A DNA stretch of 64,000 nucleotides from a virus (lineage: Duplodnaviria > Caudoviricetes). Numbering within the stretch: the first letter of the stretch is position 1; each line of letters opens with the position of its first letter. Positions 1 through 64,000 of the stretch are shown in pieces. A program made the position numbers and the translations under genes. Under the pieces are notes generated by a model. The model saw only the letters and a list, made by a program, of their open reading frames with translations. It was not told the DNA's origin and made no database searches. The DNA is taken from positions 1,879 through 65,878 of the IMG/VR virus record IMGVR_UViG_3300050821_000642; one strand, given 5' to 3'.

Positions 1-576
1 GAAGCGAACAACCCCAACGACGGCACGATGTGGCTTGCTTACGCCTTGGCGACTTTCTACCACGAAACCGCCTACACCATGCAGCCCATCGAGGAGTACG
101 GCAAGGGCAGTGGAAAGAGTTACGGCAAACCTGTCGGGCCGTACGGGCAGTGTTACTACGGGCGCGGCCACGTCCAATTGACGTGGGAAGAGAATTATAA
201 AAACGGCCAGAAATTCCTTAAGGACCGCTACAACGTCCACGCCAACATCCATCCCGAAGCGCACAAGATGCTGCACCCACAGACCAGCGCTCTGATCTCT
301 TATGATGGCATGGTGTATGGGTGGTTCACGGGCGTGGGCTTGCCCAAGTACCTAAGCAAATCGAAGGGGATCGAAGACCCGGTGAATGCACGGCGGATCG
401 TTAACGGCACCGACAAGGCCAGCACCATCGCTGGCTACTATTGGAAGTTCAAGGCGGCGCTGAAGCAAGTGCCATCTCTGCCGCCCGAGACGACGGTCGA
501 GGCGCAGCTACCCGACCTGCCCAAGCATCCTCATATGCCTGACCCGCAGCACCATAGGGAGAACCCCGATGGATAG
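1..576 (+). CDS. Endolysin, glycoside hydrolase family 19 (chitinase/lysozyme-like); 5' end probably outside window
   Basis: Motifs LATFYHET, YYGRGHVQLTWEENY and ARRIVNGTDKA are typical of phage GH19 lysins. The frame is open from base 1, upstream of the ATG at 28. Confidence 0.85.
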   Translation, partial: EANNPNDGTMWLAYALATFYHETAYTMQPIEEYGKGSGKSYGKPVGPYGQCYYGRGHVQLTWEENYKNGQKFLKDRYNVHANIHPEAHKMLHPQTSALISYDGMVYGWFTGVGLPKYLSKSKGIEDPVNARRIVNGTDKASTIAGYYWKFKAALKQVPSLPPETTVEAQLPDLPKHPHMPDPQHHRENPDG

Positions 577-922
577 CCTGCTCAGTCAACTACAGACGCT
601 CGCCATCACTTGCATGGGCGCGGCGGTGACAGCGCTGTGCGGTTACGCTTTTGCGTGGCTGCGCACGTACCTTGGCATCAAGGAGAGCGACAGCAACGAG
701 GCAGAGATACGCAACGCTGCCAAGACTGAAGCGGGTAAGTTACTCATGGAGGGTAATATCACCAACCAAGATGCAGTGCTGCAAGCAGCAAGCAAGGTCA
801 TTGCCGATCTGCTACCGGCAGTGAAGGCAGAGGAGTACAACACGACCGACATTAAGGACATGATCCTTGGCGCTGCGGCGACATTCTTTCCACCAGCGGG
901 GTTACTCAAACTGCTTAAATGA
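569..922 (+). CDS. Holin-like membrane protein
   Basis: N-terminal hydrophobic helix (LAITCMGAAVTALCGYAFAWL); overlaps the endolysin stop. Confidence 0.55.
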   Translation: MDSLLSQLQTLAITCMGAAVTALCGYAFAWLRTYLGIKESDSNEAEIRNAAKTEAGKLLMEGNITNQDAVLQAASKVIADLLPAVKAEEYNTTDIKDMILGAAATFFPPAGLLKLLK

Positions 923-1131
923 TAGGGATCATCGCTCTATGCGGCTCACTGGCAATCCTCACGATCTTTGCGCTGATGGATTTCTACGCGGTGAGCCAAT
1001 GTTTCGCTCTCGCTCATACGGGCGTAGCGCAGACCGACCTGTGCGCGCCCGAGCATATTTTCCGCACGTCGTTAGAGATCGCTGGGATGGCGATAGGTTT
1101 GTTCGGCGTCGTCAAGGTGATCCAAAAGTGA
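919..1131 (+). CDS. Small membrane protein (lysis cassette)
   Basis: Two hydrophobic segments; 4-nt overlaps with both neighbours. Confidence 0.55.
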   Translation: MIGIIALCGSLAILTIFALMDFYAVSQCFALAHTGVAQTDLCAPEHIFRTSLEIAGMAIGLFGVVKVIQK

Positions 1132-1433
1132 ATGACCCGTTGGTTGTGCCGCCGCCGATCCCCAAGCTGCTGGACTACCCGGCGTCGATGGGCATCGCCA
1201 TCGGTATCGTGTTCACCACGGCGTTGCTCTATGTCGCGGGCAAGTTCGACGCCACGGGCGGCACGCTCACCATCTCGCTTCTGGTGACTGTCGCCTTTCT
1301 GGCTACGGTCACGTTCTGTCTGTTCTTCACTGTGCCGAATGACGAGATCACGTCAGGTGCAGTGGGGGGCCTCATCGCAGCGTTCGGTGCGGTGGTGGCT
1401 CATTGGTTAGGCCGAGCGAATAGAAAGGACTAA
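1128..1433 (+). CDS. Three-TM membrane protein (holin-like)
   Basis: GTG at 1128 overlaps the upstream TGA (GTGA); three hydrophobic helices and a basic C-terminus GRANRKD. Confidence 0.6.
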   Translation: MNDPLVVPPPIPKLLDYPASMGIAIGIVFTTALLYVAGKFDATGGTLTISLLVTVAFLATVTFCLFFTVPNDEITSGAVGGLIAAFGAVVAHWLGRANRKD

Positions 1434-1436
1434 GAC

Positions 1437-1946
1437 ATGGCGCAAGCACCACAGACCCCGAGCCGTCCGCCGCCGCTGACGCGGGGGCAGATGGACAATC
1501 CCAATGCGGCAAGGGAGGTTACTCGCGAGGGTAACGGCAACGGACCCCCCAAACTGTCTCAGCGGGAGACGTTCAAGCAGCGTATGGAGGAGCAAGCGGC
1601 AGCGTTCAAGCGCACCGACGACGCCGCGTACGAGCGCGCTACGATGGGCGTGGGCGATGACGAAGACCTGCGCGACAAGCTGTTGGCGCTGGGTTGCGAC
1701 GTGACCCGCGCCAGCCCGGCAAGGGAGCAACCGCTTCCCGACGCAGTGCCGGGACTGACCACCACGACCGGCGCGCATGGCTCGCCTATCGACCCGACCA
1801 CGGCGGCGGTCCCCGCTCCCGACGACAGCGAAATGGTTGTCCGTCGCCGGGGGTTTCCTACCGTGGGAAGCGGCAGGGAGGGCGGTGGCCCGGAGAAGCG
1901 TTGGATGAAGCGCCAGAGCCAAGACGCAGTTGCTGCCGAAGAGTAA
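1437..1946 (+). CDS. Hypothetical protein
   Basis: AAGGA RBS upstream; last gene before a hairpin. Confidence 0.6.
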   Translation: MAQAPQTPSRPPPLTRGQMDNPNAAREVTREGNGNGPPKLSQRETFKQRMEEQAAAFKRTDDAAYERATMGVGDDEDLRDKLLALGCDVTRASPAREQPLPDAVPGLTTTTGAHGSPIDPTTAAVPAPDDSEMVVRRRGFPTVGSGREGGGPEKRWMKRQSQDAVAAEE

Positions 1947-1954
1947 CAACCTAA

Positions 1955-1983
1955 ACTGGCGGGAAAAACAAATTCCCGCCAGT
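1955..1983 (+). terminator. Stem-loop ending the lysis operon
   Basis: ACTGGCGGGAA / TTCCCGCCAGT 11-bp inverted repeat just after stop 1946; weak U-tract. Confidence 0.6.
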
Positions 1984-1986
1984 GTC

Positions 1987-2015
1987 TTGACACATTCACA
2001 CCAATATGATACGAT
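1987..2015 (+). promoter_or_regulatory. Sigma70-type promoter of PEP-CTERM gene
   Basis: TTGACA (1987-1992), 17-nt spacer, TG-n-TACGAT (2010-2015). Confidence 0.7.
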
Positions 2016-2061
2016 TATGCATTGGCGAATGGTTCGTCACTGGGGACATGGAGACGTGGCA

Positions 2062-2721
2062 ATGAAGAGATTTCTACTGAGCGCGGCGCTGCTTGCCGCA
2101 GTCGGGGTTACTCCCGTGAGTGCGGCAACCCTCGGCATCGAGGTGTTCGACAACGGCACGTTGATCGACAACATTTCGGGGGTCACCACCGGCGCGGCCT
2201 CGCTCACCGCCAACGACGCCAACTTCGCCAACATCACCATCAGCGCTCAAGGCTCACCCATCCTGCCGAATGCGGACTTGTCCAGCGTCACCCTCGACGC
2301 CACTGCGGCGGCAGGCTTTACCGGCGAACACACGCTGACGGTCGATGTTCTGCAAGGGAGTGTGACCGGGCATGGAGGCACGCTCTCCACCTTCACGGTC
2401 AACGGTCTGGTCAACGACCCCGGCCCGACCACCGAAAGTACTTTCGCTGATGGAGCGTTACTCGCTTCGCACGTCTTCCCGGTTGGGTTGCTCGATGGTT
2501 CTTTCGGGCCTGTCGCTGCCGGGGTTGGTGCGTTCTCTTCGGACGAAATTCAGTTTGCGGTGGATTTCACGGCGGCGCGGCAGTCGTTCGGCGGCAGCGC
2601 GCAATTGACGACCGGCGTGCCGGAACCGTCCACGTGGGCGATGCTGTTGCTGGGTATGGGTGGATTGATGTTCGTCGCGCGTCGTCAGAAGAGCCTCAAT
2701 CGGCTTAACGTCGCGATCTAA
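2062..2721 (+). CDS. Secreted PEP-CTERM (PEPxxWA-CTERM) sorting-domain protein
   Basis: Signal peptide MKRFLLSAALLAAVGVTPVSA; C-terminal VPEPSTWAMLLLGMGGLMFVARRQK; GGAG RBS before ATG 2062. Confidence 0.9.
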   Translation: MKRFLLSAALLAAVGVTPVSAATLGIEVFDNGTLIDNISGVTTGAASLTANDANFANITISAQGSPILPNADLSSVTLDATAAAGFTGEHTLTVDVLQGSVTGHGGTLSTFTVNGLVNDPGPTTESTFADGALLASHVFPVGLLDGSFGPVAAGVGAFSSDEIQFAVDFTAARQSFGGSAQLTTGVPEPSTWAMLLLGMGGLMFVARRQKSLNRLNVAI

Positions 2722-2757
2722 CTCGTAAGCTTTCGTTCATTGGGGCTTACGTATACT

Positions 2758-2790
2758 GGGTGGGCTACTCCCGTGGCCCACCCTTTTTAT
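2758..2790 (+). terminator. Rho-independent terminator between convergent genes
   Basis: GGGTGGGC...GCCCACCC stem followed by TTTTT. Confidence 0.8.
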
Positions 2791-3167
2791 TAGTAATGAA
2801 TTTCGTTAATGACAGGTATTGGAATGACAGCCGGTGGTTTGTAGTCTGGGTTAATAGCCCTAGGTTCCAAAATTATATTGACACAATGCCAGTCATTAGC
2901 AAGAAAGTCCCGCGTGTGTGGTTTCCACCCCATTGTTAAATTGGGTGTTGAGCCATGTATTCCTCCCTCAAGAAGGATTATATTCTCTACTGCCGGGGAA
3001 ACAGTTTTATCTGAATGGTGGTGACGCAATGCCATATAGATGGCAAAACAACTACTCCATCCAACACGCCTGACAAACTCTCCATGTTTTAAGAACGGAA
3101 GAATTTCCTCAAAAGTGTAGAGGCGGACTTCGTTACCTTCATCATCATAGATAGGTTCGTGTCTCAT
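2790..3167 (-). CDS. DUF2829 / Tad2-like protein (divergent, AT-rich)
   Basis: FEEILPFLKHGEFVRRVGW...W-x5-DFLANDW matches the DUF2829 pattern (G..V.R.GW ... W...D.LA.DW). Confidence 0.6.
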   Translation of the reverse strand: MRHEPIYDDEGNEVRLYTFEEILPFLKHGEFVRRVGWSSCFAIYMALRHHHSDKTVSPAVENIILLEGGIHGSTPNLTMGWKPHTRDFLANDWHCVNIILEPRAINPDYKPPAVIPIPVINEIHY

Positions 3168-3478
3168 CAGTTACCCTCCTGAGTAAGGAGACGCAACGCC
3201 TTGAGGCGCTGCATCCCTTCGATCAACTCCAACTCTGCCGGGGTGTCCATTGCCCCGGCCCACGTCGCGCTCATGTCAGGTAGTGGTAGATCAGGTGCAG
3301 GACGAACGGGAGGATTAACGCCGCTTGGTAGAACGCGTACCGGGACGCTCGCCCGCGCATATATGCCACAACGTTGCGGATATGGATAATACCAGCGACT
3401 ATACTTATGGCAAGCGTAAACTGGTTGAGCGTGGGCATAGATTACCCCCGTGAGTAACACGGCAGCGAGGGTTCTCAC
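3167..3478 (-). CDS. Hypothetical exported protein
   Basis: Signal-peptide-like N-terminus; coupled to both neighbours. Confidence 0.55.
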   Translation of the reverse strand: MRTLAAVLLTGVIYAHAQPVYACHKYSRWYYPYPQRCGIYARASVPVRVLPSGVNPPVRPAPDLPLPDMSATWAGAMDTPAELELIEGMQRLKALRLLTQEGN

Positions 3479-3705
3479 GTCGCCCCCGCCACCTTATCCA
3501 ATAGCTCTATGATCGCCACGACGATATCACTCTCTTGCGGAGTAATGTCTTTGCCGTCGCTACCGGCATGGGAGCGGGCCAGCAGCACGGCGTTAATTGC
3601 GGCGGCGCGGCGCAGGCTGCGATTGGCTACGCTCTTCTTGGCGTCGTCGCCTATGCTGTCGAAGTGGGTCAGTCGAGAAGGCTTGCTAGGAAGCTCGTCG
3701 TTCAT
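3475..3705 (-). CDS. Hypothetical protein
   Basis: AGGAG RBS lies within the 16-bp palindrome upstream. Confidence 0.6.
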   Translation of the reverse strand: MNDELPSKPSRLTHFDSIGDDAKKSVANRSLRRAAAINAVLLARSHAGSDGKDITPQESDIVVAIIELLDKVAGAT

Positions 3706-3724
3706 TGGTTACTCTCCTGAGTTA

Positions 3725-6673
3725 TTATGGGACGTTAGGTTCAAACTTTCCGTGGGCTATGATGTACTCAAGCGTCTCCTCTAATACGGTGCCGGTCGCC
3801 TCGATCACCCACGAGTTTTCTTTAGCGCCAGCCATCTCCGTGCCAGCGCCGATGACGACGTTCAGCATTTTCGCGCTGAGCCGTTTCTTCATTGCCGCTT
3901 GCAGGTTTGATTTAGGTCGCCCCGTCCGCTTGCACCACGAAGTCAGGGCGCTATCGGTGATACGCAATATGAGCGGGCTACCCGATAGCTGCACCTCAAG
4001 CGTCCCCCAACTGAAATTCGGCGGCTTGAAGTTGATGATCTTAATGTCCTTGCTTGGCTTGCCCGCACCCATTTGTGTCTTGTTAAGGATGACGGTGTTG
4101 CGTGGCAGCTTCTCGTTGAGGAACGCGCCCAACGTACTCACGAGAGCAGTGTCAGTGCCGAAGTCGCTGGGATCGTCCGCCATCTCCTGCTTCATACGGC
4201 GGAACTCGTCGTACATATACGCCTTCATTACGTCGATGGGGAACTTGCAAAACCCTAGCTTGTTAGCGAGGTGAGCGCCCAACAAGATTGTTGCGATGGC
4301 GTCAATCCAATAGCGCTCGATCTTAGGATCAGCGCCTAGCTCTTCTGCGCACTGCTGTTGCGTGGCGACCAACGCCTTGCTGATCTTGGTGTGGTTCTTG
4401 CCAAGGAACTCTGCGTACTTGAGGCCGATCCCGCCAAAGTTAAAGTGCAAGTCCGTCAGGTGTCTGTTGACAGCGTAGGCAAACTCTTTCTCGGTCTTTG
4501 GCAAGTCGATGGCTTGCATCTCAAACATGCGCAACCACGACGCGTCTGTGCCTTTATCCTCTTGCCGTACGGCATCGACAATGGACCCGTTGGCGCAGTA
4601 CCCGCACAGCGTGCGAAACTCTTTCACCTCTCGCATCGCGCCCATACGGTTGGCGCGGCCCTTCTCGCGCCCGCCCGTGAGTTGGAACGCCAACTCGGTC
4701 ATCGCCTTCATCTGCTTCTCGCCCTTGATCTCGTCATAGAACAGGGGCAAGTGGCGCAACGTGGCGCACTTGGCGAAGGTATAGATTACGGTGTCGCTAA
4801 GACCACCCACCACTGGTTTCGACCACGCGGCTTGCCCAAACAAGAGCGCGGTTGATTTGCCAATGCCGGATTTACCTGAGACTAACCCAAGGAGTAACCC
4901 GGCATGCCCGGTCATGTCCACCAAGGGAGAAGCGAACGTCGCGGCTCCCATGCAGCACAAGTCAGGGCGTTCAGGCGCCAAGAGGATATTCGCCAGCGCT
5001 CGCCACGGCGCTTCGTCGCCAAGCACCCGGTAATCCTCAACGCCATCGCCCGGACGGTTCGATTTGAACTCACCGGCAGGGGAGAAAAACCTTCCGGCGA
5101 AAGCAAAGCCCATCTCGTTTCTATAGTCTTGGCTCCAACCGAAGGCTGGCACGTCGATCAAAGTTTCCTTCTTATGCTGCAAGAGCTTGAGGTAGTTTGC
5201 CATGAACATTCTCGAAAGTTCGGGCTTGATCGTGAGCGGCATTGCTTCAGAAGCAAGGGCTTTAGAGAACCCGATGTTGTCGGCAGTGATGGTGCTGTCG
5301 AACCGCTTAGTGACGATCTTCTCACCCTGTATGGTGTCAAACGAAAATCGGAATGGCTTGCCAAACTCTACGCTGGCTGACCCCGGCAGAATAGGGTACT
5401 CAAATACGAGGAACTGCTCCATGCCGCCTTTGTCGTCAGGCTTTGAGGTATAGATCAGGTCGTCGTTGCCTCGGTAGTAACCTGTCGGCAGGTCTATTGA
5501 GTTTGGGCTGGGGTTTCCTTGGAAGCCAGCGTGAGTACGATTGTGGGGCTGTTTATATTGAACTGATAGTGGGGTGGTGCCGAGAGCAAGATGCGGACAG
5601 GTGGCGCACTGGGGTATGCCAAGGGCATTGATGGTGGCGCACTTCTCGGGGCCAATGCTTGGGCGGTTTGCCCGCGCTTGGAGAGCCACCGCGAGCTTAG
5701 CATCTGTATCCGCCTCGCTGTAATAACTACTGCCTCGGGATAGCCGGTGAGCAGTTGCACTAGGATCATCACAGTGGCAAGCAAGACCAACAGCAAGTTT
5801 CCACTGGGGTTCACCGACGAGATTAGCGCCAGCTTTATCCAGCGTTTCTTTAATGAACGGGCAGAACCCCGCCACCACATCGATGTTCGCAGGCGCATAA
5901 CCACTCTTCATGCCGCCAGACAGATCGTCGTTGACGCCCGACTTACTCTCTTGAGTACGGCTTCCCGCCCCACCCCCCGGCACCGCGCCTACGATCTTGT
6001 ACTGGGACAGTCCCTTCTGCATATCTTTTAGCGGAATATGCGTGGTATTGCAATAGAGCATGGTGACCGGCTTGGCCTCAACGTCAGGCCCGCCCTTGAA
6101 ATTCCACGTCCCCGGCACCCTTAGCAGGCGGCACGGGTCGTTAGTGCATTGCCGGTCGAACAACACGCCATGCTGGGTCGCCGCCGTCGATAGCTGCGCG
6201 GCCATGTGCCGGAACTCACGCGGCTCAAACTCGGTGTCGAGCGTCCAGTACACATGCACGCCGCCGTTGCCGCTCGCGACGATGATAGTTGGATACGGCA
6301 GGCCACACACGAGAGTAAACTTTTTCAGCGCTACCAGCACCGCCTTATGGTCGGGGTAGGCGCTCTCCTTGACGTCCATATCCATGTAAAGGTTCTTGCA
6401 GGCGACGAGGTTTGGCTCCTGCCGTACCGCCTTCGGGTATATCCGGCCCATCTCCCCGGCGTTACGGAATGCGCCTTGCGCGAGGTACACGCACTGCCCG
6501 CGTGACGCCCAGTAGTTCGCGTCTTCCAGCGCCGCACGGATGCTCTTGTGCGCATTGCCGGGGAAGATAGGCGGGCGACCGTCCTGAAACAATAACCGTC
6601 GATGAATGCTGAACCAAGTATCCTTGTCGGCAAGGGCTACCTGCGTCAGAAAAATATGGCCCTCATTGTCCAC
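3725..6673 (-). CDS. Primase-helicase (AEP/RepB-like N-terminus, DUF927, P-loop helicase)
   Basis: YMDMDVK, SGNGGVHVYW and RLLRVPGTWN are AEP motifs; CxxC pair; FGW; Walker A GKSGIGKS; FYDE. Confidence 0.85.
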   Translation of the reverse strand: MDNEGHIFLTQVALADKDTWFSIHRRLLFQDGRPPIFPGNAHKSIRAALEDANYWASRGQCVYLAQGAFRNAGEMGRIYPKAVRQEPNLVACKNLYMDMDVKESAYPDHKAVLVALKKFTLVCGLPYPTIIVASGNGGVHVYWTLDTEFEPREFRHMAAQLSTAATQHGVLFDRQCTNDPCRLLRVPGTWNFKGGPDVEAKPVTMLYCNTTHIPLKDMQKGLSQYKIVGAVPGGGAGSRTQESKSGVNDDLSGGMKSGYAPANIDVVAGFCPFIKETLDKAGANLVGEPQWKLAVGLACHCDDPSATAHRLSRGSSYYSEADTDAKLAVALQARANRPSIGPEKCATINALGIPQCATCPHLALGTTPLSVQYKQPHNRTHAGFQGNPSPNSIDLPTGYYRGNDDLIYTSKPDDKGGMEQFLVFEYPILPGSASVEFGKPFRFSFDTIQGEKIVTKRFDSTITADNIGFSKALASEAMPLTIKPELSRMFMANYLKLLQHKKETLIDVPAFGWSQDYRNEMGFAFAGRFFSPAGEFKSNRPGDGVEDYRVLGDEAPWRALANILLAPERPDLCCMGAATFASPLVDMTGHAGLLLGLVSGKSGIGKSTALLFGQAAWSKPVVGGLSDTVIYTFAKCATLRHLPLFYDEIKGEKQMKAMTELAFQLTGGREKGRANRMGAMREVKEFRTLCGYCANGSIVDAVRQEDKGTDASWLRMFEMQAIDLPKTEKEFAYAVNRHLTDLHFNFGGIGLKYAEFLGKNHTKISKALVATQQQCAEELGADPKIERYWIDAIATILLGAHLANKLGFCKFPIDVMKAYMYDEFRRMKQEMADDPSDFGTDTALVSTLGAFLNEKLPRNTVILNKTQMGAGKPSKDIKIINFKPPNFSWGTLEVQLSGSPLILRITDSALTSWCKRTGRPKSNLQAAMKKRLSAKMLNVVIGAGTEMAGAKENSWVIEATGTVLEETLEYIIAHGKFEPNVP

Positions 6674-6700
6674 ATGCGTACTCCCCAGTACCAGTAAGGT

Positions 6701-6723
6701 GGGGCGGGTTCCATGCCCGCCCC
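6701..6723. terminator. Intergenic GC-rich hairpin
   Basis: GGGGCGGG-ttccatg-CCCGCCCC between the SSB-like and primase genes. Confidence 0.45.
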
Positions 6724-6729
6724 TATTGT

Positions 6730-7926
6730 TTACTCGCCCATCAACTTGTCGAACATGGCCGACATTCTATCGGCAGGCGATCCTTCTGGCACGGGCGGCG
6801 GGGTTTCATCCACCGTCTCGTCGTCTGTCGCCACGACCACCCGCTTGGGCGGGATGTTGCGCCCTCCAGTAGCATTAGAGGAAGCGTTGACTTGGCGGGT
6901 GCTTGGAGGAGGTGCAGCGGGTTGAGCGACCGCTTCAGCGATGCCGGTATTCACTGCATGCCCCCCCACTCTCGTTGTGGAAGCGGGAGCCGGGGGTGGC
7001 GGGGGAGCCACCTCTTGGGGCGCAGCTTGCGCAGCGGGAGTCGTCTGCGTCTTGGGCGGCATGCCGGTTGACGCCTTCGGCGGCTGTCCCGGCGCACGGG
7101 GAGCCTGCACCTGCGACTGACCCTCCGCACCCTCGCTCGGGTGATCCACCTCGCCGCCATCGACGTTGATCTTGGACACGAGGATGCGATTGACCGCCTC
7201 GGCGTCACGCAAGCTCATGATCACGTCGCTCTCGGCGTCGTCCAAGGGCTTCATGTACTGGAACACCACCTTGGAGAACTTGAGCAGCGGCTCATAACTC
7301 AAGCGAGTAACAACGGCGCAGTAGGGAACGCCCTTGCTGCCGTCCGCCAACTCCATGATGTTCAGCGCCTCGCTGTAGCGCACCATGTTGGTGAGCGAAC
7401 CGGGCGGCACGCTCAACAGCATGGGTCCGCCCTCGGCTTCGTTGGTGAGGTCGATTCCCGGTGCATACGGCACGATAACGGTGCGCCGACGCTGCTGGCA
7501 GGCTTGCGCCTTGGGTGCGGCAGGAGAAGCGCCAGAACCCCATGCAGAGTTAGGACATGTAGCGCATACCGGGTTGACCGGCTGCGCCACCGTCTCGTCA
7601 GGCTTGATGCCGTTGCTCGACCAGCAGTCGGGCTTCTTCCCGCGCACGCCCTGCACATAGCCGCTGGCGTAGAACACCCGCGACATTTCCTTTTGGGCTT
7701 TAAGGATTACAACATCGACAAAAGGCGCGGGGTAATCGGTGTTGGGGATTTTCACCAACCGATCTTCACCCTTCCACCGCACCACCCACTGGTTGGTGCC
7801 AATCGCCAGAATGGGGAAGCTAAGAGCTACGCCCTGCGCGAGGTCGTCGTTGTCCCGTGGGACGTTCGACCACCGATTGGAGATCGCAACTGGCCCCGTG
7901 GGGGGCTTCTGTACAACTTGGTTCAT
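6730..7926 (-). CDS. Putative ssDNA-binding/annealing protein with Cys cluster and disordered tail
   Basis: PDCWSSNGIKPD...CATCPNSAWGS...ACQQRRR pattern seen in phage replication modules; Pro/Ala-rich acidic C-terminus. Confidence 0.6.
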   Translation of the reverse strand: MNQVVQKPPTGPVAISNRWSNVPRDNDDLAQGVALSFPILAIGTNQWVVRWKGEDRLVKIPNTDYPAPFVDVVILKAQKEMSRVFYASGYVQGVRGKKPDCWSSNGIKPDETVAQPVNPVCATCPNSAWGSGASPAAPKAQACQQRRRTVIVPYAPGIDLTNEAEGGPMLLSVPPGSLTNMVRYSEALNIMELADGSKGVPYCAVVTRLSYEPLLKFSKVVFQYMKPLDDAESDVIMSLRDAEAVNRILVSKINVDGGEVDHPSEGAEGQSQVQAPRAPGQPPKASTGMPPKTQTTPAAQAAPQEVAPPPPPAPASTTRVGGHAVNTGIAEAVAQPAAPPPSTRQVNASSNATGGRNIPPKRVVVATDDETVDETPPPVPEGSPADRMSAMFDKLMGE

Positions 7927-7957
7927 AGTCTGTCCTTTCGTTGGTTACTCTCGTGGG

Positions 7958-8461
7958 TTAGTCTTGACCAGCCTCTGCCCCGGCTGGCACGCCCAAGTCC
8001 TCCGCAAGGGCGTCGTCATCAGGCGGTTCCGCACCATTGCCGGTGCTGGCCTTCGCCACCTTGGCGCGTGGCTTGACAGGCGGGTTGATGTAGAGGATGT
8101 TCACGCTGTTGCGCACGCATCCGGGTGGCGGCTCGCCATGCTCGTTGGTGAACACCTCGGCGGCGTTGCCCGCCGCGCCCCACGTGACAAGCTCCCACTG
8201 CTCCATGCCGATCACGTGACGGCGGAACTCGTCCTTGTCTTCGACCCGGTAGGTGACCTTCGGCTTCCAATAGGCGGTGCCGAACTCGGTGTTGGCGCTC
8301 TTCTGCTTGGTGGCGTTGAGGAACTCAAGGATTTCCACTCGTGCTGCGACTGCCCAGTCTTTGGCGTCCTTCAGCTTGGCTTCAAGCGCGGCTTCCTCGG
8401 CCTTTATCTTCGCTTCAAGAGCGCGCACCTGCTTGATGCGGGTGCCTAGATCAAATGTCAT
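7958..8461 (-). CDS. Coiled-coil phage replication-module protein
   Basis: Own RBS (GAAAGGACAGATACA-ATG); coiled coil followed by SANTEFGTAY; in frame with the upstream HTH ORF. Confidence 0.65.
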   Translation of the reverse strand: MTFDLGTRIKQVRALEAKIKAEEAALEAKLKDAKDWAVAARVEILEFLNATKQKSANTEFGTAYWKPKVTYRVEDKDEFRRHVIGMEQWELVTWGAAGNAAEVFTNEHGEPPPGCVRNSVNILYINPPVKPRAKVAKASTGNGAEPPDDDALAEDLGVPAGAEAGQD

Positions 8462-8767
8462 TGTATCTGTCCTTTCTATTGGCACCACCCTATGGTGCAG
8501 TAACTGTACCCAATTCCCTTTATCGTTAAACCCGTAATCGTGTTCCTTTCGTTCAATCCAACGCTTCCTAAGCATTGGGGCCATGCGTGGGGTGATGGAG
8601 TCTTTGTCTTCTCCAAGCGCCTTTGCTATCTGAGGGTTGGTCCGCCACTCACCCCGGCATGAGAAAAGATAACGGTAGACTCTAACCTCCAAAGCTCTGT
8701 TAGCCGCCCGCCTTGCCGCAGCGTGCGATGGACTAGGGTCCGTTCCACGGGCGTAACTCTCGTCCAT
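8462..8767 (-). CDS. Winged-HTH domain, reading in frame into the 7958-8461 gene
   Basis: ARGTDPSPSHAAA...TNPQIAKALG..DSITPRMAPMLRKRWI resembles phage wHTH proteins; no stop before 8461. Confidence 0.55.
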
Positions 8768-8844
8768 TGTTTTTTCTGCCTATTAGGCGCTCAAATCCCC
8801 AAAAAATTTTTGGGGCAAAAAAGTGTTCCACAAATATGTGGAGG

Positions 8845-9051
8845 TTAAACCAATCCTTCCTTCTCCACCAACCACTCAGGCGCGCTAATCGTGACCATCG
8901 TGCCTCTGGGATAGTGGTTGTCCTCCCACTCGATCTGCGACTTCGGCAACCACACGCCGCCCTGTAGGTTGCCGGTGATGTTCACCAGAATGGCGCTGTC
9001 CGTCTGATGGAGGTAGCAGACTTCCACCTCCACCATGTCGAACTTACTCAT
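8845..9051 (-). CDS. Conserved small phage protein
   Basis: T..AILV...VWLPKSQIE...PEWL..EGL pattern recurrent in phages. Confidence 0.7.
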   Translation of the reverse strand: MSKFDMVEVEVCYLHQTDSAILVNITGNLQGGVWLPKSQIEWEDNHYPRGTMVTISAPEWLVEKEGLV

Positions 9052-9056
9052 GAGAG

Positions 9057-10466
9057 TTACTCAAGAGAGTTATCCTCGGTAATCGCTTCCATGATCTCTA
9101 GGAACTTGTTTTGCAGCGCCTCGTTGCGGCCCAACAAATTGTATATCCGCTTCTCTGCCGCAGTGCCGCCCACCATCGCAATCAACGTCCTATGAGATTG
9201 TCCGACACGGAAAGTACGGGCGTTAGCCTGTGCGAACGTCTCCAGCGAGGTCGTCGGCCCGGCCCATATAGTAGTGTTGGCGCGGGTGAGGGTTAAACTA
9301 TGCGACATGCAGCCGGGGTGAGCGCAAATGACCTTGTATTGGCGAGTTTCCTGAAACGCGTTGAAAATCTCGTTGCGCTTGCTCAAGAGAGTATCGCCGG
9401 TTATCACCGCATGATCGATTTGGTTGTCTGCCAGCATGGCGCTCAAAGCCGCTACCACGCTCTTGTAGGGCGCGAACAGCAAAACCTTCTGCGAAGCGCT
9501 ATCGATCAAATCGAGGATCAATTGCAGACGTGGGGTGTTCTCCAGATGAACCGTTTTGCCCTGACGGGTGTAAACATAACCAATGGCAATCTGCAACAAC
9601 TTGGACAGAATAGCACCGGCATTGAGAGCGTCGATTTTCTCGCTGCCGACAAGCGCCAACGCCTCCCGGCGCATGGCGTCATAGATAAAGGTCTGCTGGG
9701 GCGATAACGGCGCTTCATAGTAATTGATCACTCTCGGGGGTAACTCGACCACCTCGTCCAGACGAAACCTTACGGCTGGCTGCATCTTGGAGACGGCTAT
9801 CTCTTCGGCATGAGGCTTGGGCTTCCACGAAAACTGGCTCACCTTGATCATCAGTTGGTCGCGGAAGATGGTGAACCACTTCGGCACCGTGTTGGGGGTG
9901 ATAGCGCTGCACGGCCCCCACACATCTGTTACTGCACGAGGGATGGGCGAGCCGGTCAGGCCCCACACACGCGGCTTCGTCAGCACGTAATCACGGAACG
10001 TCTTGGTCCGCTCGCTGCGCCCGTTGCGGTAGACCGCCGCCTCGTCGGCGCACACCACATCGATATCGTGACGTGATGATAGGTGTTCGTACATCACGTT
10101 CAACCCGTCATGGTTGATGATATAGATGTCCACCTTATTGAGTAATCTTCGCTCGCGCTGAAGCTTGGTGCCATGCAGCACCACGCAAGTGAACCACGGG
10201 AACTCGCGCATGATCTCCCGCCGCCACGTGCGGGTCATCGCCGTCAGTGGGCAGATCACCAGCATCCGGTGCGCGAGGCCAGCCTTCTTGAGCGCGTCGA
10301 ACGCGAACAGGATCGAGCGCGTCTTACCAGTGCCGAACTCGTTCAGCACGTAGCCGCGCGGCTCTTCGATCAGCAGCGCCGCCGTCACTCTCTGCGCATG
10401 AAAAGCGCTAGGCGGGAACTTATAGGTTAGTGGCGAGGGCGAGTGTACGTTCATTTTGGTTCTCAA
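9057..10466 (-). CDS. SNF2-family (DExx) helicase
   Basis: NEFGTGKT, VICP, IINHD, CADEA, LTGSP, SHSLTL, QANARTFRVGQ. Confidence 0.9.
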   Translation of the reverse strand: MRTKMNVHSPSPLTYKFPPSAFHAQRVTAALLIEEPRGYVLNEFGTGKTRSILFAFDALKKAGLAHRMLVICPLTAMTRTWRREIMREFPWFTCVVLHGTKLQRERRLLNKVDIYIINHDGLNVMYEHLSSRHDIDVVCADEAAVYRNGRSERTKTFRDYVLTKPRVWGLTGSPIPRAVTDVWGPCSAITPNTVPKWFTIFRDQLMIKVSQFSWKPKPHAEEIAVSKMQPAVRFRLDEVVELPPRVINYYEAPLSPQQTFIYDAMRREALALVGSEKIDALNAGAILSKLLQIAIGYVYTRQGKTVHLENTPRLQLILDLIDSASQKVLLFAPYKSVVAALSAMLADNQIDHAVITGDTLLSKRNEIFNAFQETRQYKVICAHPGCMSHSLTLTRANTTIWAGPTTSLETFAQANARTFRVGQSHRTLIAMVGGTAAEKRIYNLLGRNEALQNKFLEIMEAITEDNSLE

Positions 10467-10794
10467 GCTGCTCCAGCCACTCCACTAACTCATGCAGAGT
10501 AACATTGTCGTCGTCAATCACGAACGTCTTGCAGTGCTGTTTCTCCCGTCGCTCGCGCAGGAAGTTGTTTTGGATAGCGGTCGCTTCGCCCTCGGGTTTC
10601 TTCGCCTCGATGAAAAATGCGATGGGTAAATTGTGAACCTCGCCATCGATCAGGAACGCTACACCCGCCACGCAATGGTAGTCCACCCCACGCGCGCCGA
10701 TCCCCATGTTTACTGGCTTGAACGCGTACACGAAGTCAAATGCTTTCAGCACTCGGTCAATGCTGCGCTTGGTCCGTCCTTCTGGCGTCGTCAT
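10420..10794 (-). CDS. VRR-NUC domain nuclease
   Basis: MTTPEGRTK...G..GVD...FFIEAKKP...T..Q pattern; adjacent to SNF2 helicase. Confidence 0.8.
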   Translation of the reverse strand: MTTPEGRTKRSIDRVLKAFDFVYAFKPVNMGIGARGVDYHCVAGVAFLIDGEVHNLPIAFFIEAKKPEGEATAIQNNFLRERREKQHCKTFVIDDDNVTLHELVEWLEQLENQNERTLALATNL

Positions 10795-10925
10795 AAAACG
10801 ACCTCGCCAAACGCAGCTTCGCAAACATCGTCCACTGTCCAATCCAACACATTCGCTGCATAGCGAATGGACGCCAAGCCTTGGCGAACACGCTCGATTA
10901 AGTCTTCAATTTCTTCTGGTGTCAT
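10791..10925 (-). CDS. Small hypothetical protein (44 aa, MTPEEIEDL...)
   Basis: ATGA overlaps at both ends fill the gap exactly; below the track cutoff. Confidence 0.55.
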   Translation of the reverse strand: MTPEEIEDLIERVRQGLASIRYAANVLDWTVDDVCEAAFGEVVL

Positions 10926-11131
10926 CGCCGCCACATCCTTCCATACTCGCTTTTCGGCAGGGCGAGCAAGTCATGCCCTGCCTCATCGAACGCGCCCTTG
11001 AGTTTCTTCACTTCGATCTTGTGGTCTTCAATGTGCATGACGATGGCAGGCACCCAATGCGGCATGAAACCCGCGCCTTCCCATCTATAGCGCAACACCT
11101 CCACAATGTCGTCTACCCTAAGCTCAGCCAC
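10922..11131 (-). CDS. Hypothetical protein
   Basis: Coupled overlaps with neighbours. Confidence 0.6.
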   Translation of the reverse strand: MAELRVDDIVEVLRYRWEGAGFMPHWVPAIVMHIEDHKIEVKKLKGAFDEAGHDLLALPKSEYGRMWRR

Positions 11132-11843
11132 GCCCCATCCTCTTGCCCCAATGCTCGCAACTCGTCACGTCGCAGTACTCCTCGCACAGCCCGCATGGCT
11201 TGGGCGGGAAGACGCCAGTACGATGCGCATCCTCCAACGCAGTCACTCGCGGGAGTAAGGCTTCAAACGCTGCCGGGGTTTCTGCTCGGGTGAATATCTC
11301 GTGGTTGGTGTCGTTGTACTCGGTCCACAGATAGTCTACCCGCATCTTGGCGATGCTCTTGTAGTGCTGAAAGATCAGGTAAGCGTTGATCAGCAGTTGG
11401 GTGCTGTCCCAGTATTTGGGTGGTCGCCCGGTCTTGTAGTCCACCACGTGGGCAAAATCTTGGTTCTCGCCTTCGGTCGGCATGAAGCGAAGATAGTCGA
11501 TCTTAGTGCGCAGCCATGTGGTCTTGTCGAAGTACCCGGTTGGCTTGCCCTGCCGGTCGGCGCTGAGCTTAAGCTCGCACTGGATAATCTGGAGCGGGTG
11601 CAAGACGCGGGTCAGCTTCTCTGCCCACCGTTCCATATAAATCAGGTGTGGAGGAAGAGGGGTCGTGCCTTGCACCCGGTTCTTCATCGCCTCGTGTAGC
11701 TCGTCGCCACGGTCCAGCGCTTCCGAACGTCCTTGTTCCACCGTCTTGTCCACGTCCACGGCTTGATAGCGCCGGGGGCATGTCTCGTAATTCTTCAGCT
11801 TGCTGAAGCTCCAAGCAAAGGGCTTAGCTATGGTCTTCAGCAT
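11124..11843 (-). CDS. PD-(D/E)XK exonuclease (Cas4/RecB-like)
   Basis: WSFSKLKNYETCPRRY, G..LHE, KID..., VVDYKTG, QL..; C-terminal Cys cluster. Confidence 0.85.
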   Translation of the reverse strand: MLKTIAKPFAWSFSKLKNYETCPRRYQAVDVDKTVEQGRSEALDRGDELHEAMKNRVQGTTPLPPHLIYMERWAEKLTRVLHPLQIIQCELKLSADRQGKPTGYFDKTTWLRTKIDYLRFMPTEGENQDFAHVVDYKTGRPPKYWDSTQLLINAYLIFQHYKSIAKMRVDYLWTEYNDTNHEIFTRAETPAAFEALLPRVTALEDAHRTGVFPPKPCGLCEEYCDVTSCEHWGKRMGRG

Positions 11844-12048
11844 CGCTTGGCTCTCCCTTCGGTTCTTGGTCTAGGTCGTCCGTCTTGCGGTTGGGCGTGC
11901 TGCTGCGCCATATCTCCATCGCCCGTAGTCTTGTGGCAAAGGGACCAGTGCGCCCGTACGGCTCTTCGTTCAGCTTGTCGTAGTCCAGTATCCACCAGCC
12001 CGTGTTAGTCTGATCCAAGTTGTCTTCGATGTATTCGATCTTGGTCAT
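11824..12048 (-). CDS. Hypothetical protein
   Basis: ATG directly after a junction palindrome. Confidence 0.6.
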   Translation of the reverse strand: MTKIEYIEDNLDQTNTGWWILDYDKLNEEPYGRTGPFATRLRAMEIWRSSTPNRKTDDLDQEPKGEPSDAEDHS

Positions 12049-12062
12049 GTTACTCTCTTGAG

Positions 12063-12308
12063 TTAAGACTTCAACTTCGGGTCCACATGCACCACCGTAT
12101 CGGAGCCGATACCCTTCTCCACCAGCTTGGCAAGATGCGCCTCTGTTTCGCCAGAGAACAGCAGCACATCAATCGGCAAATTCATGGTCTTGCCATCGAT
12201 CTTGATGAACGTGTCACCCGGTTCAGCCCTAAATCTGTCGAGGTTCTTAAAGCTCAGTCCAAGCATAAGCGTTGGCCTGCCGTGTAGGGTAGCGGTTGCT
12301 TTAAGCAT
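12063..12308 (-). CDS. Hypothetical protein
   Basis: Bounded on both sides by identical TTACTCTCTTGAGTTA sites. Confidence 0.65.
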   Translation of the reverse strand: MLKATATLHGRPTLMLGLSFKNLDRFRAEPGDTFIKIDGKTMNLPIDVLLFSGETEAHLAKLVEKGIGSDTVVHVDPKLKS

Positions 12309-12322
12309 GTTACTCTCTTGAG

Positions 12323-12736
12323 TTAGGACAGGAGCAACCTAAATTGCGTGACCAGCAGGTCGCTTGGAAACAGGTCGATGTTCTCTTTGACCACGCCCTC
12401 CCTACCAGAAAAGCAGAAGAACACATATACCGTTTCGGCATGGATGTGGCAGGCAACAAAGTCGCCCAACTTAACTTTCATCTCGGCGCGGATGCCGCCC
12501 ATGCGCTTGAGGAACAACTCGCGGGCGCGGTCAGCCAACGGCGGCGGTCTATTCGGCTCCGCTGTCGCCGTGCCGTTCATGATTGCGTACATCTGATCTT
12601 TGGAGATGTTCTGCGCCTGCTGCGCCTGCTGCATCGCATTCGGTAGCTGCGCCGTCAGCATGTCTTCGTGGATGTTGACCATCTTCCACAGGTCGGGCGC
12701 TACGCCAAGCGCGCTCAGCGGTAGGTTGCTCGCCAC
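12323..12736 (-). CDS. Hypothetical protein
   Basis: GTG 12736 after AAGGGAG; stop TAA lies inside a palindrome. Confidence 0.6.
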   Translation of the reverse strand: MASNLPLSALGVAPDLWKMVNIHEDMLTAQLPNAMQQAQQAQNISKDQMYAIMNGTATAEPNRPPPLADRARELFLKRMGGIRAEMKVKLGDFVACHIHAETVYVFFCFSGREGVVKENIDLFPSDLLVTQFRLLLS

Positions 12737-12737
12737 C

Positions 12738-13055
12738 TCATTCACTCCCTTGAGTGAGCTTTGCTTCGATAAGCATTTTCGCCACGTGCTTGGAGCTAGG
12801 AGGGATGCTATAACGCCCACGGCCATTGTTAATCACCCACACCTTGCGCGGCTCCAGCTTGGCGCGCAGCTTATAGATCATTTGCCGGATCGAAGCGCGC
12901 ACCACAGGTAGCTCTTCCTTGCCCACCCAGCCCTTGGTGGACAGCATGGCTTGAAGGAACTTGGCTTCCAGCGGCCCCAGCGTGAAGACGTGTATGAGCG
13001 TCTTCTCGTCGCAAGGGACACTGATGTCCGGTTCCTCAGTCACGAAGTTTAGCAT
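12738..13055 (-). CDS. Stand-alone OmpR/PhoB-type winged-HTH protein
   Basis: LGPLEAKFL..L...IRQMIYKLRAKL....INNGRGRYSI resembles Trans_reg_C; no receiver domain. Confidence 0.65.
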   Translation of the reverse strand: MLNFVTEEPDISVPCDEKTLIHVFTLGPLEAKFLQAMLSTKGWVGKEELPVVRASIRQMIYKLRAKLEPRKVWVINNGRGRYSIPPSSKHVAKMLIEAKLTQGSE

Positions 13056-13091
13056 CTCACTTACCCACCTCAGTGTTGCGCGAAAGACACG

Positions 13092-13120
13092 AAACTAACA
13101 CAAGTGTCAACGGTTGTCAA
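13092..13120 (-). promoter_or_regulatory. Sigma70-type promoter with tandem TTGACA
   Basis: Minus strand reads TTGACA-accg-TTGACA-cttgtgt-TAGTTT (17-nt spacer from the first TTGACA). Confidence 0.6.
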
Positions 13121-13148
13121 TACTCGTGTAGGTTGTATTTCACTCAAC

Positions 13149-15029
13149 CTATGGTTTCCATTCCTCCATTTCACCGTAGTTGCGGCCCATCTTCACTTCG
13201 GCAGCGAGGGGGAGGGTCAGGCACCATTGCTCATTGCGCCGCATTTCCTCCAGCGCGATCTCAGCCAGCGGGATTGCATGCTCGTCAGGCACACAGTGAA
13301 CGTTCTCGTCGTGGACGTTCAGCAGCACCCGCCCGTCGATGCCTAGCTCGCGCGCCCGCTGCTCAGTGCGCAGCCCGGCCTCCACCACATGCTGCCGGTC
13401 GAGCGCCTGCGTCACGTTCTCCAGCAACTTTGCGCCATAAATCTTACGCTTGAATTGCGCCGCCTGATACCAGTAGTCGTTGTCTTCCAACCGCAAATTG
13501 TCGTAGAACAACTTCAGGCCGCTCGGCAAAATGATAGTTGTGCCTTCGACATGGCACGGCCCGACGCCCCAGCCATCGCCGTAGCCATTGACGATGGCGT
13601 GGATCAAATTACCCAAGTCCTGCCAGCAGCGCCAGATAGCGGTGTAGGTGGAGCGGTAGGTCTGCACCCACGTCTGGCAATCCTCTAGTGTGATCTCGAT
13701 ATCGATCTTCTGCTCACGCGCATCGTTGGTGATGGTGCGGTACAGCTTTGCCGCGCTCATGCCGAACCCAAGCCCAAGGATGCAGGTCTTGCCAACGAAC
13801 CGTTGCTTCTTACTCACGCGGGTAACCAGCACCGAATAGATGATCGAGGCGAACGCCTTGTAGGTATCCCCGCCCTGCCGGAATATCTCCAGCAAGTCCT
13901 CCTGCCCCGCCAGCCACGCCACAATGCGGGCCTCGATCTGCGAGGCGTCCACAGCGACGATAGTGTAACCGGGCGGCGCTTCAATCGCCCTGCGTATCTC
14001 CTTGTTCTTGCGTGCCGACAAGTTCTGTAGGTTCAGCAGCCAGTCGCCACTGTAGCGATGCGTGTGCGCGCCGCCGTACTTGAGCGGCACCGGCAGCAAG
14101 GGTTCTTTCAGGAACCCATTGGTGCATAGCCCAATGTTGATCAGTCGGGTCGAGCGCGTCTCTTCGATGGTTGACTTGATCCCTAAGCGCGCCGCCACCA
14201 GCGCCTGCACCTCCTCGTCATCATGCACCAACAGGTCGGTGAACGCAAGGTCGGTCTTGGCGAACGCATAGGTCGTCTTGCCGGTAGTGGGCGATACCTT
14301 CAATGGCGGATCGACGCCGCGCTCCAGCAGCAGTTCAGCGAACTTGGGGTTGCTCATCAGCAGGCCGGGGTCGGTCAAGGTAACCCGCGAGAGTAAGTCC
14401 CGCTTGCGCTGCCGCACGTCGCGGCGGTAGTCGTCCAGTATCGGCATATTGACGTAGAACACGGGTTGGGTCGCCATCCTAATAACCCGGTCCATCACAT
14501 ACGCCTCTTGCGCCGGGAAGTCTTTGCGCAGCCGGAAGAATATCTCGCGGCACCCCTCCACGTCATTGAGCGCGTAGCCGGTGAAGCCCATCATCAGGCC
14601 GGGGTCAGCCTCCAAGTCCTTCCAGTGCTTGCCCTGCATCTGAAGGATGAAGTCCGTCTTCTCGGGTAAGCCCATGACCTTCAGCACGTTCTTCAGCGAC
14701 AACCTGCCGTTGGGGATGCCATGCCAAATCGTCGCCCGCGCCATGCTGAGCGTACAGAACAGGACGGCGGGATGAATGTGGTAGTGGTACGCAAGGATGC
14801 ACGCATCGAACAGGGCGTTGTGCGAGATGAAGGCGTACGGTTGCTTGATGCTGCGCAGGTAGCGAGCCACCTCGTCCTTCGGCAGGAGGAAGGGAGTTTC
14901 ATGCTCGACCGCGATGGCGCAGCACAACGTCTCCCAGCGCGCGTTGAGGATGTACTCCACAGGGCTTAGATATTTTAGCGAGTACGTCTTGTCGTAATAG
15001 GTTTCAAAGTCGCCAAAGATGCGCAGCAT
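13149..15029 (-). CDS. polA: DNA polymerase, family A, with 3'-5' exonuclease
   Basis: Exo motifs DFETYY and HNALFD; motif A VDASQIEAR, motif B RFVGKTCILGLGFG, motif C NVHDE. Confidence 0.93.
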   Translation of the reverse strand: MLRIFGDFETYYDKTYSLKYLSPVEYILNARWETLCCAIAVEHETPFLLPKDEVARYLRSIKQPYAFISHNALFDACILAYHYHIHPAVLFCTLSMARATIWHGIPNGRLSLKNVLKVMGLPEKTDFILQMQGKHWKDLEADPGLMMGFTGYALNDVEGCREIFFRLRKDFPAQEAYVMDRVIRMATQPVFYVNMPILDDYRRDVRQRKRDLLSRVTLTDPGLLMSNPKFAELLLERGVDPPLKVSPTTGKTTYAFAKTDLAFTDLLVHDDEEVQALVAARLGIKSTIEETRSTRLINIGLCTNGFLKEPLLPVPLKYGGAHTHRYSGDWLLNLQNLSARKNKEIRRAIEAPPGYTIVAVDASQIEARIVAWLAGQEDLLEIFRQGGDTYKAFASIIYSVLVTRVSKKQRFVGKTCILGLGFGMSAAKLYRTITNDAREQKIDIEITLEDCQTWVQTYRSTYTAIWRCWQDLGNLIHAIVNGYGDGWGVGPCHVEGTTIILPSGLKLFYDNLRLEDNDYWYQAAQFKRKIYGAKLLENVTQALDRQHVVEAGLRTEQRARELGIDGRVLLNVHDENVHCVPDEHAIPLAEIALEEMRRNEQWCLTLPLAAEVKMGRNYGEMEEWKP

Positions 15030-15125
15030 ATTACCCTCGTGAGTAAGCTAACCACAACACCCACAGCATCCCCGCCACGTTCGCCGCCATGAGTATAATG
15101 GCGAGGCGCATGAGGGTGCGTGGGG

Positions 15126-15416
15126 TCAATGCTTGGTTGGCCCCTTGGCGACGGACGGCTCACCAGTTGATCCATTAATGACTTCGACGCCAATCTCTAC
15201 ACCCTCAAGCTCGGCGGTTGTCCGCACCACGTTGGCGAGGTACTGCGCCTTACCTTCGTTGTCCAGCTTGGCCATGATGATGGCGCTGATCTTCACGGCG
15301 GCATGCACCATGTGGTTGAACGCCTTCTGGCTATGCTTGCGTTTGCCATACCTAAGCTCAAACGCATGGACGAACGCGCACGAGGGGCAAATCTCATGGT
15401 GTTTACGCTTTTTCAT
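15126..15416 (-). CDS. Hypothetical protein (CxxC)
   Basis: ATGA overlap with the upstream small gene. Confidence 0.55.
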   Translation of the reverse strand: MKKRKHHEICPSCAFVHAFELRYGKRKHSQKAFNHMVHAAVKISAIIMAKLDNEGKAQYLANVVRTTAELEGVEIGVEVINGSTGEPSVAKGPTKH

Positions 15417-15589
15417 TTCATGCTCCGCAGGTTCGTTAGCGTGTGCTGGTGGTAGTCCTCAAGCTTCTCCATGCCGTAAGCCATCCCAGCCTTGTAACCT
15501 CTGACGTAGCCCACACCGTAGGCGACACAACCACAGATGAACAGCACCACGCCGAGAAGGAAGTACGGTGGGCTGAAATACTGCATCAT
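15413..15589 (-). CDS. Small membrane protein (58 aa, MMQYFSPPYFLLGVVLF...)
   Basis: One TM helix; overlaps with both neighbours; below the track cutoff. Confidence 0.55.
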   Translation of the reverse strand: MMQYFSPPYFLLGVVLFICGCVAYGVGYVRGYKAGMAYGMEKLEDYHQHTLTNLRSMK

Positions 15590-15876
15590 CTTTCGCCCCT
15601 GAACATCTTGGCCACGCTCTTACTCACCGGGGTAACCACGTGGTCGTCCACGTACTCCACCAGCTTCAGGCGTTGGGCGATCTGCCCAAGTTGAAACTCC
15701 CACTTGTGCCGGTTCCAAAACCCACGGCAGCACGCATCCTTGGAGTGATGGCACACACGATAGCCGGAGAAGCCGCCATGTGGGTCGCGTACGCGCGCTT
15801 CCAACGCTTTCACGTTGAGCGGACTGTCGTCGCGATAGACACAGGTGGCGCATGCCTTACGTTGCACTCTCAACAT
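15586..15876 (-). CDS. Cys/His-rich putative Zn-binding protein
   Basis: CATCVYR...CHH...CCRGF; GGAG RBS before ATG 15876. Confidence 0.6.
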   Translation of the reverse strand: MLRVQRKACATCVYRDDSPLNVKALEARVRDPHGGFSGYRVCHHSKDACCRGFWNRHKWEFQLGQIAQRLKLVEYVDDHVVTPVSKSVAKMFRGER

Positions 15877-15999
15877 GGATGCGTCTCCATACAATAATTT
15901 CCACGTAACCGCTACGCTCCCATACAGCATCGCGGTAGCCCATTGGCTCAATACAAAAGCGCCAGCTTTGGTCAGTCTCGACCACAAAGGTTTTAACCT

Positions 16000-16452
16000 C
16001 TACTTTGGGCCAGCCTCGGCAATGGCGCTCGGGGGCAAGTAGCGGTCGGTCAGTCTCCACGTGCCGTCCCCCATCCGTTCGACAACGCCCTTCACCTCTA
16101 GCTTCTGCAACCGCGAACCGACTGAGTTTGCGGAGAAGCCGCCCCTCTTAAGCAAGGGCTTAAAATCGGTCGCAGGCCGCGCCATACCATGCGCCAACGC
16201 TTCCAGTATGATCCGATTGATCCCCTTGGTCAAGTCCATTGGGATGGATGGCTCACGCTTGTATTGTTTGGGCTTAGCCTTGGGTGCATCCAAGTGCCTG
16301 ACCAACTGCTGCGCCAGCACGCGCGTGGGCCGTGGCGTCGGCGTGGGTGGTGCTACTTCTTCCACCGTCACGTGGTCTATCGGCAGCAGCTTAGCCATCA
16401 TAGCGAACAGCACCTCGGCCTCACCGACAAACCCAATCTTGTACTTGCTCAC
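16000..16452 (-). CDS. Protein with C-terminal winged HTH
   Basis: IILEAL...GFSANSVGSRLQKLEVKGVVERMGDGTWRL. Confidence 0.7.
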   Translation of the reverse strand: MSKYKIGFVGEAEVLFAMMAKLLPIDHVTVEEVAPPTPTPRPTRVLAQQLVRHLDAPKAKPKQYKREPSIPMDLTKGINRIILEALAHGMARPATDFKPLLKRGGFSANSVGSRLQKLEVKGVVERMGDGTWRLTDRYLPPSAIAEAGPK

Positions 16453-16467
16453 TGTTACTCTCCTGAG

Positions 16468-16800
16468 TTACTTCGCTCTCCGCTTGTACTTGCTCATCTG
16501 CACCACGTGCCGAACTGAGGTCTTGATCGGCAAGGGCATGGGCGGTATGAATTTGACCGCCTCGCCATTCGGCACGAAGCCAAGCTTGTAGCCCAGCGCC
16601 CGCGCAACCGCGTTGATAGTTGCGGCTTGCGGCTTCTTTGTCTTGCCGCCGAACCAAGCATAGAGCGTCGTAGTCGTGACGCCGGAATGCTCCTCGATCC
16701 ACTTATAAGATGCGCCACTATCGCCCACCATCGTGCGCACTTCGTCAATGATCGGGTCTTTATCTTGAAAAGAATAGCTCTTGTAGGTGAACCCTGCCAA
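16468..16800 (-). CDS. XRE/Cro-like HTH regulator
   Basis: SYKWIEEHSGVTTTTLYAWFGGKTKKPQAATINAVARALG; flanked by two identical TTACTCTCCTGAGTTA sites. Confidence 0.8.
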   Translation of the reverse strand: MAGFTYKSYSFQDKDPIIDEVRTMVGDSGASYKWIEEHSGVTTTTLYAWFGGKTKKPQAATINAVARALGYKLGFVPNGEAVKFIPPMPLPIKTSVRHVVQMSKYKRRAK

Positions 16801-16814
16801 CTTACTCTCCTGAG

Positions 16815-17639
16815 TTAGAGTCTGTGACGGCGGTTGCCCGTCTTGTAAGTGCTAAGCATGTCGCTGCCGTCCTGTCGCGTGATCGCCAGCTTCTCTTCAA
16901 ACCAATCGGAGATGCACTCGTCCATGTGTTCAGCCAACCATGCCGGGGCTAGGTTGGTCGCCCGGTCGATGCTCAACGGTGCGCGGGTCAGACTGTCGTT
17001 GGACATTGCCGCTTCCAGCATCCGGTATTGTCCGAACAGGCGCTTGCCGGATTGACACACCCGGTTAAGCTCGATGCTCAGACGCGGGAAAGTCTTGGGT
17101 GACGTGCGTCGTTGGATGGCGCGCACCTCGCGCTCGATCTGCTCACGCTCCTGTTTGCGGGTCGGCAAAAACTCCATGTTGGCTAGGCTGAAGTCCAACA
17201 TGATCTCGCGCAGCCACGGGAACAGGAAGCCCAGCACATGCGGATCAGGCACTGCGCCCTTGAACTTCTCCCACGTCTTGGTCAGCATCTCCCACTCACG
17301 CGCGACGTTGAGCGACATTGCCAACGCTTGCCCCAACGCACTCTCCTGAGTAACATCGAGATCGTACTTCGGCATTAGGAACACGGGATACTTTTCAGTC
17401 GGGTCCAGCCGCAACGATGCCATCAAGGGTTGCCTGTTGATGCTGATGGTGATGCGGCGGTTGAGCGACGATGACGGCAGGTACTTGCCTGCCTCTTTGA
17501 ATGCCGCCACTACATGCGGCTCACCCACTAAGCCCTCATAGATTTCGTCGGTCGATAGGGTGACCGGCATGTGCCGAAGAACGAAGTCTGCGGCTGCGTT
17601 CAGTTTATTGTCGATCAGGGCGGTTAGGGCGGCATGCAT
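16815..17639 (-). CDS. Hypothetical protein
   Basis: 274-aa ORF between two junction palindromes. Confidence 0.7.
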   Translation of the reverse strand: MHAALTALIDNKLNAAADFVLRHMPVTLSTDEIYEGLVGEPHVVAAFKEAGKYLPSSSLNRRITISINRQPLMASLRLDPTEKYPVFLMPKYDLDVTQESALGQALAMSLNVAREWEMLTKTWEKFKGAVPDPHVLGFLFPWLREIMLDFSLANMEFLPTRKQEREQIEREVRAIQRRTSPKTFPRLSIELNRVCQSGKRLFGQYRMLEAAMSNDSLTRAPLSIDRATNLAPAWLAEHMDECISDWFEEKLAITRQDGSDMLSTYKTGNRRHRL

Positions 17640-17831
17640 CTTACTCTCTTGGGTTAGGGGGGAACAAGTATAAAGACGACGGTTTACGTAGTTTCACGGG
17701 GTTGGATACCCACCTGCCAAAGACCCGAACCACGTCTTGAAGGCTCCACGTTGCCCAGCAGTGAAGCACACTGGGTCGCTACCTAGCCGGTGCCGTCGCG
17801 CCCGCTGCCGACCAGAGTTCCTTGGCAGGAG

Positions 17832-17996
17832 CTATGGATTGTCTAGGATGGCTACGACCGCGTCGAACTGTTCGACGGACATAGCCTCCTTAATGACTTC
17901 AGCAATGGCCTCGGCGGTGAGTTCTTGCAACGCCTTGACAGCGATCTCCTTGGTCTGCTCTTCGGTCAACGCACCAAAGTCAATCTTGGTTGGCAT
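17832..17996 (-). CDS. Small acidic helical protein (54 aa, MPTKIDFGAL...)
   Basis: ATG right after the palindrome/RBS at 17998-18013; below the track cutoff. Confidence 0.6.
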   Translation of the reverse strand: MPTKIDFGALTEEQTKEIAVKALQELTAEAIAEVIKEAMSVEQFDAVVAILDNP

Positions 17997-18010
17997 CTTA
18001 CTCTCCTGAG

Positions 18011-18214
18011 TTAGTCATCGGTAAATGCATCCATGCGGTGCATGTGAAGCTCGTCCTCAAGGCGTTTGATCCGCACTTCAAGGTCGCGCGCCGTTGGCGT
18101 CATGCCCTTGATCATTTTGACGCCATGCTCGATCTTGATCGCTTCGGTGCGCATGGTTTGGTCGTGTTGACCACGCAACGCCTTAAGCGCCTCGATCTTC
18201 TGTTCTAACGTCAT
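18011..18214 (-). CDS. Small coiled-coil protein
   Basis: GAGGAAGG RBS, ATGA overlap; stop inside a palindrome. Confidence 0.6.
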   Translation of the reverse strand: MTLEQKIEALKALRGQHDQTMRTEAIKIEHGVKMIKGMTPTARDLEVRIKRLEDELHMHRMDAFTDD

Positions 18215-19002
18215 GCCTTCCTCCGATCCGGCCACAGCGGACGTGGCAGCAGCACTGTATCGCCTAACCTTTTGCCGGGTTCGCCCACCTCCACGATTGG
18301 CTTCTGGTCGTCGCCCATCATCTCACTCGCCAGCCATGTGTTCACGCGAACGTGAGTGGAGATGGTGTAGGTCACCTCCTTGGCGACCATCAGCGCGCCT
18401 GCGAAGCATCCCGGCCCAGCCTTGATGTAGTGGATATCGTTCATCCGCTCCATCGGCAGCGCTAACAGGTTTACGTGCGCCTCGCGAATGATCGCCTCGG
18501 GAGTTAGAAACTGGCTGCGCTCGACTGCCCGCCCAAGCGCATGGTCTGGCACCTCCAGCGTCCACAAGCCGTCTGCGAGTTCACAGCGATGCGTGCCAGC
18601 AACAATGTAGTTCACGCATACGCAGTCCTGCGTCAACGAGGCGCGCTCGGCATCAGTCACGGTGTCACCAGCTTTGACGAACACGGAGTTGCGTGGCTTG
18701 AGGTACGACCAGATCGCCAGCGCCTTGTTCCTCTCCAGAGTAACACCCTCCAGAAACGCCGCCTTGCCCCATCCGGCATGCAGCTTATCGAACGCTTTGC
18801 GTCGGGTCGAGGTCGAGCCGCGCACCATGTCGGCCACGATCTGCACCCGATCAGGCTTACGGAACACCCGTTCAAACGCGTCGTAGTGTTCGCCCAGCCT
18901 TCGTTTCCAGTGCCGTAGCTTGCCGCGCGTTTCCGCATCGCCATACGTGATAGTTGTTTTCGCTGGCCACGATGGCATCGGGTCTTTAGTCTTGTCGTCC
19001 AT
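18211..19002 (-). CDS. Hypothetical protein
   Basis: Long ORF containing HALGRAVER; start placed at MDDKTK. Confidence 0.65.
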   Translation of the reverse strand: MDDKTKDPMPSWPAKTTITYGDAETRGKLRHWKRRLGEHYDAFERVFRKPDRVQIVADMVRGSTSTRRKAFDKLHAGWGKAAFLEGVTLERNKALAIWSYLKPRNSVFVKAGDTVTDAERASLTQDCVCVNYIVAGTHRCELADGLWTLEVPDHALGRAVERSQFLTPEAIIREAHVNLLALPMERMNDIHYIKAGPGCFAGALMVAKEVTYTISTHVRVNTWLASEMMGDDQKPIVEVGEPGKRLGDTVLLPRPLWPDRRKA

Positions 19003-19198
19003 CTTCCATCTCCGTGCAGTCAACGACAACCGCTCCGTGGCCGTCATCCTCACCCGGCTCATAGGTGAACTCTAGCAGACCAGTCTTGCGGAAGATGTCT
19101 TCCGCCTTGGCGGTAGCTAGCCCTACACTAGGCGCGTCGATGTGGATGCGGTAGTACTTCCACACCTCTTGACATATCTGCACGTCGTACTTAGGCAT
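18986..19198 (-). CDS. Hypothetical protein
   Basis: GGAGAG RBS before MPKYDV. Confidence 0.55.
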   Translation of the reverse strand: MPKYDVQICQEVWKYYRIHIDAPSVGLATAKAEDIFRKTGLLEFTYEPGEDDGHGAVVVDCTEMEDGRQD

Positions 19199-19200
19199 GC

Positions 19201-19401
19201 TTACTCTCCCAACAATTTGCGCTCGACATACTCGGTTATCTCGCACTCACCAAATATGCTACCATCGGTTAAGTCTGCCTCGTCACGTAAAGCATTCCGC
19301 ACTATGTCGGCAGCGAGAAAGATCGGAGCGATGGGAGCAAACAACATTGTGCCAATGATTTGCACGGCCATCTTAGTGTTTGATATTGGTTTCTTATCCA
19401 T
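19201..19401 (-). CDS. Small membrane protein
   Basis: ATG after the palindrome at 19403-19418; one hydrophobic helix. Confidence 0.55.
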   Translation of the reverse strand: MDKKPISNTKMAVQIIGTMLFAPIAPIFLAADIVRNALRDEADLTDGSIFGECEITEYVERKLLGE

Positions 19402-19402
19402 G

Positions 19403-20809
19403 TTACTCTCCTGAGTTACCGACTTGCGGCGGGACGCGAACGATCTCACCCCACGGTGCGCCCGCATCCGTGATGCAGCCCCAGATCACTGGATACCTCG
19501 GAGCCGCATTGGGGAAGTCACCGTAAAGGTCTGTCAAGTAAACCAGAAGGTCAGGCTCCAGCCCCTCCTTAGCCACCCGCTCGAATGGCGCTACAAAGCT
19601 GGTGCCGCCGCCGCGCTTGAGCTTGCACTGGTAGAGATCGCTCACCCCATCCATCTCCGTCCACTCTTGAATGTCGGTATCGCATTGAACGAACACGAGG
19701 TTCTTCGGCTTGGCCTGCTCCAGCAGCGCCGTCGTCTCGGCCATGAACACCGCGAAGGTATCCTCGTCAATGGACCCAGACGTGTCCACCACGATCACGA
19801 TGGTGTCGCAACCGAACGACGCGCGCCCCGGTGCGCCGATCCCGCGATAGATCAGTTGCGGCTCCAACCGATCCCATGTGTATCGATCATTGCCGATCTT
19901 GCGGCTCACCGCCAAGCGATAGAGATCGCGCCAATCCGCTTTTGGATTAAGGCGCTTAACGAACAGCCGCTCAAGGTTGGCGGGCAGTCTGCCCTGAAGC
20001 TTGGCGCTCTCCATCGCCGCGTTAACCGTCGTGTCCCACTCGGCTTGGCTGCGCTCGCTCATCGCCTTGTTGGGCTTCTTGCCGGAACCACCACCGGGCT
20101 TTAATACTTTGTCGAACGCTTTGCCACTGCCCTCGCCTTGCGTCGTGCCAGCCTTGGTCGTGCGCTTGCACGCATCATCCACCGGCTTACCGCCCGGTCC
20201 CGGTTGGTCGCTCTCTTGCTCACCTCGCTTGTCACCGGGCTTGCGACCTCGGCTCTTGTTGATCTTGTACAGCAGCCGGTAGGCGTCCAGCACCGCCATA
20301 TCGCCATTGATAAGACCGGGCCAGTGCAGTCCGCCGTCAGGCATCTTGCCGATCTTGGCTTGAACCAGTTGATCGTTGATCACGTAGTCGGCAGCGATGT
20401 TCAACAACTCACCGTTAGCCGGGAGAACTAACCCATCGGAGTAACGTATCTCCTCGGCTTTCTGCAACATGTAGAACAGACCGGCATGGCCGTACATCGC
20501 GTGCGCGATCTCGTGGCAGGCGACGAACAGGCGCTCGTCCAGCGTCAGCTTGAAGAACCAGTCCATGTTGATGTAGAGGAACTTGTCGTCGGTCGCCGCC
20601 GTGTCCACTTGGTCGGTGAACCAAGCTTGCTCGCCGTCGCGATCCACCATCATCGCTAGCCAGATGTCGGCATAGGAGGGGACAGCCCACAGCATGCCAG
20701 CCTTGGTTTCGGCCCATAGCTGATTGCGGATGGCGTCGAGGCTCAGCTTCTTCCACCTGCCGCTGTCGCCAGCGACCGGGGACTTGAGATCGGTTTGAAC
20801 GAGGGGCAT
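19403..20809 (-). CDS. DUF2201-type metallopeptidase + VWA domain protein
   Basis: TAATD, HEIAH (HExxH), NIAADYVIN, MIDAS DTSGS, GGGTSF, YLTDLYG. Confidence 0.88.
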   Translation of the reverse strand: MPLVQTDLKSPVAGDSGRWKKLSLDAIRNQLWAETKAGMLWAVPSYADIWLAMMVDRDGEQAWFTDQVDTAATDDKFLYINMDWFFKLTLDERLFVACHEIAHAMYGHAGLFYMLQKAEEIRYSDGLVLPANGELLNIAADYVINDQLVQAKIGKMPDGGLHWPGLINGDMAVLDAYRLLYKINKSRGRKPGDKRGEQESDQPGPGGKPVDDACKRTTKAGTTQGEGSGKAFDKVLKPGGGSGKKPNKAMSERSQAEWDTTVNAAMESAKLQGRLPANLERLFVKRLNPKADWRDLYRLAVSRKIGNDRYTWDRLEPQLIYRGIGAPGRASFGCDTIVIVVDTSGSIDEDTFAVFMAETTALLEQAKPKNLVFVQCDTDIQEWTEMDGVSDLYQCKLKRGGGTSFVAPFERVAKEGLEPDLLVYLTDLYGDFPNAAPRYPVIWGCITDAGAPWGEIVRVPPQVGNSGE

Positions 20810-20811
20810 TG

Positions 20812-20970
20812 TTACTCTCTTGGGTTAGAGACAAAGCAGAATTTATGGACGATATCGCTATCGTCGCAGCGCATAGCTTCAGTCATTGCGGTGTCGGGGT
20901 CAGTAGCAGTAACCTCAATGACTAAGATTACAACCCACTTCTGCGGTATGGGTTCGCGCTCAGTCGCCAT
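20812..20970 (-). CDS. Small hypothetical protein (52 aa, MATEREPIP...)
   Basis: Starts after a near-palindrome at 20973 and stops on the TAA of the palindrome at 20812. Confidence 0.45.
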   Translation of the reverse strand: MATEREPIPQKWVVILVIEVTATDPDTAMTEAMRCDDSDIVHKFCFVSNPRE

Positions 20971-21343
20971 CGTCACTCTCTTGAGTAACTACCTCAAACA
21001 GCGGGATATCCTGCTTGCCGGATCGCGTGGCCATGCTCACGCTGATGGTCGGCGCGTTCTTCGCCAGCATGACGGTCGGGCCGTACATGTTGCGCGCGGT
21101 CTGCGTCACCATATCGATGAACGCTTTCTTAAGCGCGTCATCGTTCACGTCGATATCCACGCTCAGTCTTGTCTCGAATACGCATCGCATCTGATCACCT
21201 CGTATGGAGCTTAGGGTTTCGGATAGTGTGACTTCAATCGCGAGACGCCGCAGTCGCATCGAACGGTGCTTGATCTCGAATAGCTTTGGCACGGTATCGA
21301 TGGGCAGCAGGTGCTTGGGGACGCGCCGCGAGAGCGTACTCAC
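20960..21343 (-). CDS. Hypothetical protein (possible internal start at 21190)
   Basis: Overlap with the AAA gene stop; GAGGTG precedes an internal ATG. Confidence 0.5.
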   Translation of the reverse strand: MSTLSRRVPKHLLPIDTVPKLFEIKHRSMRLRRLAIEVTLSETLSSIRGDQMRCVFETRLSVDIDVNDDALKKAFIDMVTQTARNMYGPTVMLAKNAPTISVSMATRSGKQDIPLFEVVTQESDDGD

Positions 21344-22452
21344 TTATCCTCGACCTTGTAGCGGTTGAGTACCGCAATCAGCGCCGTCTTCTTGGCGCAC
21401 CACTCGGCAAAGTGCGGCTCAAACGCCAGTTGATAGTTGCGTTGCACTGCCATACGGACGAACATAACCTGATGCTCTTCCGGCATGCGCGCCATGAACG
21501 CCAGCGCTTGCGCCGCATCCTTGGGCGTCACCCGCGCCGCGATCTTGTAGCTCAACAGCCGTTGCGCGTCGGGCTTACTCGGCAGAGTAACCGTCTTCGG
21601 GTTGGAGATGTACTCCTCGTAAGGCTTAAGCTCCTGACCCAGCCGTATCGTCTTGACCAGTTGCGCGCAGGCAGGCTTGCCAATGCCGCCGTTGATCTCT
21701 TCGATTGTGAGCGGGTCGGTCGGTATCTCGTTGGTGTCGAACGCGCTCATGAGGCTGCGCAGATGAATGTCCACCTGATGCAGGGTTCTGGGTGAACAGC
21801 GCGGGCGTTGATCCTCGGGTTGCGGCTCAAACAGAAGCTGCGGGTTTTCTTCCGCGAACTGGATCACTTCGGGCAGCACGTTGATGCTCCTGAAGTACTC
21901 GACCGTGCATTCCACGTCGTCGGTCACCTCCAGCGAGATGCGCCGCATGATCATGTGGTCAAGATCGCGCGTCGATCCTGAACGATTGGTCAGCCGGTTA
22001 CCCGCGAACATCACCACCCAGCCGGGCGGCAGCTTGCGGTTGCCCAGCATCTTGCTGAGCGCGGCCTCGCCAACGATCTTCTTCTCGTCCAGCCCAAGCT
22101 TGTCGTACTCGTCAATGAGCAGGATGCCGCCGCTGAACTCATCGAGCGGCTCGCCGGTATCGTAGTCCTGATACCAATACGGCAGGGTGAACTTGGCAAC
22201 ATCCTGCCCCTTGGCGTCCTTGCTCGGGATCATAAACCCCATGCCGGTCATCAGGGTGAAGTTCGCGCCATTGATCAAGGCGAAGCCCCACTTGCCAGCG
22301 GGGTCAACGCGCTTCATGATCTTCTTGAAGCGACGAAAGATCGAGGTCTTGCCTCGACCGGGATCGGAGGTGATCAGATACGATGGCCCGCCATCCTCCA
22401 ATGCACTGTAGTACATCGCAGGCAAGCGCGCTTCCAGTTGGTTGAGCTTCAT
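21340..22452 (-). CDS. MoxR-like AAA+ ATPase
   Basis: Walker A SDPGRGKTS, Walker B LLIDE, FAGN sensor I, SPRT; upstream of the VWA gene. Confidence 0.85.
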   Translation of the reverse strand: MKLNQLEARLPAMYYSALEDGGPSYLITSDPGRGKTSIFRRFKKIMKRVDPAGKWGFALINGANFTLMTGMGFMIPSKDAKGQDVAKFTLPYWYQDYDTGEPLDEFSGGILLIDEYDKLGLDEKKIVGEAALSKMLGNRKLPPGWVVMFAGNRLTNRSGSTRDLDHMIMRRISLEVTDDVECTVEYFRSINVLPEVIQFAEENPQLLFEPQPEDQRPRCSPRTLHQVDIHLRSLMSAFDTNEIPTDPLTIEEINGGIGKPACAQLVKTIRLGQELKPYEEYISNPKTVTLPSKPDAQRLLSYKIAARVTPKDAAQALAFMARMPEEHQVMFVRMAVQRNYQLAFEPHFAEWCAKKTALIAVLNRYKVEDK

Positions 22453-22649
22453 GGGTACGTTACTCTCGTGGGTTAGGGGTTAAACACTAGAAAGTGCGCC
22501 CGCGTCAGGGCGCGAGCGGGGCGGCAAAGACGGGGGGCTTGTTTGTCTCTGCCGCCCCTAGACGGCTCACGCGGGGGTGCTAGAGCCGTCGTTAGTTTCA
22601 TGCAAGTTTACATAATATCTCGTAGACCTCGCATGAATTTACGTAAAGC

Positions 22650-22916
22650 TTATGCGACCTTGCGTCCGCTGTCCTCAAAAGCGGGCTTCATGGTGCGCAT
22701 GTAGCGAATGGTGTTCTCCCACGCGACGGCGATGGCGGCTTTGTCGCCGCTATCCGCCGCCGTCTCGTAGGCGGAAATGATCCTCAACCCGGCATGGGTG
22801 AGGTTCGCGTACTTGCGTGCGTAGTCGAGTGCGCGTGGATGCAAACCCTCGCCTTCAGCCCAGCGCACGGTGCGAGCGATCAAAGCATCGCGCGCCGTGT
22901 TGCCTATGTCGTTCAT
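22650..22916 (-). CDS. Hypothetical protein
   Basis: AAGGGAG RBS within a palindrome; promoter upstream. Confidence 0.6.
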   Translation of the reverse strand: MNDIGNTARDALIARTVRWAEGEGLHPRALDYARKYANLTHAGLRIISAYETAADSGDKAAIAVAWENTIRYMRTMKPAFEDSGRKVA

Positions 22917-22952
22917 TCGTCGGTTACTCCCTTGGGTAATGCCACGCAGGAT

Positions 22953-22981
22953 TGCATAGCATACGTGTCAACGCTTGTCAA
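22953..22981 (-). promoter_or_regulatory. Sigma70-type promoter with tandem TTGACA
   Basis: Minus strand reads TTGACA-agcg-TTGACA-cgtatgc-TATGCA; same layout as 13092-13120. Confidence 0.6.
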
Positions 22982-23004
22982 CACACTTATAGGTTGTACT
23001 CGCG

Positions 23005-23196
23005 TTACTCGCCTTCGTCGTGCTCGGGCGTGTCGGTTTTGTGATAGTTGGCGATGTGCCATCGCAGCCGATCCTCATCGCTGAGTGGGATGGCGCAGCA
23101 GCAAACCACGCTGTCGTCCAGCTTGCACGCTTCGCGCAGCGCGCCCTCGTGGTCGTCGGCCTCCACCTCAACGGTGAGCGTCACTTGCCATAGCAT
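23005..23196 (-). CDS. Hypothetical protein
   Basis: ATG 1 nt after the upstream stop. Confidence 0.5.
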   Translation of the reverse strand: MLWQVTLTVEVEADDHEGALREACKLDDSVVCCCAIPLSDEDRLRWHIANYHKTDTPEHDEGE

Positions 23197-23197
23197 C

Positions 23198-23422
23198 TTA
23201 TTTGTCCAATGCGTTCGGCACGCCGCACGCGGCGACAAACTTACCTTTGCTGAACTTGGGGTTGTCGGCAGCGAGCGCTTCAACCACTGCGATCACGCAG
23301 TCTTTCCACATGCCGTACGCTTCGCTGTGGTATGTGTAGTCCATATGCTTCATGTCGCCCGCGTACACTGGCTTCTTCGCTTTAAGCGCCAACGCCAGCG
23401 CGATGTAGTCTTTCTTGGTCAT
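23198..23422 (-). CDS. Conserved small early phage protein
   Basis: MTKKDYIALA...LAADNPKF...KFVAAC pattern; ATGA overlap. Confidence 0.65.
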   Translation of the reverse strand: MTKKDYIALALALKAKKPVYAGDMKHMDYTYHSEAYGMWKDCVIAVVEALAADNPKFSKGKFVAACGVPNALDK

Positions 23423-23649
23423 CGCTTCTTGCTCCACTTCAGAGTTGGGTACAGCTTGAGCGCTCCCGCGCGTGCAGCTTTCACGGTCGTCACGTGCATC
23501 CACAACTCGTCATAGATGCGGCCCGACTTGGTGAACTTGAGAGTGACGAGGTACACGCCCTTGCGCTGCCGCTCGACCGTGGCCGTCATCGGCATGTCGT
23601 CCGGTCGTCTAACCGGCATGCGATTGAAGATGTGCATTGGGGCGCGCAT
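23419..23649 (-). CDS. Hypothetical protein
   Basis: ATG after a near-palindrome at 23651-23666. Confidence 0.55.
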   Translation of the reverse strand: MRAPMHIFNRMPVRRPDDMPMTATVERQRKGVYLVTLKFTKSGRIYDELWMHVTTVKAARAGALKLYPTLKWSKKR

Positions 23650-24046
23650 GGTACTCTCGTGGGTTAGAAGGAAAGTGGCAGACTATCTCCGGTCTGCCAG
23701 CGGCCTGTTTGTCGTACAGGTGGAACGCCCTTGTGCGGCTAGGGGAGCCAGCTTGTTAACGACGTTGCGTTGTCGCGCCTTCCGGCAATGAATGGTTGCA
23801 AACGCGCATTGCGCACGGAGCGCAAGTCTTGCGAGTGAACCGTTACTCTGTTGAGTGACTTGTCTACTTGCGGCAAGTAGATATGGGGCCGCTATGAAGA
23901 GGCGCGTACGCCGTCAACGTTTCATTTTAGCACGCGCGTTGTTGATAGTTGTGGTCACAAAAAGCGGCGGCACCAAGTTAATGATACCGCCGCCAAGCCC
24001 CGCGTCACTGGGGAGGGACGCGAGGTTACCTTTGTGGGTAAGAAGG

Positions 24047-25012
24047 CTAAGCCGCCTTCTTACCCTTGTTCGCCGCGCGCTCCTCGGCCTCGCGCCGCTT
24101 CTGCTCGGCCTCGGCCATCTCCTTGTCGAACGCGGCCTGCGCCTCGGGCGACGCATCGCCCAACGCCCGGTAGAGCGCGTCGATAGCGTCATCGAGGTTT
24201 TTGCTGACCAAGGGAGCGCGGTAGTTTTTGTCGCTGTGGCTACCCTTCTGCGCGCTAAGCGCCGCATCGAGCGCCTGCCGCACTTTTGTCGCCGCCGTGG
24301 TCGGACCCGACTCGGTGACATCGCGAGCGATATGCTTGTGCATCTGCTCGTCGGTCATCGGTTGCCCCGCGTACTTCTCGCGAAGCTGCTCGGTGACGAT
24401 GGACCCCAACACCGTGTAGGTTGACCCTTTCATCACCGCCTTGGGATTAGCAGCCTTGGCGGTGAGGTGGACGCCAATGGCGCGTGAGACGATATCGACC
24501 GCCTCCTCCATGCCATTGCCCAACTTGATGAAAGTGCGCACCTTGCTCACCTGCTGAGTGAGCGACTCGGGGTCGCCGCCCACCTCGTCGTCGGGGATCA
24601 ATCCGGCATCGGTGGTGGCGCGCTTGTCAGCCCGCGCCTTGAAGGTCTTGTACAACTCTTCCGCGTCCGACTCGCCAACCGTACGGTTGACAGCGGCCTC
24701 GGTGACCTCCTGCGCCAACTCGATCATGCTGGTTTTGCCAGCGCCGTACGCCTCGCCGATCTCGCCGATCTTGCTCATCAGCTTGCGGCGCTGCCGGTTT
24801 TTGGCGCGCTTCTCGTCGGCCTCGTTGACGTTGACGCCTGCGGCCTCCTGATCGGCCTCGGCTTGCGCCTGCTCACTCTCCTGAGTGACTTCGTTCTCGG
24901 GCGCAACCGCGTTCGGATCAGCAGCACTCCACTCCTGATCCACAACCGCTTCGGGATTGTTCTCGTCCTCGATCTCAACCTCGTTGCCGGTCGCCAATGC
25001 TTTCTTAACCAT
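24047..25012 (-). CDS. Hypothetical acidic/helical early protein
   Basis: GAGGTG RBS; strong GC3 codon bias; own promoter. Confidence 0.75.
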   Translation of the reverse strand: MVKKALATGNEVEIEDENNPEAVVDQEWSAADPNAVAPENEVTQESEQAQAEADQEAAGVNVNEADEKRAKNRQRRKLMSKIGEIGEAYGAGKTSMIELAQEVTEAAVNRTVGESDAEELYKTFKARADKRATTDAGLIPDDEVGGDPESLTQQVSKVRTFIKLGNGMEEAVDIVSRAIGVHLTAKAANPKAVMKGSTYTVLGSIVTEQLREKYAGQPMTDEQMHKHIARDVTESGPTTAATKVRQALDAALSAQKGSHSDKNYRAPLVSKNLDDAIDALYRALGDASPEAQAAFDKEMAEAEQKRREAEERAANKGKKAA

Positions 25013-25096
25013 ACGGAACACCTCATGCTTTCTGTGACTGTAAACGCTCGTCACCAGCGATCCATAACCAGATTGTTAATATCCGGCAGTGGGAAG

Positions 25097-25125
25097 AGTA
25101 AAGCATACGCGCGCACGCATGTCAA
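25097..25125 (-). promoter_or_regulatory. Sigma70-type promoter
   Basis: Minus strand reads TTGACA-17 nt-(TG)C-TTTACT. Confidence 0.55.
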
Positions 25126-25192
25126 GCGGATATTGTTACACACGTTGACACACGTGTGGCGTGTTGATAGTTGTTGGTGCGCGCTGTGGTTG

Positions 25193-25441
25193 CTACGAGC
25201 CACCACCGGCATACTCATCGACAAGGCAGTCGTAGCAGAACGTTTCGTACGGCCCGTTGGTATTCATGCCGGGCTTGAACTCGGACTGACATAGCGCGGC
25301 ATAGAGGTTAGACCATTGCCCACTATGGTAGTGGCACGCAAACCAATAGATCGCCTCCTCGATATCGAAGCGAATGTCCTCGCTGCCCGCGCATGTCTTG
25401 GCGAGGAAGTCAAACATCTCTTGATGCGTTGGATCACGCAT
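25193..25441 (-). CDS. Hypothetical early protein
   Basis: AGGAG RBS in a palindrome; IEEAIYWFA.HYHSGQWSNLY. Confidence 0.65.
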   Translation of the reverse strand: MRDPTHQEMFDFLAKTCAGSEDIRFDIEEAIYWFACHYHSGQWSNLYAALCQSEFKPGMNTNGPYETFCYDCLVDEYAGGGS

Positions 25442-25645
25442 AGTTACTCTCCTGAGTTAACTCACTACTGATAGCGCCCATTCGACTGCTCGTGCCGACG
25501 TGGACGCTATCAATGCTGAGTTACGCTCTTGCTGTCGCGCCAGTGTTTAGCTGGCGAGGTGCATGGTCGCCTCCTGTGTTGGCGCTGCACTCGTTGATTG
25601 ATTTCAGAGCGCAGGTTGTTAGCGCGTCGGTCTATCGCGCGGCCC

Positions 25646-25864
25646 TTATACGAGATACGACAAGCGCTTGCAGTGCTGCCAGTCCACCGCCCATAGCTTG
25701 ACGCGCCGGGCGTTGTGCGGCAGCGCATCGAGCTTCACATAGGCATAAGCAGCGATGCCAGTCTTGCCGCCGCGCTTGGAGGTGACGACGCCATAACGCG
25801 CGCCGCGCATCCACCAATCGTAGTGAACGGGTAACTCAATGCGGTCGCCAACGTTGATATGCAT
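25646..25864 (-). CDS. Small beta-barrel (SH3-like) protein
   Basis: AGGAG RBS; VGDRIEL...GVV...YVKLD. Confidence 0.6.
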   Translation of the reverse strand: MHINVGDRIELPVHYDWWMRGARYGVVTSKRGGKTGIAAYAYVKLDALPHNARRVKLWAVDWQHCKRLSYLV

Positions 25865-25928
25865 TGTGTGTTGTTCTCCTATTGTACGCGCCGTGCGGGA
25901 GATATATATCTCCCCGCCGGTGAGTGAA

Positions 25929-26117
25929 TTACTCAGGTGAGTAAGTGAGTAGGAGTTGCGAGTGCGCGTGGTTACCGCGCTTCGATTGCCGCCGTGATCC
26001 GGCAGGAGAGAGTGGACGATAGGCGCGGCTGACGCACCACATGAAGGTGAGGCGACCGATCTTAACGAAGCGAAGTCCGCCTACCTTGCGATATGAGATG
26101 TTAAACGGTTGGGCCAC
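25929..26117 (-). CDS. Small basic hypothetical protein
   Basis: GGAGAGG RBS then GTG; ends in a palindrome. Confidence 0.45.
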   Translation of the reverse strand: MAQPFNISYRKVGGLRFVKIGRLTFMWCVSRAYRPLSPAGSRRQSKRGNHAHSQLLLTYSPE

Positions 26118-26283
26118 CGATAATTCCTCTCCATGCTTTGAGTAAGTCTTGAACCAGTTGAGCAGCAGCGGCGCGCTGTGTTGGCGTGCCATGCTGCTCA
26201 GCCCACGCTTGAAGGCCATTGGCATTGGCGATCATGCGGTTGAGCAGCTTATATTGATAGTCTCTGCTGTAAGTCTTGTTCAC
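26101..26283 (-). CDS. Hypothetical protein
   Basis: AGGAG RBS then GTG. Confidence 0.55.
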   Translation of the reverse strand: MNKTYSRDYQYKLLNRMIANANGLQAWAEQHGTPTQRAAAAQLVQDLLKAWRGIIGGPTV

Positions 26284-26289
26284 ACGACA

Positions 26290-26680
26290 CTCCTATATCA
26301 ATGGGTTAGCTAATTCAGTTAATGTAGTTCGTATGAACACTGAATTATAACCCATTGATATCGTTAGCTTTATGAATTACACAGGGCTATATTCATATTC
26401 ATATTGGCGAAGTGTGGGCTATAGGTCACTCATGAGAGTAAAACGGCCCATAGTGCAAACTTTCTTTTTCAAAAAATTCTCTACAGGAGCCTTATTATTA
26501 TTATGAATTATGAATTACACTATATAGTGTACTCAAACCTATGATAACACCCTGATTTTACTAACTTTTTCGCCCTGCCGGATATTCATAAGCGTCCGGG
26601 GGAAGAATAGCATGAATAAGGTTACTCACGTGAGTAACCCCCCAAAGCGCGCAAATTCACTTACTCACGTGAGTAAGCGC
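26290..26680. promoter_or_regulatory. AT-rich control region (candidate origin) with large hairpin and two perfect palindromes
   Basis: Marked AT enrichment, repeated ATGAAT/ATTCAT, hairpin at 26295-26361, TTACTCACGTGAGTAA at 26622 and 26661. Confidence 0.55.
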
Positions 26681-26739
26681 GTCTAACCACCGTTGGAGCG
26701 CATCGTAGCGCTCCAACTCTTGTTCTGTGCGGTCGTCCA

Positions 26740-26958
26740 TCACTTGAAGCTCACGCGCCGCACCATGCGCGCACCCGACTTCACGAGCTTGCGCTTTGGC
26801 GCGTTCACGTCAATCGTCTGGACAATCCCGACGATACGATCTTTCGTCGGCGCGGCCATTGTGCGAAGCATCAAGGGCGCACCTTCAGCGCGACCCAGCG
26901 ACCGCTCGTAGTTACGGGCAATCGTAAAGGCGCGCTGCTGTTGCTTGTAGTAGTTCAT
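26740..26958 (-). CDS. First gene of leftward arm, small basic protein
   Basis: AAGGAG RBS, ATG 26958. Confidence 0.6.
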   Translation of the reverse strand: MNYYKQQQRAFTIARNYERSLGRAEGAPLMLRTMAAPTKDRIVGIVQTIDVNAPKRKLVKSGARMVRRVSFK

Positions 26959-27334
26959 AGTTTTTCTCCTTAGCACGTCAAAGCTCACTCTCAAGATCAC
27001 TCAAGATAGTAAGTTTTGACATGCTAAGGTCCGGGCATTATGGTTTAGCCCGGCCCAGCATGTCATTCTTCAGATGCCCGCGTGGTCGGACCCACGGCGA
27101 TACATCCTACCCGACCATTCCTCGGGCGTTAGAGGGCGCGGAGGACATCGCACACCACACATGTGGCGTGATCACTGTCCGCGACCCCAATACCTAATTG
27201 GGTCTATCCACTAGCGCTCTCGATGTTGGGTAGCTAGCCGACAGCTTACTCTCGGGGGTAAGGGGTGGGGGGTGGCTACCCCATCTGGACCGGGGGGTGG
27301 CACCGGGGTGGGCGCTTTTAGGTGACCACGCAAC

Positions 27335-27388
27335 ATATTTGGTCCCCCATATAAACCTCCCTCAATCTGTAATATATTTGGTCCCCCA
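27335..27388 (+). repeat. 15-bp direct repeat ATATTTGGTCCCCCA x2
   Basis: Copies at 27335-27349 and 27374-27388. Confidence 0.8.
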
Positions 27389-27514
27389 ACCCCTTACCCA
27401 CATCCACTATCCGTAATTTCCCAAAATCCGTAGAACTACCCATTGACAAGTATTCACCAAGTATCCGCAAGTACATTACCCAACCTGAGTAAGTCGTCAA
27501 AACTATTCAACCTC

Positions 27515-27543
27515 TTGACAGGAACAAACCACAATGCTATATG
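27515..27543 (+). promoter_or_regulatory. Sigma70-type promoter upstream of terminase leader
   Basis: TTGACA-17 nt-(TG)C-TATATG. Confidence 0.6.
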
Positions 27544-27549
27544 TTTTGC

Positions 27550-27810
27550 CCAGCGGACCCAAGCTCCTGCCACGTAGCGACGGTTCGCCTGTGGTGCAAT
27601 AACGGCTGACGTACGACGATCACGGTATACCGGAGATCGTACTCGAAAGAGGTGAAAGCCAAAGACCACAGAAGCGCGCGAGTATGCCCCCGTTCCCAAG
27701 ATGTCTGTCCCTTGGGGCGGGGGTTCTCGTGTTTCTTCTCCCTGCCGAATTAAGGGGTTCGGCGGCGGGAGTAGCGCTGGTATGGCGCAGGGAGAGCACG
27801 GGCGCATCAG
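27550..27810 (+). ncRNA. Candidate structured RNA / long terL leader
   Basis: Nested stems CTGTGGT/ACCACAG, GGCT/AGCC, ACGATC/GATCGT and CTC-GAAA-GAG, plus two further hairpins; no plus-strand ORF. Confidence 0.4.
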
Positions 27811-27858
27811 CCCGTGATTACCCGCGTGAGTAAGGACCGTGAGTAGGGACGTGGCGCA

Positions 27859-29364
27859 ATGAGAACCGGGAACACGAAGCAGTCGTGGGTGTACACCGCG
27901 CCCCCGACGATAGCACGGTTCATAGAAAGTGACGCTTTTGGGCGGTTAATCTGGGGCCCGGTCGGGTCTGGCAAGAGTACAGCTTGTATCGTAGAAACTG
28001 CCAGAAGGATGGCGCAACAGGCTCCCGGTGAAGATGGGTTACGCCATACCCGGTTCGCTATCATCCGCCAGAGCCTTAAAGACCTTAAGGGTACAATCCT
28101 CAAAGACATTAGGCAATGGTTCGGTCCTCTCGCGGATTGGAAGGTGTCTGAGTCTACTCTCTATCTTCGTTTTGGCGACGTAGACAGTGAATGGCCTTTT
28201 ATCCCTCTCGATGAACCGGATGACATTAAACGCTTGCTCAGCTTACAGCTAACCGGCGCATTCATAAACGAGTGTATTGAAACCGACGTGGATATCTTGA
28301 GCGATATCGCGGGGCGCGTCGGCAGATACCCGAACAATGAGTATGGGGCGTGTACGTGGTCGGGCATCTGGATGGACACCAACGCGCCGATCATTCACAC
28401 CCCGTGGGCGAAATTCATCGATGCGCCGCCGCCCGAGTGGCAGGTGTTCCACCAACCGGGGGGTCATACTGATGAAGCAGAAAATCTTGCGCACCTCAAC
28501 CAGACTGCCGAGACGATGCTCCTCCCCGAGGATGACCCGAGGCGTATTGAGCAGGGTCGTGGTTACTATAATCGTCTTCTTAGCGTGGGTTCCCCTGACT
28601 ACGTTCGCCGTTATGTTTGGTCGCAGTTTGGTCGCGATCCTTCTGGCGCTGCCGTCTTTGCCGAGAGTTTTAAGTACGACTACCACGTCAGCCCCACTCC
28701 TCTGGACCCTGTGTATAGCCGCATGCTTGTGGTTGGGCAGGATTTCGGGCGCTCTCCTTGGTCCCTCATCACGCAACTCGACCACTCTGGCCGTCTCTTG
28801 GTCCTAGAGGAGGTTCCCGGCAGGGGGCCTACGGGTGAAAATATAGGGTTGCAATTGCATGCGCGGCAAAATCTCATTCCAGTATTGCTACAACAGCGAT
28901 ACGCTGGCCGTCCATTTGTGCTTGTCGGAGACCCCACCGGAATGGCCCGAGACAGTCTGTTTGAACTCAATGCTTTCGATTTGCTTAAGTCCTGCGGACT
29001 GAACGCGGAGCCAGCGCCCACGAACGACCTTGACCCGCGCATACGAGGTGTGGAGAGCTTCTTCGGGCGCAACGTCGCGGGCGGTCCCGCCATCCTGATC
29101 GACGGCACAAGATGTCCAACGTTAGTCGCCGCACTCAACGGCCAGTACAAGTTCGCCGTCACTCCCGACGCATCTGGAGGGACGTTCCAAAAAACCGTAC
29201 CGGAAAAGCTTCATCCGTGGTCCGACGTGGCGGACTGCCTGCAATATGTCTGTCTGGTCACCGGCAATCAGGGGGCTTACGCGTGGGTGTTGGGGCGGGT
29301 GGTGGATCGCTTACGCCCTCGACGCCCGACGCGGCGACCGATTTCTTCTCTAGCATGGACCTAG
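27859..29364 (+). CDS. terL: Terminase large subunit
   Basis: Walker A GPVGSGKS, FINE Walker B, MDTN coupling motif, nuclease motifs GQDFG and SDVADCLQY. Confidence 0.92.
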   Translation: MRTGNTKQSWVYTAPPTIARFIESDAFGRLIWGPVGSGKSTACIVETARRMAQQAPGEDGLRHTRFAIIRQSLKDLKGTILKDIRQWFGPLADWKVSESTLYLRFGDVDSEWPFIPLDEPDDIKRLLSLQLTGAFINECIETDVDILSDIAGRVGRYPNNEYGACTWSGIWMDTNAPIIHTPWAKFIDAPPPEWQVFHQPGGHTDEAENLAHLNQTAETMLLPEDDPRRIEQGRGYYNRLLSVGSPDYVRRYVWSQFGRDPSGAAVFAESFKYDYHVSPTPLDPVYSRMLVVGQDFGRSPWSLITQLDHSGRLLVLEEVPGRGPTGENIGLQLHARQNLIPVLLQQRYAGRPFVLVGDPTGMARDSLFELNAFDLLKSCGLNAEPAPTNDLDPRIRGVESFFGRNVAGGPAILIDGTRCPTLVAALNGQYKFAVTPDASGGTFQKTVPEKLHPWSDVADCLQYVCLVTGNQGAYAWVLGRVVDRLRPRRPTRRPISSLAWT

Positions 29365-29450
29365 GCGCGCGAGGGAGCGCAACAAACCCCGGCTCAAGCC
29401 GGGGGTCGTTGTCCTCCGAGTAGATCGTCATCCGGTGTTCGACTTCTTCC

Positions 29451-29759
29451 CTACTCATCGTCGGGCTTCATTTCCGCCACTGGCAGAGGGGAGCCGTGTG
29501 CGTAGCGCTCGTAGTTGAGGCGAAACGCCAGCCCGTTCACCGCGCACGCCAGTGAGTGCGCCCATCCCGGCGTATACGACAGGATGCTCTCGGTCGCTCG
29601 CGCCCCATCCGAGTCAGGGTCGTCGCTGACCACCGCCACCGCCAAACCGAGTGCATGCACTCGGCCTTCTTTTGCATCGCGCAGGCACTCGCGCAGCAGG
29701 TTGATTATTTTCTGGTTTGGCTCCAACGCGCGGGGGATGGCTTTGAGTTTGGGCATCAT
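29451..29759 (-). CDS. Hypothetical protein
   Basis: AAGGAAG RBS and ATGA overlap with the upstream gene. Confidence 0.6.
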   Translation of the reverse strand: MMPKLKAIPRALEPNQKIINLLRECLRDAKEGRVHALGLAVAVVSDDPDSDGARATESILSYTPGWAHSLACAVNGLAFRLNYERYAHGSPLPVAEMKPDDE

Positions 29760-30328
29760 AGGTCTTCCTTTTCCATATCTCTCCATATCGCGCTGATGCG
29801 CGGGCGGGAGTCCTCCACATCGCGCGTCGCGTACGCTGACGCGCCTACGCTATCGGGTAACTCACGCGAGTAAGTCTCACTCTCCCCCGGCCCCGTCTGC
29901 TCGATCAGCACCGTCTCGCGCCGCCCCTGCCCGAGGTTGATCTCCAGCTTGAAGAACTGGCCCCCGCCCGGTGGCAGCACGTCCGGGTTACCCAAATTGC
30001 CGATCCGGGCGACGATCTCCAACGCCTTCACCTTGGAGCTTAGCGGCTCTTTCGGATTGGTCATCTCCTGAAAGAAATGCGGCAGGGCCTGCTCGACGTT
30101 GACCGCCGCCTTCAAACGTATCCGCTTGTGGGTGTTGCTCGCTCCCTCCCACTCGCTGGTGGCTTGGTTGAGGATCAGTTTGAACGTGCGAGTTTCCGCC
30201 AGTTCGTTGTAGTCTTCGCGTGTAAACCCTAGTCGCTTGAACAGTTCATCCTCGTCCTCGACCCCCTTAGCGATGCCGGTCGCCAACTCGCGCAGCAGTT
30301 GTTCGTCGTGAATGGTCAGAGAAGACAT
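29756..30328 (-). CDS. Putative terminase small subunit-like protein
   Basis: N-terminal HTH-like segment, helical core, C-terminal FKLEINLG strand; lies between terL and portal. Confidence 0.55.
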   Translation of the reverse strand: MSSLTIHDEQLLRELATGIAKGVEDEDELFKRLGFTREDYNELAETRTFKLILNQATSEWEGASNTHKRIRLKAAVNVEQALPHFFQEMTNPKEPLSSKVKALEIVARIGNLGNPDVLPPGGGQFFKLEINLGQGRRETVLIEQTGPGESETYSRELPDSVGASAYATRDVEDSRPRISAIWRDMEKEDL

Positions 30329-30343
30329 TTTTTAATCACCCTC

Positions 30344-30372
30344 TTGACAGTGATATGACGACATGGTATACC
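30344..30372 (+). promoter_or_regulatory. Sigma70-type promoter of portal/head operon
   Basis: TTGACA-17 nt-(TG)G-TATACC; AAGGA RBS before 30411. Confidence 0.65.
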
Positions 30373-30410
30373 TCCTATGTTCACGTGGCAAGTGATTAAG
30401 GATAGACGGG

Positions 30411-32978
30411 ATGGCGGCGCTGCCGGGCGCACCGGCTTTGCGCGTCGTAGGGCGGGACGGCACAGCGCAAGCTCAACAGGTCATGGATGCGGCGCGGGCG
30501 CAAGCCTATGCGCCACCTGAGAACGCACCTCCGCAAGGTCTAGCCGGTTTCGTAACCGACCAATATACATTGATGCGTCGGCATCGCGACACCGTGGGGC
30601 GCGGTTGGTCGGATCGTCTATTAGCAGCGTTGCGCGCGTTCGATGGGGTGTACGAACCCAACATCATCGAAGAGATCAAACGCTTTGGCGGGAGTAATGT
30701 TTACGCCCGTACTATTGCGATGAAGTGCCGGGGAACCAGTTCCCTTCTTAGAGACGTGTATTTAGGCACCGACCGCCCGTGGGGTATAGAGCCTAGCCCC
30801 GACCCCGACGTTCCCGACGAGATCGTGCAGGCGATAGGCGAGCATATCTCGGGCGAAGTGACGCAGGCGGTGCAGGCGCATTTCCAAGCGGCGCAGGCCC
30901 AGCAAGCGCACGCGATAGGCACGGCAGCAGCGCATGCATACGGAGCCGCTACAGGGCAGCACCCATCGTTCGTGGATGCAAGCATCCCCTCACATCAAAG
31001 CGGCCCATCTCAAGGCATGCATACGGGTGCTATACCTCCGGGCATACCTCCACCTCCCGGTCAAGGTGCGGGTCTTCCTCCACCCCCGCCGCCCCCTCCG
31101 CTGCCCGATCCCTCCGCGATAAGGCAGCGCTACGAAGACATGATGGAGGATGCGCGCGACCTCGCTAAGCGCCACGCCTCCGACCAAGCAAAGGTGGCCG
31201 AAGACAAGTTGGAGGAAAAGCTGGCGCAGGGCGGGTTCTACACCGCCTTGGCTGAGTTTTTGGTTGACCTGCCGTTGTTCCCCTATGCGGTGATTAAAGG
31301 CCCCACCGTTCGTATTAAAACTCAGGTGAAGTGGTCGAAAGACGTAGCGCCGTGGTCGGGGACTCCCCAAATGCCCCCGCCGCCTCAAGCTCCACCCAAC
31401 ATGCAGGGGCCGCAAGGTAACTCACTTACACCCTCCCCGCTTACTCAGGGGAGTAACCTTCCCGGCACGCCTCCCCGAACTCCTCCCAAGCAACCCCAGA
31501 TCGCCAAGCCCATCGTTCAAGACGTGCCGATGCTGTGCTGGGAGCGGGTATCGCCTTTCGACATTTATTGGACCCCCGGCGTTGCGGATATAGCCGATGC
31601 CAACGTTGTTCAGCGCTCGCGCCTCACACGTGCCGAAATTAACGACCTTCTCGATCTACCGGGCTTCATCACTGACGAAGTGCGGGCAGTGCTGGACGAG
31701 TACGGTAGAGGAGGGTTGGTCGATAACTGGGACCAGACCGACGCCGAGCGCGCCATCCTTGAAAGCCGCGAAGACCCAAGGTTCAATCAGTCGGGCTTGA
31801 TCGCTTGCTTAGAGTTTCAGGGTAACGCTCAGGGAAGATATCTTCTCGATCTGGGCATGGACCCCACCCTCATTCCCGACCCGCTTAGAGACTACTTTAT
31901 CAACGCGTGGCTGATTGGGCGGCACATCATTAAGGTCCAGCTTGCCCCCTCGCCGCGCAAGCGCCACCAATATTACGCCACCAGTTTCGAGAAGGTTCCG
32001 GGCAATCCTTGCGGCAATGGCCTGCCGGATTTGCTGGCGGATATTTCAAGTGTGATGAATGCGACCCTGCGGTCGCTGGTCAACAATCTCTCGATCTCCT
32101 CCGGTCCTCAAGCGGTCATCAACGATGATCGCTTGAGCGATGGCGAGGATGGCGAGCAGATGTACCCGTGGAAGCGCTGGCATGTCAAATCTGATCCGTT
32201 CGGGAACAACACCGAAAAAGCGGTCGAGTTCTTCTCGCCTGCTAGCAATTCTCAGGAGCTTCTTCAGGTCTATATGGCGTTCTCTGGTTTGGCTGACGAA
32301 CACTCAGCGATCCCGAAGTTCATGACCGGCAACCCGCCTGCGGGCGGGCTGGGGCGCACTGCATCAGGGCTGAGCATGCTGATGCAGAACAGTTCCAAGA
32401 TACTTCAGACTGTCGCTAGCAACATCGACCGGGACGTGATCGAGCCGGTGCTGATGAGCCTGTACGACATGGTGATGCTGACCGACGAGACGGGGATACT
32501 GACCGGCGAAGAAAAGGTGCGGGTGTTGGGTGTGCAAGTCGCGCAACAGCGCGAAACCCAACGCGCCCGTCAGCTTGAGTTCCTGCAACTGACTGGCAAC
32601 CCCATCGACATGCAGATCATTGGACCGAAGGGCCGGGCGCAGGTGTTGCGCAATGTCGCTACCGAAATTGGGTTACCCGGCGAGAACATCGTGCCATCTG
32701 ACGAAGAGATGGATGCGAAGGAAAAACAAGCACAAATGATGGCCCAACAGCAGGGGATGGTTGGGCATGCGATGGGGCCAAATGGACCGCCCGGACAAGG
32801 TGGACAGCCCGGCACACCGCAAGCAGGGCCTCCATCGGGCGGTGCGCCGGGCGGTGGTGGACCCCCTCAACCGCCGCCCGGTCAGCCGCAAGGGCAGACC
32901 CGTGATCAAGGGCCGAGGACAAACTTGGTCAACACCAATGCGGGCGGCGGTGCGCCCATAGCGGGAGGTCCACAATGA
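30411..32978 (+). CDS. Portal protein
   Basis: Size and position; VIKGP, VSPFDIYW, G.GLPDLL, RSLVNNLSISSGPQ, RTASGLSML. Confidence 0.85.
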   Translation: MAALPGAPALRVVGRDGTAQAQQVMDAARAQAYAPPENAPPQGLAGFVTDQYTLMRRHRDTVGRGWSDRLLAALRAFDGVYEPNIIEEIKRFGGSNVYARTIAMKCRGTSSLLRDVYLGTDRPWGIEPSPDPDVPDEIVQAIGEHISGEVTQAVQAHFQAAQAQQAHAIGTAAAHAYGAATGQHPSFVDASIPSHQSGPSQGMHTGAIPPGIPPPPGQGAGLPPPPPPPPLPDPSAIRQRYEDMMEDARDLAKRHASDQAKVAEDKLEEKLAQGGFYTALAEFLVDLPLFPYAVIKGPTVRIKTQVKWSKDVAPWSGTPQMPPPPQAPPNMQGPQGNSLTPSPLTQGSNLPGTPPRTPPKQPQIAKPIVQDVPMLCWERVSPFDIYWTPGVADIADANVVQRSRLTRAEINDLLDLPGFITDEVRAVLDEYGRGGLVDNWDQTDAERAILESREDPRFNQSGLIACLEFQGNAQGRYLLDLGMDPTLIPDPLRDYFINAWLIGRHIIKVQLAPSPRKRHQYYATSFEKVPGNPCGNGLPDLLADISSVMNATLRSLVNNLSISSGPQAVINDDRLSDGEDGEQMYPWKRWHVKSDPFGNNTEKAVEFFSPASNSQELLQVYMAFSGLADEHSAIPKFMTGNPPAGGLGRTASGLSMLMQNSSKILQTVASNIDRDVIEPVLMSLYDMVMLTDETGILTGEEKVRVLGVQVAQQRETQRARQLEFLQLTGNPIDMQIIGPKGRAQVLRNVATEIGLPGENIVPSDEEMDAKEKQAQMMAQQQGMVGHAMGPNGPPGQGGQPGTPQAGPPSGGAPGGGGPPQPPPGQPQGQTRDQGPRTNLVNTNAGGGAPIAGGPQ

Positions 32979-33358
32979 AGGACGAGCAGCTACGCCAGCA
33001 AGCCGAAGCGCGCCGCCCGCTGATCGAGCAATGGCCGGAAGCGATCCCGTCTGGCTACATCGCGTCAGATGACGCGGTTTTGTACCTCAGACAACGGTTT
33101 GGCAAGGCGCTGACCACGGAAAAACTGAACGCGTTTGAGAGCGGGCAATCAGGGCCGCGCCCGCTCAGAGTGGGCAAACTGATCTGTTACGCCTTCGATG
33201 AGGTCGATCTATGGGCCTACCGCATGCTGACCGGCGTGCCTGCGTCGTGGCGGGAGACGGAGGGCCGGGTCAGCATGGTGCCGCGACTGAAGTGGGAAGA
33301 CTTGCCAGTGGAGGAACGGCGCTCGTTGCCGCCCCTCGTGGACGAGGACGAGGAGTAA
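32975..33358 (+). CDS. Excisionase/AlpA-like HTH protein
   Basis: L...ESGQSGP..LRVGKLICY..DEVDLWA pattern. Confidence 0.55.
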   Translation: MKDEQLRQQAEARRPLIEQWPEAIPSGYIASDDAVLYLRQRFGKALTTEKLNAFESGQSGPRPLRVGKLICYAFDEVDLWAYRMLTGVPASWRETEGRVSMVPRLKWEDLPVEERRSLPPLVDEDEE

Positions 33359-33363
33359 CCCAG

Positions 33364-33726
33364 ATGCCAAGGATCAGAGGAATGAAGGGACCGGGCGCAG
33401 CAAAAATGGGCGGCGGCGGGCGTAAGCCGGGAGCGCCGCCGACGATGATGGCGGGTAAGCCTGCTGGCGGTCCCCCCGCTGGCATTGGCGCTGCCCCGCC
33501 GCCGCGTCCAATGCCGCCCAAGCCGCCGATGGGCGCGGGTGCGCCTCCTCCCATGCCGGGTGGCAGCGGCGGGGGTTTAGGTCCTCCGGGCGGCGGTGGC
33601 GGTATGGGCGGCTCAGGCGGGTTTCAAAAGGGTGGCCCCGCCAAGCGGTTTGAGAAGGGCGGTGCGGTCGGTATCGGTGGCGCGGACACCAAGCCGCGTG
33701 TCAAGGGTGGACGCGACCACGAGTAA
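33364..33726 (+). CDS. Gly/Pro-rich low-complexity protein
   Basis: GAGGAG RBS; FQKGG and FEKGG motifs. Confidence 0.6.
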   Translation: MPRIRGMKGPGAAKMGGGGRKPGAPPTMMAGKPAGGPPAGIGAAPPPRPMPPKPPMGAGAPPPMPGGSGGGLGPPGGGGGMGGSGGFQKGGPAKRFEKGGAVGIGGADTKPRVKGGRDHE

Positions 33727-33795
33727 CGAACTCACGTGAGTAACTTTTTCCAGTATGACGACCTTCAACTGGAACTCGATCTAGGAGATAGGAAC

Positions 33796-34083
33796 ATGGG
33801 TAAAGAGATGAGCCGGTCGGAGAAGCCCGATTTTTTCGCCAAGGGCGGCACTGGCAAGATGTTTGAGAAAGGCACTGCGCACGAGGCGCTGTCGGGCGTA
33901 TCGGGCAAGGCCAGCAATGGCGGCGCTTCGGGCGAGGTGGCTGACCGGATCGGCCCGGAGAAGGAAGCCTACACCGAAGGCGTGCGGATGGCTGAAGGTG
34001 GCGGCTCCAACGAGATGTTCGGCAAGGGCCACGCGGGTAAGAAGGTGCCGAATATCAGTGGAAAAGCCTCACAAGAGGGTTGA
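33796..34083 (+). CDS. Small Gly-rich protein with internal duplication
   Basis: AGGAG RBS; FAKGG...MF.KG.A...SGKAS repeated twice. Confidence 0.6.
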   Translation: MGKEMSRSEKPDFFAKGGTGKMFEKGTAHEALSGVSGKASNGGASGEVADRIGPEKEAYTEGVRMAEGGGSNEMFGKGHAGKKVPNISGKASQEG

Positions 34084-34176
34084 CTTTTAACTCAATCCAT
34101 GCGTGTAGCGTAGGTTCCTGATTTGGTCCCGTTCGTTCCCGTACTGTTCACGGGCAGAAACTTTTAGGGTGACGAC

Positions 34177-34722
34177 ATGACGATCCCGTACAATACGGAC
34201 CACGGCACCCGTAACGCCGTGCTGGCGGAACTGGCGGCGGACGTGGTTGCCGCTGGCGGGACAGTGCAGGGCATTATCGCCTCCACTGCCGGGGAGACGC
34301 AGCCGAATTGGGTGCTGTTCCTCAATCGGATCATTGCCGGGGCGAATGGGGTTGGCGGCGGCGCGGCCATCCCGACTTATGTCAGTCTGGACTATAGCGC
34401 TTTTCAATCGGTAGTTAAGGCGGTTCAAGCTAAGCTCTCTACCCCGCCGCCCGCGCCGACCAACACGGTGCTGCCGGTGGCTTCGTTCACCAGCGGCACT
34501 GGCGCGTTGGGTTCTGTCGCTACTTCCACCAACGGCACGTGGACCGGCTCGCCCACGTTCACGTTCCAATGGCTGCGCAGCGGCGCGAACATCGCCGGGG
34601 CGACGGGGGTGAGTTATACTTTTGTCGCGGCGGACAGCGGCAACACCATCTCACGTCGAACCACCGGCACTAATGCGGGCGGCACGCTGTCAGTGGTGTC
34701 GAACACGCTGGATGCGACATGA
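34177..34722 (+). CDS. Virion decoration-like protein with Ig-like domain
   Basis: PTNTVLP...GTWTGSPTFTFQWLR.G..I.GAT...YT Ig-fold motif. Confidence 0.7.
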   Translation: MTIPYNTDHGTRNAVLAELAADVVAAGGTVQGIIASTAGETQPNWVLFLNRIIAGANGVGGGAAIPTYVSLDYSAFQSVVKAVQAKLSTPPPAPTNTVLPVASFTSGTGALGSVATSTNGTWTGSPTFTFQWLRSGANIAGATGVSYTFVAADSGNTISRRTTGTNAGGTLSVVSNTLDAT

Positions 34723-35078
34723 ACGTGGTGCTTAGAAATTTCCCCAAGCCGCCGCTGGCGGTGGTTCACGCGGACTGCGGTCTGAGTGAGCGCCGGGAGA
34801 TCGTGGCGCGGATATGCGACCGGACCAACGAGATTTTGGAGTACTGCTTTGGGCTGGAAAGCTCCAAGGTGCTGGTTCCGGCGCAATCGAACATTGACGA
34901 GCGCATGCCCTTGTATTTCCTGCGTCCGTGTGTTGAGTATATCAATATGATCATCATGACGCAGGGTTTGGATGTTCCGTTGCTGGCGATGCCCGGCGAC
35001 AACATGGACTACCATCGCTTCGTGCCGCTGACGCGGGAGATCGCGGAAGCGTTGAACGCGATCATTGAGGAACTGTGA
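34719..35078 (+). CDS. Hypothetical protein
   Basis: 4-nt overlaps at both ends. Confidence 0.55.
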   Translation: MNVVLRNFPKPPLAVVHADCGLSERREIVARICDRTNEILEYCFGLESSKVLVPAQSNIDERMPLYFLRPCVEYINMIIMTQGLDVPLLAMPGDNMDYHRFVPLTREIAEALNAIIEEL

Positions 35079-35371
35079 TGTACGTGGGGGACAAGATGGA
35101 TATTGGGCAGGCGGTTCGACGGCTTCTGAGTGGCGGGCGCATCCGGCGCGCGGGGTGGAACGGCAAGGGGGTGTACCTCTTTCTTGTCCCCGGCTCCACG
35201 TTCACCGTTGAGGCCGACAGGCCGATGGGCAAGGCATGCCCCGAGTTGGTCGGCAAGGAGATCGACTACCATGCCCATGTGGACATGAAGACGGCACAGG
35301 GGTATGTGGTGCCGTGGCTTTGCTCGCAGGCCGACCTGCTGGCGGACGATTGGGAGAATGTGGATGGATAA
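35075..35371 (+). CDS. DUF2829 / Thoeris anti-defence 2 (Tad2)-like protein
   Basis: GQAVRRLLSGGRIRRAGWNGKG.YL...DMKTAQG..VPWLCSQADLLADDW, a canonical DUF2829 pattern. Confidence 0.85.
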   Translation: MMYVGDKMDIGQAVRRLLSGGRIRRAGWNGKGVYLFLVPGSTFTVEADRPMGKACPELVGKEIDYHAHVDMKTAQGYVVPWLCSQADLLADDWENVDG

Positions 35372-35642
35372 GAAATCTGAGCAACGCAAAGATCACAAAG
35401 AATGCGGCGACACCGATATCGGGGTTCACGACTATGGCGCGGGCGGCAAGCGCGAGCAGTTAGCCGGGCTGTGGAGCATCCCCGGCAAGGAGGTGGTTGG
35501 GCTTGGCCCCGAGCGGATCATGACCAACTGCTACTGCAAGGAGGAGCCGGGCGAGAAGAAAGACAAGCCTGACCTGATGGATCAGATTATCGAGCATGGC
35601 CCGCCGCTCCTCAATACCTCAAAGCCTCATCGAGTGTTTTGA
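35364..35642 (+). CDS. Hypothetical protein
   Basis: GGAG RBS; overlaps the upstream stop. Confidence 0.5.
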   Translation: MDKKSEQRKDHKECGDTDIGVHDYGAGGKREQLAGLWSIPGKEVVGLGPERIMTNCYCKEEPGEKKDKPDLMDQIIEHGPPLLNTSKPHRVF

Positions 35643-35655
35643 TGCGGGTTACGAC

Positions 35656-35892
35656 GTGAGCGAGGAGCGGGATGAATATATCAGGGCGACTTACTCACTG
35701 AGTAAGGTTAGCCCGGATGCGTGGGCGACGTTCATAGAAGCGTTCAAGATGTTTACGTTGTACGAGTACGAGCGGTCGTTATCGGCTCCTGCACATGAGG
35801 TGCAGATCAATATTGGGCAGAACAGGCGGATGCGGGATTTGCGGGACGACTTTATCCATATCGAAAATCTGGCGAACAAACTGAAGAAGTAA
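35656..35892 (+). CDS. Hypothetical protein preceding scaffold
   Basis: Small helical protein with IGQ..R..L pattern; stop abuts the scaffold ATG. Confidence 0.55.
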   Translation: MSEERDEYIRATYSLSKVSPDAWATFIEAFKMFTLYEYERSLSAPAHEVQINIGQNRRMRDLRDDFIHIENLANKLKK

Positions 35893-35893
35893 A

Positions 35894-37081
35894 ATGGCGG
35901 ACACGATCCAAGGGCATGAGGCAGTCGGTGGCGCAACCAAGCGGGGAGCGCCCGACCAAAGTGTGAAGGTTCCTGACGGGGTGCGCGCCGCGTCAGAGCG
36001 CGCCAACGCGCTGATTGCGCAAGCCAAGGAGGCGAAAGCCGCCAACGCTGCGTCTGGCGCGGATCAACCGATTGGCGCAACCGCCCGCCCTCCAGTGCCG
36101 AATAGTCCGCCGAGCGGCGTGATTATGGAGAATTTCGACCCGCACAATCCGCGCCCGCCCGAGCCGGGCGATCCGCGCCTGACCACGGTGCAGTCGCAGA
36201 CTACGGCTCCCCCCGCGCCGACCCCGCCAACGCCCCAAACCCCAGAGGATTGGGAGCATCAGTTCCGGTCGCTGAAGGGGCGTTACGACCGCGAAGCCGA
36301 AGAGAAGCGCAGGCTGAACCAGCAGATCGTTGACATGCAGCGGCTGATTGCGCAGGTCGCCCCGCCGTCTCAGCAAGAGGGATCGGGGGTAAGGTTTAAT
36401 GTCCAACCCCCGCCACCCGGCAGACGGGTGACGCAGAAAGAGATTGACGAGTTTGGTCAAGAGTTGATGGATGTGGTGGGGCGGCGCGCGGCAGAGGTGT
36501 ACGAGCCTTTGCTGGCGCAAGTCGCTCAAGAGCTTCAACAGGTGAAGCGTCAGGTTGGCGGGGTGCAGAACACCGTCGTCTACGACGCTCGCGTGAAGAT
36601 GTACGAAGACCTAGCAAAGGAGGTGCCGAACTGGGATGCGATAAATAATAGCCCACAGTTTGGCGCGTGGCTGGATCAGATTGATCCGATCTCGCGTCAG
36701 ACGAGACGTAGCTTTTTGAATGCTGCTCACAACTCAAACCTGACGGGTCAGGTTGTGGACATTTTCAGAGGCTTCCTATCTGATGTGGCGGTACGACAAC
36801 CTGCGAACGGCGCAGGTCAGCAACCGGGCAACGGGGCGGTTACTCACGTGGGTAACCCTACCACCCCGCAGGTTGACCTCATGCAATTCGCAGCACCGGG
36901 CCGAGCCAAGACGGGGCAAACGAATGTCCCCCCCGAGAAGCCGATCTTCAACGCGACGGACGTTACCCAATTTTACCGCGATAAGACGGCTGGCAGGTAT
37001 GCCGGGCGAGAGGCAGAGGCGGCGGCAATCGAAGCCGCTTTGTTTGCAGCGGGAAATGAGGGGCGCATCATCCGTCGTTAG
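35894..37081 (+). CDS. Capsid scaffolding protein
   Basis: WEHQFRSLKGRYD coiled coil, VPNWDAIN..F.AWL, C-terminal A.NEGRI; directly before capsid. Confidence 0.75.
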   Translation: MADTIQGHEAVGGATKRGAPDQSVKVPDGVRAASERANALIAQAKEAKAANAASGADQPIGATARPPVPNSPPSGVIMENFDPHNPRPPEPGDPRLTTVQSQTTAPPAPTPPTPQTPEDWEHQFRSLKGRYDREAEEKRRLNQQIVDMQRLIAQVAPPSQQEGSGVRFNVQPPPPGRRVTQKEIDEFGQELMDVVGRRAAEVYEPLLAQVAQELQQVKRQVGGVQNTVVYDARVKMYEDLAKEVPNWDAINNSPQFGAWLDQIDPISRQTRRSFLNAAHNSNLTGQVVDIFRGFLSDVAVRQPANGAGQQPGNGAVTHVGNPTTPQVDLMQFAAPGRAKTGQTNVPPEKPIFNATDVTQFYRDKTAGRYAGREAEAAAIEAALFAAGNEGRIIRR

Positions 37082-37109
37082 GATCAATCGAGCCTAACGG
37101 AGATGACAA

Positions 37110-38102
37110 ATGGCTCTCGGACTTGCCGGTTCCGGCACAACCCCTCCTATCTACCCTCCGGGTAGTACTTCGACTGACTATGTAGCTGCTGGTTTTATCC
37201 CCGAAATCTGGTCGGGTAAGCTGATCGAAAAGTTTTACGCCGCCACGGTTCTGGCGGCGATCAGCAACACCGACTACGAAGGCGAAATCAAAAGCTACGG
37301 CGACCGGGTTAAAATCCGCACCAAGCCGACGCTGGTGATCAACAACTACTTGGTCAACGGCGACTTGGCCCTTCAACGCCCCGCTGGCAATGCGGTGGAG
37401 TTGACCATCGATCAAGGCAAGTATTTCGCCGCGATCCTTGACGACGTGATCGAGAAGCAGTCGGACATCAACAACCTCTCCATCTGGGCGGACGACGCGT
37501 CCGAGCAGATGAAGATCACGGTCGATACCGACGTGCTGTTGTTCCTGATGAACCAAGCCAACCCCGCCAACATGGGCGTGGCGGCTGGGGCGATCTCGGG
37601 CAACATCAACCTCGGCGTCACCGGCACCCCCGTGGCGACGGTGGGGCGCAACCCGGCGACGGGGCAGGTCGAGATCATCGACGTGCTGTTGCGCATCGGG
37701 CAGGCGCTGGACGAACTCAACATCCCTGAGACGGGGCGTTGGATCGTCATGCCGACATGGGCGACGTTCCAACTCAAGCGTTCGGAACTGCGCGAAGTGT
37801 TCGTCTCGGGCGATCAGGTTTCTATCCTGCGCAACGGCAAGTTCGGCCAGATCGATAGGTTCACCATCTACGCATCCAACCTGCTTCCGTTCGGCGTTGC
37901 TGCCGGATTGGCGGCGGGCGAGTGGGTGATCTATGGCGGTCACGCGCATGGGCTGACCTTCGCTTCGCAGATGACCAACGTCGAGACGATCCGTTCGGAA
38001 CGTACGTTCGGTCAAATCTTGCGTGGGTTGCAGGTGTATGGCAGGCAGGTTCTCGATAATAAGGCGATCTGCCAAGCCATCGTGACGCAGGCGGGTCCGT
38101 AG
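37110..38102 (+). CDS. Major capsid protein
   Basis: FIPEIWSGKL, NTDYEGEI...GDRVKI, LTIDQ, RGLQVYG; strong codon bias. Confidence 0.9.
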   Translation: MALGLAGSGTTPPIYPPGSTSTDYVAAGFIPEIWSGKLIEKFYAATVLAAISNTDYEGEIKSYGDRVKIRTKPTLVINNYLVNGDLALQRPAGNAVELTIDQGKYFAAILDDVIEKQSDINNLSIWADDASEQMKITVDTDVLLFLMNQANPANMGVAAGAISGNINLGVTGTPVATVGRNPATGQVEIIDVLLRIGQALDELNIPETGRWIVMPTWATFQLKRSELREVFVSGDQVSILRNGKFGQIDRFTIYASNLLPFGVAAGLAAGEWVIYGGHAHGLTFASQMTNVETIRSERTFGQILRGLQVYGRQVLDNKAICQAIVTQAGP

Positions 38103-38134
38103 CGCTCCCGTAGTGCTACTCCCAGTACCTGCTA

Positions 38135-38170
38135 GGCCCCGACGCACACGGCCTTCCGTGCGTCGGGGCT
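38135..38170 (+). terminator. Hairpin after major capsid gene
   Basis: GGCCCCGACGCAC...GTGCGTCGGGGCT; weak U-tract. Confidence 0.6.
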
Positions 38171-38204
38171 GATTACACGATGGGCTAACTCTTGGGAGTA
38201 AGTT

Positions 38205-38636
38205 GTGGCGCAGTTCTATTTCACCGCCACAAGTTATGTGGCTCAAGCGCGGCTGACGCTGCAAGATATGGTTTCGCCCTACCGCTATCCCGATGCGGAT
38301 GTGGTGGGTGCGCTTAATATCGCGCTGGCTGAGATGGGGCGGTTGCGCCCCGATATGTTCCTCGACTTGAAATACCAGCGCCCGCTGACCAAGGGCGACT
38401 TTGGCGATGGCGTGCCGGGGCCATACACCACCGACGATATCGTGGTCAACACCGATGGCAGCTACAGCACTAGCGAAGGGACGATGGTCCCGGTGCCAAC
38501 CAAATATTACCAAGTGCTGAACTGGTTCATTCCCGGCTGGCTGCAAATGTACGATGTAGCCGACACGCAAGATGCGCGGGCGCAAGGCTTCATGGCGAAG
38601 CTCCAGCAGCATCTTGTAACGTTGAACGCGGCATGA
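38205..38636 (+). CDS. Head-tail adaptor-like protein
   Basis: ARLTLQD...RY......LN.AL..M..LRPD pattern; GTG after a palindrome/RBS. Confidence 0.65.
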   Translation: MAQFYFTATSYVAQARLTLQDMVSPYRYPDADVVGALNIALAEMGRLRPDMFLDLKYQRPLTKGDFGDGVPGPYTTDDIVVNTDGSYSTSEGTMVPVPTKYYQVLNWFIPGWLQMYDVADTQDARAQGFMAKLQQHLVTLNAA

Positions 38637-38643
38637 GGGCGCG

Positions 38644-39399
38644 ATGACCACCACCAACATGGCGCGCTTAAACGACATGGTGCGGATGAAAGCGCCGGGT
38701 GCGCTCGATGGCATTATCCGCATGGAGATTTTCAATACGCTGAAGGAGTTCTTTCAGAGAACCAACATATGGATGCTTGAGCTACCGATCTATATTGTTC
38801 CGCAGACCAACGACTATCAGCTAACGACCGGACAGAATGTCGTGGTCAACCGGCTGATGGCGTTGGATCGTCCGCGCTCGCCCCCGCCGCCTAATGGGCC
38901 TTGGCCTGCTCACTACGTTCCGACCTGTCCTCCCCAGTACCTCTCGGTGACGCAGAGTGAGAACCAGCCATATACAGAGGCTCAGAACCCGATCTTTCGG
39001 ACGCGGCGCGCGGGGGCACTTTTGAACACCGGCAAGTGTCCGATCCTAAGAATTTTCGATAATCCGTATGTCAACGAGACGTGGATCGCCACGGTGGCGT
39101 TGAACACTTGCGATCCGACCGACCCGGACGGTTTTGTCACCCCGCCCGATTGGATCATGGACAAGTACCTCTCCGGGCTGTCGTCAGGCGTGCTGGCCCA
39201 ATTGTATCTGCAACCGGGCAAGCCTTACTCCTCCGTGCCGGGATCGCAATACCACGGGCGTAAGTTCAACGAGGCGGTGGGCCTCGCGCGCACCGAGGTG
39301 CGCGATATGTTCACTTACGGCGCACAGCGCTGGAACTTCCCCACCGGGTGGAACAGTAGGTTCCGCTACTTCGGAAGTTATACCGGATATGTTGGTTGA
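38644..39399 (+). CDS. Tail adaptor/tubular-like protein
   Basis: EFFQRTNIW...GVLAQL..QPGKPYS pattern; position. Confidence 0.6.
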   Translation: MTTTNMARLNDMVRMKAPGALDGIIRMEIFNTLKEFFQRTNIWMLELPIYIVPQTNDYQLTTGQNVVVNRLMALDRPRSPPPPNGPWPAHYVPTCPPQYLSVTQSENQPYTEAQNPIFRTRRAGALLNTGKCPILRIFDNPYVNETWIATVALNTCDPTDPDGFVTPPDWIMDKYLSGLSSGVLAQLYLQPGKPYSSVPGSQYHGRKFNEAVGLARTEVRDMFTYGAQRWNFPTGWNSRFRYFGSYTGYVG

Positions 39400-39402
39400 G
39401 CT

Positions 39403-39843
39403 ATGAGTACTTTTATACCAGTTACCCAGTGTAATACTTGTCGGCAGATAAAGCCGAGAACGGAGTTCTATTCGATTAACCGTCATCGGCAGTGCAAGGT
39501 GTGCCAAAATGCTGCGAACAAAGTGTGGCATGCGAAAAATCCGGGTGCGCACTCTAGGTTTAGTAAGAAGGCGAAGCTAAAGAGTAAGTATGGATTGACT
39601 GTCGAAGCGCATACCGCAATGCTCCAAGTGCAGTTTTATAAGTGTGCTGCATGTGGGGATAAGTTTGAGTTGGAGAATAAGTGGGAGCAACCATGTGTTG
39701 ACCACGATCACGAGACAGGTAAGGTTCGTGAGTTACTGTGCCGCCGTTGCAACGTTACGCTTGGGCATGTTGAGGATGATGTTGGCCGACTTGAAAAGTT
39801 GATTGCTTACTTGAGGAGGCACCAATCAATTACCCCTATTTGA
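39403..39843 (+). CDS. Endonuclease VII-family HNH endonuclease
   Basis: KYGLT...Q..KCAAC...VDHDHETGKVRELLCRRCN; N-terminal Zn ribbon; AT-rich. Confidence 0.9.
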   Translation: MSTFIPVTQCNTCRQIKPRTEFYSINRHRQCKVCQNAANKVWHAKNPGAHSRFSKKAKLKSKYGLTVEAHTAMLQVQFYKCAACGDKFELENKWEQPCVDHDHETGKVRELLCRRCNVTLGHVEDDVGRLEKLIAYLRRHQSITPI

Positions 39844-40688
39844 TCCCCGGTCAGCAAGCCGATCCGACGCTGTTCACTGCTAGCGCGTTGGGTCAGCTTG
39901 GCGCATACAACAAGCCGCTTGACGCTCGCACCCTTCTAAGTGTGGAGTATAGCAGCCTTACGCCTTCAGTTACTCTCGTGGGTTACTCGTTCCGGGTTAG
40001 GCCGGGAGGCGAGCCGCAGCTATGGCTTGACACTGCCGCCATCGACAGCACGTCCACTATGCTGTCGTTTTATGTCGGGGGTGGGATCGCCGGGCAGGCT
40101 TACGAGATTGTCATTAACGCCATGCTGGCTGATAGCGAGATACGTTCTGACGTGCTTACGGTGAATGTGTTGGGCGACGATGGTTGCGGCTGCATGGTTC
40201 TTTCCTTGCCGCAGACGCCGCCCGGCAGCGTGAGCGGCGACGGTTCGGTGACCGTCAACACTGCGCCCCGGTTCTTTGTCAGCGCGACGACGCCAATTGG
40301 CGCAAACGTGCTGGATCGCTGGTACAATTCGGTTACTGGCAACATTTATGACTACGTGTCCAACGGCCTGACGACGTGGTGGGAGGAAGCGACGATTGGC
40401 GGCGGTGGCGGCTACGGCGCGAACATCGTCAAGATGAACCCGATTACGCCGGATGGGTTCACTGTCGAGTTTACCTTGACGGCGACGGACGGCACGGAAG
40501 TCGATATTCAGACTTCAAACAACTTGCTGGTATCGGTCGATGGCGTGTGGCAGGAGCCGACCCTGCAATATGCTGCTTCGGTGGATGTGGTTGAGTTTGC
40601 GCAAGCGCCGTTTGCTGATAGTGTAATCTTCATGTTGTGGCTGTCGCCGCCGCCACCTACGCCGCCAGCACCACTAGCGGGGTTGTGA
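39840..40688 (+). CDS. Virion structural protein (fibre attachment-like)
   Basis: N-terminal domain paralogous to the next gene; LLVSVDGVWQEP..Y domain. Confidence 0.7.
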   Translation: MIPGQQADPTLFTASALGQLGAYNKPLDARTLLSVEYSSLTPSVTLVGYSFRVRPGGEPQLWLDTAAIDSTSTMLSFYVGGGIAGQAYEIVINAMLADSEIRSDVLTVNVLGDDGCGCMVLSLPQTPPGSVSGDGSVTVNTAPRFFVSATTPIGANVLDRWYNSVTGNIYDYVSNGLTTWWEEATIGGGGGYGANIVKMNPITPDGFTVEFTLTATDGTEVDIQTSNNLLVSVDGVWQEPTLQYAASVDVVEFAQAPFADSVIFMLWLSPPPPTPPAPLAGL

Positions 40689-40689
40689 G

Positions 40690-42630
40690 ATGGACTATGT
40701 GCTTCCTTCCGGCGTCGTCAACACGGACAGCGTGTACTTCTTTGCTGACAGCACGCTGACGCTTGGCCCGCTGGTCAAGCAAATTAAGGACCAGACGCTG
40801 GTCATCGTTGACTTTAGTCATGTCACCCCGCCGCATACGGTCACTGGTTACAGTTTTACCATCGACGTGTCGAGCAATCCGGCGCTGGTGGTGAGCTACC
40901 CGAAGGTTGACCTCGCGGGCGACATCGTGACGTTCTTGGTTAGCGGCGGGATCGCTGGGCAGCAGTACAACATCAATTTCACTACCAACGTGGATATCAA
41001 CGCGCGCACGGACGTTTTGACGATCAATATCCCTTCGGCGGCGGGTGACTGCTCGCAGATCAATCCGGTGCCGCAAATCTACACACAACTTCCTTTAGGA
41101 GAGCCGACGCAGGGCTATGTGAACAGCGCCGTGCGTTACTTCTGGGGCGCTGCCCCACCGATGAACCCGAATGTGATGGATCAATGGTACGATCCGACCG
41201 CCGACACTTTGTATGAGTGGGTGACGAACGGCACGGATTTCTTTTGGCAGATTATCATGTCCGATAATCTGGTGCCGGAAGCGCCGCTCAGCAGTCTCAT
41301 TTATGGGCGCTATAACGGCGCATGGGTGGTCGAGCCTATCCAATCTGACGCGCCTGCTGATGGCACGGCGTACACGCGTCGGAACAATGCGTGGTACTCG
41401 CTGCCGCAATACGTCATGGAAGCGCCGGGCGGCGGGGTTCGGTTTGGGCGCTATAATGGCACGTGGCAACCCGACGCGATCCAACTCGATGCGCCGGTCA
41501 ATGGCAATACCTATGGGCGCAACAATGGCGGCTGGATAGCATTGCCGCCGTACATTGTTGAAGCGCCAATGACTGGGCTATTGTATTCGCGTAGCAACAG
41601 CAACTGGCTAGCGACCCCTATACAATCTGACGCTCCTGCTGACGGCCAGTTTTATGCTCGCAACAATCGGGCGTGGTTGCCGATAGATATTTTGGACCTG
41701 CTGACGGACGCGCCGACCGATGGCACATTGTACGGTCGTCAAGACGGCGCGTGGGCGGCGGCTTACCCAGCGAGTAACCCGGCGAACTACACTACTGCGG
41801 CGCAACTTGCAGCGTCGGTGGCGTTGCTGATGCCCCGGCAGGGCGGCACTTTTACTGGCGCTATCAGTGTTCCGGGGTTTATTGTACCCAATGGTCCGCA
41901 GTCGATGCAGATTGCTGGCGGGCAGGTAGGACAACCTCTTGTCGCGAACAATACCTCAAGCACGTTAGCTTGGGGGGCAGTTCCCATCCCCGAGCCGCCG
42001 AACGATGGCACTGCTTATGCGCGCCAGAACGGTCTGTGGGTGCCGACTGCCAGTGGTGCAGGTGTGCCGGAAGCGCCGAACGACGGCACGGCTTATGTGC
42101 GGATAGACGCTACATGGTCGCATATCGTCCACACTGATATTACTGATTGGGATGCGACACTCAACTCGCTGTTAGCGCCCTATGCGCTGCTAACACAAGT
42201 GCCGCTTGGCTCGATTAGCTTCCCGTTGATGGACGGCACGAACGCCATCGGTACGTCGCTGAACTGGGCGCGGGCTGATCACGTGCATCCGACCGACACG
42301 TCGCGCTACGCCGCGAGCAACCCTTCCGGCTACCAGACAGCGGCGCAGGTGACGGCAGCGCTTGGCCCCTACGCGCTGGCCAGCGCGGTGCCGGTGGCGT
42401 CGAATGCTGTGCCTGCAATGAATGGAGCGGGTGCGTCGGGTGCTTCTGTTGCGTTTTCGCGTGGTGACCATGTGCATCCGACCGACACCACTCGCTTGGC
42501 GGTGGCGGGCGGGACGATGACCGGCTTGCTTACTCTCGTGAGTGACCCTAGCGCCAATCTACAAGCGGCTACGAAACAGTATGTCGATAATGCTTCTGCC
42601 AATGCCAATATTGACTGCGGCACGTACTAG
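40690..42630 (+). CDS. Tail fibre with tandem foldon-like repeats
   Basis: Nine [ED][AP]P-x5-[YF]xR-x4-W units, two R[AG]DHVHP motifs, GGTMTG, ATKQYVD. Confidence 0.8.
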   Translation: MDYVLPSGVVNTDSVYFFADSTLTLGPLVKQIKDQTLVIVDFSHVTPPHTVTGYSFTIDVSSNPALVVSYPKVDLAGDIVTFLVSGGIAGQQYNINFTTNVDINARTDVLTINIPSAAGDCSQINPVPQIYTQLPLGEPTQGYVNSAVRYFWGAAPPMNPNVMDQWYDPTADTLYEWVTNGTDFFWQIIMSDNLVPEAPLSSLIYGRYNGAWVVEPIQSDAPADGTAYTRRNNAWYSLPQYVMEAPGGGVRFGRYNGTWQPDAIQLDAPVNGNTYGRNNGGWIALPPYIVEAPMTGLLYSRSNSNWLATPIQSDAPADGQFYARNNRAWLPIDILDLLTDAPTDGTLYGRQDGAWAAAYPASNPANYTTAAQLAASVALLMPRQGGTFTGAISVPGFIVPNGPQSMQIAGGQVGQPLVANNTSSTLAWGAVPIPEPPNDGTAYARQNGLWVPTASGAGVPEAPNDGTAYVRIDATWSHIVHTDITDWDATLNSLLAPYALLTQVPLGSISFPLMDGTNAIGTSLNWARADHVHPTDTSRYAASNPSGYQTAAQVTAALGPYALASAVPVASNAVPAMNGAGASGASVAFSRGDHVHPTDTTRLAVAGGTMTGLLTLVSDPSANLQAATKQYVDNASANANIDCGTY

Positions 42631-42645
42631 AAGGGCTAGATAGCC

Positions 42646-44157
42646 ATGACCGGACGCGTTCAATCTCTTCGTTCCAGTGTAGCAGGGAGCCGCCCGACCG
42701 GGCGTCAGCCGGGGGAGCTTTATGTCAACTGGGCCGACAATCAGCTTGGTGTGATCAACGCAAGTTCTGCGGCGCAAGACTTGATCGCGGTAAGATTTTT
42801 TAGCGCGGCGGCGAGCTATAATGTTGGCGACTTCGCCATTCAGGCGGGGCAGCTTTATCGTTGTGTGACTGCTGTCGGCCCCAGTTCCTTTACTCCAGCC
42901 AATTGGGCGCAGATCGGCGGCTCGGTTGGCATTGGCGACAACTCGCCTAGTAATCCGCAACCGGGAACCCTATGGTGGGACAGCGTAGGAGGGCAGCTTT
43001 ACGTTTGGTTCGTGGACGCTAACTCGTCGCAGTGGGTGGTGGCGAACAACGCTGCGTCAGTGTTGGCTTCGGGGTATCTGCCGCTCTCTGGAGGTACGCT
43101 GACTGGCCCGCTTACTCTGCCGGGTAACCCGACAACACCACTTCAGTCAGTGCCGAAGCAATATGTTGACTCTTTGCCGGTGGCGATGAATGACAATCGC
43201 ATCATCAACGGCGACATGCGGTGGGATCAGAGGAACAACGGCGCGAGCGGGACAGGGGGTGGCTATACCGTTGATCGGTGGCTCTATGGCCCATCGCAGG
43301 CGAGTAAGGGAACGTGGCAGCGTATTCTTGCTAATGCTGGTGGGCCTATTCAAATAGCTGGGTTCAATTATTACCTTTCGTTTATTTCTTCGTCTGCCTA
43401 CGCTGTGTTGGCGAGCGATGCTTTCTACTTCACGCAGCTGGTCGAGGCCGATATGGTCGGCGATCTGGCTTGGGGAACGGCAAGCGCGCAGCCGGTGACG
43501 CTTTCGTTCTGGGCGCTCTCAAGCTTGGCTGGGACATTTGGCGGTGCAATCCGCAATTATCCAACTCCTTCCACGCGCTCTTATCCGTTCATTTTTACGC
43601 TCGCTGCGGACACTTGGACGAAGGTCGTCATCACCATCCCCGGCGATACTGCCGGGACGTGGGTATTGAACGGCAACGCCGCTGCGTTTGGGCTTTGTTT
43701 CGATCTTGGGGCTGGAGCGACCTACCGCGCTCCCGCTGGCGCATGGGCGGCGGGGAATTTCGTTGGCGCGAACGGCGCGGTCAGCGTCGTGGCGACGAAC
43801 GGTGCAACTTTCTACCTGACCGGCGTCAAGCTGGAGGTTGGCAGCGTAGCAACGCCGTTCAACCGGCAGTCGTTGGCGAAGTCTCTGGCCGATTGCCAGC
43901 GGTATTACTCGGGGTTGCTACAAATCTACGGCGCAGGGTCCGGTCAAGTTGCTGGTCAACCCTTCGTCCACGGCTCGTTATCACCAATTTGGATGCGCGC
44001 TGCTCCAACTACAGTGAACCTCAATACCGCCAATAGCAGTAATTGGACGTTGGTCAGTGTAACAAGTAATAATTCTTCCATCACGGCTAACGGGAACGCA
44101 ACGGCGGCTGGCCTCGTCGTTTTGAATGTTCTCTTTGCCCTTAATGCGGAGCTTTGA
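42646..44157 (+). CDS. Tail fibre / receptor-binding protein 1
   Basis: GELYVN, LWWDS, LSGGTLTG, NRIINGD, VDRW, KLEVGS.ATP, CQRYY. Confidence 0.8.
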   Translation: MTGRVQSLRSSVAGSRPTGRQPGELYVNWADNQLGVINASSAAQDLIAVRFFSAAASYNVGDFAIQAGQLYRCVTAVGPSSFTPANWAQIGGSVGIGDNSPSNPQPGTLWWDSVGGQLYVWFVDANSSQWVVANNAASVLASGYLPLSGGTLTGPLTLPGNPTTPLQSVPKQYVDSLPVAMNDNRIINGDMRWDQRNNGASGTGGGYTVDRWLYGPSQASKGTWQRILANAGGPIQIAGFNYYLSFISSSAYAVLASDAFYFTQLVEADMVGDLAWGTASAQPVTLSFWALSSLAGTFGGAIRNYPTPSTRSYPFIFTLAADTWTKVVITIPGDTAGTWVLNGNAAAFGLCFDLGAGATYRAPAGAWAAGNFVGANGAVSVVATNGATFYLTGVKLEVGSVATPFNRQSLAKSLADCQRYYSGLLQIYGAGSGQVAGQPFVHGSLSPIWMRAAPTTVNLNTANSSNWTLVSVTSNNSSITANGNATAAGLVVLNVLFALNAEL

Positions 44158-45338
44158 TCATGATCGACTTTCCTAACAACCCCACAGTCGGTCAGACTTT
44201 TACCGCCGCAGGCGTGACGTGGACGTGGGATGGAACCAAGTGGACATCGAACGGGCTGAACGTGCCATACTTGCCGCTGGCGGGCGGCACGATGAGCGGG
44301 CCGATTACTCTACAGAGTGACCCGGCTGCGCCGCTACAACCGGCGACTAAGCAGTATGTTGACTTCATTGAGGCGTCATATTCGCTTGGTAGTAACCGCA
44401 TCATCAACGGCGACATGCGGATTTGTCAGCGCGCGGGGAGTGGAAATGCTGCCGGATACATGGTTGATCGCTGGCGGATCGCCATGAGTCAGCCGGGCAA
44501 GCTCAGTTGGAATACCGCCCCTAGCGCTGCGATGGCTCCCAACGGCTTTCCGACAGTCATCACCCTTAACTCGCTGTCGGCTTATTCGCCAGCGGCGACT
44601 GACAGTTTTTGCTTCTTTCAACCTATCGAAGCCGACATGATCAGCGACTTCGCATTCGGCACGGCCAATGCGCAGCCGATCACGTTGTCGTTTTGGGTTA
44701 TGGCTTCCGTCGCAGGAACGTATTCCGGCGCGCTCGGCAACTCACCCAACAATCGCTGCTACCCCTTTACCTTCACCCTCGCTGCCGCGACCACTTGGCA
44801 GAAATTCGTCATCACTGTTCCCGGCGACACGAGCGGGACATGGACGATGAGCGGTAACGGCGGGGGGATGTTCGTCACTTTCGATCTTGGCAGCGGCCCG
44901 AGTTTACGTGCTCCAGCGGGATCGTGGCAGAGCGTCAGCGTGAATGGCGCGACCGGCGCGGCGGGCGTCGTCACTACCAATGGCGCGCTGATGCAGTTTA
45001 CGGGCGTCAAGCTGGAGGTCGGCAGCATAGCAACGCCCTACAATCGGCAGTCGCTGGCGAAGTCTTTGGCGGATTGCCAGCGATACTACAGTGTTGGGTC
45101 ACTAGTTGTAGGTGGATATACTACAGCGGGTGGTTCTATTATTACAACAGGCTTCTATCCTGTAGCTATGCGTGCTGCTCCGACTATAACGCCTAGTTAC
45201 GTCTCTATGATAAATGTTACTGCTGGCAATCTTACAGTAAATAATGTAAGTCCAACCTCTTTCTACAATACAGGTGGCGGTAGTGCTGTTGGATATACGC
45301 AGTGGCAGAACAACTGGACAGCGAACGCGGAGCTTTGA
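44154..45338 (+). CDS. Tail fibre / receptor-binding protein 2 (paralog of RBP1)
   Basis: DFP..PTVGQ...WTWDG.KW, NRIINGD, KLEVGS.ATP, CQRYY. Confidence 0.8.
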   Translation: MIMIDFPNNPTVGQTFTAAGVTWTWDGTKWTSNGLNVPYLPLAGGTMSGPITLQSDPAAPLQPATKQYVDFIEASYSLGSNRIINGDMRICQRAGSGNAAGYMVDRWRIAMSQPGKLSWNTAPSAAMAPNGFPTVITLNSLSAYSPAATDSFCFFQPIEADMISDFAFGTANAQPITLSFWVMASVAGTYSGALGNSPNNRCYPFTFTLAAATTWQKFVITVPGDTSGTWTMSGNGGGMFVTFDLGSGPSLRAPAGSWQSVSVNGATGAAGVVTTNGALMQFTGVKLEVGSIATPYNRQSLAKSLADCQRYYSVGSLVVGGYTTAGGSIITTGFYPVAMRAAPTITPSYVSMINVTAGNLTVNNVSPTSFYNTGGGSAVGYTQWQNNWTANAEL

Positions 45339-45340
45339 CC

Positions 45341-45673
45341 ATGACCTATACACAAGTTTGGGATCACATGCGAAATCAGCCTCACGACGGTATAATACAG
45401 CGCGACGAGGACGGCGCGTTCATTCCGATGGACCCTGACAACATTGACTGTCAGGAATATCTGGCGTGGCTTGACGACGGCAATGAACCGAAGTCTGCTG
45501 AAGCGCCAACGATGACCCTACCGGAAACTGTTCCGGTGGAGGATCGTGTGAGTGATCTTGAAGACCGGGTGAACGCCTTGGAGGGTGCGCCGCCCGAACC
45601 GCCGGAAGAAACCCCGGAGCAAGTTCCGATCCAAGTCACCACCACCCGCACAATCACCAAAGGAAAGAAGTAA
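45341..45673 (+). CDS. Tail fibre assembly chaperone-like protein
   Basis: R..DGAFIP.DP.N.D.QEYLAW...GN.P motif found after CQRYY-type fibres. Confidence 0.65.
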   Translation: MTYTQVWDHMRNQPHDGIIQRDEDGAFIPMDPDNIDCQEYLAWLDDGNEPKSAEAPTMTLPETVPVEDRVSDLEDRVNALEGAPPEPPEETPEQVPIQVTTTRTITKGKK

Positions 45674-46029
45674 TGGCGCAACCTCCGAGGCCCAACCCGT
45701 TGCACGGCGCGACCCACGTCGCGCCGCCCCCCGCACGATCCCCCGCAGCGCCGCTTACGGGCGCGCATGTTGCGGCAGCGACCGTGCCGCCCGAGCAACC
45801 GCCGCCGACGCGGGTGAACATCCACGGCATTCCGCCGAAGCCGAATATGGCCCCGCCTCCGAACGTGAACGACGAAATTGTCAACGAAGCGACCGAAGCG
45901 GAGATGGCGGCAGGCAAGGAGGCGTTGTCGGTATACGCCAAGCGCACCCAAGCTGAGCATGACTATGGAGCCAAGATGCTGGCTCGTCGCAACAAGGTTA
46001 CTCACGAGAGTGACAAGGAAGAGGAGTAA
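45673..46029 (+). CDS. Hypothetical Pro-rich protein
   Basis: TAATG coupling; AAGGA RBS. Confidence 0.55.
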   Translation: MAQPPRPNPLHGATHVAPPPARSPAAPLTGAHVAAATVPPEQPPPTRVNIHGIPPKPNMAPPPNVNDEIVNEATEAEMAAGKEALSVYAKRTQAEHDYGAKMLARRNKVTHESDKEEE

Positions 46030-46046
46030 CTCTAGTTCCGACGATC

Positions 46047-48341
46047 ATGGTAGCTGACTTCAGCGGCATGCTGCCGCTGCGCGATCCGATCCTCCTGCCG
46101 GATAACAACGCGCAGTTAGCGAATAACGCGTGGCTGTACCGGGGGCAGGTACGCGGCTTTCGAGCCGCTAATGCGGTGTACGATGGGGTCTACGACGACA
46201 CGCAACAGGTCTATCGGATACCGTTGAATACCGACAACCCGCCCGACTTTACTGACGCGGGGTCGCTGTGGCTGGAGCTTCCTGATCCGTTCATGACCAC
46301 CATCCGCAACCCTACAGTTGGCGACACTTACAACCGATACTATTTCTTTCCTAGCGACCAATACGACAGCACGGGCGTGAACCCGTCATGGCCAGTGACT
46401 TCGCCGGGGCCGGTCTACAATACCTTGGCGCGGCTGCAACTCGATCCGCCGTCGCCCAATTATATTCTCGGCATCCCCGCGCCGACCAACCCGACCACGG
46501 TCACCCCGCCGTCGTCTTCCATCGTGCTGAACACCACCGCGCCTACGCCGGTAGGCTCTGAACTCTTGCAATTCGCCGCCAACTCGCTGGGGGCTGTCAC
46601 GGTTGGTATGAACGTCGTTGACCTGACTGACCACCGGCTGACGGCGGCGGTGACATTGGCTTCGGCGCTGGGGTCAACGTTGCTGACCTTCTCTAGCACT
46701 GGCACCGCGCCGAACAACATCGTTGCGGGTATGACGTGCAAATGCACCTCTAATCCGGCAGTGGTGTTCCCCGGCACGACAGTATCGGTTGTCACGGCTA
46801 CCACGGTGACGGTCAGCATCGCGCTCATCGGCAATGTGGTCGCTGGCGACACGTTCCAGTTTGACAACGCCAACCAAATCGTCACTGGCTGCACGGTGGC
46901 GACTATCGCCAACGCGGCTGGACAGATCACGCTGAGCAACGCCGTGGTGGCGGGTGGCGTCAATACCGGCGACACCATTCAGTTTCTCACCAGCTTGCCT
47001 GAGACGCGCGCTTACGTCTATACTTACGTCAATGACTTTTCCGAGGAGGGCCAACCCTCGCCTGCGACGGTGGCGTCAGGCGACGGCAACGGGACGTGGA
47101 CGATAGTCATTCCGGCTCCCCCGGCTGGCTACAATACTGGGCGGGCGATGAACCCCGGTCACTATAGGTTGTATCGTACGGTCACCGACGCGTCTGGCAA
47201 CGCCACTTACTTTCAGGTTACCGAGGTGCCGATCAACCCGGTCGGGTCGGTGACCATCCACGATAGCGCATCCGACGCCAGCATCACCGGCAATAATATT
47301 CTCAGCACCATCGGCTTTGCTCCTCCCCCTGCCGGGTTGCAGGGCGTGGTGATGATGGCTAACGGCATTGCAGCCGGGTACACCAATGAGCGCGAAGTGT
47401 GGTTCTCGGCGGCTTACCTGCCGCATGCGTGGCCTCCTCAATATGCGTTGACAGTGGACTACCCCATTGTGGGTCTGACTGCCAACGGTACTTCGCTCAA
47501 CGTGATGACCGAGGGCAGTCCCTTTATTGCGACCGGCGTGACGCCTGACACGATGACGATAGGGAAGATTACCGCCAACGAGCCGTGTATCTCGCGTGGC
47601 TCTATCGTCAGTGCAGGCGAGGGCGCATACTACGCTTCGCCCAACGGCATCCAGCTTTTGAATACGGGCGGCACTGAGAACATCACCATCGGCATTTATG
47701 AGAAAGAGTTTCATTACTCGCTTCTTCCTCCCCAGTGGGCGGCGGGCAAGTACGGATCGAGTTACGCCAGCTTTATTAAAGGTCAGCCCATTCCTAGTGT
47801 CGATCTGTTGGGGTATCTGGGGTTCGTGCTGGACAACTCGGTGGCGAACGTACCCTTTACCTATTTGCGGCCTACCCCTCCCGGCATCGAGGTCATTAAC
47901 TGTTACTCTGATGAGTTATCGGGACAGCTTTTTGTCTTGGTTGAGGGTGGGGCGGTGATGCAATGGAACCCGCCACAAAGCACGCCGGGGGCGACGACGC
48001 TGCGAAGCTGGCAGTGGAAGACCAAGAAGTTTCGCTTTACTGCGCCGCAGCTATTCAAAGCGTTCATGGTGCTGTTTGAAGTTCCGCCCGAGGTGACGAT
48101 TACGCTTGGGGCGAGAAACACCGATCAGGGGCAGACCTTTGATCCTGCCACTCAGTACCTGATCATCCGGGTGTATGCAGACGGTAGACCCGTGGTGGTG
48201 CGAGAAATTCAGAAGTCGGGCGAGGTGCTGCTCATACCGGGCGACTTCAAGGCTGAGCTATGGGAATTTCAATTTGAGGGGCAGATTGGCCTGCGGTTCT
48301 TTAAGTGCGCTTCGTCGGTGAAAGAGTTGAAGGCTGCATAA
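46047..48341 (+). CDS. Tail stabilisation / nozzle-like protein
   Basis: FSG..P, ETRAYVYTYV...EEG.PSP, RLYRT, FS..YLPHAWP, YASPNG, W.TK.F. Confidence 0.75.
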   Translation: MVADFSGMLPLRDPILLPDNNAQLANNAWLYRGQVRGFRAANAVYDGVYDDTQQVYRIPLNTDNPPDFTDAGSLWLELPDPFMTTIRNPTVGDTYNRYYFFPSDQYDSTGVNPSWPVTSPGPVYNTLARLQLDPPSPNYILGIPAPTNPTTVTPPSSSIVLNTTAPTPVGSELLQFAANSLGAVTVGMNVVDLTDHRLTAAVTLASALGSTLLTFSSTGTAPNNIVAGMTCKCTSNPAVVFPGTTVSVVTATTVTVSIALIGNVVAGDTFQFDNANQIVTGCTVATIANAAGQITLSNAVVAGGVNTGDTIQFLTSLPETRAYVYTYVNDFSEEGQPSPATVASGDGNGTWTIVIPAPPAGYNTGRAMNPGHYRLYRTVTDASGNATYFQVTEVPINPVGSVTIHDSASDASITGNNILSTIGFAPPPAGLQGVVMMANGIAAGYTNEREVWFSAAYLPHAWPPQYALTVDYPIVGLTANGTSLNVMTEGSPFIATGVTPDTMTIGKITANEPCISRGSIVSAGEGAYYASPNGIQLLNTGGTENITIGIYEKEFHYSLLPPQWAAGKYGSSYASFIKGQPIPSVDLLGYLGFVLDNSVANVPFTYLRPTPPGIEVINCYSDELSGQLFVLVEGGAVMQWNPPQSTPGATTLRSWQWKTKKFRFTAPQLFKAFMVLFEVPPEVTITLGARNTDQGQTFDPATQYLIIRVYADGRPVVVREIQKSGEVLLIPGDFKAELWEFQFEGQIGLRFFKCASSVKELKAA

Positions 48342-48674
48342 ATGGCTGGCAAGAGCATCTACCCAAGCATTCCGTCGCCGGGCAATGACGCCCGGTCGAT
48401 GCGCGCCACGCTGGACGCGATCCAGCAGTCGATGACCATGATCATTATGAACGCGCAGTCGCCCAGCCCGAACTACACGCCGTCGTCGGCGGCGCAAATC
48501 TTCGTCACCAACGCGGGCCTGAGCACATTTGTCGCCAACCAGATCGCCATCAGTAAGCAGGCGGTCGGCACGGCGGGGAATGCTGCCGCCGCGCGAGCGG
48601 CATTGGCGAGCGCGCCAGCGCCGCAACCCGTAGTCCCTTCGACGCTGCAAGTTAAGACGACGAGGGTGTCATGA
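48342..48674 (+). CDS. Hypothetical virion protein
   Basis: Directly coupled to the upstream gene; PSIP motif. Confidence 0.55.
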   Translation: MAGKSIYPSIPSPGNDARSMRATLDAIQQSMTMIIMNAQSPSPNYTPSSAAQIFVTNAGLSTFVANQIAISKQAVGTAGNAAAARAALASAPAPQPVVPSTLQVKTTRVS

Positions 48675-49117
48675 TTACTTACACTAAATGTTGTGGCAGG
48701 TGTGGAGAGGTAAAGTCGGCAGATGATTTTGCTTATAACGCGCGTGCGTCAGATGGGTGTCAGTCGCGGTGTAAGCAGTGTGATAATAAGCTACATCGTG
48801 AGCGACGGTTGGCAAATCCGGAACACCATCGAAGGATTGTACGCCGGTCGAATTTTAAGCAACGGCATAAAATTACTGGTTTAGATGATTGGGTAGATAC
48901 GCAGTATGAGAAGCAACAGGGCGTGTGTGCTATGGTCGATTGTAACAAGCGGCTATCTGATGGTGGACGTGCGCTTTGTGTTGACCACAACCACGCGACA
49001 AATAAATTGCGTGGTTTGTTGTGCGTAGAGTGTAATCTAGCGTTAGATTGGTATGAACGTAACAAACATCGTCTTCCTGCTTTTGATACTTATTTGAAGG
49101 AGAATGACGATTATTAG
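48671..49117 (+). CDS. Endonuclease VII-family HNH endonuclease
   Basis: C..CGEVK...F...CK.C; Q.G.CA...VDHNHATNKLRGLLCVECN; AT-rich. Confidence 0.88.
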   Translation: MITYTKCCGRCGEVKSADDFAYNARASDGCQSRCKQCDNKLHRERRLANPEHHRRIVRRSNFKQRHKITGLDDWVDTQYEKQQGVCAMVDCNKRLSDGGRALCVDHNHATNKLRGLLCVECNLALDWYERNKHRLPAFDTYLKENDDY

Positions 49118-49625
49118 GATCGATGACGTTCATGCCATCCGGGCGATATCGGCGGCAGCGCATATGCAGTTCGTGCCGAAAATTCATCACTGCATCGCGT
49201 CCTACGACGAGAACGACAAGCTGTTGGGCGGCAACATCTACACCGACTATTGGGGCAATGGCGGCTCCTGTCAGGTGCATACCGCCTGCTTCAACAAGCA
49301 CTGGGCGTCGAAGGCGATGCTCTATTTGGCGTTCGACTATCCGTTCCGGCAGTTGATGGTGAAGAAGATGTTCGGGCTGGTGCCGGAACGCAACGTGGCG
49401 GCGCGCAACTTCGATCTGCGTTTAGGTTTCAAGATCGAGTATCTGGCCGAGGATGTGTTTAACCATCCAGACGGGGTCAATGGCATGTACTTAATGAGCA
49501 TGCGGGCCGACGAGTGTAAGTGGCTGAGCATGAAGATGCCGTATATTGAGTATGCGCCACGGGAGCGGACGAACGATATCAACCTGCCGCTGGCGACGAT
49601 GCAAACGGTCGGAGCGATGCAGTAA
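49104..49625 (+). CDS. GNAT-fold protein of podovirus tail module
   Basis: AFDYPF.QL...GLVPERN.AA..FDLRLGF..E. Confidence 0.75.
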   Translation: MTIIRIDDVHAIRAISAAAHMQFVPKIHHCIASYDENDKLLGGNIYTDYWGNGGSCQVHTACFNKHWASKAMLYLAFDYPFRQLMVKKMFGLVPERNVAARNFDLRLGFKIEYLAEDVFNHPDGVNGMYLMSMRADECKWLSMKMPYIEYAPRERTNDINLPLATMQTVGAMQ

Positions 49626-49643
49626 CTCACGAGAGTAACTAAG

Positions 49644-51122
49644 ATGGGCGGCGATAAAGGCAGCGCAGACAGTTCCGGTATGATGGAAGCGATGGCGTCT
49701 GCGCAAGCCGCGCAGGAGGCGTATGCGCTTGGCGAGCAGCAGCTTCAGTGGACGCAGCAGGTCTGGAACCAAGAGCAGCCGCTTGTCGATGCGTCCGAGC
49801 AGGCGCAGATCAATCTCGCTACCCAAGAAACCCAGTCGCTCACTCAATCTCAGGACGAGAGCGCCGCGCAATGGCAGGAGTACGAGAGTACCTTTCTGCC
49901 GCTGGAAACCCAGTTCGCAGGCCAAGCCGAGAACTGGGCTTCGCCAAGCGCCATTGCCGAGGCGCGTGGCCAAGCCATGTCCGACGTGGCCGAGCAGGGC
50001 ATGGCGGGGATCAACTCTGCTGCCGAGACGCTTAGAAGCTACGGGGTGAACCCGGCATCGGGCAAGTATGCTTCGCTTTACACCTCCGCGCAACCTATGC
50101 TGGGCGCTGCCGAAGCTGCCGCAGGCACGACCGCCGCACAAAACTTGCGCATGCAGCAAATGGGGCTGGAGGGTCAGGCGCTCAACACTGGCATGGGGCT
50201 GGCGAACTCGACGGCAGGGCTGACCCAAGCAGGCACAGGCGCGGCTGGCACCGCAGGCGGGCTGGCGTCTGGGGCGGCAGGGACAGCGCAGAGCAACTTA
50301 TCCACAGGCTCTACGGCTATGACCAACCCGACAGCGTGGTTCAACGCTGGCGCGAACAACATGAACAGCTATGTGAACGCTGTCAACGGGTACAATCAGA
50401 GCCAAGCCGAGTTCGCTCAAGCGGGCGCATCCGAGATGGCCGGGTTGGGCAGCGCGCTGGGAAGCGTGGTCGGCATGGGCTTCTTGGGCGCGCACATCGC
50501 CAAGGGCGGGCCGGTCACCCGCTTTGACGACGGCGGCAGCGTGGGCGACGGCTCCACTGGCATACCGCCAGCGCCGTCAGGCATGCCGGGCGGCATGGTC
50601 CGCATATCGCCCCCGCCAGCCCAACCCAACCCCGCCGCGACGATGGCGCGGCAAGCGCCGATGTTGATGCGCGCTGCCGGGGGCTATGACGACGGCGGGC
50701 CTGCCGATCCGCAGCTTACGCCTACACAGGGGGGCGGCGCGACCGGGATACCGCCCGCTCCCATTCCGCCCGCGCAATACCCGCCCGGCGCGTTGCCTTC
50801 TGACGCCACGCCCGGTGGCGGCGTGCCAGCCCACGCCAGCCCGTCCAATGGCGCGGTGACCGACGACGTTCCGGCGATGCTCACCGCCAACGAGTTTGTC
50901 ATCCCCAAGGACGTGGCGACGTGGAAAGGCCACGAGTACTTCGCCAAGCAGATCGACGCGGCGCGCAGGGGGCAGCAGCAGTTTGCCCAACGCGGCGATG
51001 TGGGCGGCGAACCCGCCGACGTTGCGCCTCAACAGCCAAGATTTGTATCCCGGCCCACTCATATGGCGACAACGCGGGGCGCGATCCCCGGTATGCCGCA
51101 GCAACAAATGATGCCCGCCTAA
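49644..51122 (+). CDS. Internal virion (ejection) protein
   Basis: Gln/Ala/Gly-rich, YGVNPASG, DDVPAMLTANEFVIP; position after GNAT. Confidence 0.7.
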   Translation: MGGDKGSADSSGMMEAMASAQAAQEAYALGEQQLQWTQQVWNQEQPLVDASEQAQINLATQETQSLTQSQDESAAQWQEYESTFLPLETQFAGQAENWASPSAIAEARGQAMSDVAEQGMAGINSAAETLRSYGVNPASGKYASLYTSAQPMLGAAEAAAGTTAAQNLRMQQMGLEGQALNTGMGLANSTAGLTQAGTGAAGTAGGLASGAAGTAQSNLSTGSTAMTNPTAWFNAGANNMNSYVNAVNGYNQSQAEFAQAGASEMAGLGSALGSVVGMGFLGAHIAKGGPVTRFDDGGSVGDGSTGIPPAPSGMPGGMVRISPPPAQPNPAATMARQAPMLMRAAGGYDDGGPADPQLTPTQGGGATGIPPAPIPPAQYPPGALPSDATPGGGVPAHASPSNGAVTDDVPAMLTANEFVIPKDVATWKGHEYFAKQIDAARRGQQQFAQRGDVGGEPADVAPQQPRFVSRPTHMATTRGAIPGMPQQQMMPA

Positions 51123-51140
51123 CCCACGAGAGTAACCCTG

Positions 51141-54100
51141 ATGGCAATGGGCAAACACTATGGATCGTTCGGCAAGGGCTTCGCTGACGCCCTGATTGCA
51201 ATGATCAAGCTGTCCTACATGCGTGACTACTACAAGTCGCGCCGCGACTATTACGAGTCGCGCGCCGCCGCTTATGGCCAGCCAAAGCCCGGCAGCAAGG
51301 CGGCGCTCGACGCCGAAGGCAATCGGATACGTCTTGACGCCGAGGGTCGCCCCCTGCCGGATACAGCCTATGGCGGCGGCAAGCAAGAGACGCCCGCAGC
51401 GGGCAAAGTGCCAATGGCCGATATGGTCAAGATGGCGGAAAAGGCCGGGTTCAAGGGTGACGACGCGGCGCACATGGCGGCGCTAGCGCAGGCTGAGAGC
51501 GGCGGCAATCCCGGCGCAGTTGGCAAGGCGGGCGAGATCGGCCTGACCCAGATCAATCCGCACGCGTGGCCTGCTGAGATGGTAAGCGCTGCGCGTGATC
51601 CGCAGGGTGCGTTTAACGCCGCTTACAAGGTGTATCAGCAACAGGGCTGGAAGGCGTGGTCAACCGATCCGTCGTCACCCAATTTTACTCCCGGCAATAA
51701 TGGGATGCGGTTTTTCGACGCGGCGCGGGGATACGTTACCGGGGAAAAGCCTACGACCAAGGTAGCGGCTACACCGGATACAGCTAAGCCAGTCAAGCCG
51801 GGAACGGAGAAGACCAAGGTCGGTGCAACGGGTGGGCCAGACGTAAAGGTTGGCGGTAAGACCTACCACACTGACGCCGATGGCCGTATTCTTGGCGATG
51901 ACGGCAAGCCGACGCAGGCGCAAGCTGGACCTTCTCCCGGCTCCTATCAGGTGGCGGGCGACAGCACTATTGCCTTGTCGCCGGAAGAGGCAGAGAGGGC
52001 GCGGGCGGACTTGGAAGCGCATCGAGTCGCGCCGAGCGACACGCGAAGCTTGGACAGCCCGATCAAGCAGCACCCCGAACGTACGGGTGGCGTCGATACA
52101 CAAAGTGCGCCCGATCCGGTTGCAGTGCCGGATGAAAGTTCAGAGCGACCACCGTCACTGACGCCGCCACCACCCGAACGCGGGCCGGAATTGGCGGGGC
52201 AACGACAGTGGAGTGAGGAAGACCAACCTGCGCTTCCTCCGGTGCCGTCACCGAGGCCGATCCAAGGTCCGCCCCAGCGCACGGGTGCGCCGCCGAACGT
52301 AGGGATTACGCCATCATCTGTGCCTGAGCCAGTATCGACGCAGAACACGGTGCGCCCCGAACCGCCTGTATCTGTGCCTGTGTCGCATACGCCAATTGGT
52401 GGCGGCGAAGGCAATAGGATGGAGGGGCCGAGGGGGACGTCAGTGGCGGACGCGCCGTCGCGCGCCGCGCAGCCGGTTAGCGCCACGCGGGCGATACCCA
52501 GCACGCCGGTTACCCCAGTGAGTAACCAACCCAGCGGCGGGCGGTTCGTGCCAATTGAGCGGCCCAATCTCGATCAGGCGGGTGGCGCGCAGGGGCGCAG
52601 CGGTGGCCCGCCGACGATGACGGCGCTCAATCTGGGTAGCCTGTTTGGTCCGAACCCGCCCCTCTCACAACGTGGCGGGGGTGGGGGCGGGGGCGGGCAG
52701 GCTGCGCCTTCGTCGCCGCCACAGGGGCAAATTCTGTCGCCACCGGGGGGAGGGCCGACGCCTTACCCCGGCCCGACGATGAACCCATCTGGCAATATCG
52801 TTTTGTCGGAAGGGCAGGGCGCACGCGGCGGGCAATCGGTGCCTGCTCCCATGCCGCCTATTCGTCCTGACGATCTGGATGTTGCCACGGCGTCACGCAA
52901 GGGCGGGCCGATCCAGCGCTTTAATCGGGGTGGTATCCCTACCCGTCCGACGATAGGGTTAGCGGCAGGCGGGGATGCGCCTGCGTCTTCGCAATACCCA
53001 TCCTATACGCCAAAGGCCGCAGCGGCTCAGCCGGGGCTGCAAGGCAATGTACTGGCGGCGGACGAGTATATGACCGGCTTGCCCGGCATGACGGCAGTCG
53101 ATCTGCACAACCCCAACTCAATGTACTATACCTCTTATGGTCCGGGGCAAGGCGGGATCGGCGGGCAGACTTTGACTACTGATTGGTCACGGATGACCCC
53201 GGATCAAAAGGCGCAATATGCCGCAATGACGGCTGGCACATGGCAACCGCCAGCGGCAACCCCCGCTCCGACGCCTGCACCTGCCCCCGCCACGCCGACT
53301 GTAATCAATCCGCCATCGGTGCAGAACATCACCAACATGCCTGCGGCGACGACGATCACTGACCCGACCACGACGACCACCACGGGTACGCCGGGAGTAC
53401 CCAACGCCATCCAAGCCAAGAGCTACGATCCAAACGTGGACGCCACCACTGGGGCCGGGTTTGCCAACACCTCTAACACAGGTGGAACGAACTACAGCGT
53501 TGGCACCGACGACAAGCTTAACCAGACTACCCCCGGTACGATATCCGGCACGGGCGACGGTACGATCTTGTCGCGTGGGGGAGGCCCGATCCCACGCCGC
53601 CAAGCTTTTGCCCGAGGCGGCATTCCCTCGCGTCCGACGCTGCGGCTTCAGGCAGGCGGCAACGCCGCCATAGCGGCGATGAACAGCCCCAGTTACATTG
53701 GCCCCACGCTACAGGGCGGTTGGCAAGGCACGCCCGAGAGCCAGCTTGCGCCGAACCAGCAGGCATGGGCCAATACCGAACAGGGTATTCTCGCGCAAGA
53801 GCTTAGCGCCGCGCATAAAGACGCTGCCTATTGGGGCGCGGGCGGGACGAACCCGACCGGCGGCAACGATACGATGCAGTATTGGAACCAGTTGACCACC
53901 ATGCCAGCCGCCGTGTGGCCAACTACGACAACCACGCCGACACCGATTGCCGAGCCTGCGCCTACGGTACAGAACGTCGTCAATCAGGGTCAGCCCATCG
54001 TTGATATCGCCACCATCGATCCCACGGCGACCACCACCACGGGTGCGCCCGGCATCCCGAACGCGATCCAAGCGAAGAGCTACGACCCGAACGTGGACGC

Positions 54101-56900
54101 CACGACCGGCGCAGGGTTCACCAACACCTCAAGCACCGGAGGGACTGACTATAGCGTTGGCGGCGACGACAAGCTGCAAACCACCAGCGACAACCAGATA
54201 TCCGGCACCGGCAATGCGACCATTCTGTCGGCCAAGGGCGGCTCGATCCCGCGCCGGAACCGCCGTCCTCCCCCGAGGAAGAACTACACCCGCTACGATC
54301 TCGGCGGCGCGGCAGGCGATCAGTCGGGCGATGTCTCGCCGTCCGCGCTGGGCATGCCGCCCGGTCTTAGCTCCGGGGGGCAACAGCAAATCCCGCCCTA
54401 TTATTACAACCCGGCGACTTATGCTGGCGCAGGCGCACCCGTGGGCAAGGGGGTGACCCAGACCAGCGTTCCCACCTTTAGCGCTGGCGCTATCCCCTCC
54501 CTGCCGATGGCGCGCGGTGGTACGGTGTATAAGTTTGATGACGGCGGCGATGTGCCTGACGAGAGCGCGGCGGCGATGCCCTCGCCCATTATGGACGAGA
54601 TGCAGGACCAGCGCGACGAGGCCGAGGACGCGCAGCGCGATCAGGTCAGCGCGCAAGCGGCGGCGGCTCCCGGCGCGGGCGCGGGCGCGTACGATCAGGG
54701 TGGCAAGTACTTCACGCCGCCCGACGACACGGCGGCTCCCCCTGTTACTCAAGCGGGTAACCAAGATGGGCAAGCTCAGCATGGGCCGTACCGGCGCACC
54801 GACCAGCTTACGCCGCAGATCAAGGACAACGACGGCAACCCGTCGCGCGGCTTGGTTGACGCGATCTCCGGTGGGCTACAGTGGATCGCTTCGCATCTGG
54901 GGCTGGGCAGCGCGCAGGCCGCAGGCATTGCGGGCGACCCAAACACCCAGACGGCGCGGATGAACTTTTCTTCCGGCAAGCAACCGGATGGCGATGCGGT
55001 GATCTCTCATGCTGCTTATCATGAAGCGGGCGATATCCAAGACCCGGCCAATGCGCTCAACACCGTCGAGCATAAGATCGCAGGCATGGAAGGCATGCGG
55101 TTGTGGATGCTGAACCGTGGCGACGTGGTGGGCGCGAACAAGATGGCGGCGTCGATGATGCAATACAGCGCCATCGCCAACGCCCCTATCGGTGAAGAGG
55201 CCGCGCGCCGGTACTACGACGGCGACCTTAAGGGCGCGGTCGATGCGCTCAACGAAGCCAGCGCCAACGTGGTTGATGGCAGGCACATCGTCGCCTCTCT
55301 GGTGCCGGATGGCAAGGGCGGTCAGATGGTGCATGTCGAGGGCAGCACGCTCGATGGGCGCACGTTGTGGCAGCAGATGGTGGCTCCGCACGCCATCCTC
55401 GCGGCGGCGCTGGGGTTCAAGGATCAGTCGTACACGTGGAAGCGCTACGAGGATCAAGCGGTCAAGTACGACCCGGAGATGAAAGCCGAGTACGACGCTC
55501 GCATTGCCGAACAAAAACAACAGCGCAAAGAGGCCGACGCGCAAGCCAAGGCCACTGCGTCAGAGACGGCGCTTGGCCCGACCGACAGGCCCTATGCGCC
55601 GAGCGCCAACGCAACCATGCCAACGCCCGCGCAGCCGTCAGCGCCAGCGCCTACGCTGACTCCGGTGGGTGCGCCTGCCGCCCCTGCTGCGCCGACTGCG
55701 CCGTCACCCGGTCGCAGCCCCGACACCACGACGGCGCAGACCGCCGCGCCTCCTCCCACTTCCGATGGCTCTTTATTGGCGCGGGGGCCGACCGGGCATG
55801 GCGGCGCGATCCCGTCGCAGGCCGGTCCTAACATTGCTACGCCCGACGCACAGGAAGCCGCAGCGGATACCGACTTTCAGAAGATCGCCGCTTCGCTGGA
55901 CAAGCAGGAGACTGACGGCTACGCGACGATCCGCAGTAACCATATCAGCCCCGCTGGCAATCCGATATTGGGCGGCAATGAAATCCTCCCTGCCGACCCG
56001 AACCACCCGCGCGATGCGGCATGGCAGGCGCGTGACGCCCGTTGGCGCGAGGCGATGCAGACCGTCAACCAGACCATTGCCTCCGAAGGTCACGACCTGA
56101 CGGTGCGGATCGCTTCGCAACGACAGGCGTTGGCGCAGTCTTATGCGGCAGCGAAAGAGCAGCGTGGCGCTGAGCGCGCCGCCGCCAAGACCGCCGCTGG
56201 ACAGGTCCAAGCGCAGACGATGGAGACGACGCGCGAGGAAGGGCGGCAGAAGTTTGAAACCGGCAAGGAGATGAGCAGCCGCGAGTGGGACTCGACCAAG
56301 CCGCGCGCCAGCGAGGAGGTGGAGCGGGAGATCAACATGACGCCCGACCCACAGACGCCTAGCCCGAAAGACCCGAACGTGATCATGGCGCACTCGCTGG
56401 GCTACACCGACAGCCGGGGCAGGCCGCAGATCGACCGGCTCAACAACCTTCTGACGGCGCAAGAGCAGACCGTCATGTCGCAGGCGCTGGTCAGCGGTTT
56501 TCATTACTCGCCCACCCAGAGCCTTGCGGCGGTGGCCGACATGGTGACCGGCGCAGTGACCAACAAAAACTACGAGATGTCTGGCGAGCCGTTGAGCGCC
56601 GACAAGACCTATGGCGTGCCGCGCGTTCTGGTCACGGTCAACCGGCTGAACGACAACGGCGAGGGGGTCACCAGCGGCAAGATGGCGATGCCGACCGAGG
56701 ACTACCGCAACCTGAGAGGGCTGATCAAGCAGCGCGCCGCCGCCGAAGCTAAGCGCAACCAAGCCCCGCCGCCCGAGGTGGCTGCGCCGCCTAGAGGTCC
56801 AGACCCTGCGCCCCTGCCGTTGGGTCCGCAGGGCATACCCGCACGGCCAAACTTAGTGCCGCAGTTTGGTCCCCGTCTCGTACCCCGTCCAGCCGCATGA
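51141..56900 (+). CDS. Large internal virion protein with lytic transglycosylase domain
   Basis: AESGGNP.A...GLTQIN...A..VY..QGW.AW SLT-like motif near the N-terminus; long Pro/Thr/Gly-rich regions. Confidence 0.78.
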   Translation: MAMGKHYGSFGKGFADALIAMIKLSYMRDYYKSRRDYYESRAAAYGQPKPGSKAALDAEGNRIRLDAEGRPLPDTAYGGGKQETPAAGKVPMADMVKMAEKAGFKGDDAAHMAALAQAESGGNPGAVGKAGEIGLTQINPHAWPAEMVSAARDPQGAFNAAYKVYQQQGWKAWSTDPSSPNFTPGNNGMRFFDAARGYVTGEKPTTKVAATPDTAKPVKPGTEKTKVGATGGPDVKVGGKTYHTDADGRILGDDGKPTQAQAGPSPGSYQVAGDSTIALSPEEAERARADLEAHRVAPSDTRSLDSPIKQHPERTGGVDTQSAPDPVAVPDESSERPPSLTPPPPERGPELAGQRQWSEEDQPALPPVPSPRPIQGPPQRTGAPPNVGITPSSVPEPVSTQNTVRPEPPVSVPVSHTPIGGGEGNRMEGPRGTSVADAPSRAAQPVSATRAIPSTPVTPVSNQPSGGRFVPIERPNLDQAGGAQGRSGGPPTMTALNLGSLFGPNPPLSQRGGGGGGGGQAAPSSPPQGQILSPPGGGPTPYPGPTMNPSGNIVLSEGQGARGGQSVPAPMPPIRPDDLDVATASRKGGPIQRFNRGGIPTRPTIGLAAGGDAPASSQYPSYTPKAAAAQPGLQGNVLAADEYMTGLPGMTAVDLHNPNSMYYTSYGPGQGGIGGQTLTTDWSRMTPDQKAQYAAMTAGTWQPPAATPAPTPAPAPATPTVINPPSVQNITNMPAATTITDPTTTTTTGTPGVPNAIQAKSYDPNVDATTGAGFANTSNTGGTNYSVGTDDKLNQTTPGTISGTGDGTILSRGGGPIPRRQAFARGGIPSRPTLRLQAGGNAAIAAMNSPSYIGPTLQGGWQGTPESQLAPNQQAWANTEQGILAQELSAAHKDAAYWGAGGTNPTGGNDTMQYWNQLTTMPAAVWPTTTTTPTPIAEPAPTVQNVVNQGQPIVDIATIDPTATTTTGAPGIPNAIQAKSYDPNVDATTGAGFTNTSSTGGTDYSVGGDDKLQTTSDNQISGTGNATILSAKGGSIPRRNRRPPPRKNYTRYDLGGAAGDQSGDVSPSALGMPPGLSSGGQQQIPPYYYNPATYAGAGAPVGKGVTQTSVPTFSAGAIPSLPMARGGTVYKFDDGGDVPDESAAAMPSPIMDEMQDQRDEAEDAQRDQVSAQAAAAPGAGAGAYDQGGKYFTPPDDTAAPPVTQAGNQDGQAQHGPYRRTDQLTPQIKDNDGNPSRGLVDAISGGLQWIASHLGLGSAQAAGIAGDPNTQTARMNFSSGKQPDGDAVISHAAYHEAGDIQDPANALNTVEHKIAGMEGMRLWMLNRGDVVGANKMAASMMQYSAIANAPIGEEAARRYYDGDLKGAVDALNEASANVVDGRHIVASLVPDGKGGQMVHVEGSTLDGRTLWQQMVAPHAILAAALGFKDQSYTWKRYEDQAVKYDPEMKAEYDARIAEQKQQRKEADAQAKATASETALGPTDRPYAPSANATMPTPAQPSAPAPTLTPVGAPAAPAAPTAPSPGRSPDTTTAQTAAPPPTSDGSLLARGPTGHGGAIPSQAGPNIATPDAQEAAADTDFQKIAASLDKQETDGYATIRSNHISPAGNPILGGNEILPADPNHPRDAAWQARDARWREAMQTVNQTIASEGHDLTVRIASQRQALAQSYAAAKEQRGAERAAAKTAAGQVQAQTMETTREEGRQKFETGKEMSSREWDSTKPRASEEVEREINMTPDPQTPSPKDPNVIMAHSLGYTDSRGRPQIDRLNNLLTAQEQTVMSQALVSGFHYSPTQSLAAVADMVTGAVTNKNYEMSGEPLSADKTYGVPRVLVTVNRLNDNGEGVTSGKMAMPTEDYRNLRGLIKQRAAAEAKRNQAPPPEVAAPPRGPDPAPLPLGPQGIPARPNLVPQFGPRLVPRPAA
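53360..54232 (+). repeat. Intragenic ~210-bp duplication
   Basis: PNAIQAKSYDPNVDATTGAGF.NTS.TGGT.YSVG.DDKL...ISGTG..TILS encoded at ~53360-53575 and ~54020-54232. Confidence 0.85.
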
Positions 56901-56924
56901 GAGGCTTACCCACGCGAGTAACTG

Positions 56925-59900
56925 ATGGCTGACGTAGACGCCGATCTGTACGCACCCATTCGCGGGGTCGGTCCCGATAGCGCTTCTGCGTCTACGCCTA
57001 CGCCTGCGCCGCCGACGCAAGCGGGCGACGACGATCTGTATGCGCCCATTCGTGGCGCAGGCCCGCCCATCAGTCCGTCTCCGAGGGACTTGGGGCCGGT
57101 GCCGTGGAGCGACGTGGGCGCGGGCTTGGCGGCTGGCTACCACGAAGGCATGTCCGACATTGGCGGGTTTGGCTCGCGCTTCGCCGGGTCGCCCGAGATG
57201 CAGCGCTACTACGCTGACCAAGCGTTGCGCGAGCGCACACTCGGGCAACGCGACGTACAGAGCATGACCCCTGCCGGTCAGCAGGGCCGCGAGCAGGGGT
57301 TCTGGAGCCATCCCATCCTACAGGGCGCAGAGGCGGCTCCGAGCATGGCCGGGGCGGCGGCTCCCGCCATCGTGGGCGGCGCGATAGCGGGGCCACCGGG
57401 CGCAATCGCAGGCGGCGCGCTGGGGTTTGGCGCGCAGGCGGCAGGCCAGACGGCGGCGGACGTGCATGGCAATATCGCTGACGCGAACGACGCGGCGCTG
57501 CAAAAGGCCAACCCGGACTACGCCGCCAAGCGCGTCTATATGTCGGAGGCCGACGCGAAATACGCCATCGCCCAAGAGAGCCTGAACAAGACCCACGCGG
57601 CAGAAATCTCAGGCGCGCTGGGCATGCTGTCGGGCGCGGTCGGACCCATTGCGGAAATTGGCGGTTCTGGGGTAGTAGGCAAGATCGTAGGCGATAGCCT
57701 CGTGCGTAAAGCGCTCGCCGGGGGCGTGTTTGAAGGCACGAATTTAGGCGCGCAGGCGGCAGGTCAAACCGCGTTCACCGCCAAGGCCGAGCAGCAAGCA
57801 GGCACGCGCGGCGCGGTGGCCCCCGGCGAGATCGCTGAAAGCTTTGGCGAAGGCTTCAAGACCGGGGCCGAACTCTCCCTGCCGGGGGTATTGTTCCACG
57901 GTAAGACCCGGCTCCCTCAAGGGGGTGTGAGCGCCGAGCCGACACGCTCTGACACCCAAGGGTTTAAGCCGGGAGTGCGCGGCAATGCGGGCAAAGGGCC
58001 AACCACTGCGCCAACTGACGAAGCAACTACGGGGACAAAAAGCGTCCCTAGTTCACCCATCACCCCCGACATTAAGGCCGCGACGGACGGCAAGCCTATT
58101 ACTCCCGTGGGTAAGCCACAGGAAACACCTGTACAACCACCCCCTCCGGTTGCACAACCTACAGGTGTGCCCGCACAGGAGCCTCAAGGAAGGCCGCCAG
58201 AGGCCCAAGTCGCTGCCGGGCCACCACCCCCACCCCCAGCCCCGGAAGGCCAGCCAGCGCCAACCCCTGCCGCGCCTGCTGCGGCTCCCATCGATCCCGT
58301 CGCCCTAGCGGCGCAGCACGCGGAGCTTGTGGACCCAAGCCACCCACGCGATGCGATGATCATCCCCAAAGGGGCGCAAGTCCCTGATATCACTACAGAT
58401 AAGTGGCGCTACGGCAATCTCAAGCTGCCCGACGACCAAGGCGTCGTCCGCTACGATCATAGTCGAGGAAACAAGTGGACTAAAGACAGCTTGAAGGCGG
58501 CGGCGAAGGATGGCACGCTGCAAGACAAGATCGACGCGCAGGCGGCGAAGCCTGCGGCAGAGTCCGTGGTAGGAGCGCAACCGGCAGCGGCGGCGGCAGA
58601 GCCTGTAAAGGCCGAGCCTGCCGCTGCCGAGGCGGCTCCCAGCCCTGCGGAAGCCCCAAGCGTAGGCGACCGGATCAAGGCCGATATCGCGAAGCAACCA
58701 GAGGATGTACAACCTAAAGGTGTACAACCAGAAGGTGCAGGGGTTACTCAAGAGAGTACGCCCCCCGACCCGCTGGCGGGCGGGACCAAGGTCGCAGAGA
58801 ACAAAGCCGGGGTGGCGATCTACCGCATGCCTGACGGCAGCTTAATGAAAGCGGGCCTTGGCAAGGACGTGAGGCCGGTCACCGAGGCGACCGCCAAGAT
58901 CATCTTCCCCAAGGAGTTCGGCGGCGAGGGCTACGTCCCGGCTGAAAAATCCGAGGCTGACAAAATCCGTGAGGCGGCAGACGCCGAGGCGGCGCGGCTC
59001 AAGCTGGCGAAGGAAACGCCTCCCCCCACTGCCGAAGCGGAAGCGCCCAAGGGAAGGGTCTTGCGCTCCGAAACACCCGAGGAGCAGGAAGCCGCCGCGC
59101 GCCAAGCCGAGGCGGATCGCCTCGCTGCCGAACGAGTGGCGACCGAGCAGCCCGCCAAGCCCGTCACCCGGCAGACAAAGGAACCCGAAGAACAGAAGCC
59201 CGGCAAGAAGAGCGAGCCTGAGAAAGAGGCGATGCGCGCCTCTAACGCCGTCGCTGACGACATTGTGCGTAACAACCTGCCTCAAGCGGGCGACGAGCAT
59301 GCGCCCGATCCGGCCCGAGGATCGGGGGGCAAGGGAGCGCGCGAGCAGGTCAAGGCGCGCGTACAAAAGATGGTGAAAGAAGCCAACGACGGTGGCTTCA
59401 AATTCATGAAGATGCTCAAGGACCGCAAAGACCCGGAGCTTGCGCACTCGGCTAGCTCTGTGTTGTTGCACGAGGCCAAGCGTCTCGCTGACATCAAGGT
59501 CGCCAAGACCTCCGACTACAAGCGCTTCTTGGATCGCGAGCGCGATCTGTTAAAGGGTGAAGCCGCCAAAGAAGGTGTACTCAAAGAGCGCCGCGCCGCA
59601 GGCAAGGAGTTCGCTGCGGCAGCGGGCAAGGGGGTCAAGGAAGCCGCCGCCGAGGATGTCGATACGGCAAGAAGGGTGGGGGAAGAAGACGTACCTGACG
59701 TAGCCGAAGAGTACGAGAAGGCCAAGGAGCGGGTTGCAGAAGAGAAAGTCGCTAAAGCTCCGGGGGAAAAACGAGAGAAGACCGACACTGAGAAGCGTGC
59801 AGAGGAAGCTGGCAAGCGCGCCGCTGAGCGAGCCAAGCAATTCGAGTTGCCCGAGGGCGCGTCAAAGGGTGATATCCTACGCAAGCTGGAAGCTGCCAAG

Positions 59901-62900
59901 CGCATGGCGCGCGACCAAAGTATCGGTGAGGAAGAACGTGACGCCGCGATGCGGGGCGTGCAACGCCTGCAAGACTCACTACGAAGCGCGATAGAGCGCG
60001 AGGAAGCGCCGCGCGAACGGCCTACGGTTACTCACGAGAGTGATGAACCTGCCGTCAAGGGCTACTCGATGGCGACCGGGTTCAAGGTCGAAGCGCGTAG
60101 AGGCCGCGCCCCTCCTAAACTGCCGGAGCGTCCAGCACAACGGGCGCTGGCGGGTGAAGAGTACGGCGGCGAGGCGTTTGAGCACCCCGAAGAGATGGTG
60201 GGGCCGGAAACTTATCTTCATGGCGCACGTCCGACTGAGGCCGAAGGCGTCGAGATGACCGACAAGAACGGCGATAAGTTCACCGTGCATCCGTTTGAAA
60301 CGACAGACGCCGAAGAATTGCTTCGAAGACATTTCTATCCAGAGTACCATGACGAAGCTTACCGCGAGCCGCTTAAACGATTGCGTGATGCGCTTTTGAC
60401 AATGGCGGGCGATGTCAAAGTTTACATTGTCTCTTCGCGAGATATAGACCGGCTGTACCCCGGCGTCGAGGGCTATTACGATGGTGATAGAAACCACATC
60501 GTCTTGGATGGCAGCGCGTTTTCATCCGACGCTCCCATACACGAAGTGTTTCATGCGGCGACATATCACGCCATACGACAGAACCCCGACCTCGACAGGT
60601 TGCTGCACCGGCTGCACCTAGAAGCCAAACAATGGGCAAAACTGGACCCGGAAGAATGGGATAAAATTCATTATTTTTTCGGCAACCGCGAGGAATTTCT
60701 CACTGGATTAATGACAAACCCAGACATGCAGCAGTTGCTTAAAAAGATGAAAATCAGTTCGCAACTGGCGGGTGATATCGGCATCCCCAAGTGGCGCAAG
60801 ATGACCATGTGGAACGGCATGGTCGAGCTTATTCGACAGGCGCTGGGGATGGGTAAGCGCGACGTGAGCGCGATAGAAGCCGCGATGGCGTTGAGCGAGA
60901 ACTTAATGTGGCGCGATCCGCGTGGCGCAGGCATGCTGATGGGGGCGGCGGGTAAACTATCGCGTGCGCAGTTGCGCGGCTCCCGGTTAGCCAGAGCGCG
61001 TGAGCTACCCGAGCGGGCGGGGAGGGTGCGCGAGGCGACCGAAGACCCAGAGAAGGCGGGACGCGACTACGGGCGTGAGCATAAGGGATGGGTGAACAAG
61101 ATCAACGACGCGGTGAAGACCACGCTGACTGACAAGAACCCGACCTTCAAGCAAGCCGCCGAGCGCTTCGCCAGCGAGCCGCAGATGTACGAACTGCACC
61201 GCGACAAGTTTAAAGACGGAAAAAGCGATCCACTTAGGGACCGCCTCGATGCGATGCAGCAGCGCGGGGGCCGGGCTGAAGAGCTAGCCGAGCCGGGCAT
61301 GCGGCTGGCGCATGAGTGGATTGGGCTAGCCGACAAGCATGGCCCCGACAGCATGGCGAAGCTGCAAGACGTGATGCGGATGGCGAACGAGTTCGGCGTC
61401 TACCCGCACCACCCGCTGGGCGAGGGGGTGAACGCGCATCTGGCGAGCGACACGCTCGACCACATCCAAGCGCGGGCGGTTCACCCGGAGATCAGCGCCA
61501 AGTTCAACGCGCTACACAAAGATTTACAAGCGCACTTCCTCGCGCAGGACAAGCACTTCAAGGACGACCTCAACGCGATCAGAAAGCTCAACGCCAAAAA
61601 CTTTATCGAGGGCATCGACCCTCCTGCCGGATCGACTACGCTGGACGTGCTGGACCGGATGCTGGCGGGCAAGCTGACCGACGCTGACAAGGCGCATTAC
61701 GCGCGCTATGGCGTCGAGGGGCTGGACGCGGACGTGTTTCAGCGCCGCAAGGGGCCATACTTTCCTGCCGCCCGGCATGGAGATTTTGTCGTCCGGGCTG
61801 AGCATGACGTGCTTACGCCCAAAGGCTCCGACCGGGATTACCACGGTAATTTGTTGGAGCCGAACGTTCGAAGGTTTAATACTCGCGCCGAGCTTGAGAA
61901 GTATCTGGGTGAGGTGAACTTACCCGCGCGAGTAAGCCTCAAATACTACTTCGACAATCCGGCAGGGGGGAGGATATATCAGGTCGATGACGGGCAGGGG
62001 GGCGTGCGCAACGTCGCTCACGACGAGGCGGGTATTGGGTATGGCAAGCCGCAGCCTGAGTATTGGGCGACGATGCAGCACAAGCGGGTCGAGTTCGCCA
62101 AGAGCCTGAGCGAGGGGCAGGAAATCCACCGCAGGCTGAGCGAAGCAAAACTTAAAAATCTATCGGGGGTCGAGCATCGCCGGGGGCAGGGGGTGGACAA
62201 GAGCTTCACCTCGCAACAAACCCAATCGTTGCTGGCCAGCATCGACAAGCGTACCGACCTGAGTGAGCAGCAGAAGAACGCGATGAAGGACATGATACGG
62301 GAAACCGCCATCGTCACCCAGAGCGGGAGCCGTCTGACTAAGAACTTTGTGCGCTCACAAAAAGTCCAAGGCGCGGAATACGGCGGCGAGGCGCTGTCTA
62401 ACCACGTCCTGTCGTCGTCCCGGTATCAAGCCGCCGCCGAGTTCCAGCCTAAGATCGATGACGCTTTCGAGCGCATGCGCCAAGTCATGGACGACCATCC
62501 CGACGACAAGCTGACCACTGATAGGAGTCGGGTGTACAACGAGCTTGCGTCACGTAGCTACAACGTGACGCCAGAGAACATGAACCCGTCCTACTCGCCG
62601 GTTGTGCAAAAATTAACGCAGATGACGTTCATTCAGGACATGGCTTCGGCATCGCACTTGCTGACCCATCAACTCAATCTGCACTACATGGGCGCGGCGG
62701 TGATGGCCCCGCGTCATGGCCTGATCCCGACGTTCCGCAAGTTTCATCAGATCATGCGTGAGGCGGGCGGGCCGTGGATGGCGGCGAAGAAAGGCTTTGG
62801 CTACGCCACCGCCAAGTTCCGTGACCCCGAGGCCGACTACACTTCGATGTTCGACATGATGCGCAACAGCGTCACCGACGCGCGCAGGCGAAGCGTAGTG

Positions 62901-64000
62901 GATGCGCTGGCGGCTTCGCAGCACATTCACAAGGACAGCGGCGTCGATCTGTTGCCGTTCTCCCGCGAGCGGGGGGCGATGAACAAAGTCAGTCGCTATA
63001 TCCGCGACGTGTCGGGGGCGATGGACAGCATGGGAAGATTTGTGACGGGACTGAGCGCCTACGACTTGGAGTACGCCAAGAACGGCGGCGACCACGACGC
63101 GGCGCTGCTGCACGCCAAGCAGACCATCGAGAAGGGGCTGATCCATTACGGCGCAGGCATGCGCGCCCCCGCGTTCAACACCAAACTCATGCGAGTTATC
63201 ACCCAGTTCAGGTTGCCGGGCATGAACATGCTGTACCTGCTGGGGCGCAACGCCTACCTCGCATTTCGTTCCGCCGATCAGGCGACCCGGCATGAGGCGT
63301 GGTGGGGGCTTGGCACCATGATACTGGGCGGCTGGGCGATCTCCGGTAGCTCTGCCCTGCCGACTGAACCGCTCAAGGTGCTGGGCATATTGGGGAGTCA
63401 GTTGGGGATCACACCGACGCCGAGCCAGATGTCGAGCGATTTGCGCTTGTGGCTGAATGACAATGCAGGGCCGACGATAGCCAATGCGGTGCTTGATGGG
63501 CCGCTGTCGTTGCTGGGCAGCGCCGCGCCAAGCTTTGCTGGACGTGTCGCCAATCCCGAGTTGACGTTTGGTGAGCCGGATAGCTCTAGGCCCGACGCAT
63601 TGATGTCGTGGTTGGCGCAGTTTACTTTAGGTGCAACCGGATCGCTGGGCGTCAATACGTTCCGTGGCTCGCAAGCGTTGTTCAATGGCAACTGGACCGA
63701 CGCGATCAAGTATCTGACGCCCAAGCAGATCGCGGATGCGGCGCGGGCCTACCACATGTATGAGGGCGACGAAGACCTACATAAGCCGTTCGCGATGGAG
63801 CCGCAGGGCGCGCTGCCGATACTGGAGCAGTTGTTTGGCGTGCGCACGCAGGACGTGGTGCGGGCGGGGGCGGGCAAGCACGCGCTGGGCGAGGCGATCA
63901 AAGCGTTGCCCAAGGGGGTCAAGGGGCAGGAGTTAAGGGACCGGCACAAAGAGAAGGTCCGCGCCCTAACGCGAGAGTATGAGGACGCCTATGGTCAGTA
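56925..64000 (+). CDS. Giant internal virion / polyvalent-type protein (>2350 aa), runs off right edge
   Basis: ATG 56925 (MADVDADLYAPIRG) after a palindrome. Same frame gives HEVFH (HExxH) at 60540 and is still open at the edge (...YEDAYGQ). No stop-terminated ORF is listed in this frame. Frame spot-checked, not fully translated. Confidence 0.8.
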   Translation, partial: MADVDADLYAPIRGVGPDSASASTPTPAPPTQAGDDDLYAPIRGAGPPISPSPRDLGPVPWSDVGAGLAAGYHEGMSDIGGFGSRFAGSPEMQRYYADQALRERTLGQRDVQSMTPAGQQGREQGFWSHPILQGAEAAPSMAGAAAPAIVGGAIAGPPGAIAGGALGFGAQAAGQTAADVHGNIADANDAALQKANPDYAAKRVYMSEADAKYAIAQESLNKTHAAEISGALGMLSGAVGPIAEIGGSGVVGKIVGDSLVRKALAGGVFEGTNLGAQAAGQTAFTAKAEQQAGTRGAVAPGEIAESFGEGFKTGAELSLPGVLFHGKTRLPQGGVSAEPTRSDTQGFKPGVRGNAGKGPTTAPTDEATTGTKSVPSSPITPDIKAATDGKPITPVGKPQETPVQPPPPVAQPTGVPAQEPQGRPPEAQVAAGPPPPPPAPEGQPAPTPAAPAAAPIDPVALAAQHAELVDPSHPRDAMIIPKGAQVPDITTDKWRYGNLKLPDDQGVVRYDHSRGNKWTKDSLKAAAKDGTLQDKIDAQAAKPAAESVVGAQPAAAAAEPVKAEPAAAEAAPSPAEAPSVGDRIKADIAKQPEDVQPKGVQPEGAGVTQESTPPDPLAGGTKVAENKAGVAIYRMPDGSLMKAGLGKDVRPVTEATAKIIFPKEFGGEGYVPAEKSEADKIREAADAEAARLKLAKETPPPTAEAEAPKGRVLRSETPEEQEAAARQAEADRLAAERVATEQPAKPVTRQTKEPEEQKPGKKSEPEKEAMRASNAVADDIVRNNLPQAGDEHAPDPARGSGGKGAREQVKARVQKMVKEANDGGFKFMKMLKDRKDPELAHSASSVLLHEAKRLADIKVAKTSDYKRFLDRERDLLKGEAAKEGVLKERRAAGKEFAAAAGKGVKEAAAEDVDTARRVGEEDVPDVAEEYEKAKERVAEEKVAKAPGEKREKTDTEKRAEEAGKRAAERAKQFELPEGASKGDILRKLEAAKRMARDQSIGEEERDAAMRGVQRLQDSLRSAIEREEAPRERPTVTHESDEPAVKGYSMATGFKVEARRGRAPPKLPERPAQRALAGEEYGGEAFEHPEEMVGPETYLHGARPTEAEGVEMTDKNGDKFTVHPFETTDAEELLRRHFYPEYHDEAYREPLKRLRDALLTMAGDVKVYIVSSRDIDRLYPGVEGYYDGDRNHIVLDGSAFSSDAPIHEVFHAATYHAIRQNPDLDRLLHRLHLEAKQWAKLDPEEWDKIHYFFGNREEFLTGLMTNPDMQQLLKKMKISSQLAGDIGIPKWRKMTMWNGMVELIRQALGMGKRDVSAIEAAMALSENLMWRDPRGAGMLMGAAGKLSRAQLRGSRLARARELPERAGRVREATEDPEKAGRDYGREHKGWVNKINDAVKTTLTDKNPTFKQAAERFASEPQMYELHRDKFKDGKSDPLRDRLDAMQQRGGRAEELAEPGMRLAHEWIGLADKHGPDSMAKLQDVMRMANEFGVYPHHPLGEGVNAHLASDTLDHIQARAVHPEISAKFNALHKDLQAHFLAQDKHFKDDLNAIRKLNAKNFIEGIDPPAGSTTLDVLDRMLAGKLTDADKAHYARYGVEGLDADVFQRRKGPYFPAARHGDFVVRAEHDVLTPKGSDRDYHGNLLEPNVRRFNTRAELEKYLGEVNLPARVSLKYYFDNPAGGRIYQVDDGQGGVRNVAHDEAGIGYGKPQPEYWATMQHKRVEFAKSLSEGQEIHRRLSEAKLKNLSGVEHRRGQGVDKSFTSQQTQSLLASIDKRTDLSEQQKNAMKDMIRETAIVTQSGSRLTKNFVRSQKVQGAEYGGEALSNHVLSSSRYQAAAEFQPKIDDAFERMRQVMDDHPDDKLTTDRSRVYNELASRSYNVTPENMNPSYSPVVQKLTQMTFIQDMASASHLLTHQLNLHYMGAAVMAPRHGLIPTFRKFHQIMREAGGPWMAAKKGFGYATAKFRDPEADYTSMFDMMRNSVTDARRRSVVDALAASQHIHKDSGVDLLPFSRERGAMNKVSRYIRDVSGAMDSMGRFVTGLSAYDLEYAKNGGDHDAALLHAKQTIEKGLIHYGAGMRAPAFNTKLMRVITQFRLPGMNMLYLLGRNAYLAFRSADQATRHEAWWGLGTMILGGWAISGSSALPTEPLKVLGILGSQLGITPTPSQMSSDLRLWLNDNAGPTIANAVLDGPLSLLGSAAPSFAGRVANPELTFGEPDSSRPDALMSWLAQFTLGATGSLGVNTFRGSQALFNGNWTDAIKYLTPKQIADAARAYHMYEGDEDLHKPFAMEPQGALPILEQLFGVRTQDVVRAGAGKHALGEAIKALPKGVKGQELRDRHKEKVRALTREYEDAYGQ

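What the first reader, a model, noticed from the sequence alone, without database searches (positions are those of the whole stretch)
1519..61935. Genome-wide 16-bp palindrome (TWACYC-N4-GRGTWA) at >=43 exact and ~14 near-exact sites
Seen: 43 exact copies (listed in features). Copies with 1-2 mismatches lie at 5943, 9728, 11243, 12742, 17338, 18728, 20973, 23651, 23843, 24873, 26426, 33728, 42530, 44305, 45998, 58744 and 60028. With 8 fixed and 4 two-fold positions, a uniform model expects about 0.06 copies in 64 kb, and fewer in GC-rich DNA. Sites occur in both arms, usually no more than ~2-3 kb apart. The conserved half-sites around a free 4-nt centre are what a dimeric DNA-binding protein would recognise. 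Known analogy: mycobacteriophage stoperators, though those are asymmetric and oriented. Inference: a phage-encoded protein coats or marks the whole genome, for silencing, self-protection from a phage nuclease, or compaction/segregation. I do not recognise this motif from any described system.
Basis: partly seen in the sequence, partly recalled or inferred. Interest (0 to 1): 0.92.

Follow-up and report, generated by a model that had tools for sequence, protein, structure and literature searches.

The report
Evenly spaced palindrome array in phage
A soil phage carries dozens of evenly spaced copies of one short DNA palindrome, and its relatives each carry their own version, which points to a phage protein that reads its own genome at regular intervals for a purpose not yet known.

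Summary
TWACYC-N4-GRGTWA occurs 44 times in the window (0.04 expected) and 78 times with up to 2 mismatches (9.2 expected). The window is a 65.9-kb podophage related to Rhizobium phage RHph_TM3_14A.

New findings:
- All 18 family genomes examined carry such an array, with lineage-specific half-sites (TTACTC, TTACCC, TTACCT, TAACTGC, TCACTA; also AACTAT, TCACTC and TTGCTC in further loci).
- Sites are more evenly spaced than a category-preserving null in 11 of 13 dense genomes.
- About 26% sit 1-6 nt upstream of start codons, doubling as stop codon plus ribosome-binding site. About 54% are inside genes.
- Mismatch patterns give no sign of RNA-hairpin selection.
- Host chromosomes lack the motif outside prophages.

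Reading: binding sites for a phage-encoded protein on double-stranded DNA. The best candidate reader is the C-terminal winged helix of the universal PrimPol-helicase, which resembles SaPI Rep and SCCmec Cch initiators that read iterons. Second is a small OmpR/PhoB-like winged-helix protein. The XRE-type helix-turn-helix candidate is rejected. The function is unproven. The closest described analogue is the unexplained 17-bp palindrome of Cluster O mycobacteriophages.

The parts
1519..1534 (.). exact copy, inside gene 1437-1946 (+)
3171..3186 (-). exact copy, 3 nt upstream of the ATG of gene 2790-3167
3442..3457 (-). exact copy, 3 nt upstream of the ATG at 3438
3709..3724 (-). exact copy directly after the stop of the PrimPol-helicase gene and 3 nt before the ATG of 3475-3705
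7295..7310 (.). exact copy inside gene 6730-7926
7945..7960 (-). exact copy at a junction; its TAA is the stop of gene 7958-8461; 18 nt upstream of the start at 7926
9044..9072 (-). two overlapping exact copies (9044, 9057) at the junction between the SNF2 helicase stop and the start of gene 8845-9051
12050..12065 (-). exact copy serving as stop codon + ribosome-binding site; 1 nt before the ATG of 11824-12048
12310..12325 (-). exact copy serving as stop codon + ribosome-binding site; 1 nt before the ATG of 12063-12308
13810..13825 (.). exact copy inside the DNA polymerase gene
14381..14396 (.). exact copy inside the DNA polymerase gene
15031..15046 (-). exact copy 1 nt upstream of the DNA polymerase ATG
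15620..15635 (.). exact copy inside gene 15586-15876
16455..16470 (-). exact copy at a junction: stop of the XRE gene, 2 nt before the GTG of 16000-16452
16802..16817 (-). exact copy at a junction: stop of 16815-17639, 1 nt before the TTG of 16468-16800
17641..17656 (-). exact copy 1 nt upstream of the ATG of 16815-17639
17998..18013 (-). exact copy at a junction: stop of 18011-18214, 1 nt before the ATG of 17832-17996
19403..19418 (-). exact copy; its last TAA is the stop of 19403-20809; 1 nt before the ATG of 19201-19401
20429..20444 (.). exact copy inside gene 19403-20809 (DUF2201/VWA)
20812..20827 (-). exact copy 2 nt upstream of the ATG of 19403-20809
21575..21590 (.). exact copy inside the ATPase gene 21340-22452
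22460..22475 (-). exact copy 7 nt upstream of the ATPase ATG
22924..22939 (-). exact copy 7 nt upstream of the ATG of 22650-22916
25444..25459 (-). exact copy 2 nt upstream of the ATG of 25193-25441
25929..25944 (.). exact copy in the non-coding control region
26300..26600 (.). AT-rich tract (the AT-richest 200-bp window of the genome, 68% AT, centred near 26431). It holds the one-mismatch copy at 26426 and lies beside two perfect copies. Candidate unwinding element of a primary origin (inference).
26622..26637 (.). perfect 16-bp palindrome, control region
26661..26676 (.). second perfect 16-bp palindrome, 39 bp from the first
27246..27261 (.). exact copy, control region
27818..27833 (.). exact copy between the divergent arms, 25 nt upstream of the terminase ATG (27859)
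29858..29873 (.). exact copy inside gene 29756-30328
31441..31456 (.). exact copy inside the portal gene
36840..36855 (.). exact copy inside gene 35894-37081
38186..38201 (+). exact copy 3 nt upstream of the GTG of 38205-38636
39970..39985 (.). exact copy inside gene 39840-40688
43112..43127 (.). exact copy inside the tail-fibre gene 42646-44157
47903..47918 (.). exact copy inside gene 46047-48341
49623..49638 (+). exact copy at a junction: stop of 49104-49625, 5 nt before the ATG at 49644
51120..51135 (+). exact copy at a junction: stop of 49644-51122, 5 nt before the ATG at 51141
52510..52525 (.). exact copy inside the 1919-aa gene
54745..54760 (.). exact copy inside the 1919-aa gene (an in-frame ATG lies 5 nt downstream; whether it is used is unknown)
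56906..56921 (+). exact copy 3 nt upstream of the ATG of the giant gene 56925-end
58099..58114 (.). exact copy inside the giant gene
61920..61935 (.). exact copy inside the giant gene
5943..63198 (.). 16 one-mismatch copies, at 5943, 9728, 11243, 18728, 20973, 23651, 23843, 24026, 26426, 33728, 42530, 44305, 45998, 58744, 60028 and 63183. Most are probably real degenerate sites; several fill the long gaps of the right arm.
3725..6673 (-). PrimPol-helicase, 982 aa (DUF927; SaPI Rep/SCCmec Cch-like, with a C-terminal winged-helix domain at about residues 894-974). Candidate reader 1.
12738..13055 (-). 105-aa OmpR/PhoB-like winged-helix protein. Candidate reader 2.

Best explanation
The palindrome is this lineage's version of a trait shared by a whole family of alphaproteobacterial podophages and prophages. 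Each genome carries 25-110 short inverted-repeat sites, evenly spaced about every 0.6-1.5 kb over both arms, and the 6-7-bp half-site differs between lineages. The sites are read as double-stranded DNA by a phage-encoded protein that co-evolves with them. Half-site centres lie 10 bp apart, which is one helical turn.

The most likely reader is the C-terminal winged-helix domain of the phage's own PrimPol-helicase (3725-6673). This protein resembles the self-loading initiator helicases SaPI Rep/PriRep5 and SCCmec Cch, whose winged helix recognises 5-6-nt iterons placed in opposite orientations around an AT-rich tract. On this reading each palindrome is an inverted iteron pair. The two perfect copies beside the AT-rich tract at 26.3-26.7 kb mark the primary origin. 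The dispersed copies serve as helicase/primosome (re)loading sites along the genome.

Because the half-site contains TAA and GAG/AGG, selection has placed many copies at gene junctions, where they cost nothing and double as stop codon plus Shine-Dalgarno. In long genes the copies are overprinted on coding sequence to keep the spacing.

Shown: the array, its family-wide presence and sequence switching, even spacing, junction overprinting, absence from host DNA, lack of hairpin covariation, and the fold of the helicase C-terminus. Inferred: which protein reads the sites, and that the purpose is replication.
For: The array is real and family-wide. There are 44 exact copies against 0.04 expected. 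In the 18 genomes, 24-109 copies with up to 2 mismatches were found against 0.6-7 in shuffles.

Half-sites are lineage-specific. Three further variants occur in other loci, including an integrated Rhodospirillales prophage. There, 23 of 29 TTGCTC-N4-GAGCAA sites in 5.2 Mb lie inside the ~51-kb prophage.

The motif is not a host motif. TTACC-N6-GGTAA occurs 1-6 times per 3.3-8.7-Mb host genome. All copies in two hosts and 5 of 6 in a third lie on the phage or prophage contig.

Spacing is even. The coefficient of variation of inter-site distances is 0.56-0.69, against about 1.0 for a null that keeps the junction/intragenic/intergenic counts. The result is at or below 0.007 in 11 of 13 dense genomes.

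There is no hairpin signal. G.U versus A.C mismatches are 167 vs 152 inside genes, and transversion-type mismatches number 333.

PrimPol-helicase as reader. It is present in 16 of 18 genomes; the 2 without it are truncated contigs. It is also present in the TTGCTC prophage. Pfam gives DUF927 at 6e-8. The AlphaFold model of the last 300 residues has pLDDT 85-94 over a beta-helix-helix-wing unit. Its best matches in both fold searches are SaPIbov1 Rep (Foldseek E 1.8e-3; VIA Z 7.7, 179 residues aligned, rmsd 6.8) and SCCmec Cch (E 3.4e-3; Z 8.6, 208 aligned, rmsd 5.5), aligned through to their C-termini. SaPI Reps read 5-6-nt iterons through a C-terminal winged helix, with iterons in opposite directions around an AT-rich region and a highly flexible C-terminal domain (PMC9371898, passages read). 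That flexibility would tolerate the N3/N4 spacing mix seen here. The start of the putative recognition helix differs by half-site class: PK[S/A/N] for TTACTC/TTACCC, PTS for TCACTA, PPR for TTGCTC, and [P/S/A]RH for 7 of 8 TTACCT genomes.

In this genome the AT-richest 200 bp holds one site and has two perfect sites 198 and 237 bp away, against 0.85 expected within +/-400 bp. Three exact sites follow the helicase gene within 550 bp.

Five gammaproteobacterial genomes with distant capsid relatives gave no match to the helicase with this one query, and showed no array in the 20 kb around the capsid gene. This is weak evidence.
Against: No known iteron system has 50-100 dispersed sites. SaPI origins have 6-12 iterons at one place.

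Clustering of sites at the AT-richest window is not general. 14 of 18 genomes have at least one site within +/-400 bp, where about 10 would be expected by chance.

The helix-versus-half-site pattern follows phylogeny and has exceptions: G003 has TRS with TTACTC, and G011 has PYT with TTACCT. It is therefore not independent evidence.

The fold matches are middling (Z below 9, Foldseek E above 1e-3), and the model is poor for its first 43 residues.

Individual sites turn over quickly. Between G000 and G006, arms are 0.86 identical against 0.80 for the flanks, and only 6 of 17 aligned sites keep identical arms. This fits any density-dependent role, not replication in particular.

A second winged-helix protein (12738-13055) is nearly as widespread and is a more conventional reader of palindromes.

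Sites sitting 1-6 nt before start codons (132 of 192 site-start pairs) could mean a role tied to gene expression.

The gene calls behind the site classes come from my own simple caller.
Confidence: 0.35

Rival explanations
1. The array is a set of operators for the small OmpR/PhoB-like winged-helix protein (12738-13055). This protein binds head-to-head as a dimer and acts as a global regulator or roadblock of phage transcription. It would be a palindromic counterpart of stoperators, used in lytic growth, for example to shut down the early/middle arm.
For: The protein is found in 16 of 18 genomes by profile search. The fold model is confident (pLDDT 89.7). The profile matches OmpR/PhoB DNA-binding domains: AdeR E 0.0017 and PhoB-family E 0.013. 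At least 18 of the 50 rows of the wide fold search are OmpR/PhoB-type domains, at Z 5.4-6.9. A long C-terminal helix could serve for dimerisation. The residue after the conserved Y/F of the recognition helix differs by class: K/A/V for TTACTC, T in all 3 TTACCC genomes, N for TAACTGC, S for TCACTA, I for AACTAT. Sites are densest in the left, non-structural arm: 42 in 25 kb against 24 in 36 kb. Several lie next to promoter-like sequences in the control region.
Against: The protein is absent from G017 (37 sites) and from the TTGCTC prophage (23 sites), even in permissive profile searches. Within the TTACCT class the recognition helix varies widely although the half-site is the same. No conserved flanking promoter elements lie beside the sites. 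The array covers both arms and the insides of late structural genes. Integrase-bearing relatives have the sparsest arrays. OmpR/PhoB domains usually bind direct repeats (recalled).
Confidence: 0.25
2. The sites nucleate a coat or mark of the phage genome by another phage protein. One possibility is the universal, highly expressed-looking 321-aa early protein (24047-25012), which has an acidic head and a lysine/alanine-rich tail. The purpose would be self-recognition, protection from nucleases or host defences, or compaction.
For: Even spacing and rapid positional turnover with maintained density fit a coverage function. The 321-aa family is present in 18 of 18 genomes. The phage encodes PD-(D/E)XK and VRR-NUC-type nucleases.
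Against: Nothing links that protein to DNA: there is no Pfam hit and only unnamed viral clusters in the Atlas. It was not detected in the TTGCTC prophage by tblastn. No test of coating is possible with these tools.
Confidence: 0.15
3. The element works in RNA. A hairpin at ribosome-binding sites would control translation or mRNA processing, like the start-associated sequences of Cluster K mycobacteriophages or a translational operator.
For: 26% of sites (196 of 749) lie within 30 nt upstream of a start, against 4% of random positions. 132 of 192 site-start pairs are 1-6 nt apart. In this genome the centre of junction copies is AGGA/AAGA/ACGA, a Shine-Dalgarno core.
Against: 54% of sites (408 of 749) are inside genes, away from starts. 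Junction copies break the stem in the sense strand: A.A at position 2/15 in 93 of 261 (position 2, start-proximal), and A.C outnumbers G.U 73 to 34. Intragenic G.U versus A.C is 167 vs 152. The TAACTGC class has no Shine-Dalgarno inside the motif. A 4-6-bp stem is weak.
Confidence: 0.05
4. The sites are used as extruded hairpins or cruciforms on single-stranded or supercoiled DNA. They could be targets of a nicking or structure-specific nuclease (the phage has two Endonuclease_7 genes), or primase signals on the lagging strand.
For: N3 and N4 spacers coexist within one genome, which a loop would tolerate. Two Endonuclease_7 hits were found. Localised nicks at short motifs are known in some phages (recalled, not checked).
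Against: Arms of 6 bp are too short for stable extrusion (established DNA energetics). There is no compensatory bias in mismatches. The two genes that I assign, by distribution only, to the two Endonuclease_7 hits are sporadic: each was found in 4 of the 17 relatives. The array is universal.
Confidence: 0.07
5. The sites bind a host regulator.
For: Phages of Alphaproteobacteria are known to carry host CtrA boxes (PMC9437464, seen in the search listing and abstract only).
Against: Close relatives differ in half-site: capsid 90-93% identical, yet TTACTC-N4 against TTACCC-N3. Host genomes lack the motif outside prophages. The motif is not the CtrA box (recalled consensus TTAA-N7-TTAA).
Confidence: 0.03

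Closest known systems
Cluster O mycobacteriophage 17-bp palindromic repeats (Corndog and relatives; PMC4351075, section 8 read)
   Same: A short palindrome (7-bp arms, 3-bp spacer) is present 34 times across a ~70-kb phage genome. 14 copies lie between genes, 10 near 5' ends of genes and 10-11 inside genes. It is absent from host genomes. The authors suggested binding by a dimeric protein, thought a transcriptional role unlikely, and left the function unknown.
   Different: The phages are unrelated (siphoviruses of Mycobacterium) and the sequence differs. Arms there are invariant within the cluster, with no reported lineage switching. Even spacing was not tested. There is no reported dual use as stop codon plus ribosome-binding site. 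Positions there are mostly conserved between the five genomes, whereas here they turn over.
Stoperators of Cluster A mycobacteriophages (PMC6550527 and PMC9283540; passages and abstract read)
   Same: Dozens of sites for one phage protein are spread over the genome, mostly not at promoters. The site consensus and the binding protein co-vary between lineages.
   Different: Stoperators are asymmetric 13-14-bp sites oriented with transcription. They are bound by a monomeric immunity repressor of temperate phages and block elongation in lysogeny. Here the sites are palindromic, this phage has no integrase, and the arrays are sparsest in the integrase-bearing relatives.
Start-associated sequences of Cluster K mycobacteriophages (PMC3203893, passages read)
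   Same: A conserved motif containing a Shine-Dalgarno core lies 3-7 bp upstream of start codons. It sometimes contains the stop codon of the upstream gene. It is absent from the host and its function is unknown.
   Different: Those sequences are asymmetric, in one orientation, confined to the non-structural half, and almost always at gene starts. Here more than half of the sites are inside genes and the motif is a palindrome on both arms.
Iteron origins of SaPI Rep / PriRep5 self-loading helicases (PMC9371898, passages read)
   Same: A primase-helicase with a C-terminal winged helix reads 5-6-nt repeats placed in opposite orientations beside an AT-rich tract. Specificity is allele-specific and the C-terminal domain is flexible.
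   Different: 6-12 iterons sit at one origin just downstream of rep, not 50-100 sites over the genome. The hosts are Gram-positive islands. Similarity here is by predicted fold only.
Dispersed 13-16-bp palindromic sites of ParB-family proteins (KorB operators on RK2, Noc sites, parS) (recalled)
   Same: Palindromes of similar size are scattered over a replicon and read by one protein with global effects.
   Different: No ParB-like family appeared among the proteins scanned. Those arrays have far fewer sites per kb.

Membership tests
Cluster A stoperator system | asymmetric site, oriented with transcription | tested here: not met
   Sites are inverted repeats. The only orientation bias is TAAC at stop codons.
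Cluster A stoperator system | read by the immunity repressor of a temperate phage | tested here: not met
   PF00589 integrase was found in 3 of 17 records, not in this one. Those 3 have sparse arrays. Serine integrases and repressors were not searched.
Cluster O-type dispersed palindromes | short palindrome, more than 30 copies, throughout the genome, both between and inside genes, absent from the host | tested here: met
   compared with PMC4351075 section 8.
Cluster O-type dispersed palindromes | common descent with the Cluster O element or phages | not tested
   No comparison of proteins or sites with Cluster O genomes was run. The consensus sequences differ.
Cluster K start-associated sequences | asymmetric motif, one orientation, essentially always just upstream of a start codon | tested here: not met
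   408 of 749 sites are intragenic, and the motif is palindromic.
SaPI Rep/Cch-type initiator helicase with iteron origin | helicase core plus C-terminal winged-helix domain | tested here: met
   DUF927 at 6e-8. The best fold matches are 8tch and 5dgk, aligned to their C-termini. A helix-helix-wing unit is modelled at pLDDT 85-94. The scores are middling.
SaPI Rep/Cch-type initiator helicase with iteron origin | 5-6-nt iterons in opposite orientation flanking an AT-rich tract | tested here: inconclusive
   The half-site is 6 nt and inverted. In this genome 3 sites lie at or beside the AT-richest 200 bp, but this is not general across the 18 genomes.
SaPI Rep/Cch-type initiator helicase with iteron origin | iterons confined to a single origin | tested here: not met
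   45 exact sites are spread over 65.9 kb.
SaPI Rep/Cch-type initiator helicase with iteron origin | the protein binds these sites | not testable with these tools
   This needs EMSA, DAP-seq or ChIP.
OmpR/PhoB winged-helix DNA-binding domain (for gene 12738-13055) | sequence and fold of the Trans_reg_C type | tested here: inconclusive
   No Pfam hit at E 0.05. The profile against PDB gives AdeR at 0.0017 and PhoB-family at 0.013. The wide fold search gives many OmpR/PhoB domains at Z 5.4-6.9, mixed with MarR-like and other winged helices.
XRE/Cro repressor-operator pair (gene 16468-16800) | reader present wherever the sites are, with a recognition helix that co-varies | tested here: not met
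   Found in 7 of 18 genomes. The helix is nearly identical (G[P/A/T]HTISKW) in genomes with TTACCC, TAACTGC and TCACTA sites, and differs between the two TTACTC genomes G000 and G006.
ParB/KorB/Noc-type palindrome systems | ParB-family protein encoded | tested here: inconclusive
   No ParBc hit among 42 + 25 proteins scanned with Pfam. The structural and giant proteins were scanned only with PHROGs.

The most novel reading that the evidence does not exclude
A family of phages has turned the iterons of its self-loading primase-helicase into a distributed system. 50-100 evenly spaced, inverted iteron pairs across the genome act as origin-like or helicase-reloading sites. Their sequence and spacer switch together with the helicase's winged helix, so that each lineage has a private replication code. 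Such a code could also act as a barrier, or a weapon, between co-infecting relatives.
Probability: 0.3. Interest if true: 0.85.

Novelty: new variant of a known kind. Interest (0 to 1): 0.72.

Why it matters
Dispersed palindromes in phage genomes have been reported before (Cluster O) but never explained. This family offers what was missing:

- At least eight natural specificity variants among syntenic genomes.
- A measurable design rule: even spacing kept up by rapid site turnover.
- Cultivable members (Rhizobium phages RHph_TM3_14A, TM27A and TM29).
- Two concrete candidate reader proteins.

That makes the function directly testable. If it is the small winged-helix protein, it would be a palindromic, lytic-cycle counterpart of stoperators. 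Either way the sites are a strong constraint on coding sequence and gene junctions. They also give a ready marker for classifying these phages and for predicting cross-interference between them.

Tried and rejected
XRE HTH (16468-16800) and the adjacent wHTH (16000-16452) as readers: rejected. Both are present in only 7 of 18 genomes, and the XRE recognition helix does not follow the motif.

N-terminal winged-helix-like part of ORF 7958-8767: it is found only in G000 and G001. The conserved part is the C-terminal Gp157-like domain.

Megablast of window 1-20000 against phage records: no match.

tblastn of the small wHTH against phage records: no match.

Rfam and tRNA scans of the window: nothing.

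Promoter/terminator scan of 22.4-31 kb: 7 promoter-like sites against 4.6 in shuffles, which is not informative.

Atlas look-ups of the 321-aa and 398-aa core proteins: only unnamed viral clusters.

Homodimer prediction for the small wHTH: no verdict. Not used as evidence either way.

Sequencing runs: 14 soil-metagenome DNA holders, kept as contigs; no RNA holder listed. Read laying was not run, because contigs cannot show ends or strands.

The search for related loci with the small wHTH gave few new loci, so a large covariation test was not possible.

Site clustering at the AT-richest window across genomes: not significant.

PrimPol-helicase query in five gammaproteobacterial genomes with distant capsid relatives: not found with this one query. 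This is weak.

Literature: searches found no paper describing this motif or naming RHph_TM3_14A, TM27A or TM29 (0 occurrences of the three names). Supplementary files were not opened. Subscription papers are outside the library.

Rows left out. One search used only the 13 dense-array genomes. The 5 sparse ones (G007, G012, G014, G016, G017) were tested only against uniform random placement, and none fell below the 5th percentile. G009 was never fetched.

Full report
Observation. The pattern TWACYC-N4-GRGTWA has 44 exact matches in the window, where dinucleotide-preserving shuffles give 0.04. With up to two mismatches there are 78 matches, against 9.15 +/- 3.1. The window is bases 1879-65878 of a 65,878-bp virus record with direct terminal repeats. 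That record holds 45 exact copies, and 0 for the reversed control pattern.

What the genome is. PHROG and Pfam scans identify these genes:
- terminase, portal and major capsid protein;
- tail fibres and an internal virion protein;
- two giant proteins, of 1919 aa and more than 2357 aa;
- DNA polymerase, an SNF2 helicase, and PD-(D/E)XK and VRR-NUC-type nucleases;
- a MoxR-like ATPase with a DUF2201/VWA partner;
- a 982-aa primase-helicase.

The nearest named phages are Rhizobium phages RHph_TM3_14A, TM27A, TM27B and TM29, with capsid 67% identical. Genes run leftward from about 27 kb and rightward from about 27.9 kb. An AT-rich non-coding control region lies between the two arms.

Anatomy of the copies. 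With a simple gene caller of my own, 25 of the 45 exact copies have a start codon of an ORF of at least 50 codons within 10 nt downstream. Two of these lie deep inside long genes and are probably not starts. In the sense strand these junction copies read TAAC(T/C)C-A(G/A/C)GA-GAGTAA, followed 1-7 nt later by ATG, GTG or TTG. The first TAA, and sometimes the last, is often the stop codon of the upstream gene. The centre is a Shine-Dalgarno core. The other copies lie inside genes (polymerase, portal, fibre, both giant genes and others) or in the control region. There, two perfect copies lie 39 bp apart (26622, 26661) next to the AT-richest 200 bp of the genome.

A family trait with switching sequence. 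I fetched 16 related IMG/VR records and the RHph_TM3_14A record. In all 18 genomes a gapped palindrome is strongly over-represented: 24-109 copies within two mismatches of the local consensus, against 0.6-7.0 in shuffles.

The half-sites differ between lineages:
- TTACTC with N4 in G000, G006, G002 and G005;
- TTACTC with N3 in G003;
- TTACCC with mainly N3 in G001 and G008;
- TAACTGC-N2 in G004;
- TCACTA in G010;
- (G)TTACCT in eight genomes, including the Rhizobium phage.

Further variants appear in other loci: AACTAT-N2-ATAGTT, TCACTC-N2-GAGTGA and TTGCTC-N4-GAGCAA. The last belongs to a prophage integrated in a Rhodospirillales genome. There, 23 of 29 matches (up to 1 mismatch) in 5.2 Mb fall inside the roughly 51-kb prophage, which is syntenic with this phage. 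N3 and N4 spacers coexist within single genomes, for example 41 against 29 in G013.

Not a host motif. In four bacterial genomes that carry related prophages or the phage contig, TTACC-N6-GGTAA occurs 1-6 times in 3.3-8.7 Mb. All copies in two hosts and 5 of 6 in a third lie on the phage or prophage contig. The fourth host has a single copy, on a contig whose relation to the prophage I did not check.

Placement. Over the 18 genomes, 749 sites lie within one mismatch of the local consensus:
- 196 (26%) lie up to 30 nt upstream of a called start;
- 408 (54%) lie inside genes;
- 145 (19%) lie in other non-coding DNA.

Random positions give about 4%, 88% and 8%. Of 192 site-start pairs, 132 have a gap of 1-6 nt.

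Spacing is more even than chance. The coefficient of variation of inter-site distances falls below the 5th percentile of uniform random placement in 11 of 18 genomes. A stricter null keeps each genome's numbers of junction, intragenic and intergenic sites. Against this null, 11 of the 13 dense-array genomes lie at or below 0.007; G005 and G001 do not, at 0.17 each.

Individual sites are not strongly conserved in position. Between G000 and G006, arms are 0.86 identical against 0.80 for the flanks, and 6 of 17 aligned sites keep identical arms. Density is kept while sites turn over.

DNA or RNA. Consider the arms as a stem read in the sense strand. Intragenic sites show 167 G.U-type and 152 A.C-type mismatches, plus 333 transversion-type ones. 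Start-proximal sites show more A.C (73) than G.U (34), and many A.A at position 2/15. No exact copy in this window combines C5 with G12. So there is no selection for pairing. Half-sites degenerate independently, as expected for a protein reading duplex DNA. Flanks are not conserved, so the sites are not part of a larger promoter-like unit.

Lifestyle. A tyrosine integrase (PF00589) is found in only G012, G014 and G016. These have sparse arrays, and two of them are classed as proviruses. It is absent from this phage and from the other 13 records searched. G012 is a decayed provirus with a truncated polymerase gene. A lysogeny-silencing role like that of stoperators is therefore unlikely to be the main function.

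Who reads the sites. The XRE-type protein (16468-16800) occurs in 7 of 18 genomes. Its recognition helix is nearly the same in genomes with three different half-sites, and differs between two genomes with the same half-site. It is rejected.

A 105-aa protein (12738-13055) is found in 16 of 18 genomes. It models confidently as a winged helix with a long C-terminal helix and resembles OmpR/PhoB DNA-binding domains. One helix position differs by class. Against it:
- G017 and the TTGCTC prophage lack it although they have arrays;
- its helix varies widely within the TTACCT class.

The only DNA-handling protein with a plausible sequence-reading domain that is present wherever it could be checked is the PrimPol-helicase. 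It is in 16 of 18 genomes, the two exceptions being truncated contigs, and in the TTGCTC prophage. It carries DUF927. Its last 300 residues were modelled with 12 orthologues. They end in a beta-helix-helix-wing unit at pLDDT 85-94. Both fold searches rank the SaPIbov1 Rep initiator-helicase and the SCCmec Cch helicase first. Foldseek gives E 1.8e-3 and 3.4e-3. VIA gives Z 7.7 (179 aligned, rmsd 6.8) and Z 8.6 (208 aligned, rmsd 5.5). These are middling scores.

According to PMC9371898 (passages read), SaPI Reps, including the fused PriRep5, initiate replication through a C-terminal winged helix. It recognises penta- or hexanucleotide iterons placed in opposite directions around an AT-rich region, and that domain is very flexible. 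The first residues of the putative recognition helix here differ between half-site classes, with two exceptions, but this also follows phylogeny.

I therefore rank the helicase first (about 0.35), the small winged-helix protein second (about 0.25), and an unidentified coat or marking protein third. That the sites are read by some phage-encoded protein on duplex DNA I hold at about 0.75.

Comparison with known systems. The nearest described thing is the 17-bp palindrome of Cluster O mycobacteriophages. It has 34 copies in Corndog, between and inside genes, and is absent from hosts. The authors proposed a dimeric protein, thought transcriptional control unlikely, and left the function unknown (PMC4351075, section 8 read). 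Stoperators share the genome-wide, co-evolving logic, but they are asymmetric, oriented and tied to an immunity repressor (PMC6550527 passages; PMC9283540 abstract). Cluster K start-associated sequences share the position before start codons and the embedded Shine-Dalgarno, but they are asymmetric and nearly always at starts (PMC3203893 passages).

What is new here:
- the family-wide switching of half-site and spacer;
- the even spacing with turnover;
- the systematic reuse of the site as stop codon plus ribosome-binding site;
- a concrete link to an initiator-helicase family.

Earlier notes of this scan on the same window had already noted the junction use, the intragenic copies and the perfect pair. 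I confirm those. I contradict the XRE assignment.

Verdict. This is a real, strongly non-random and biologically organised feature. I class it as a new variant of a known but unexplained kind of phage element. The mechanism is only partly resolved.

Noticed in passing
window about 26040-26110 (- strand), inside ORF 25929-26225: A tiny conserved reading frame encodes ...RKVGGLRF(V/I)KIGR...(S/M)F..SR. It is found in the control region of at least 12 of the 18 genomes and in the Rhodospirillales prophage, as ORFs of about 24-40 codons. It is annotated as a 35-aa hypothetical protein in RHph_TM3_14A (EVB41_027). It does not vary with the palindrome class. Its function is unknown.
   Followed up: partly
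window 1930-2721 (+): The phage encodes a protein with a PEP-CTERM sorting motif (Pfam PF07589, E 5e-7, among the 42 proteins). The sequence ends in VPEPSTWA, a hydrophobic stretch, then RR.
   Followed up: partly
window, the gene sets (probably 2790-3167 for one): Two Tad2-like (anti-Thoeris) domain hits, E 1.6e-9 and 1.3e-21. The batch scan does not say which gene carries each.
   Followed up: no
window 39403-39843 and 48671-49117 (+) (assignment inferred): Two Endonuclease_7 family hits. These two genes are similar in size. Each was found in the same 4 of the 17 relatives searched (G001, G015, G012, G016). That pattern is typical of free-standing homing endonucleases inserted in the structural module.
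   Followed up: partly
window 24047-25012 (-): A 321-aa early protein is present in all 18 genomes. It has a variable acidic N-terminus, a conserved helical core and a lysine/alanine/glutamate-rich tail. It has the highest GC3 of the genome (0.81), no Pfam family, and two copies in G012.
   Followed up: partly
window 51141-56900 and 56925-64000 (+), continuing into the start of the record: Two giant genes (1919 aa and more than 2357 aa) close the structural arm. The second runs off the window end and belongs to phrog_37402 (unknown function). Whether it holds an enzymatic domain such as a virion polymerase was not examined.
   Followed up: no
G012 (locus L118, about 8.4-10 kb of the record): This record, classed as a provirus, has a truncated SNF2 gene (349 aa) and a 151-aa remnant of the DNA polymerase. 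It lacks the region between them, yet still carries 52 degenerate sites. It looks like a decaying prophage with relic sites.
   Followed up: partly
L158 and L159 (Pseudolabrys MAG contig, 22-43 kb and 84-105 kb): Two copies of a related prophage lie about 62 kb apart on one 465-kb contig. Their palindrome sites are at matching offsets, which suggests a recent tandem or duplicated prophage.
   Followed up: no
window 12742-12757 and 24873-24888: Two copies carry the symmetric double change TCACTC...GAGTGA. Eight one-mismatch copies carry GTGA on the sense 3' side, against one with TCAC on the 5' side. This is a small strand bias at position 2/15 that the duplex-binding model does not explain.
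   Followed up: partly
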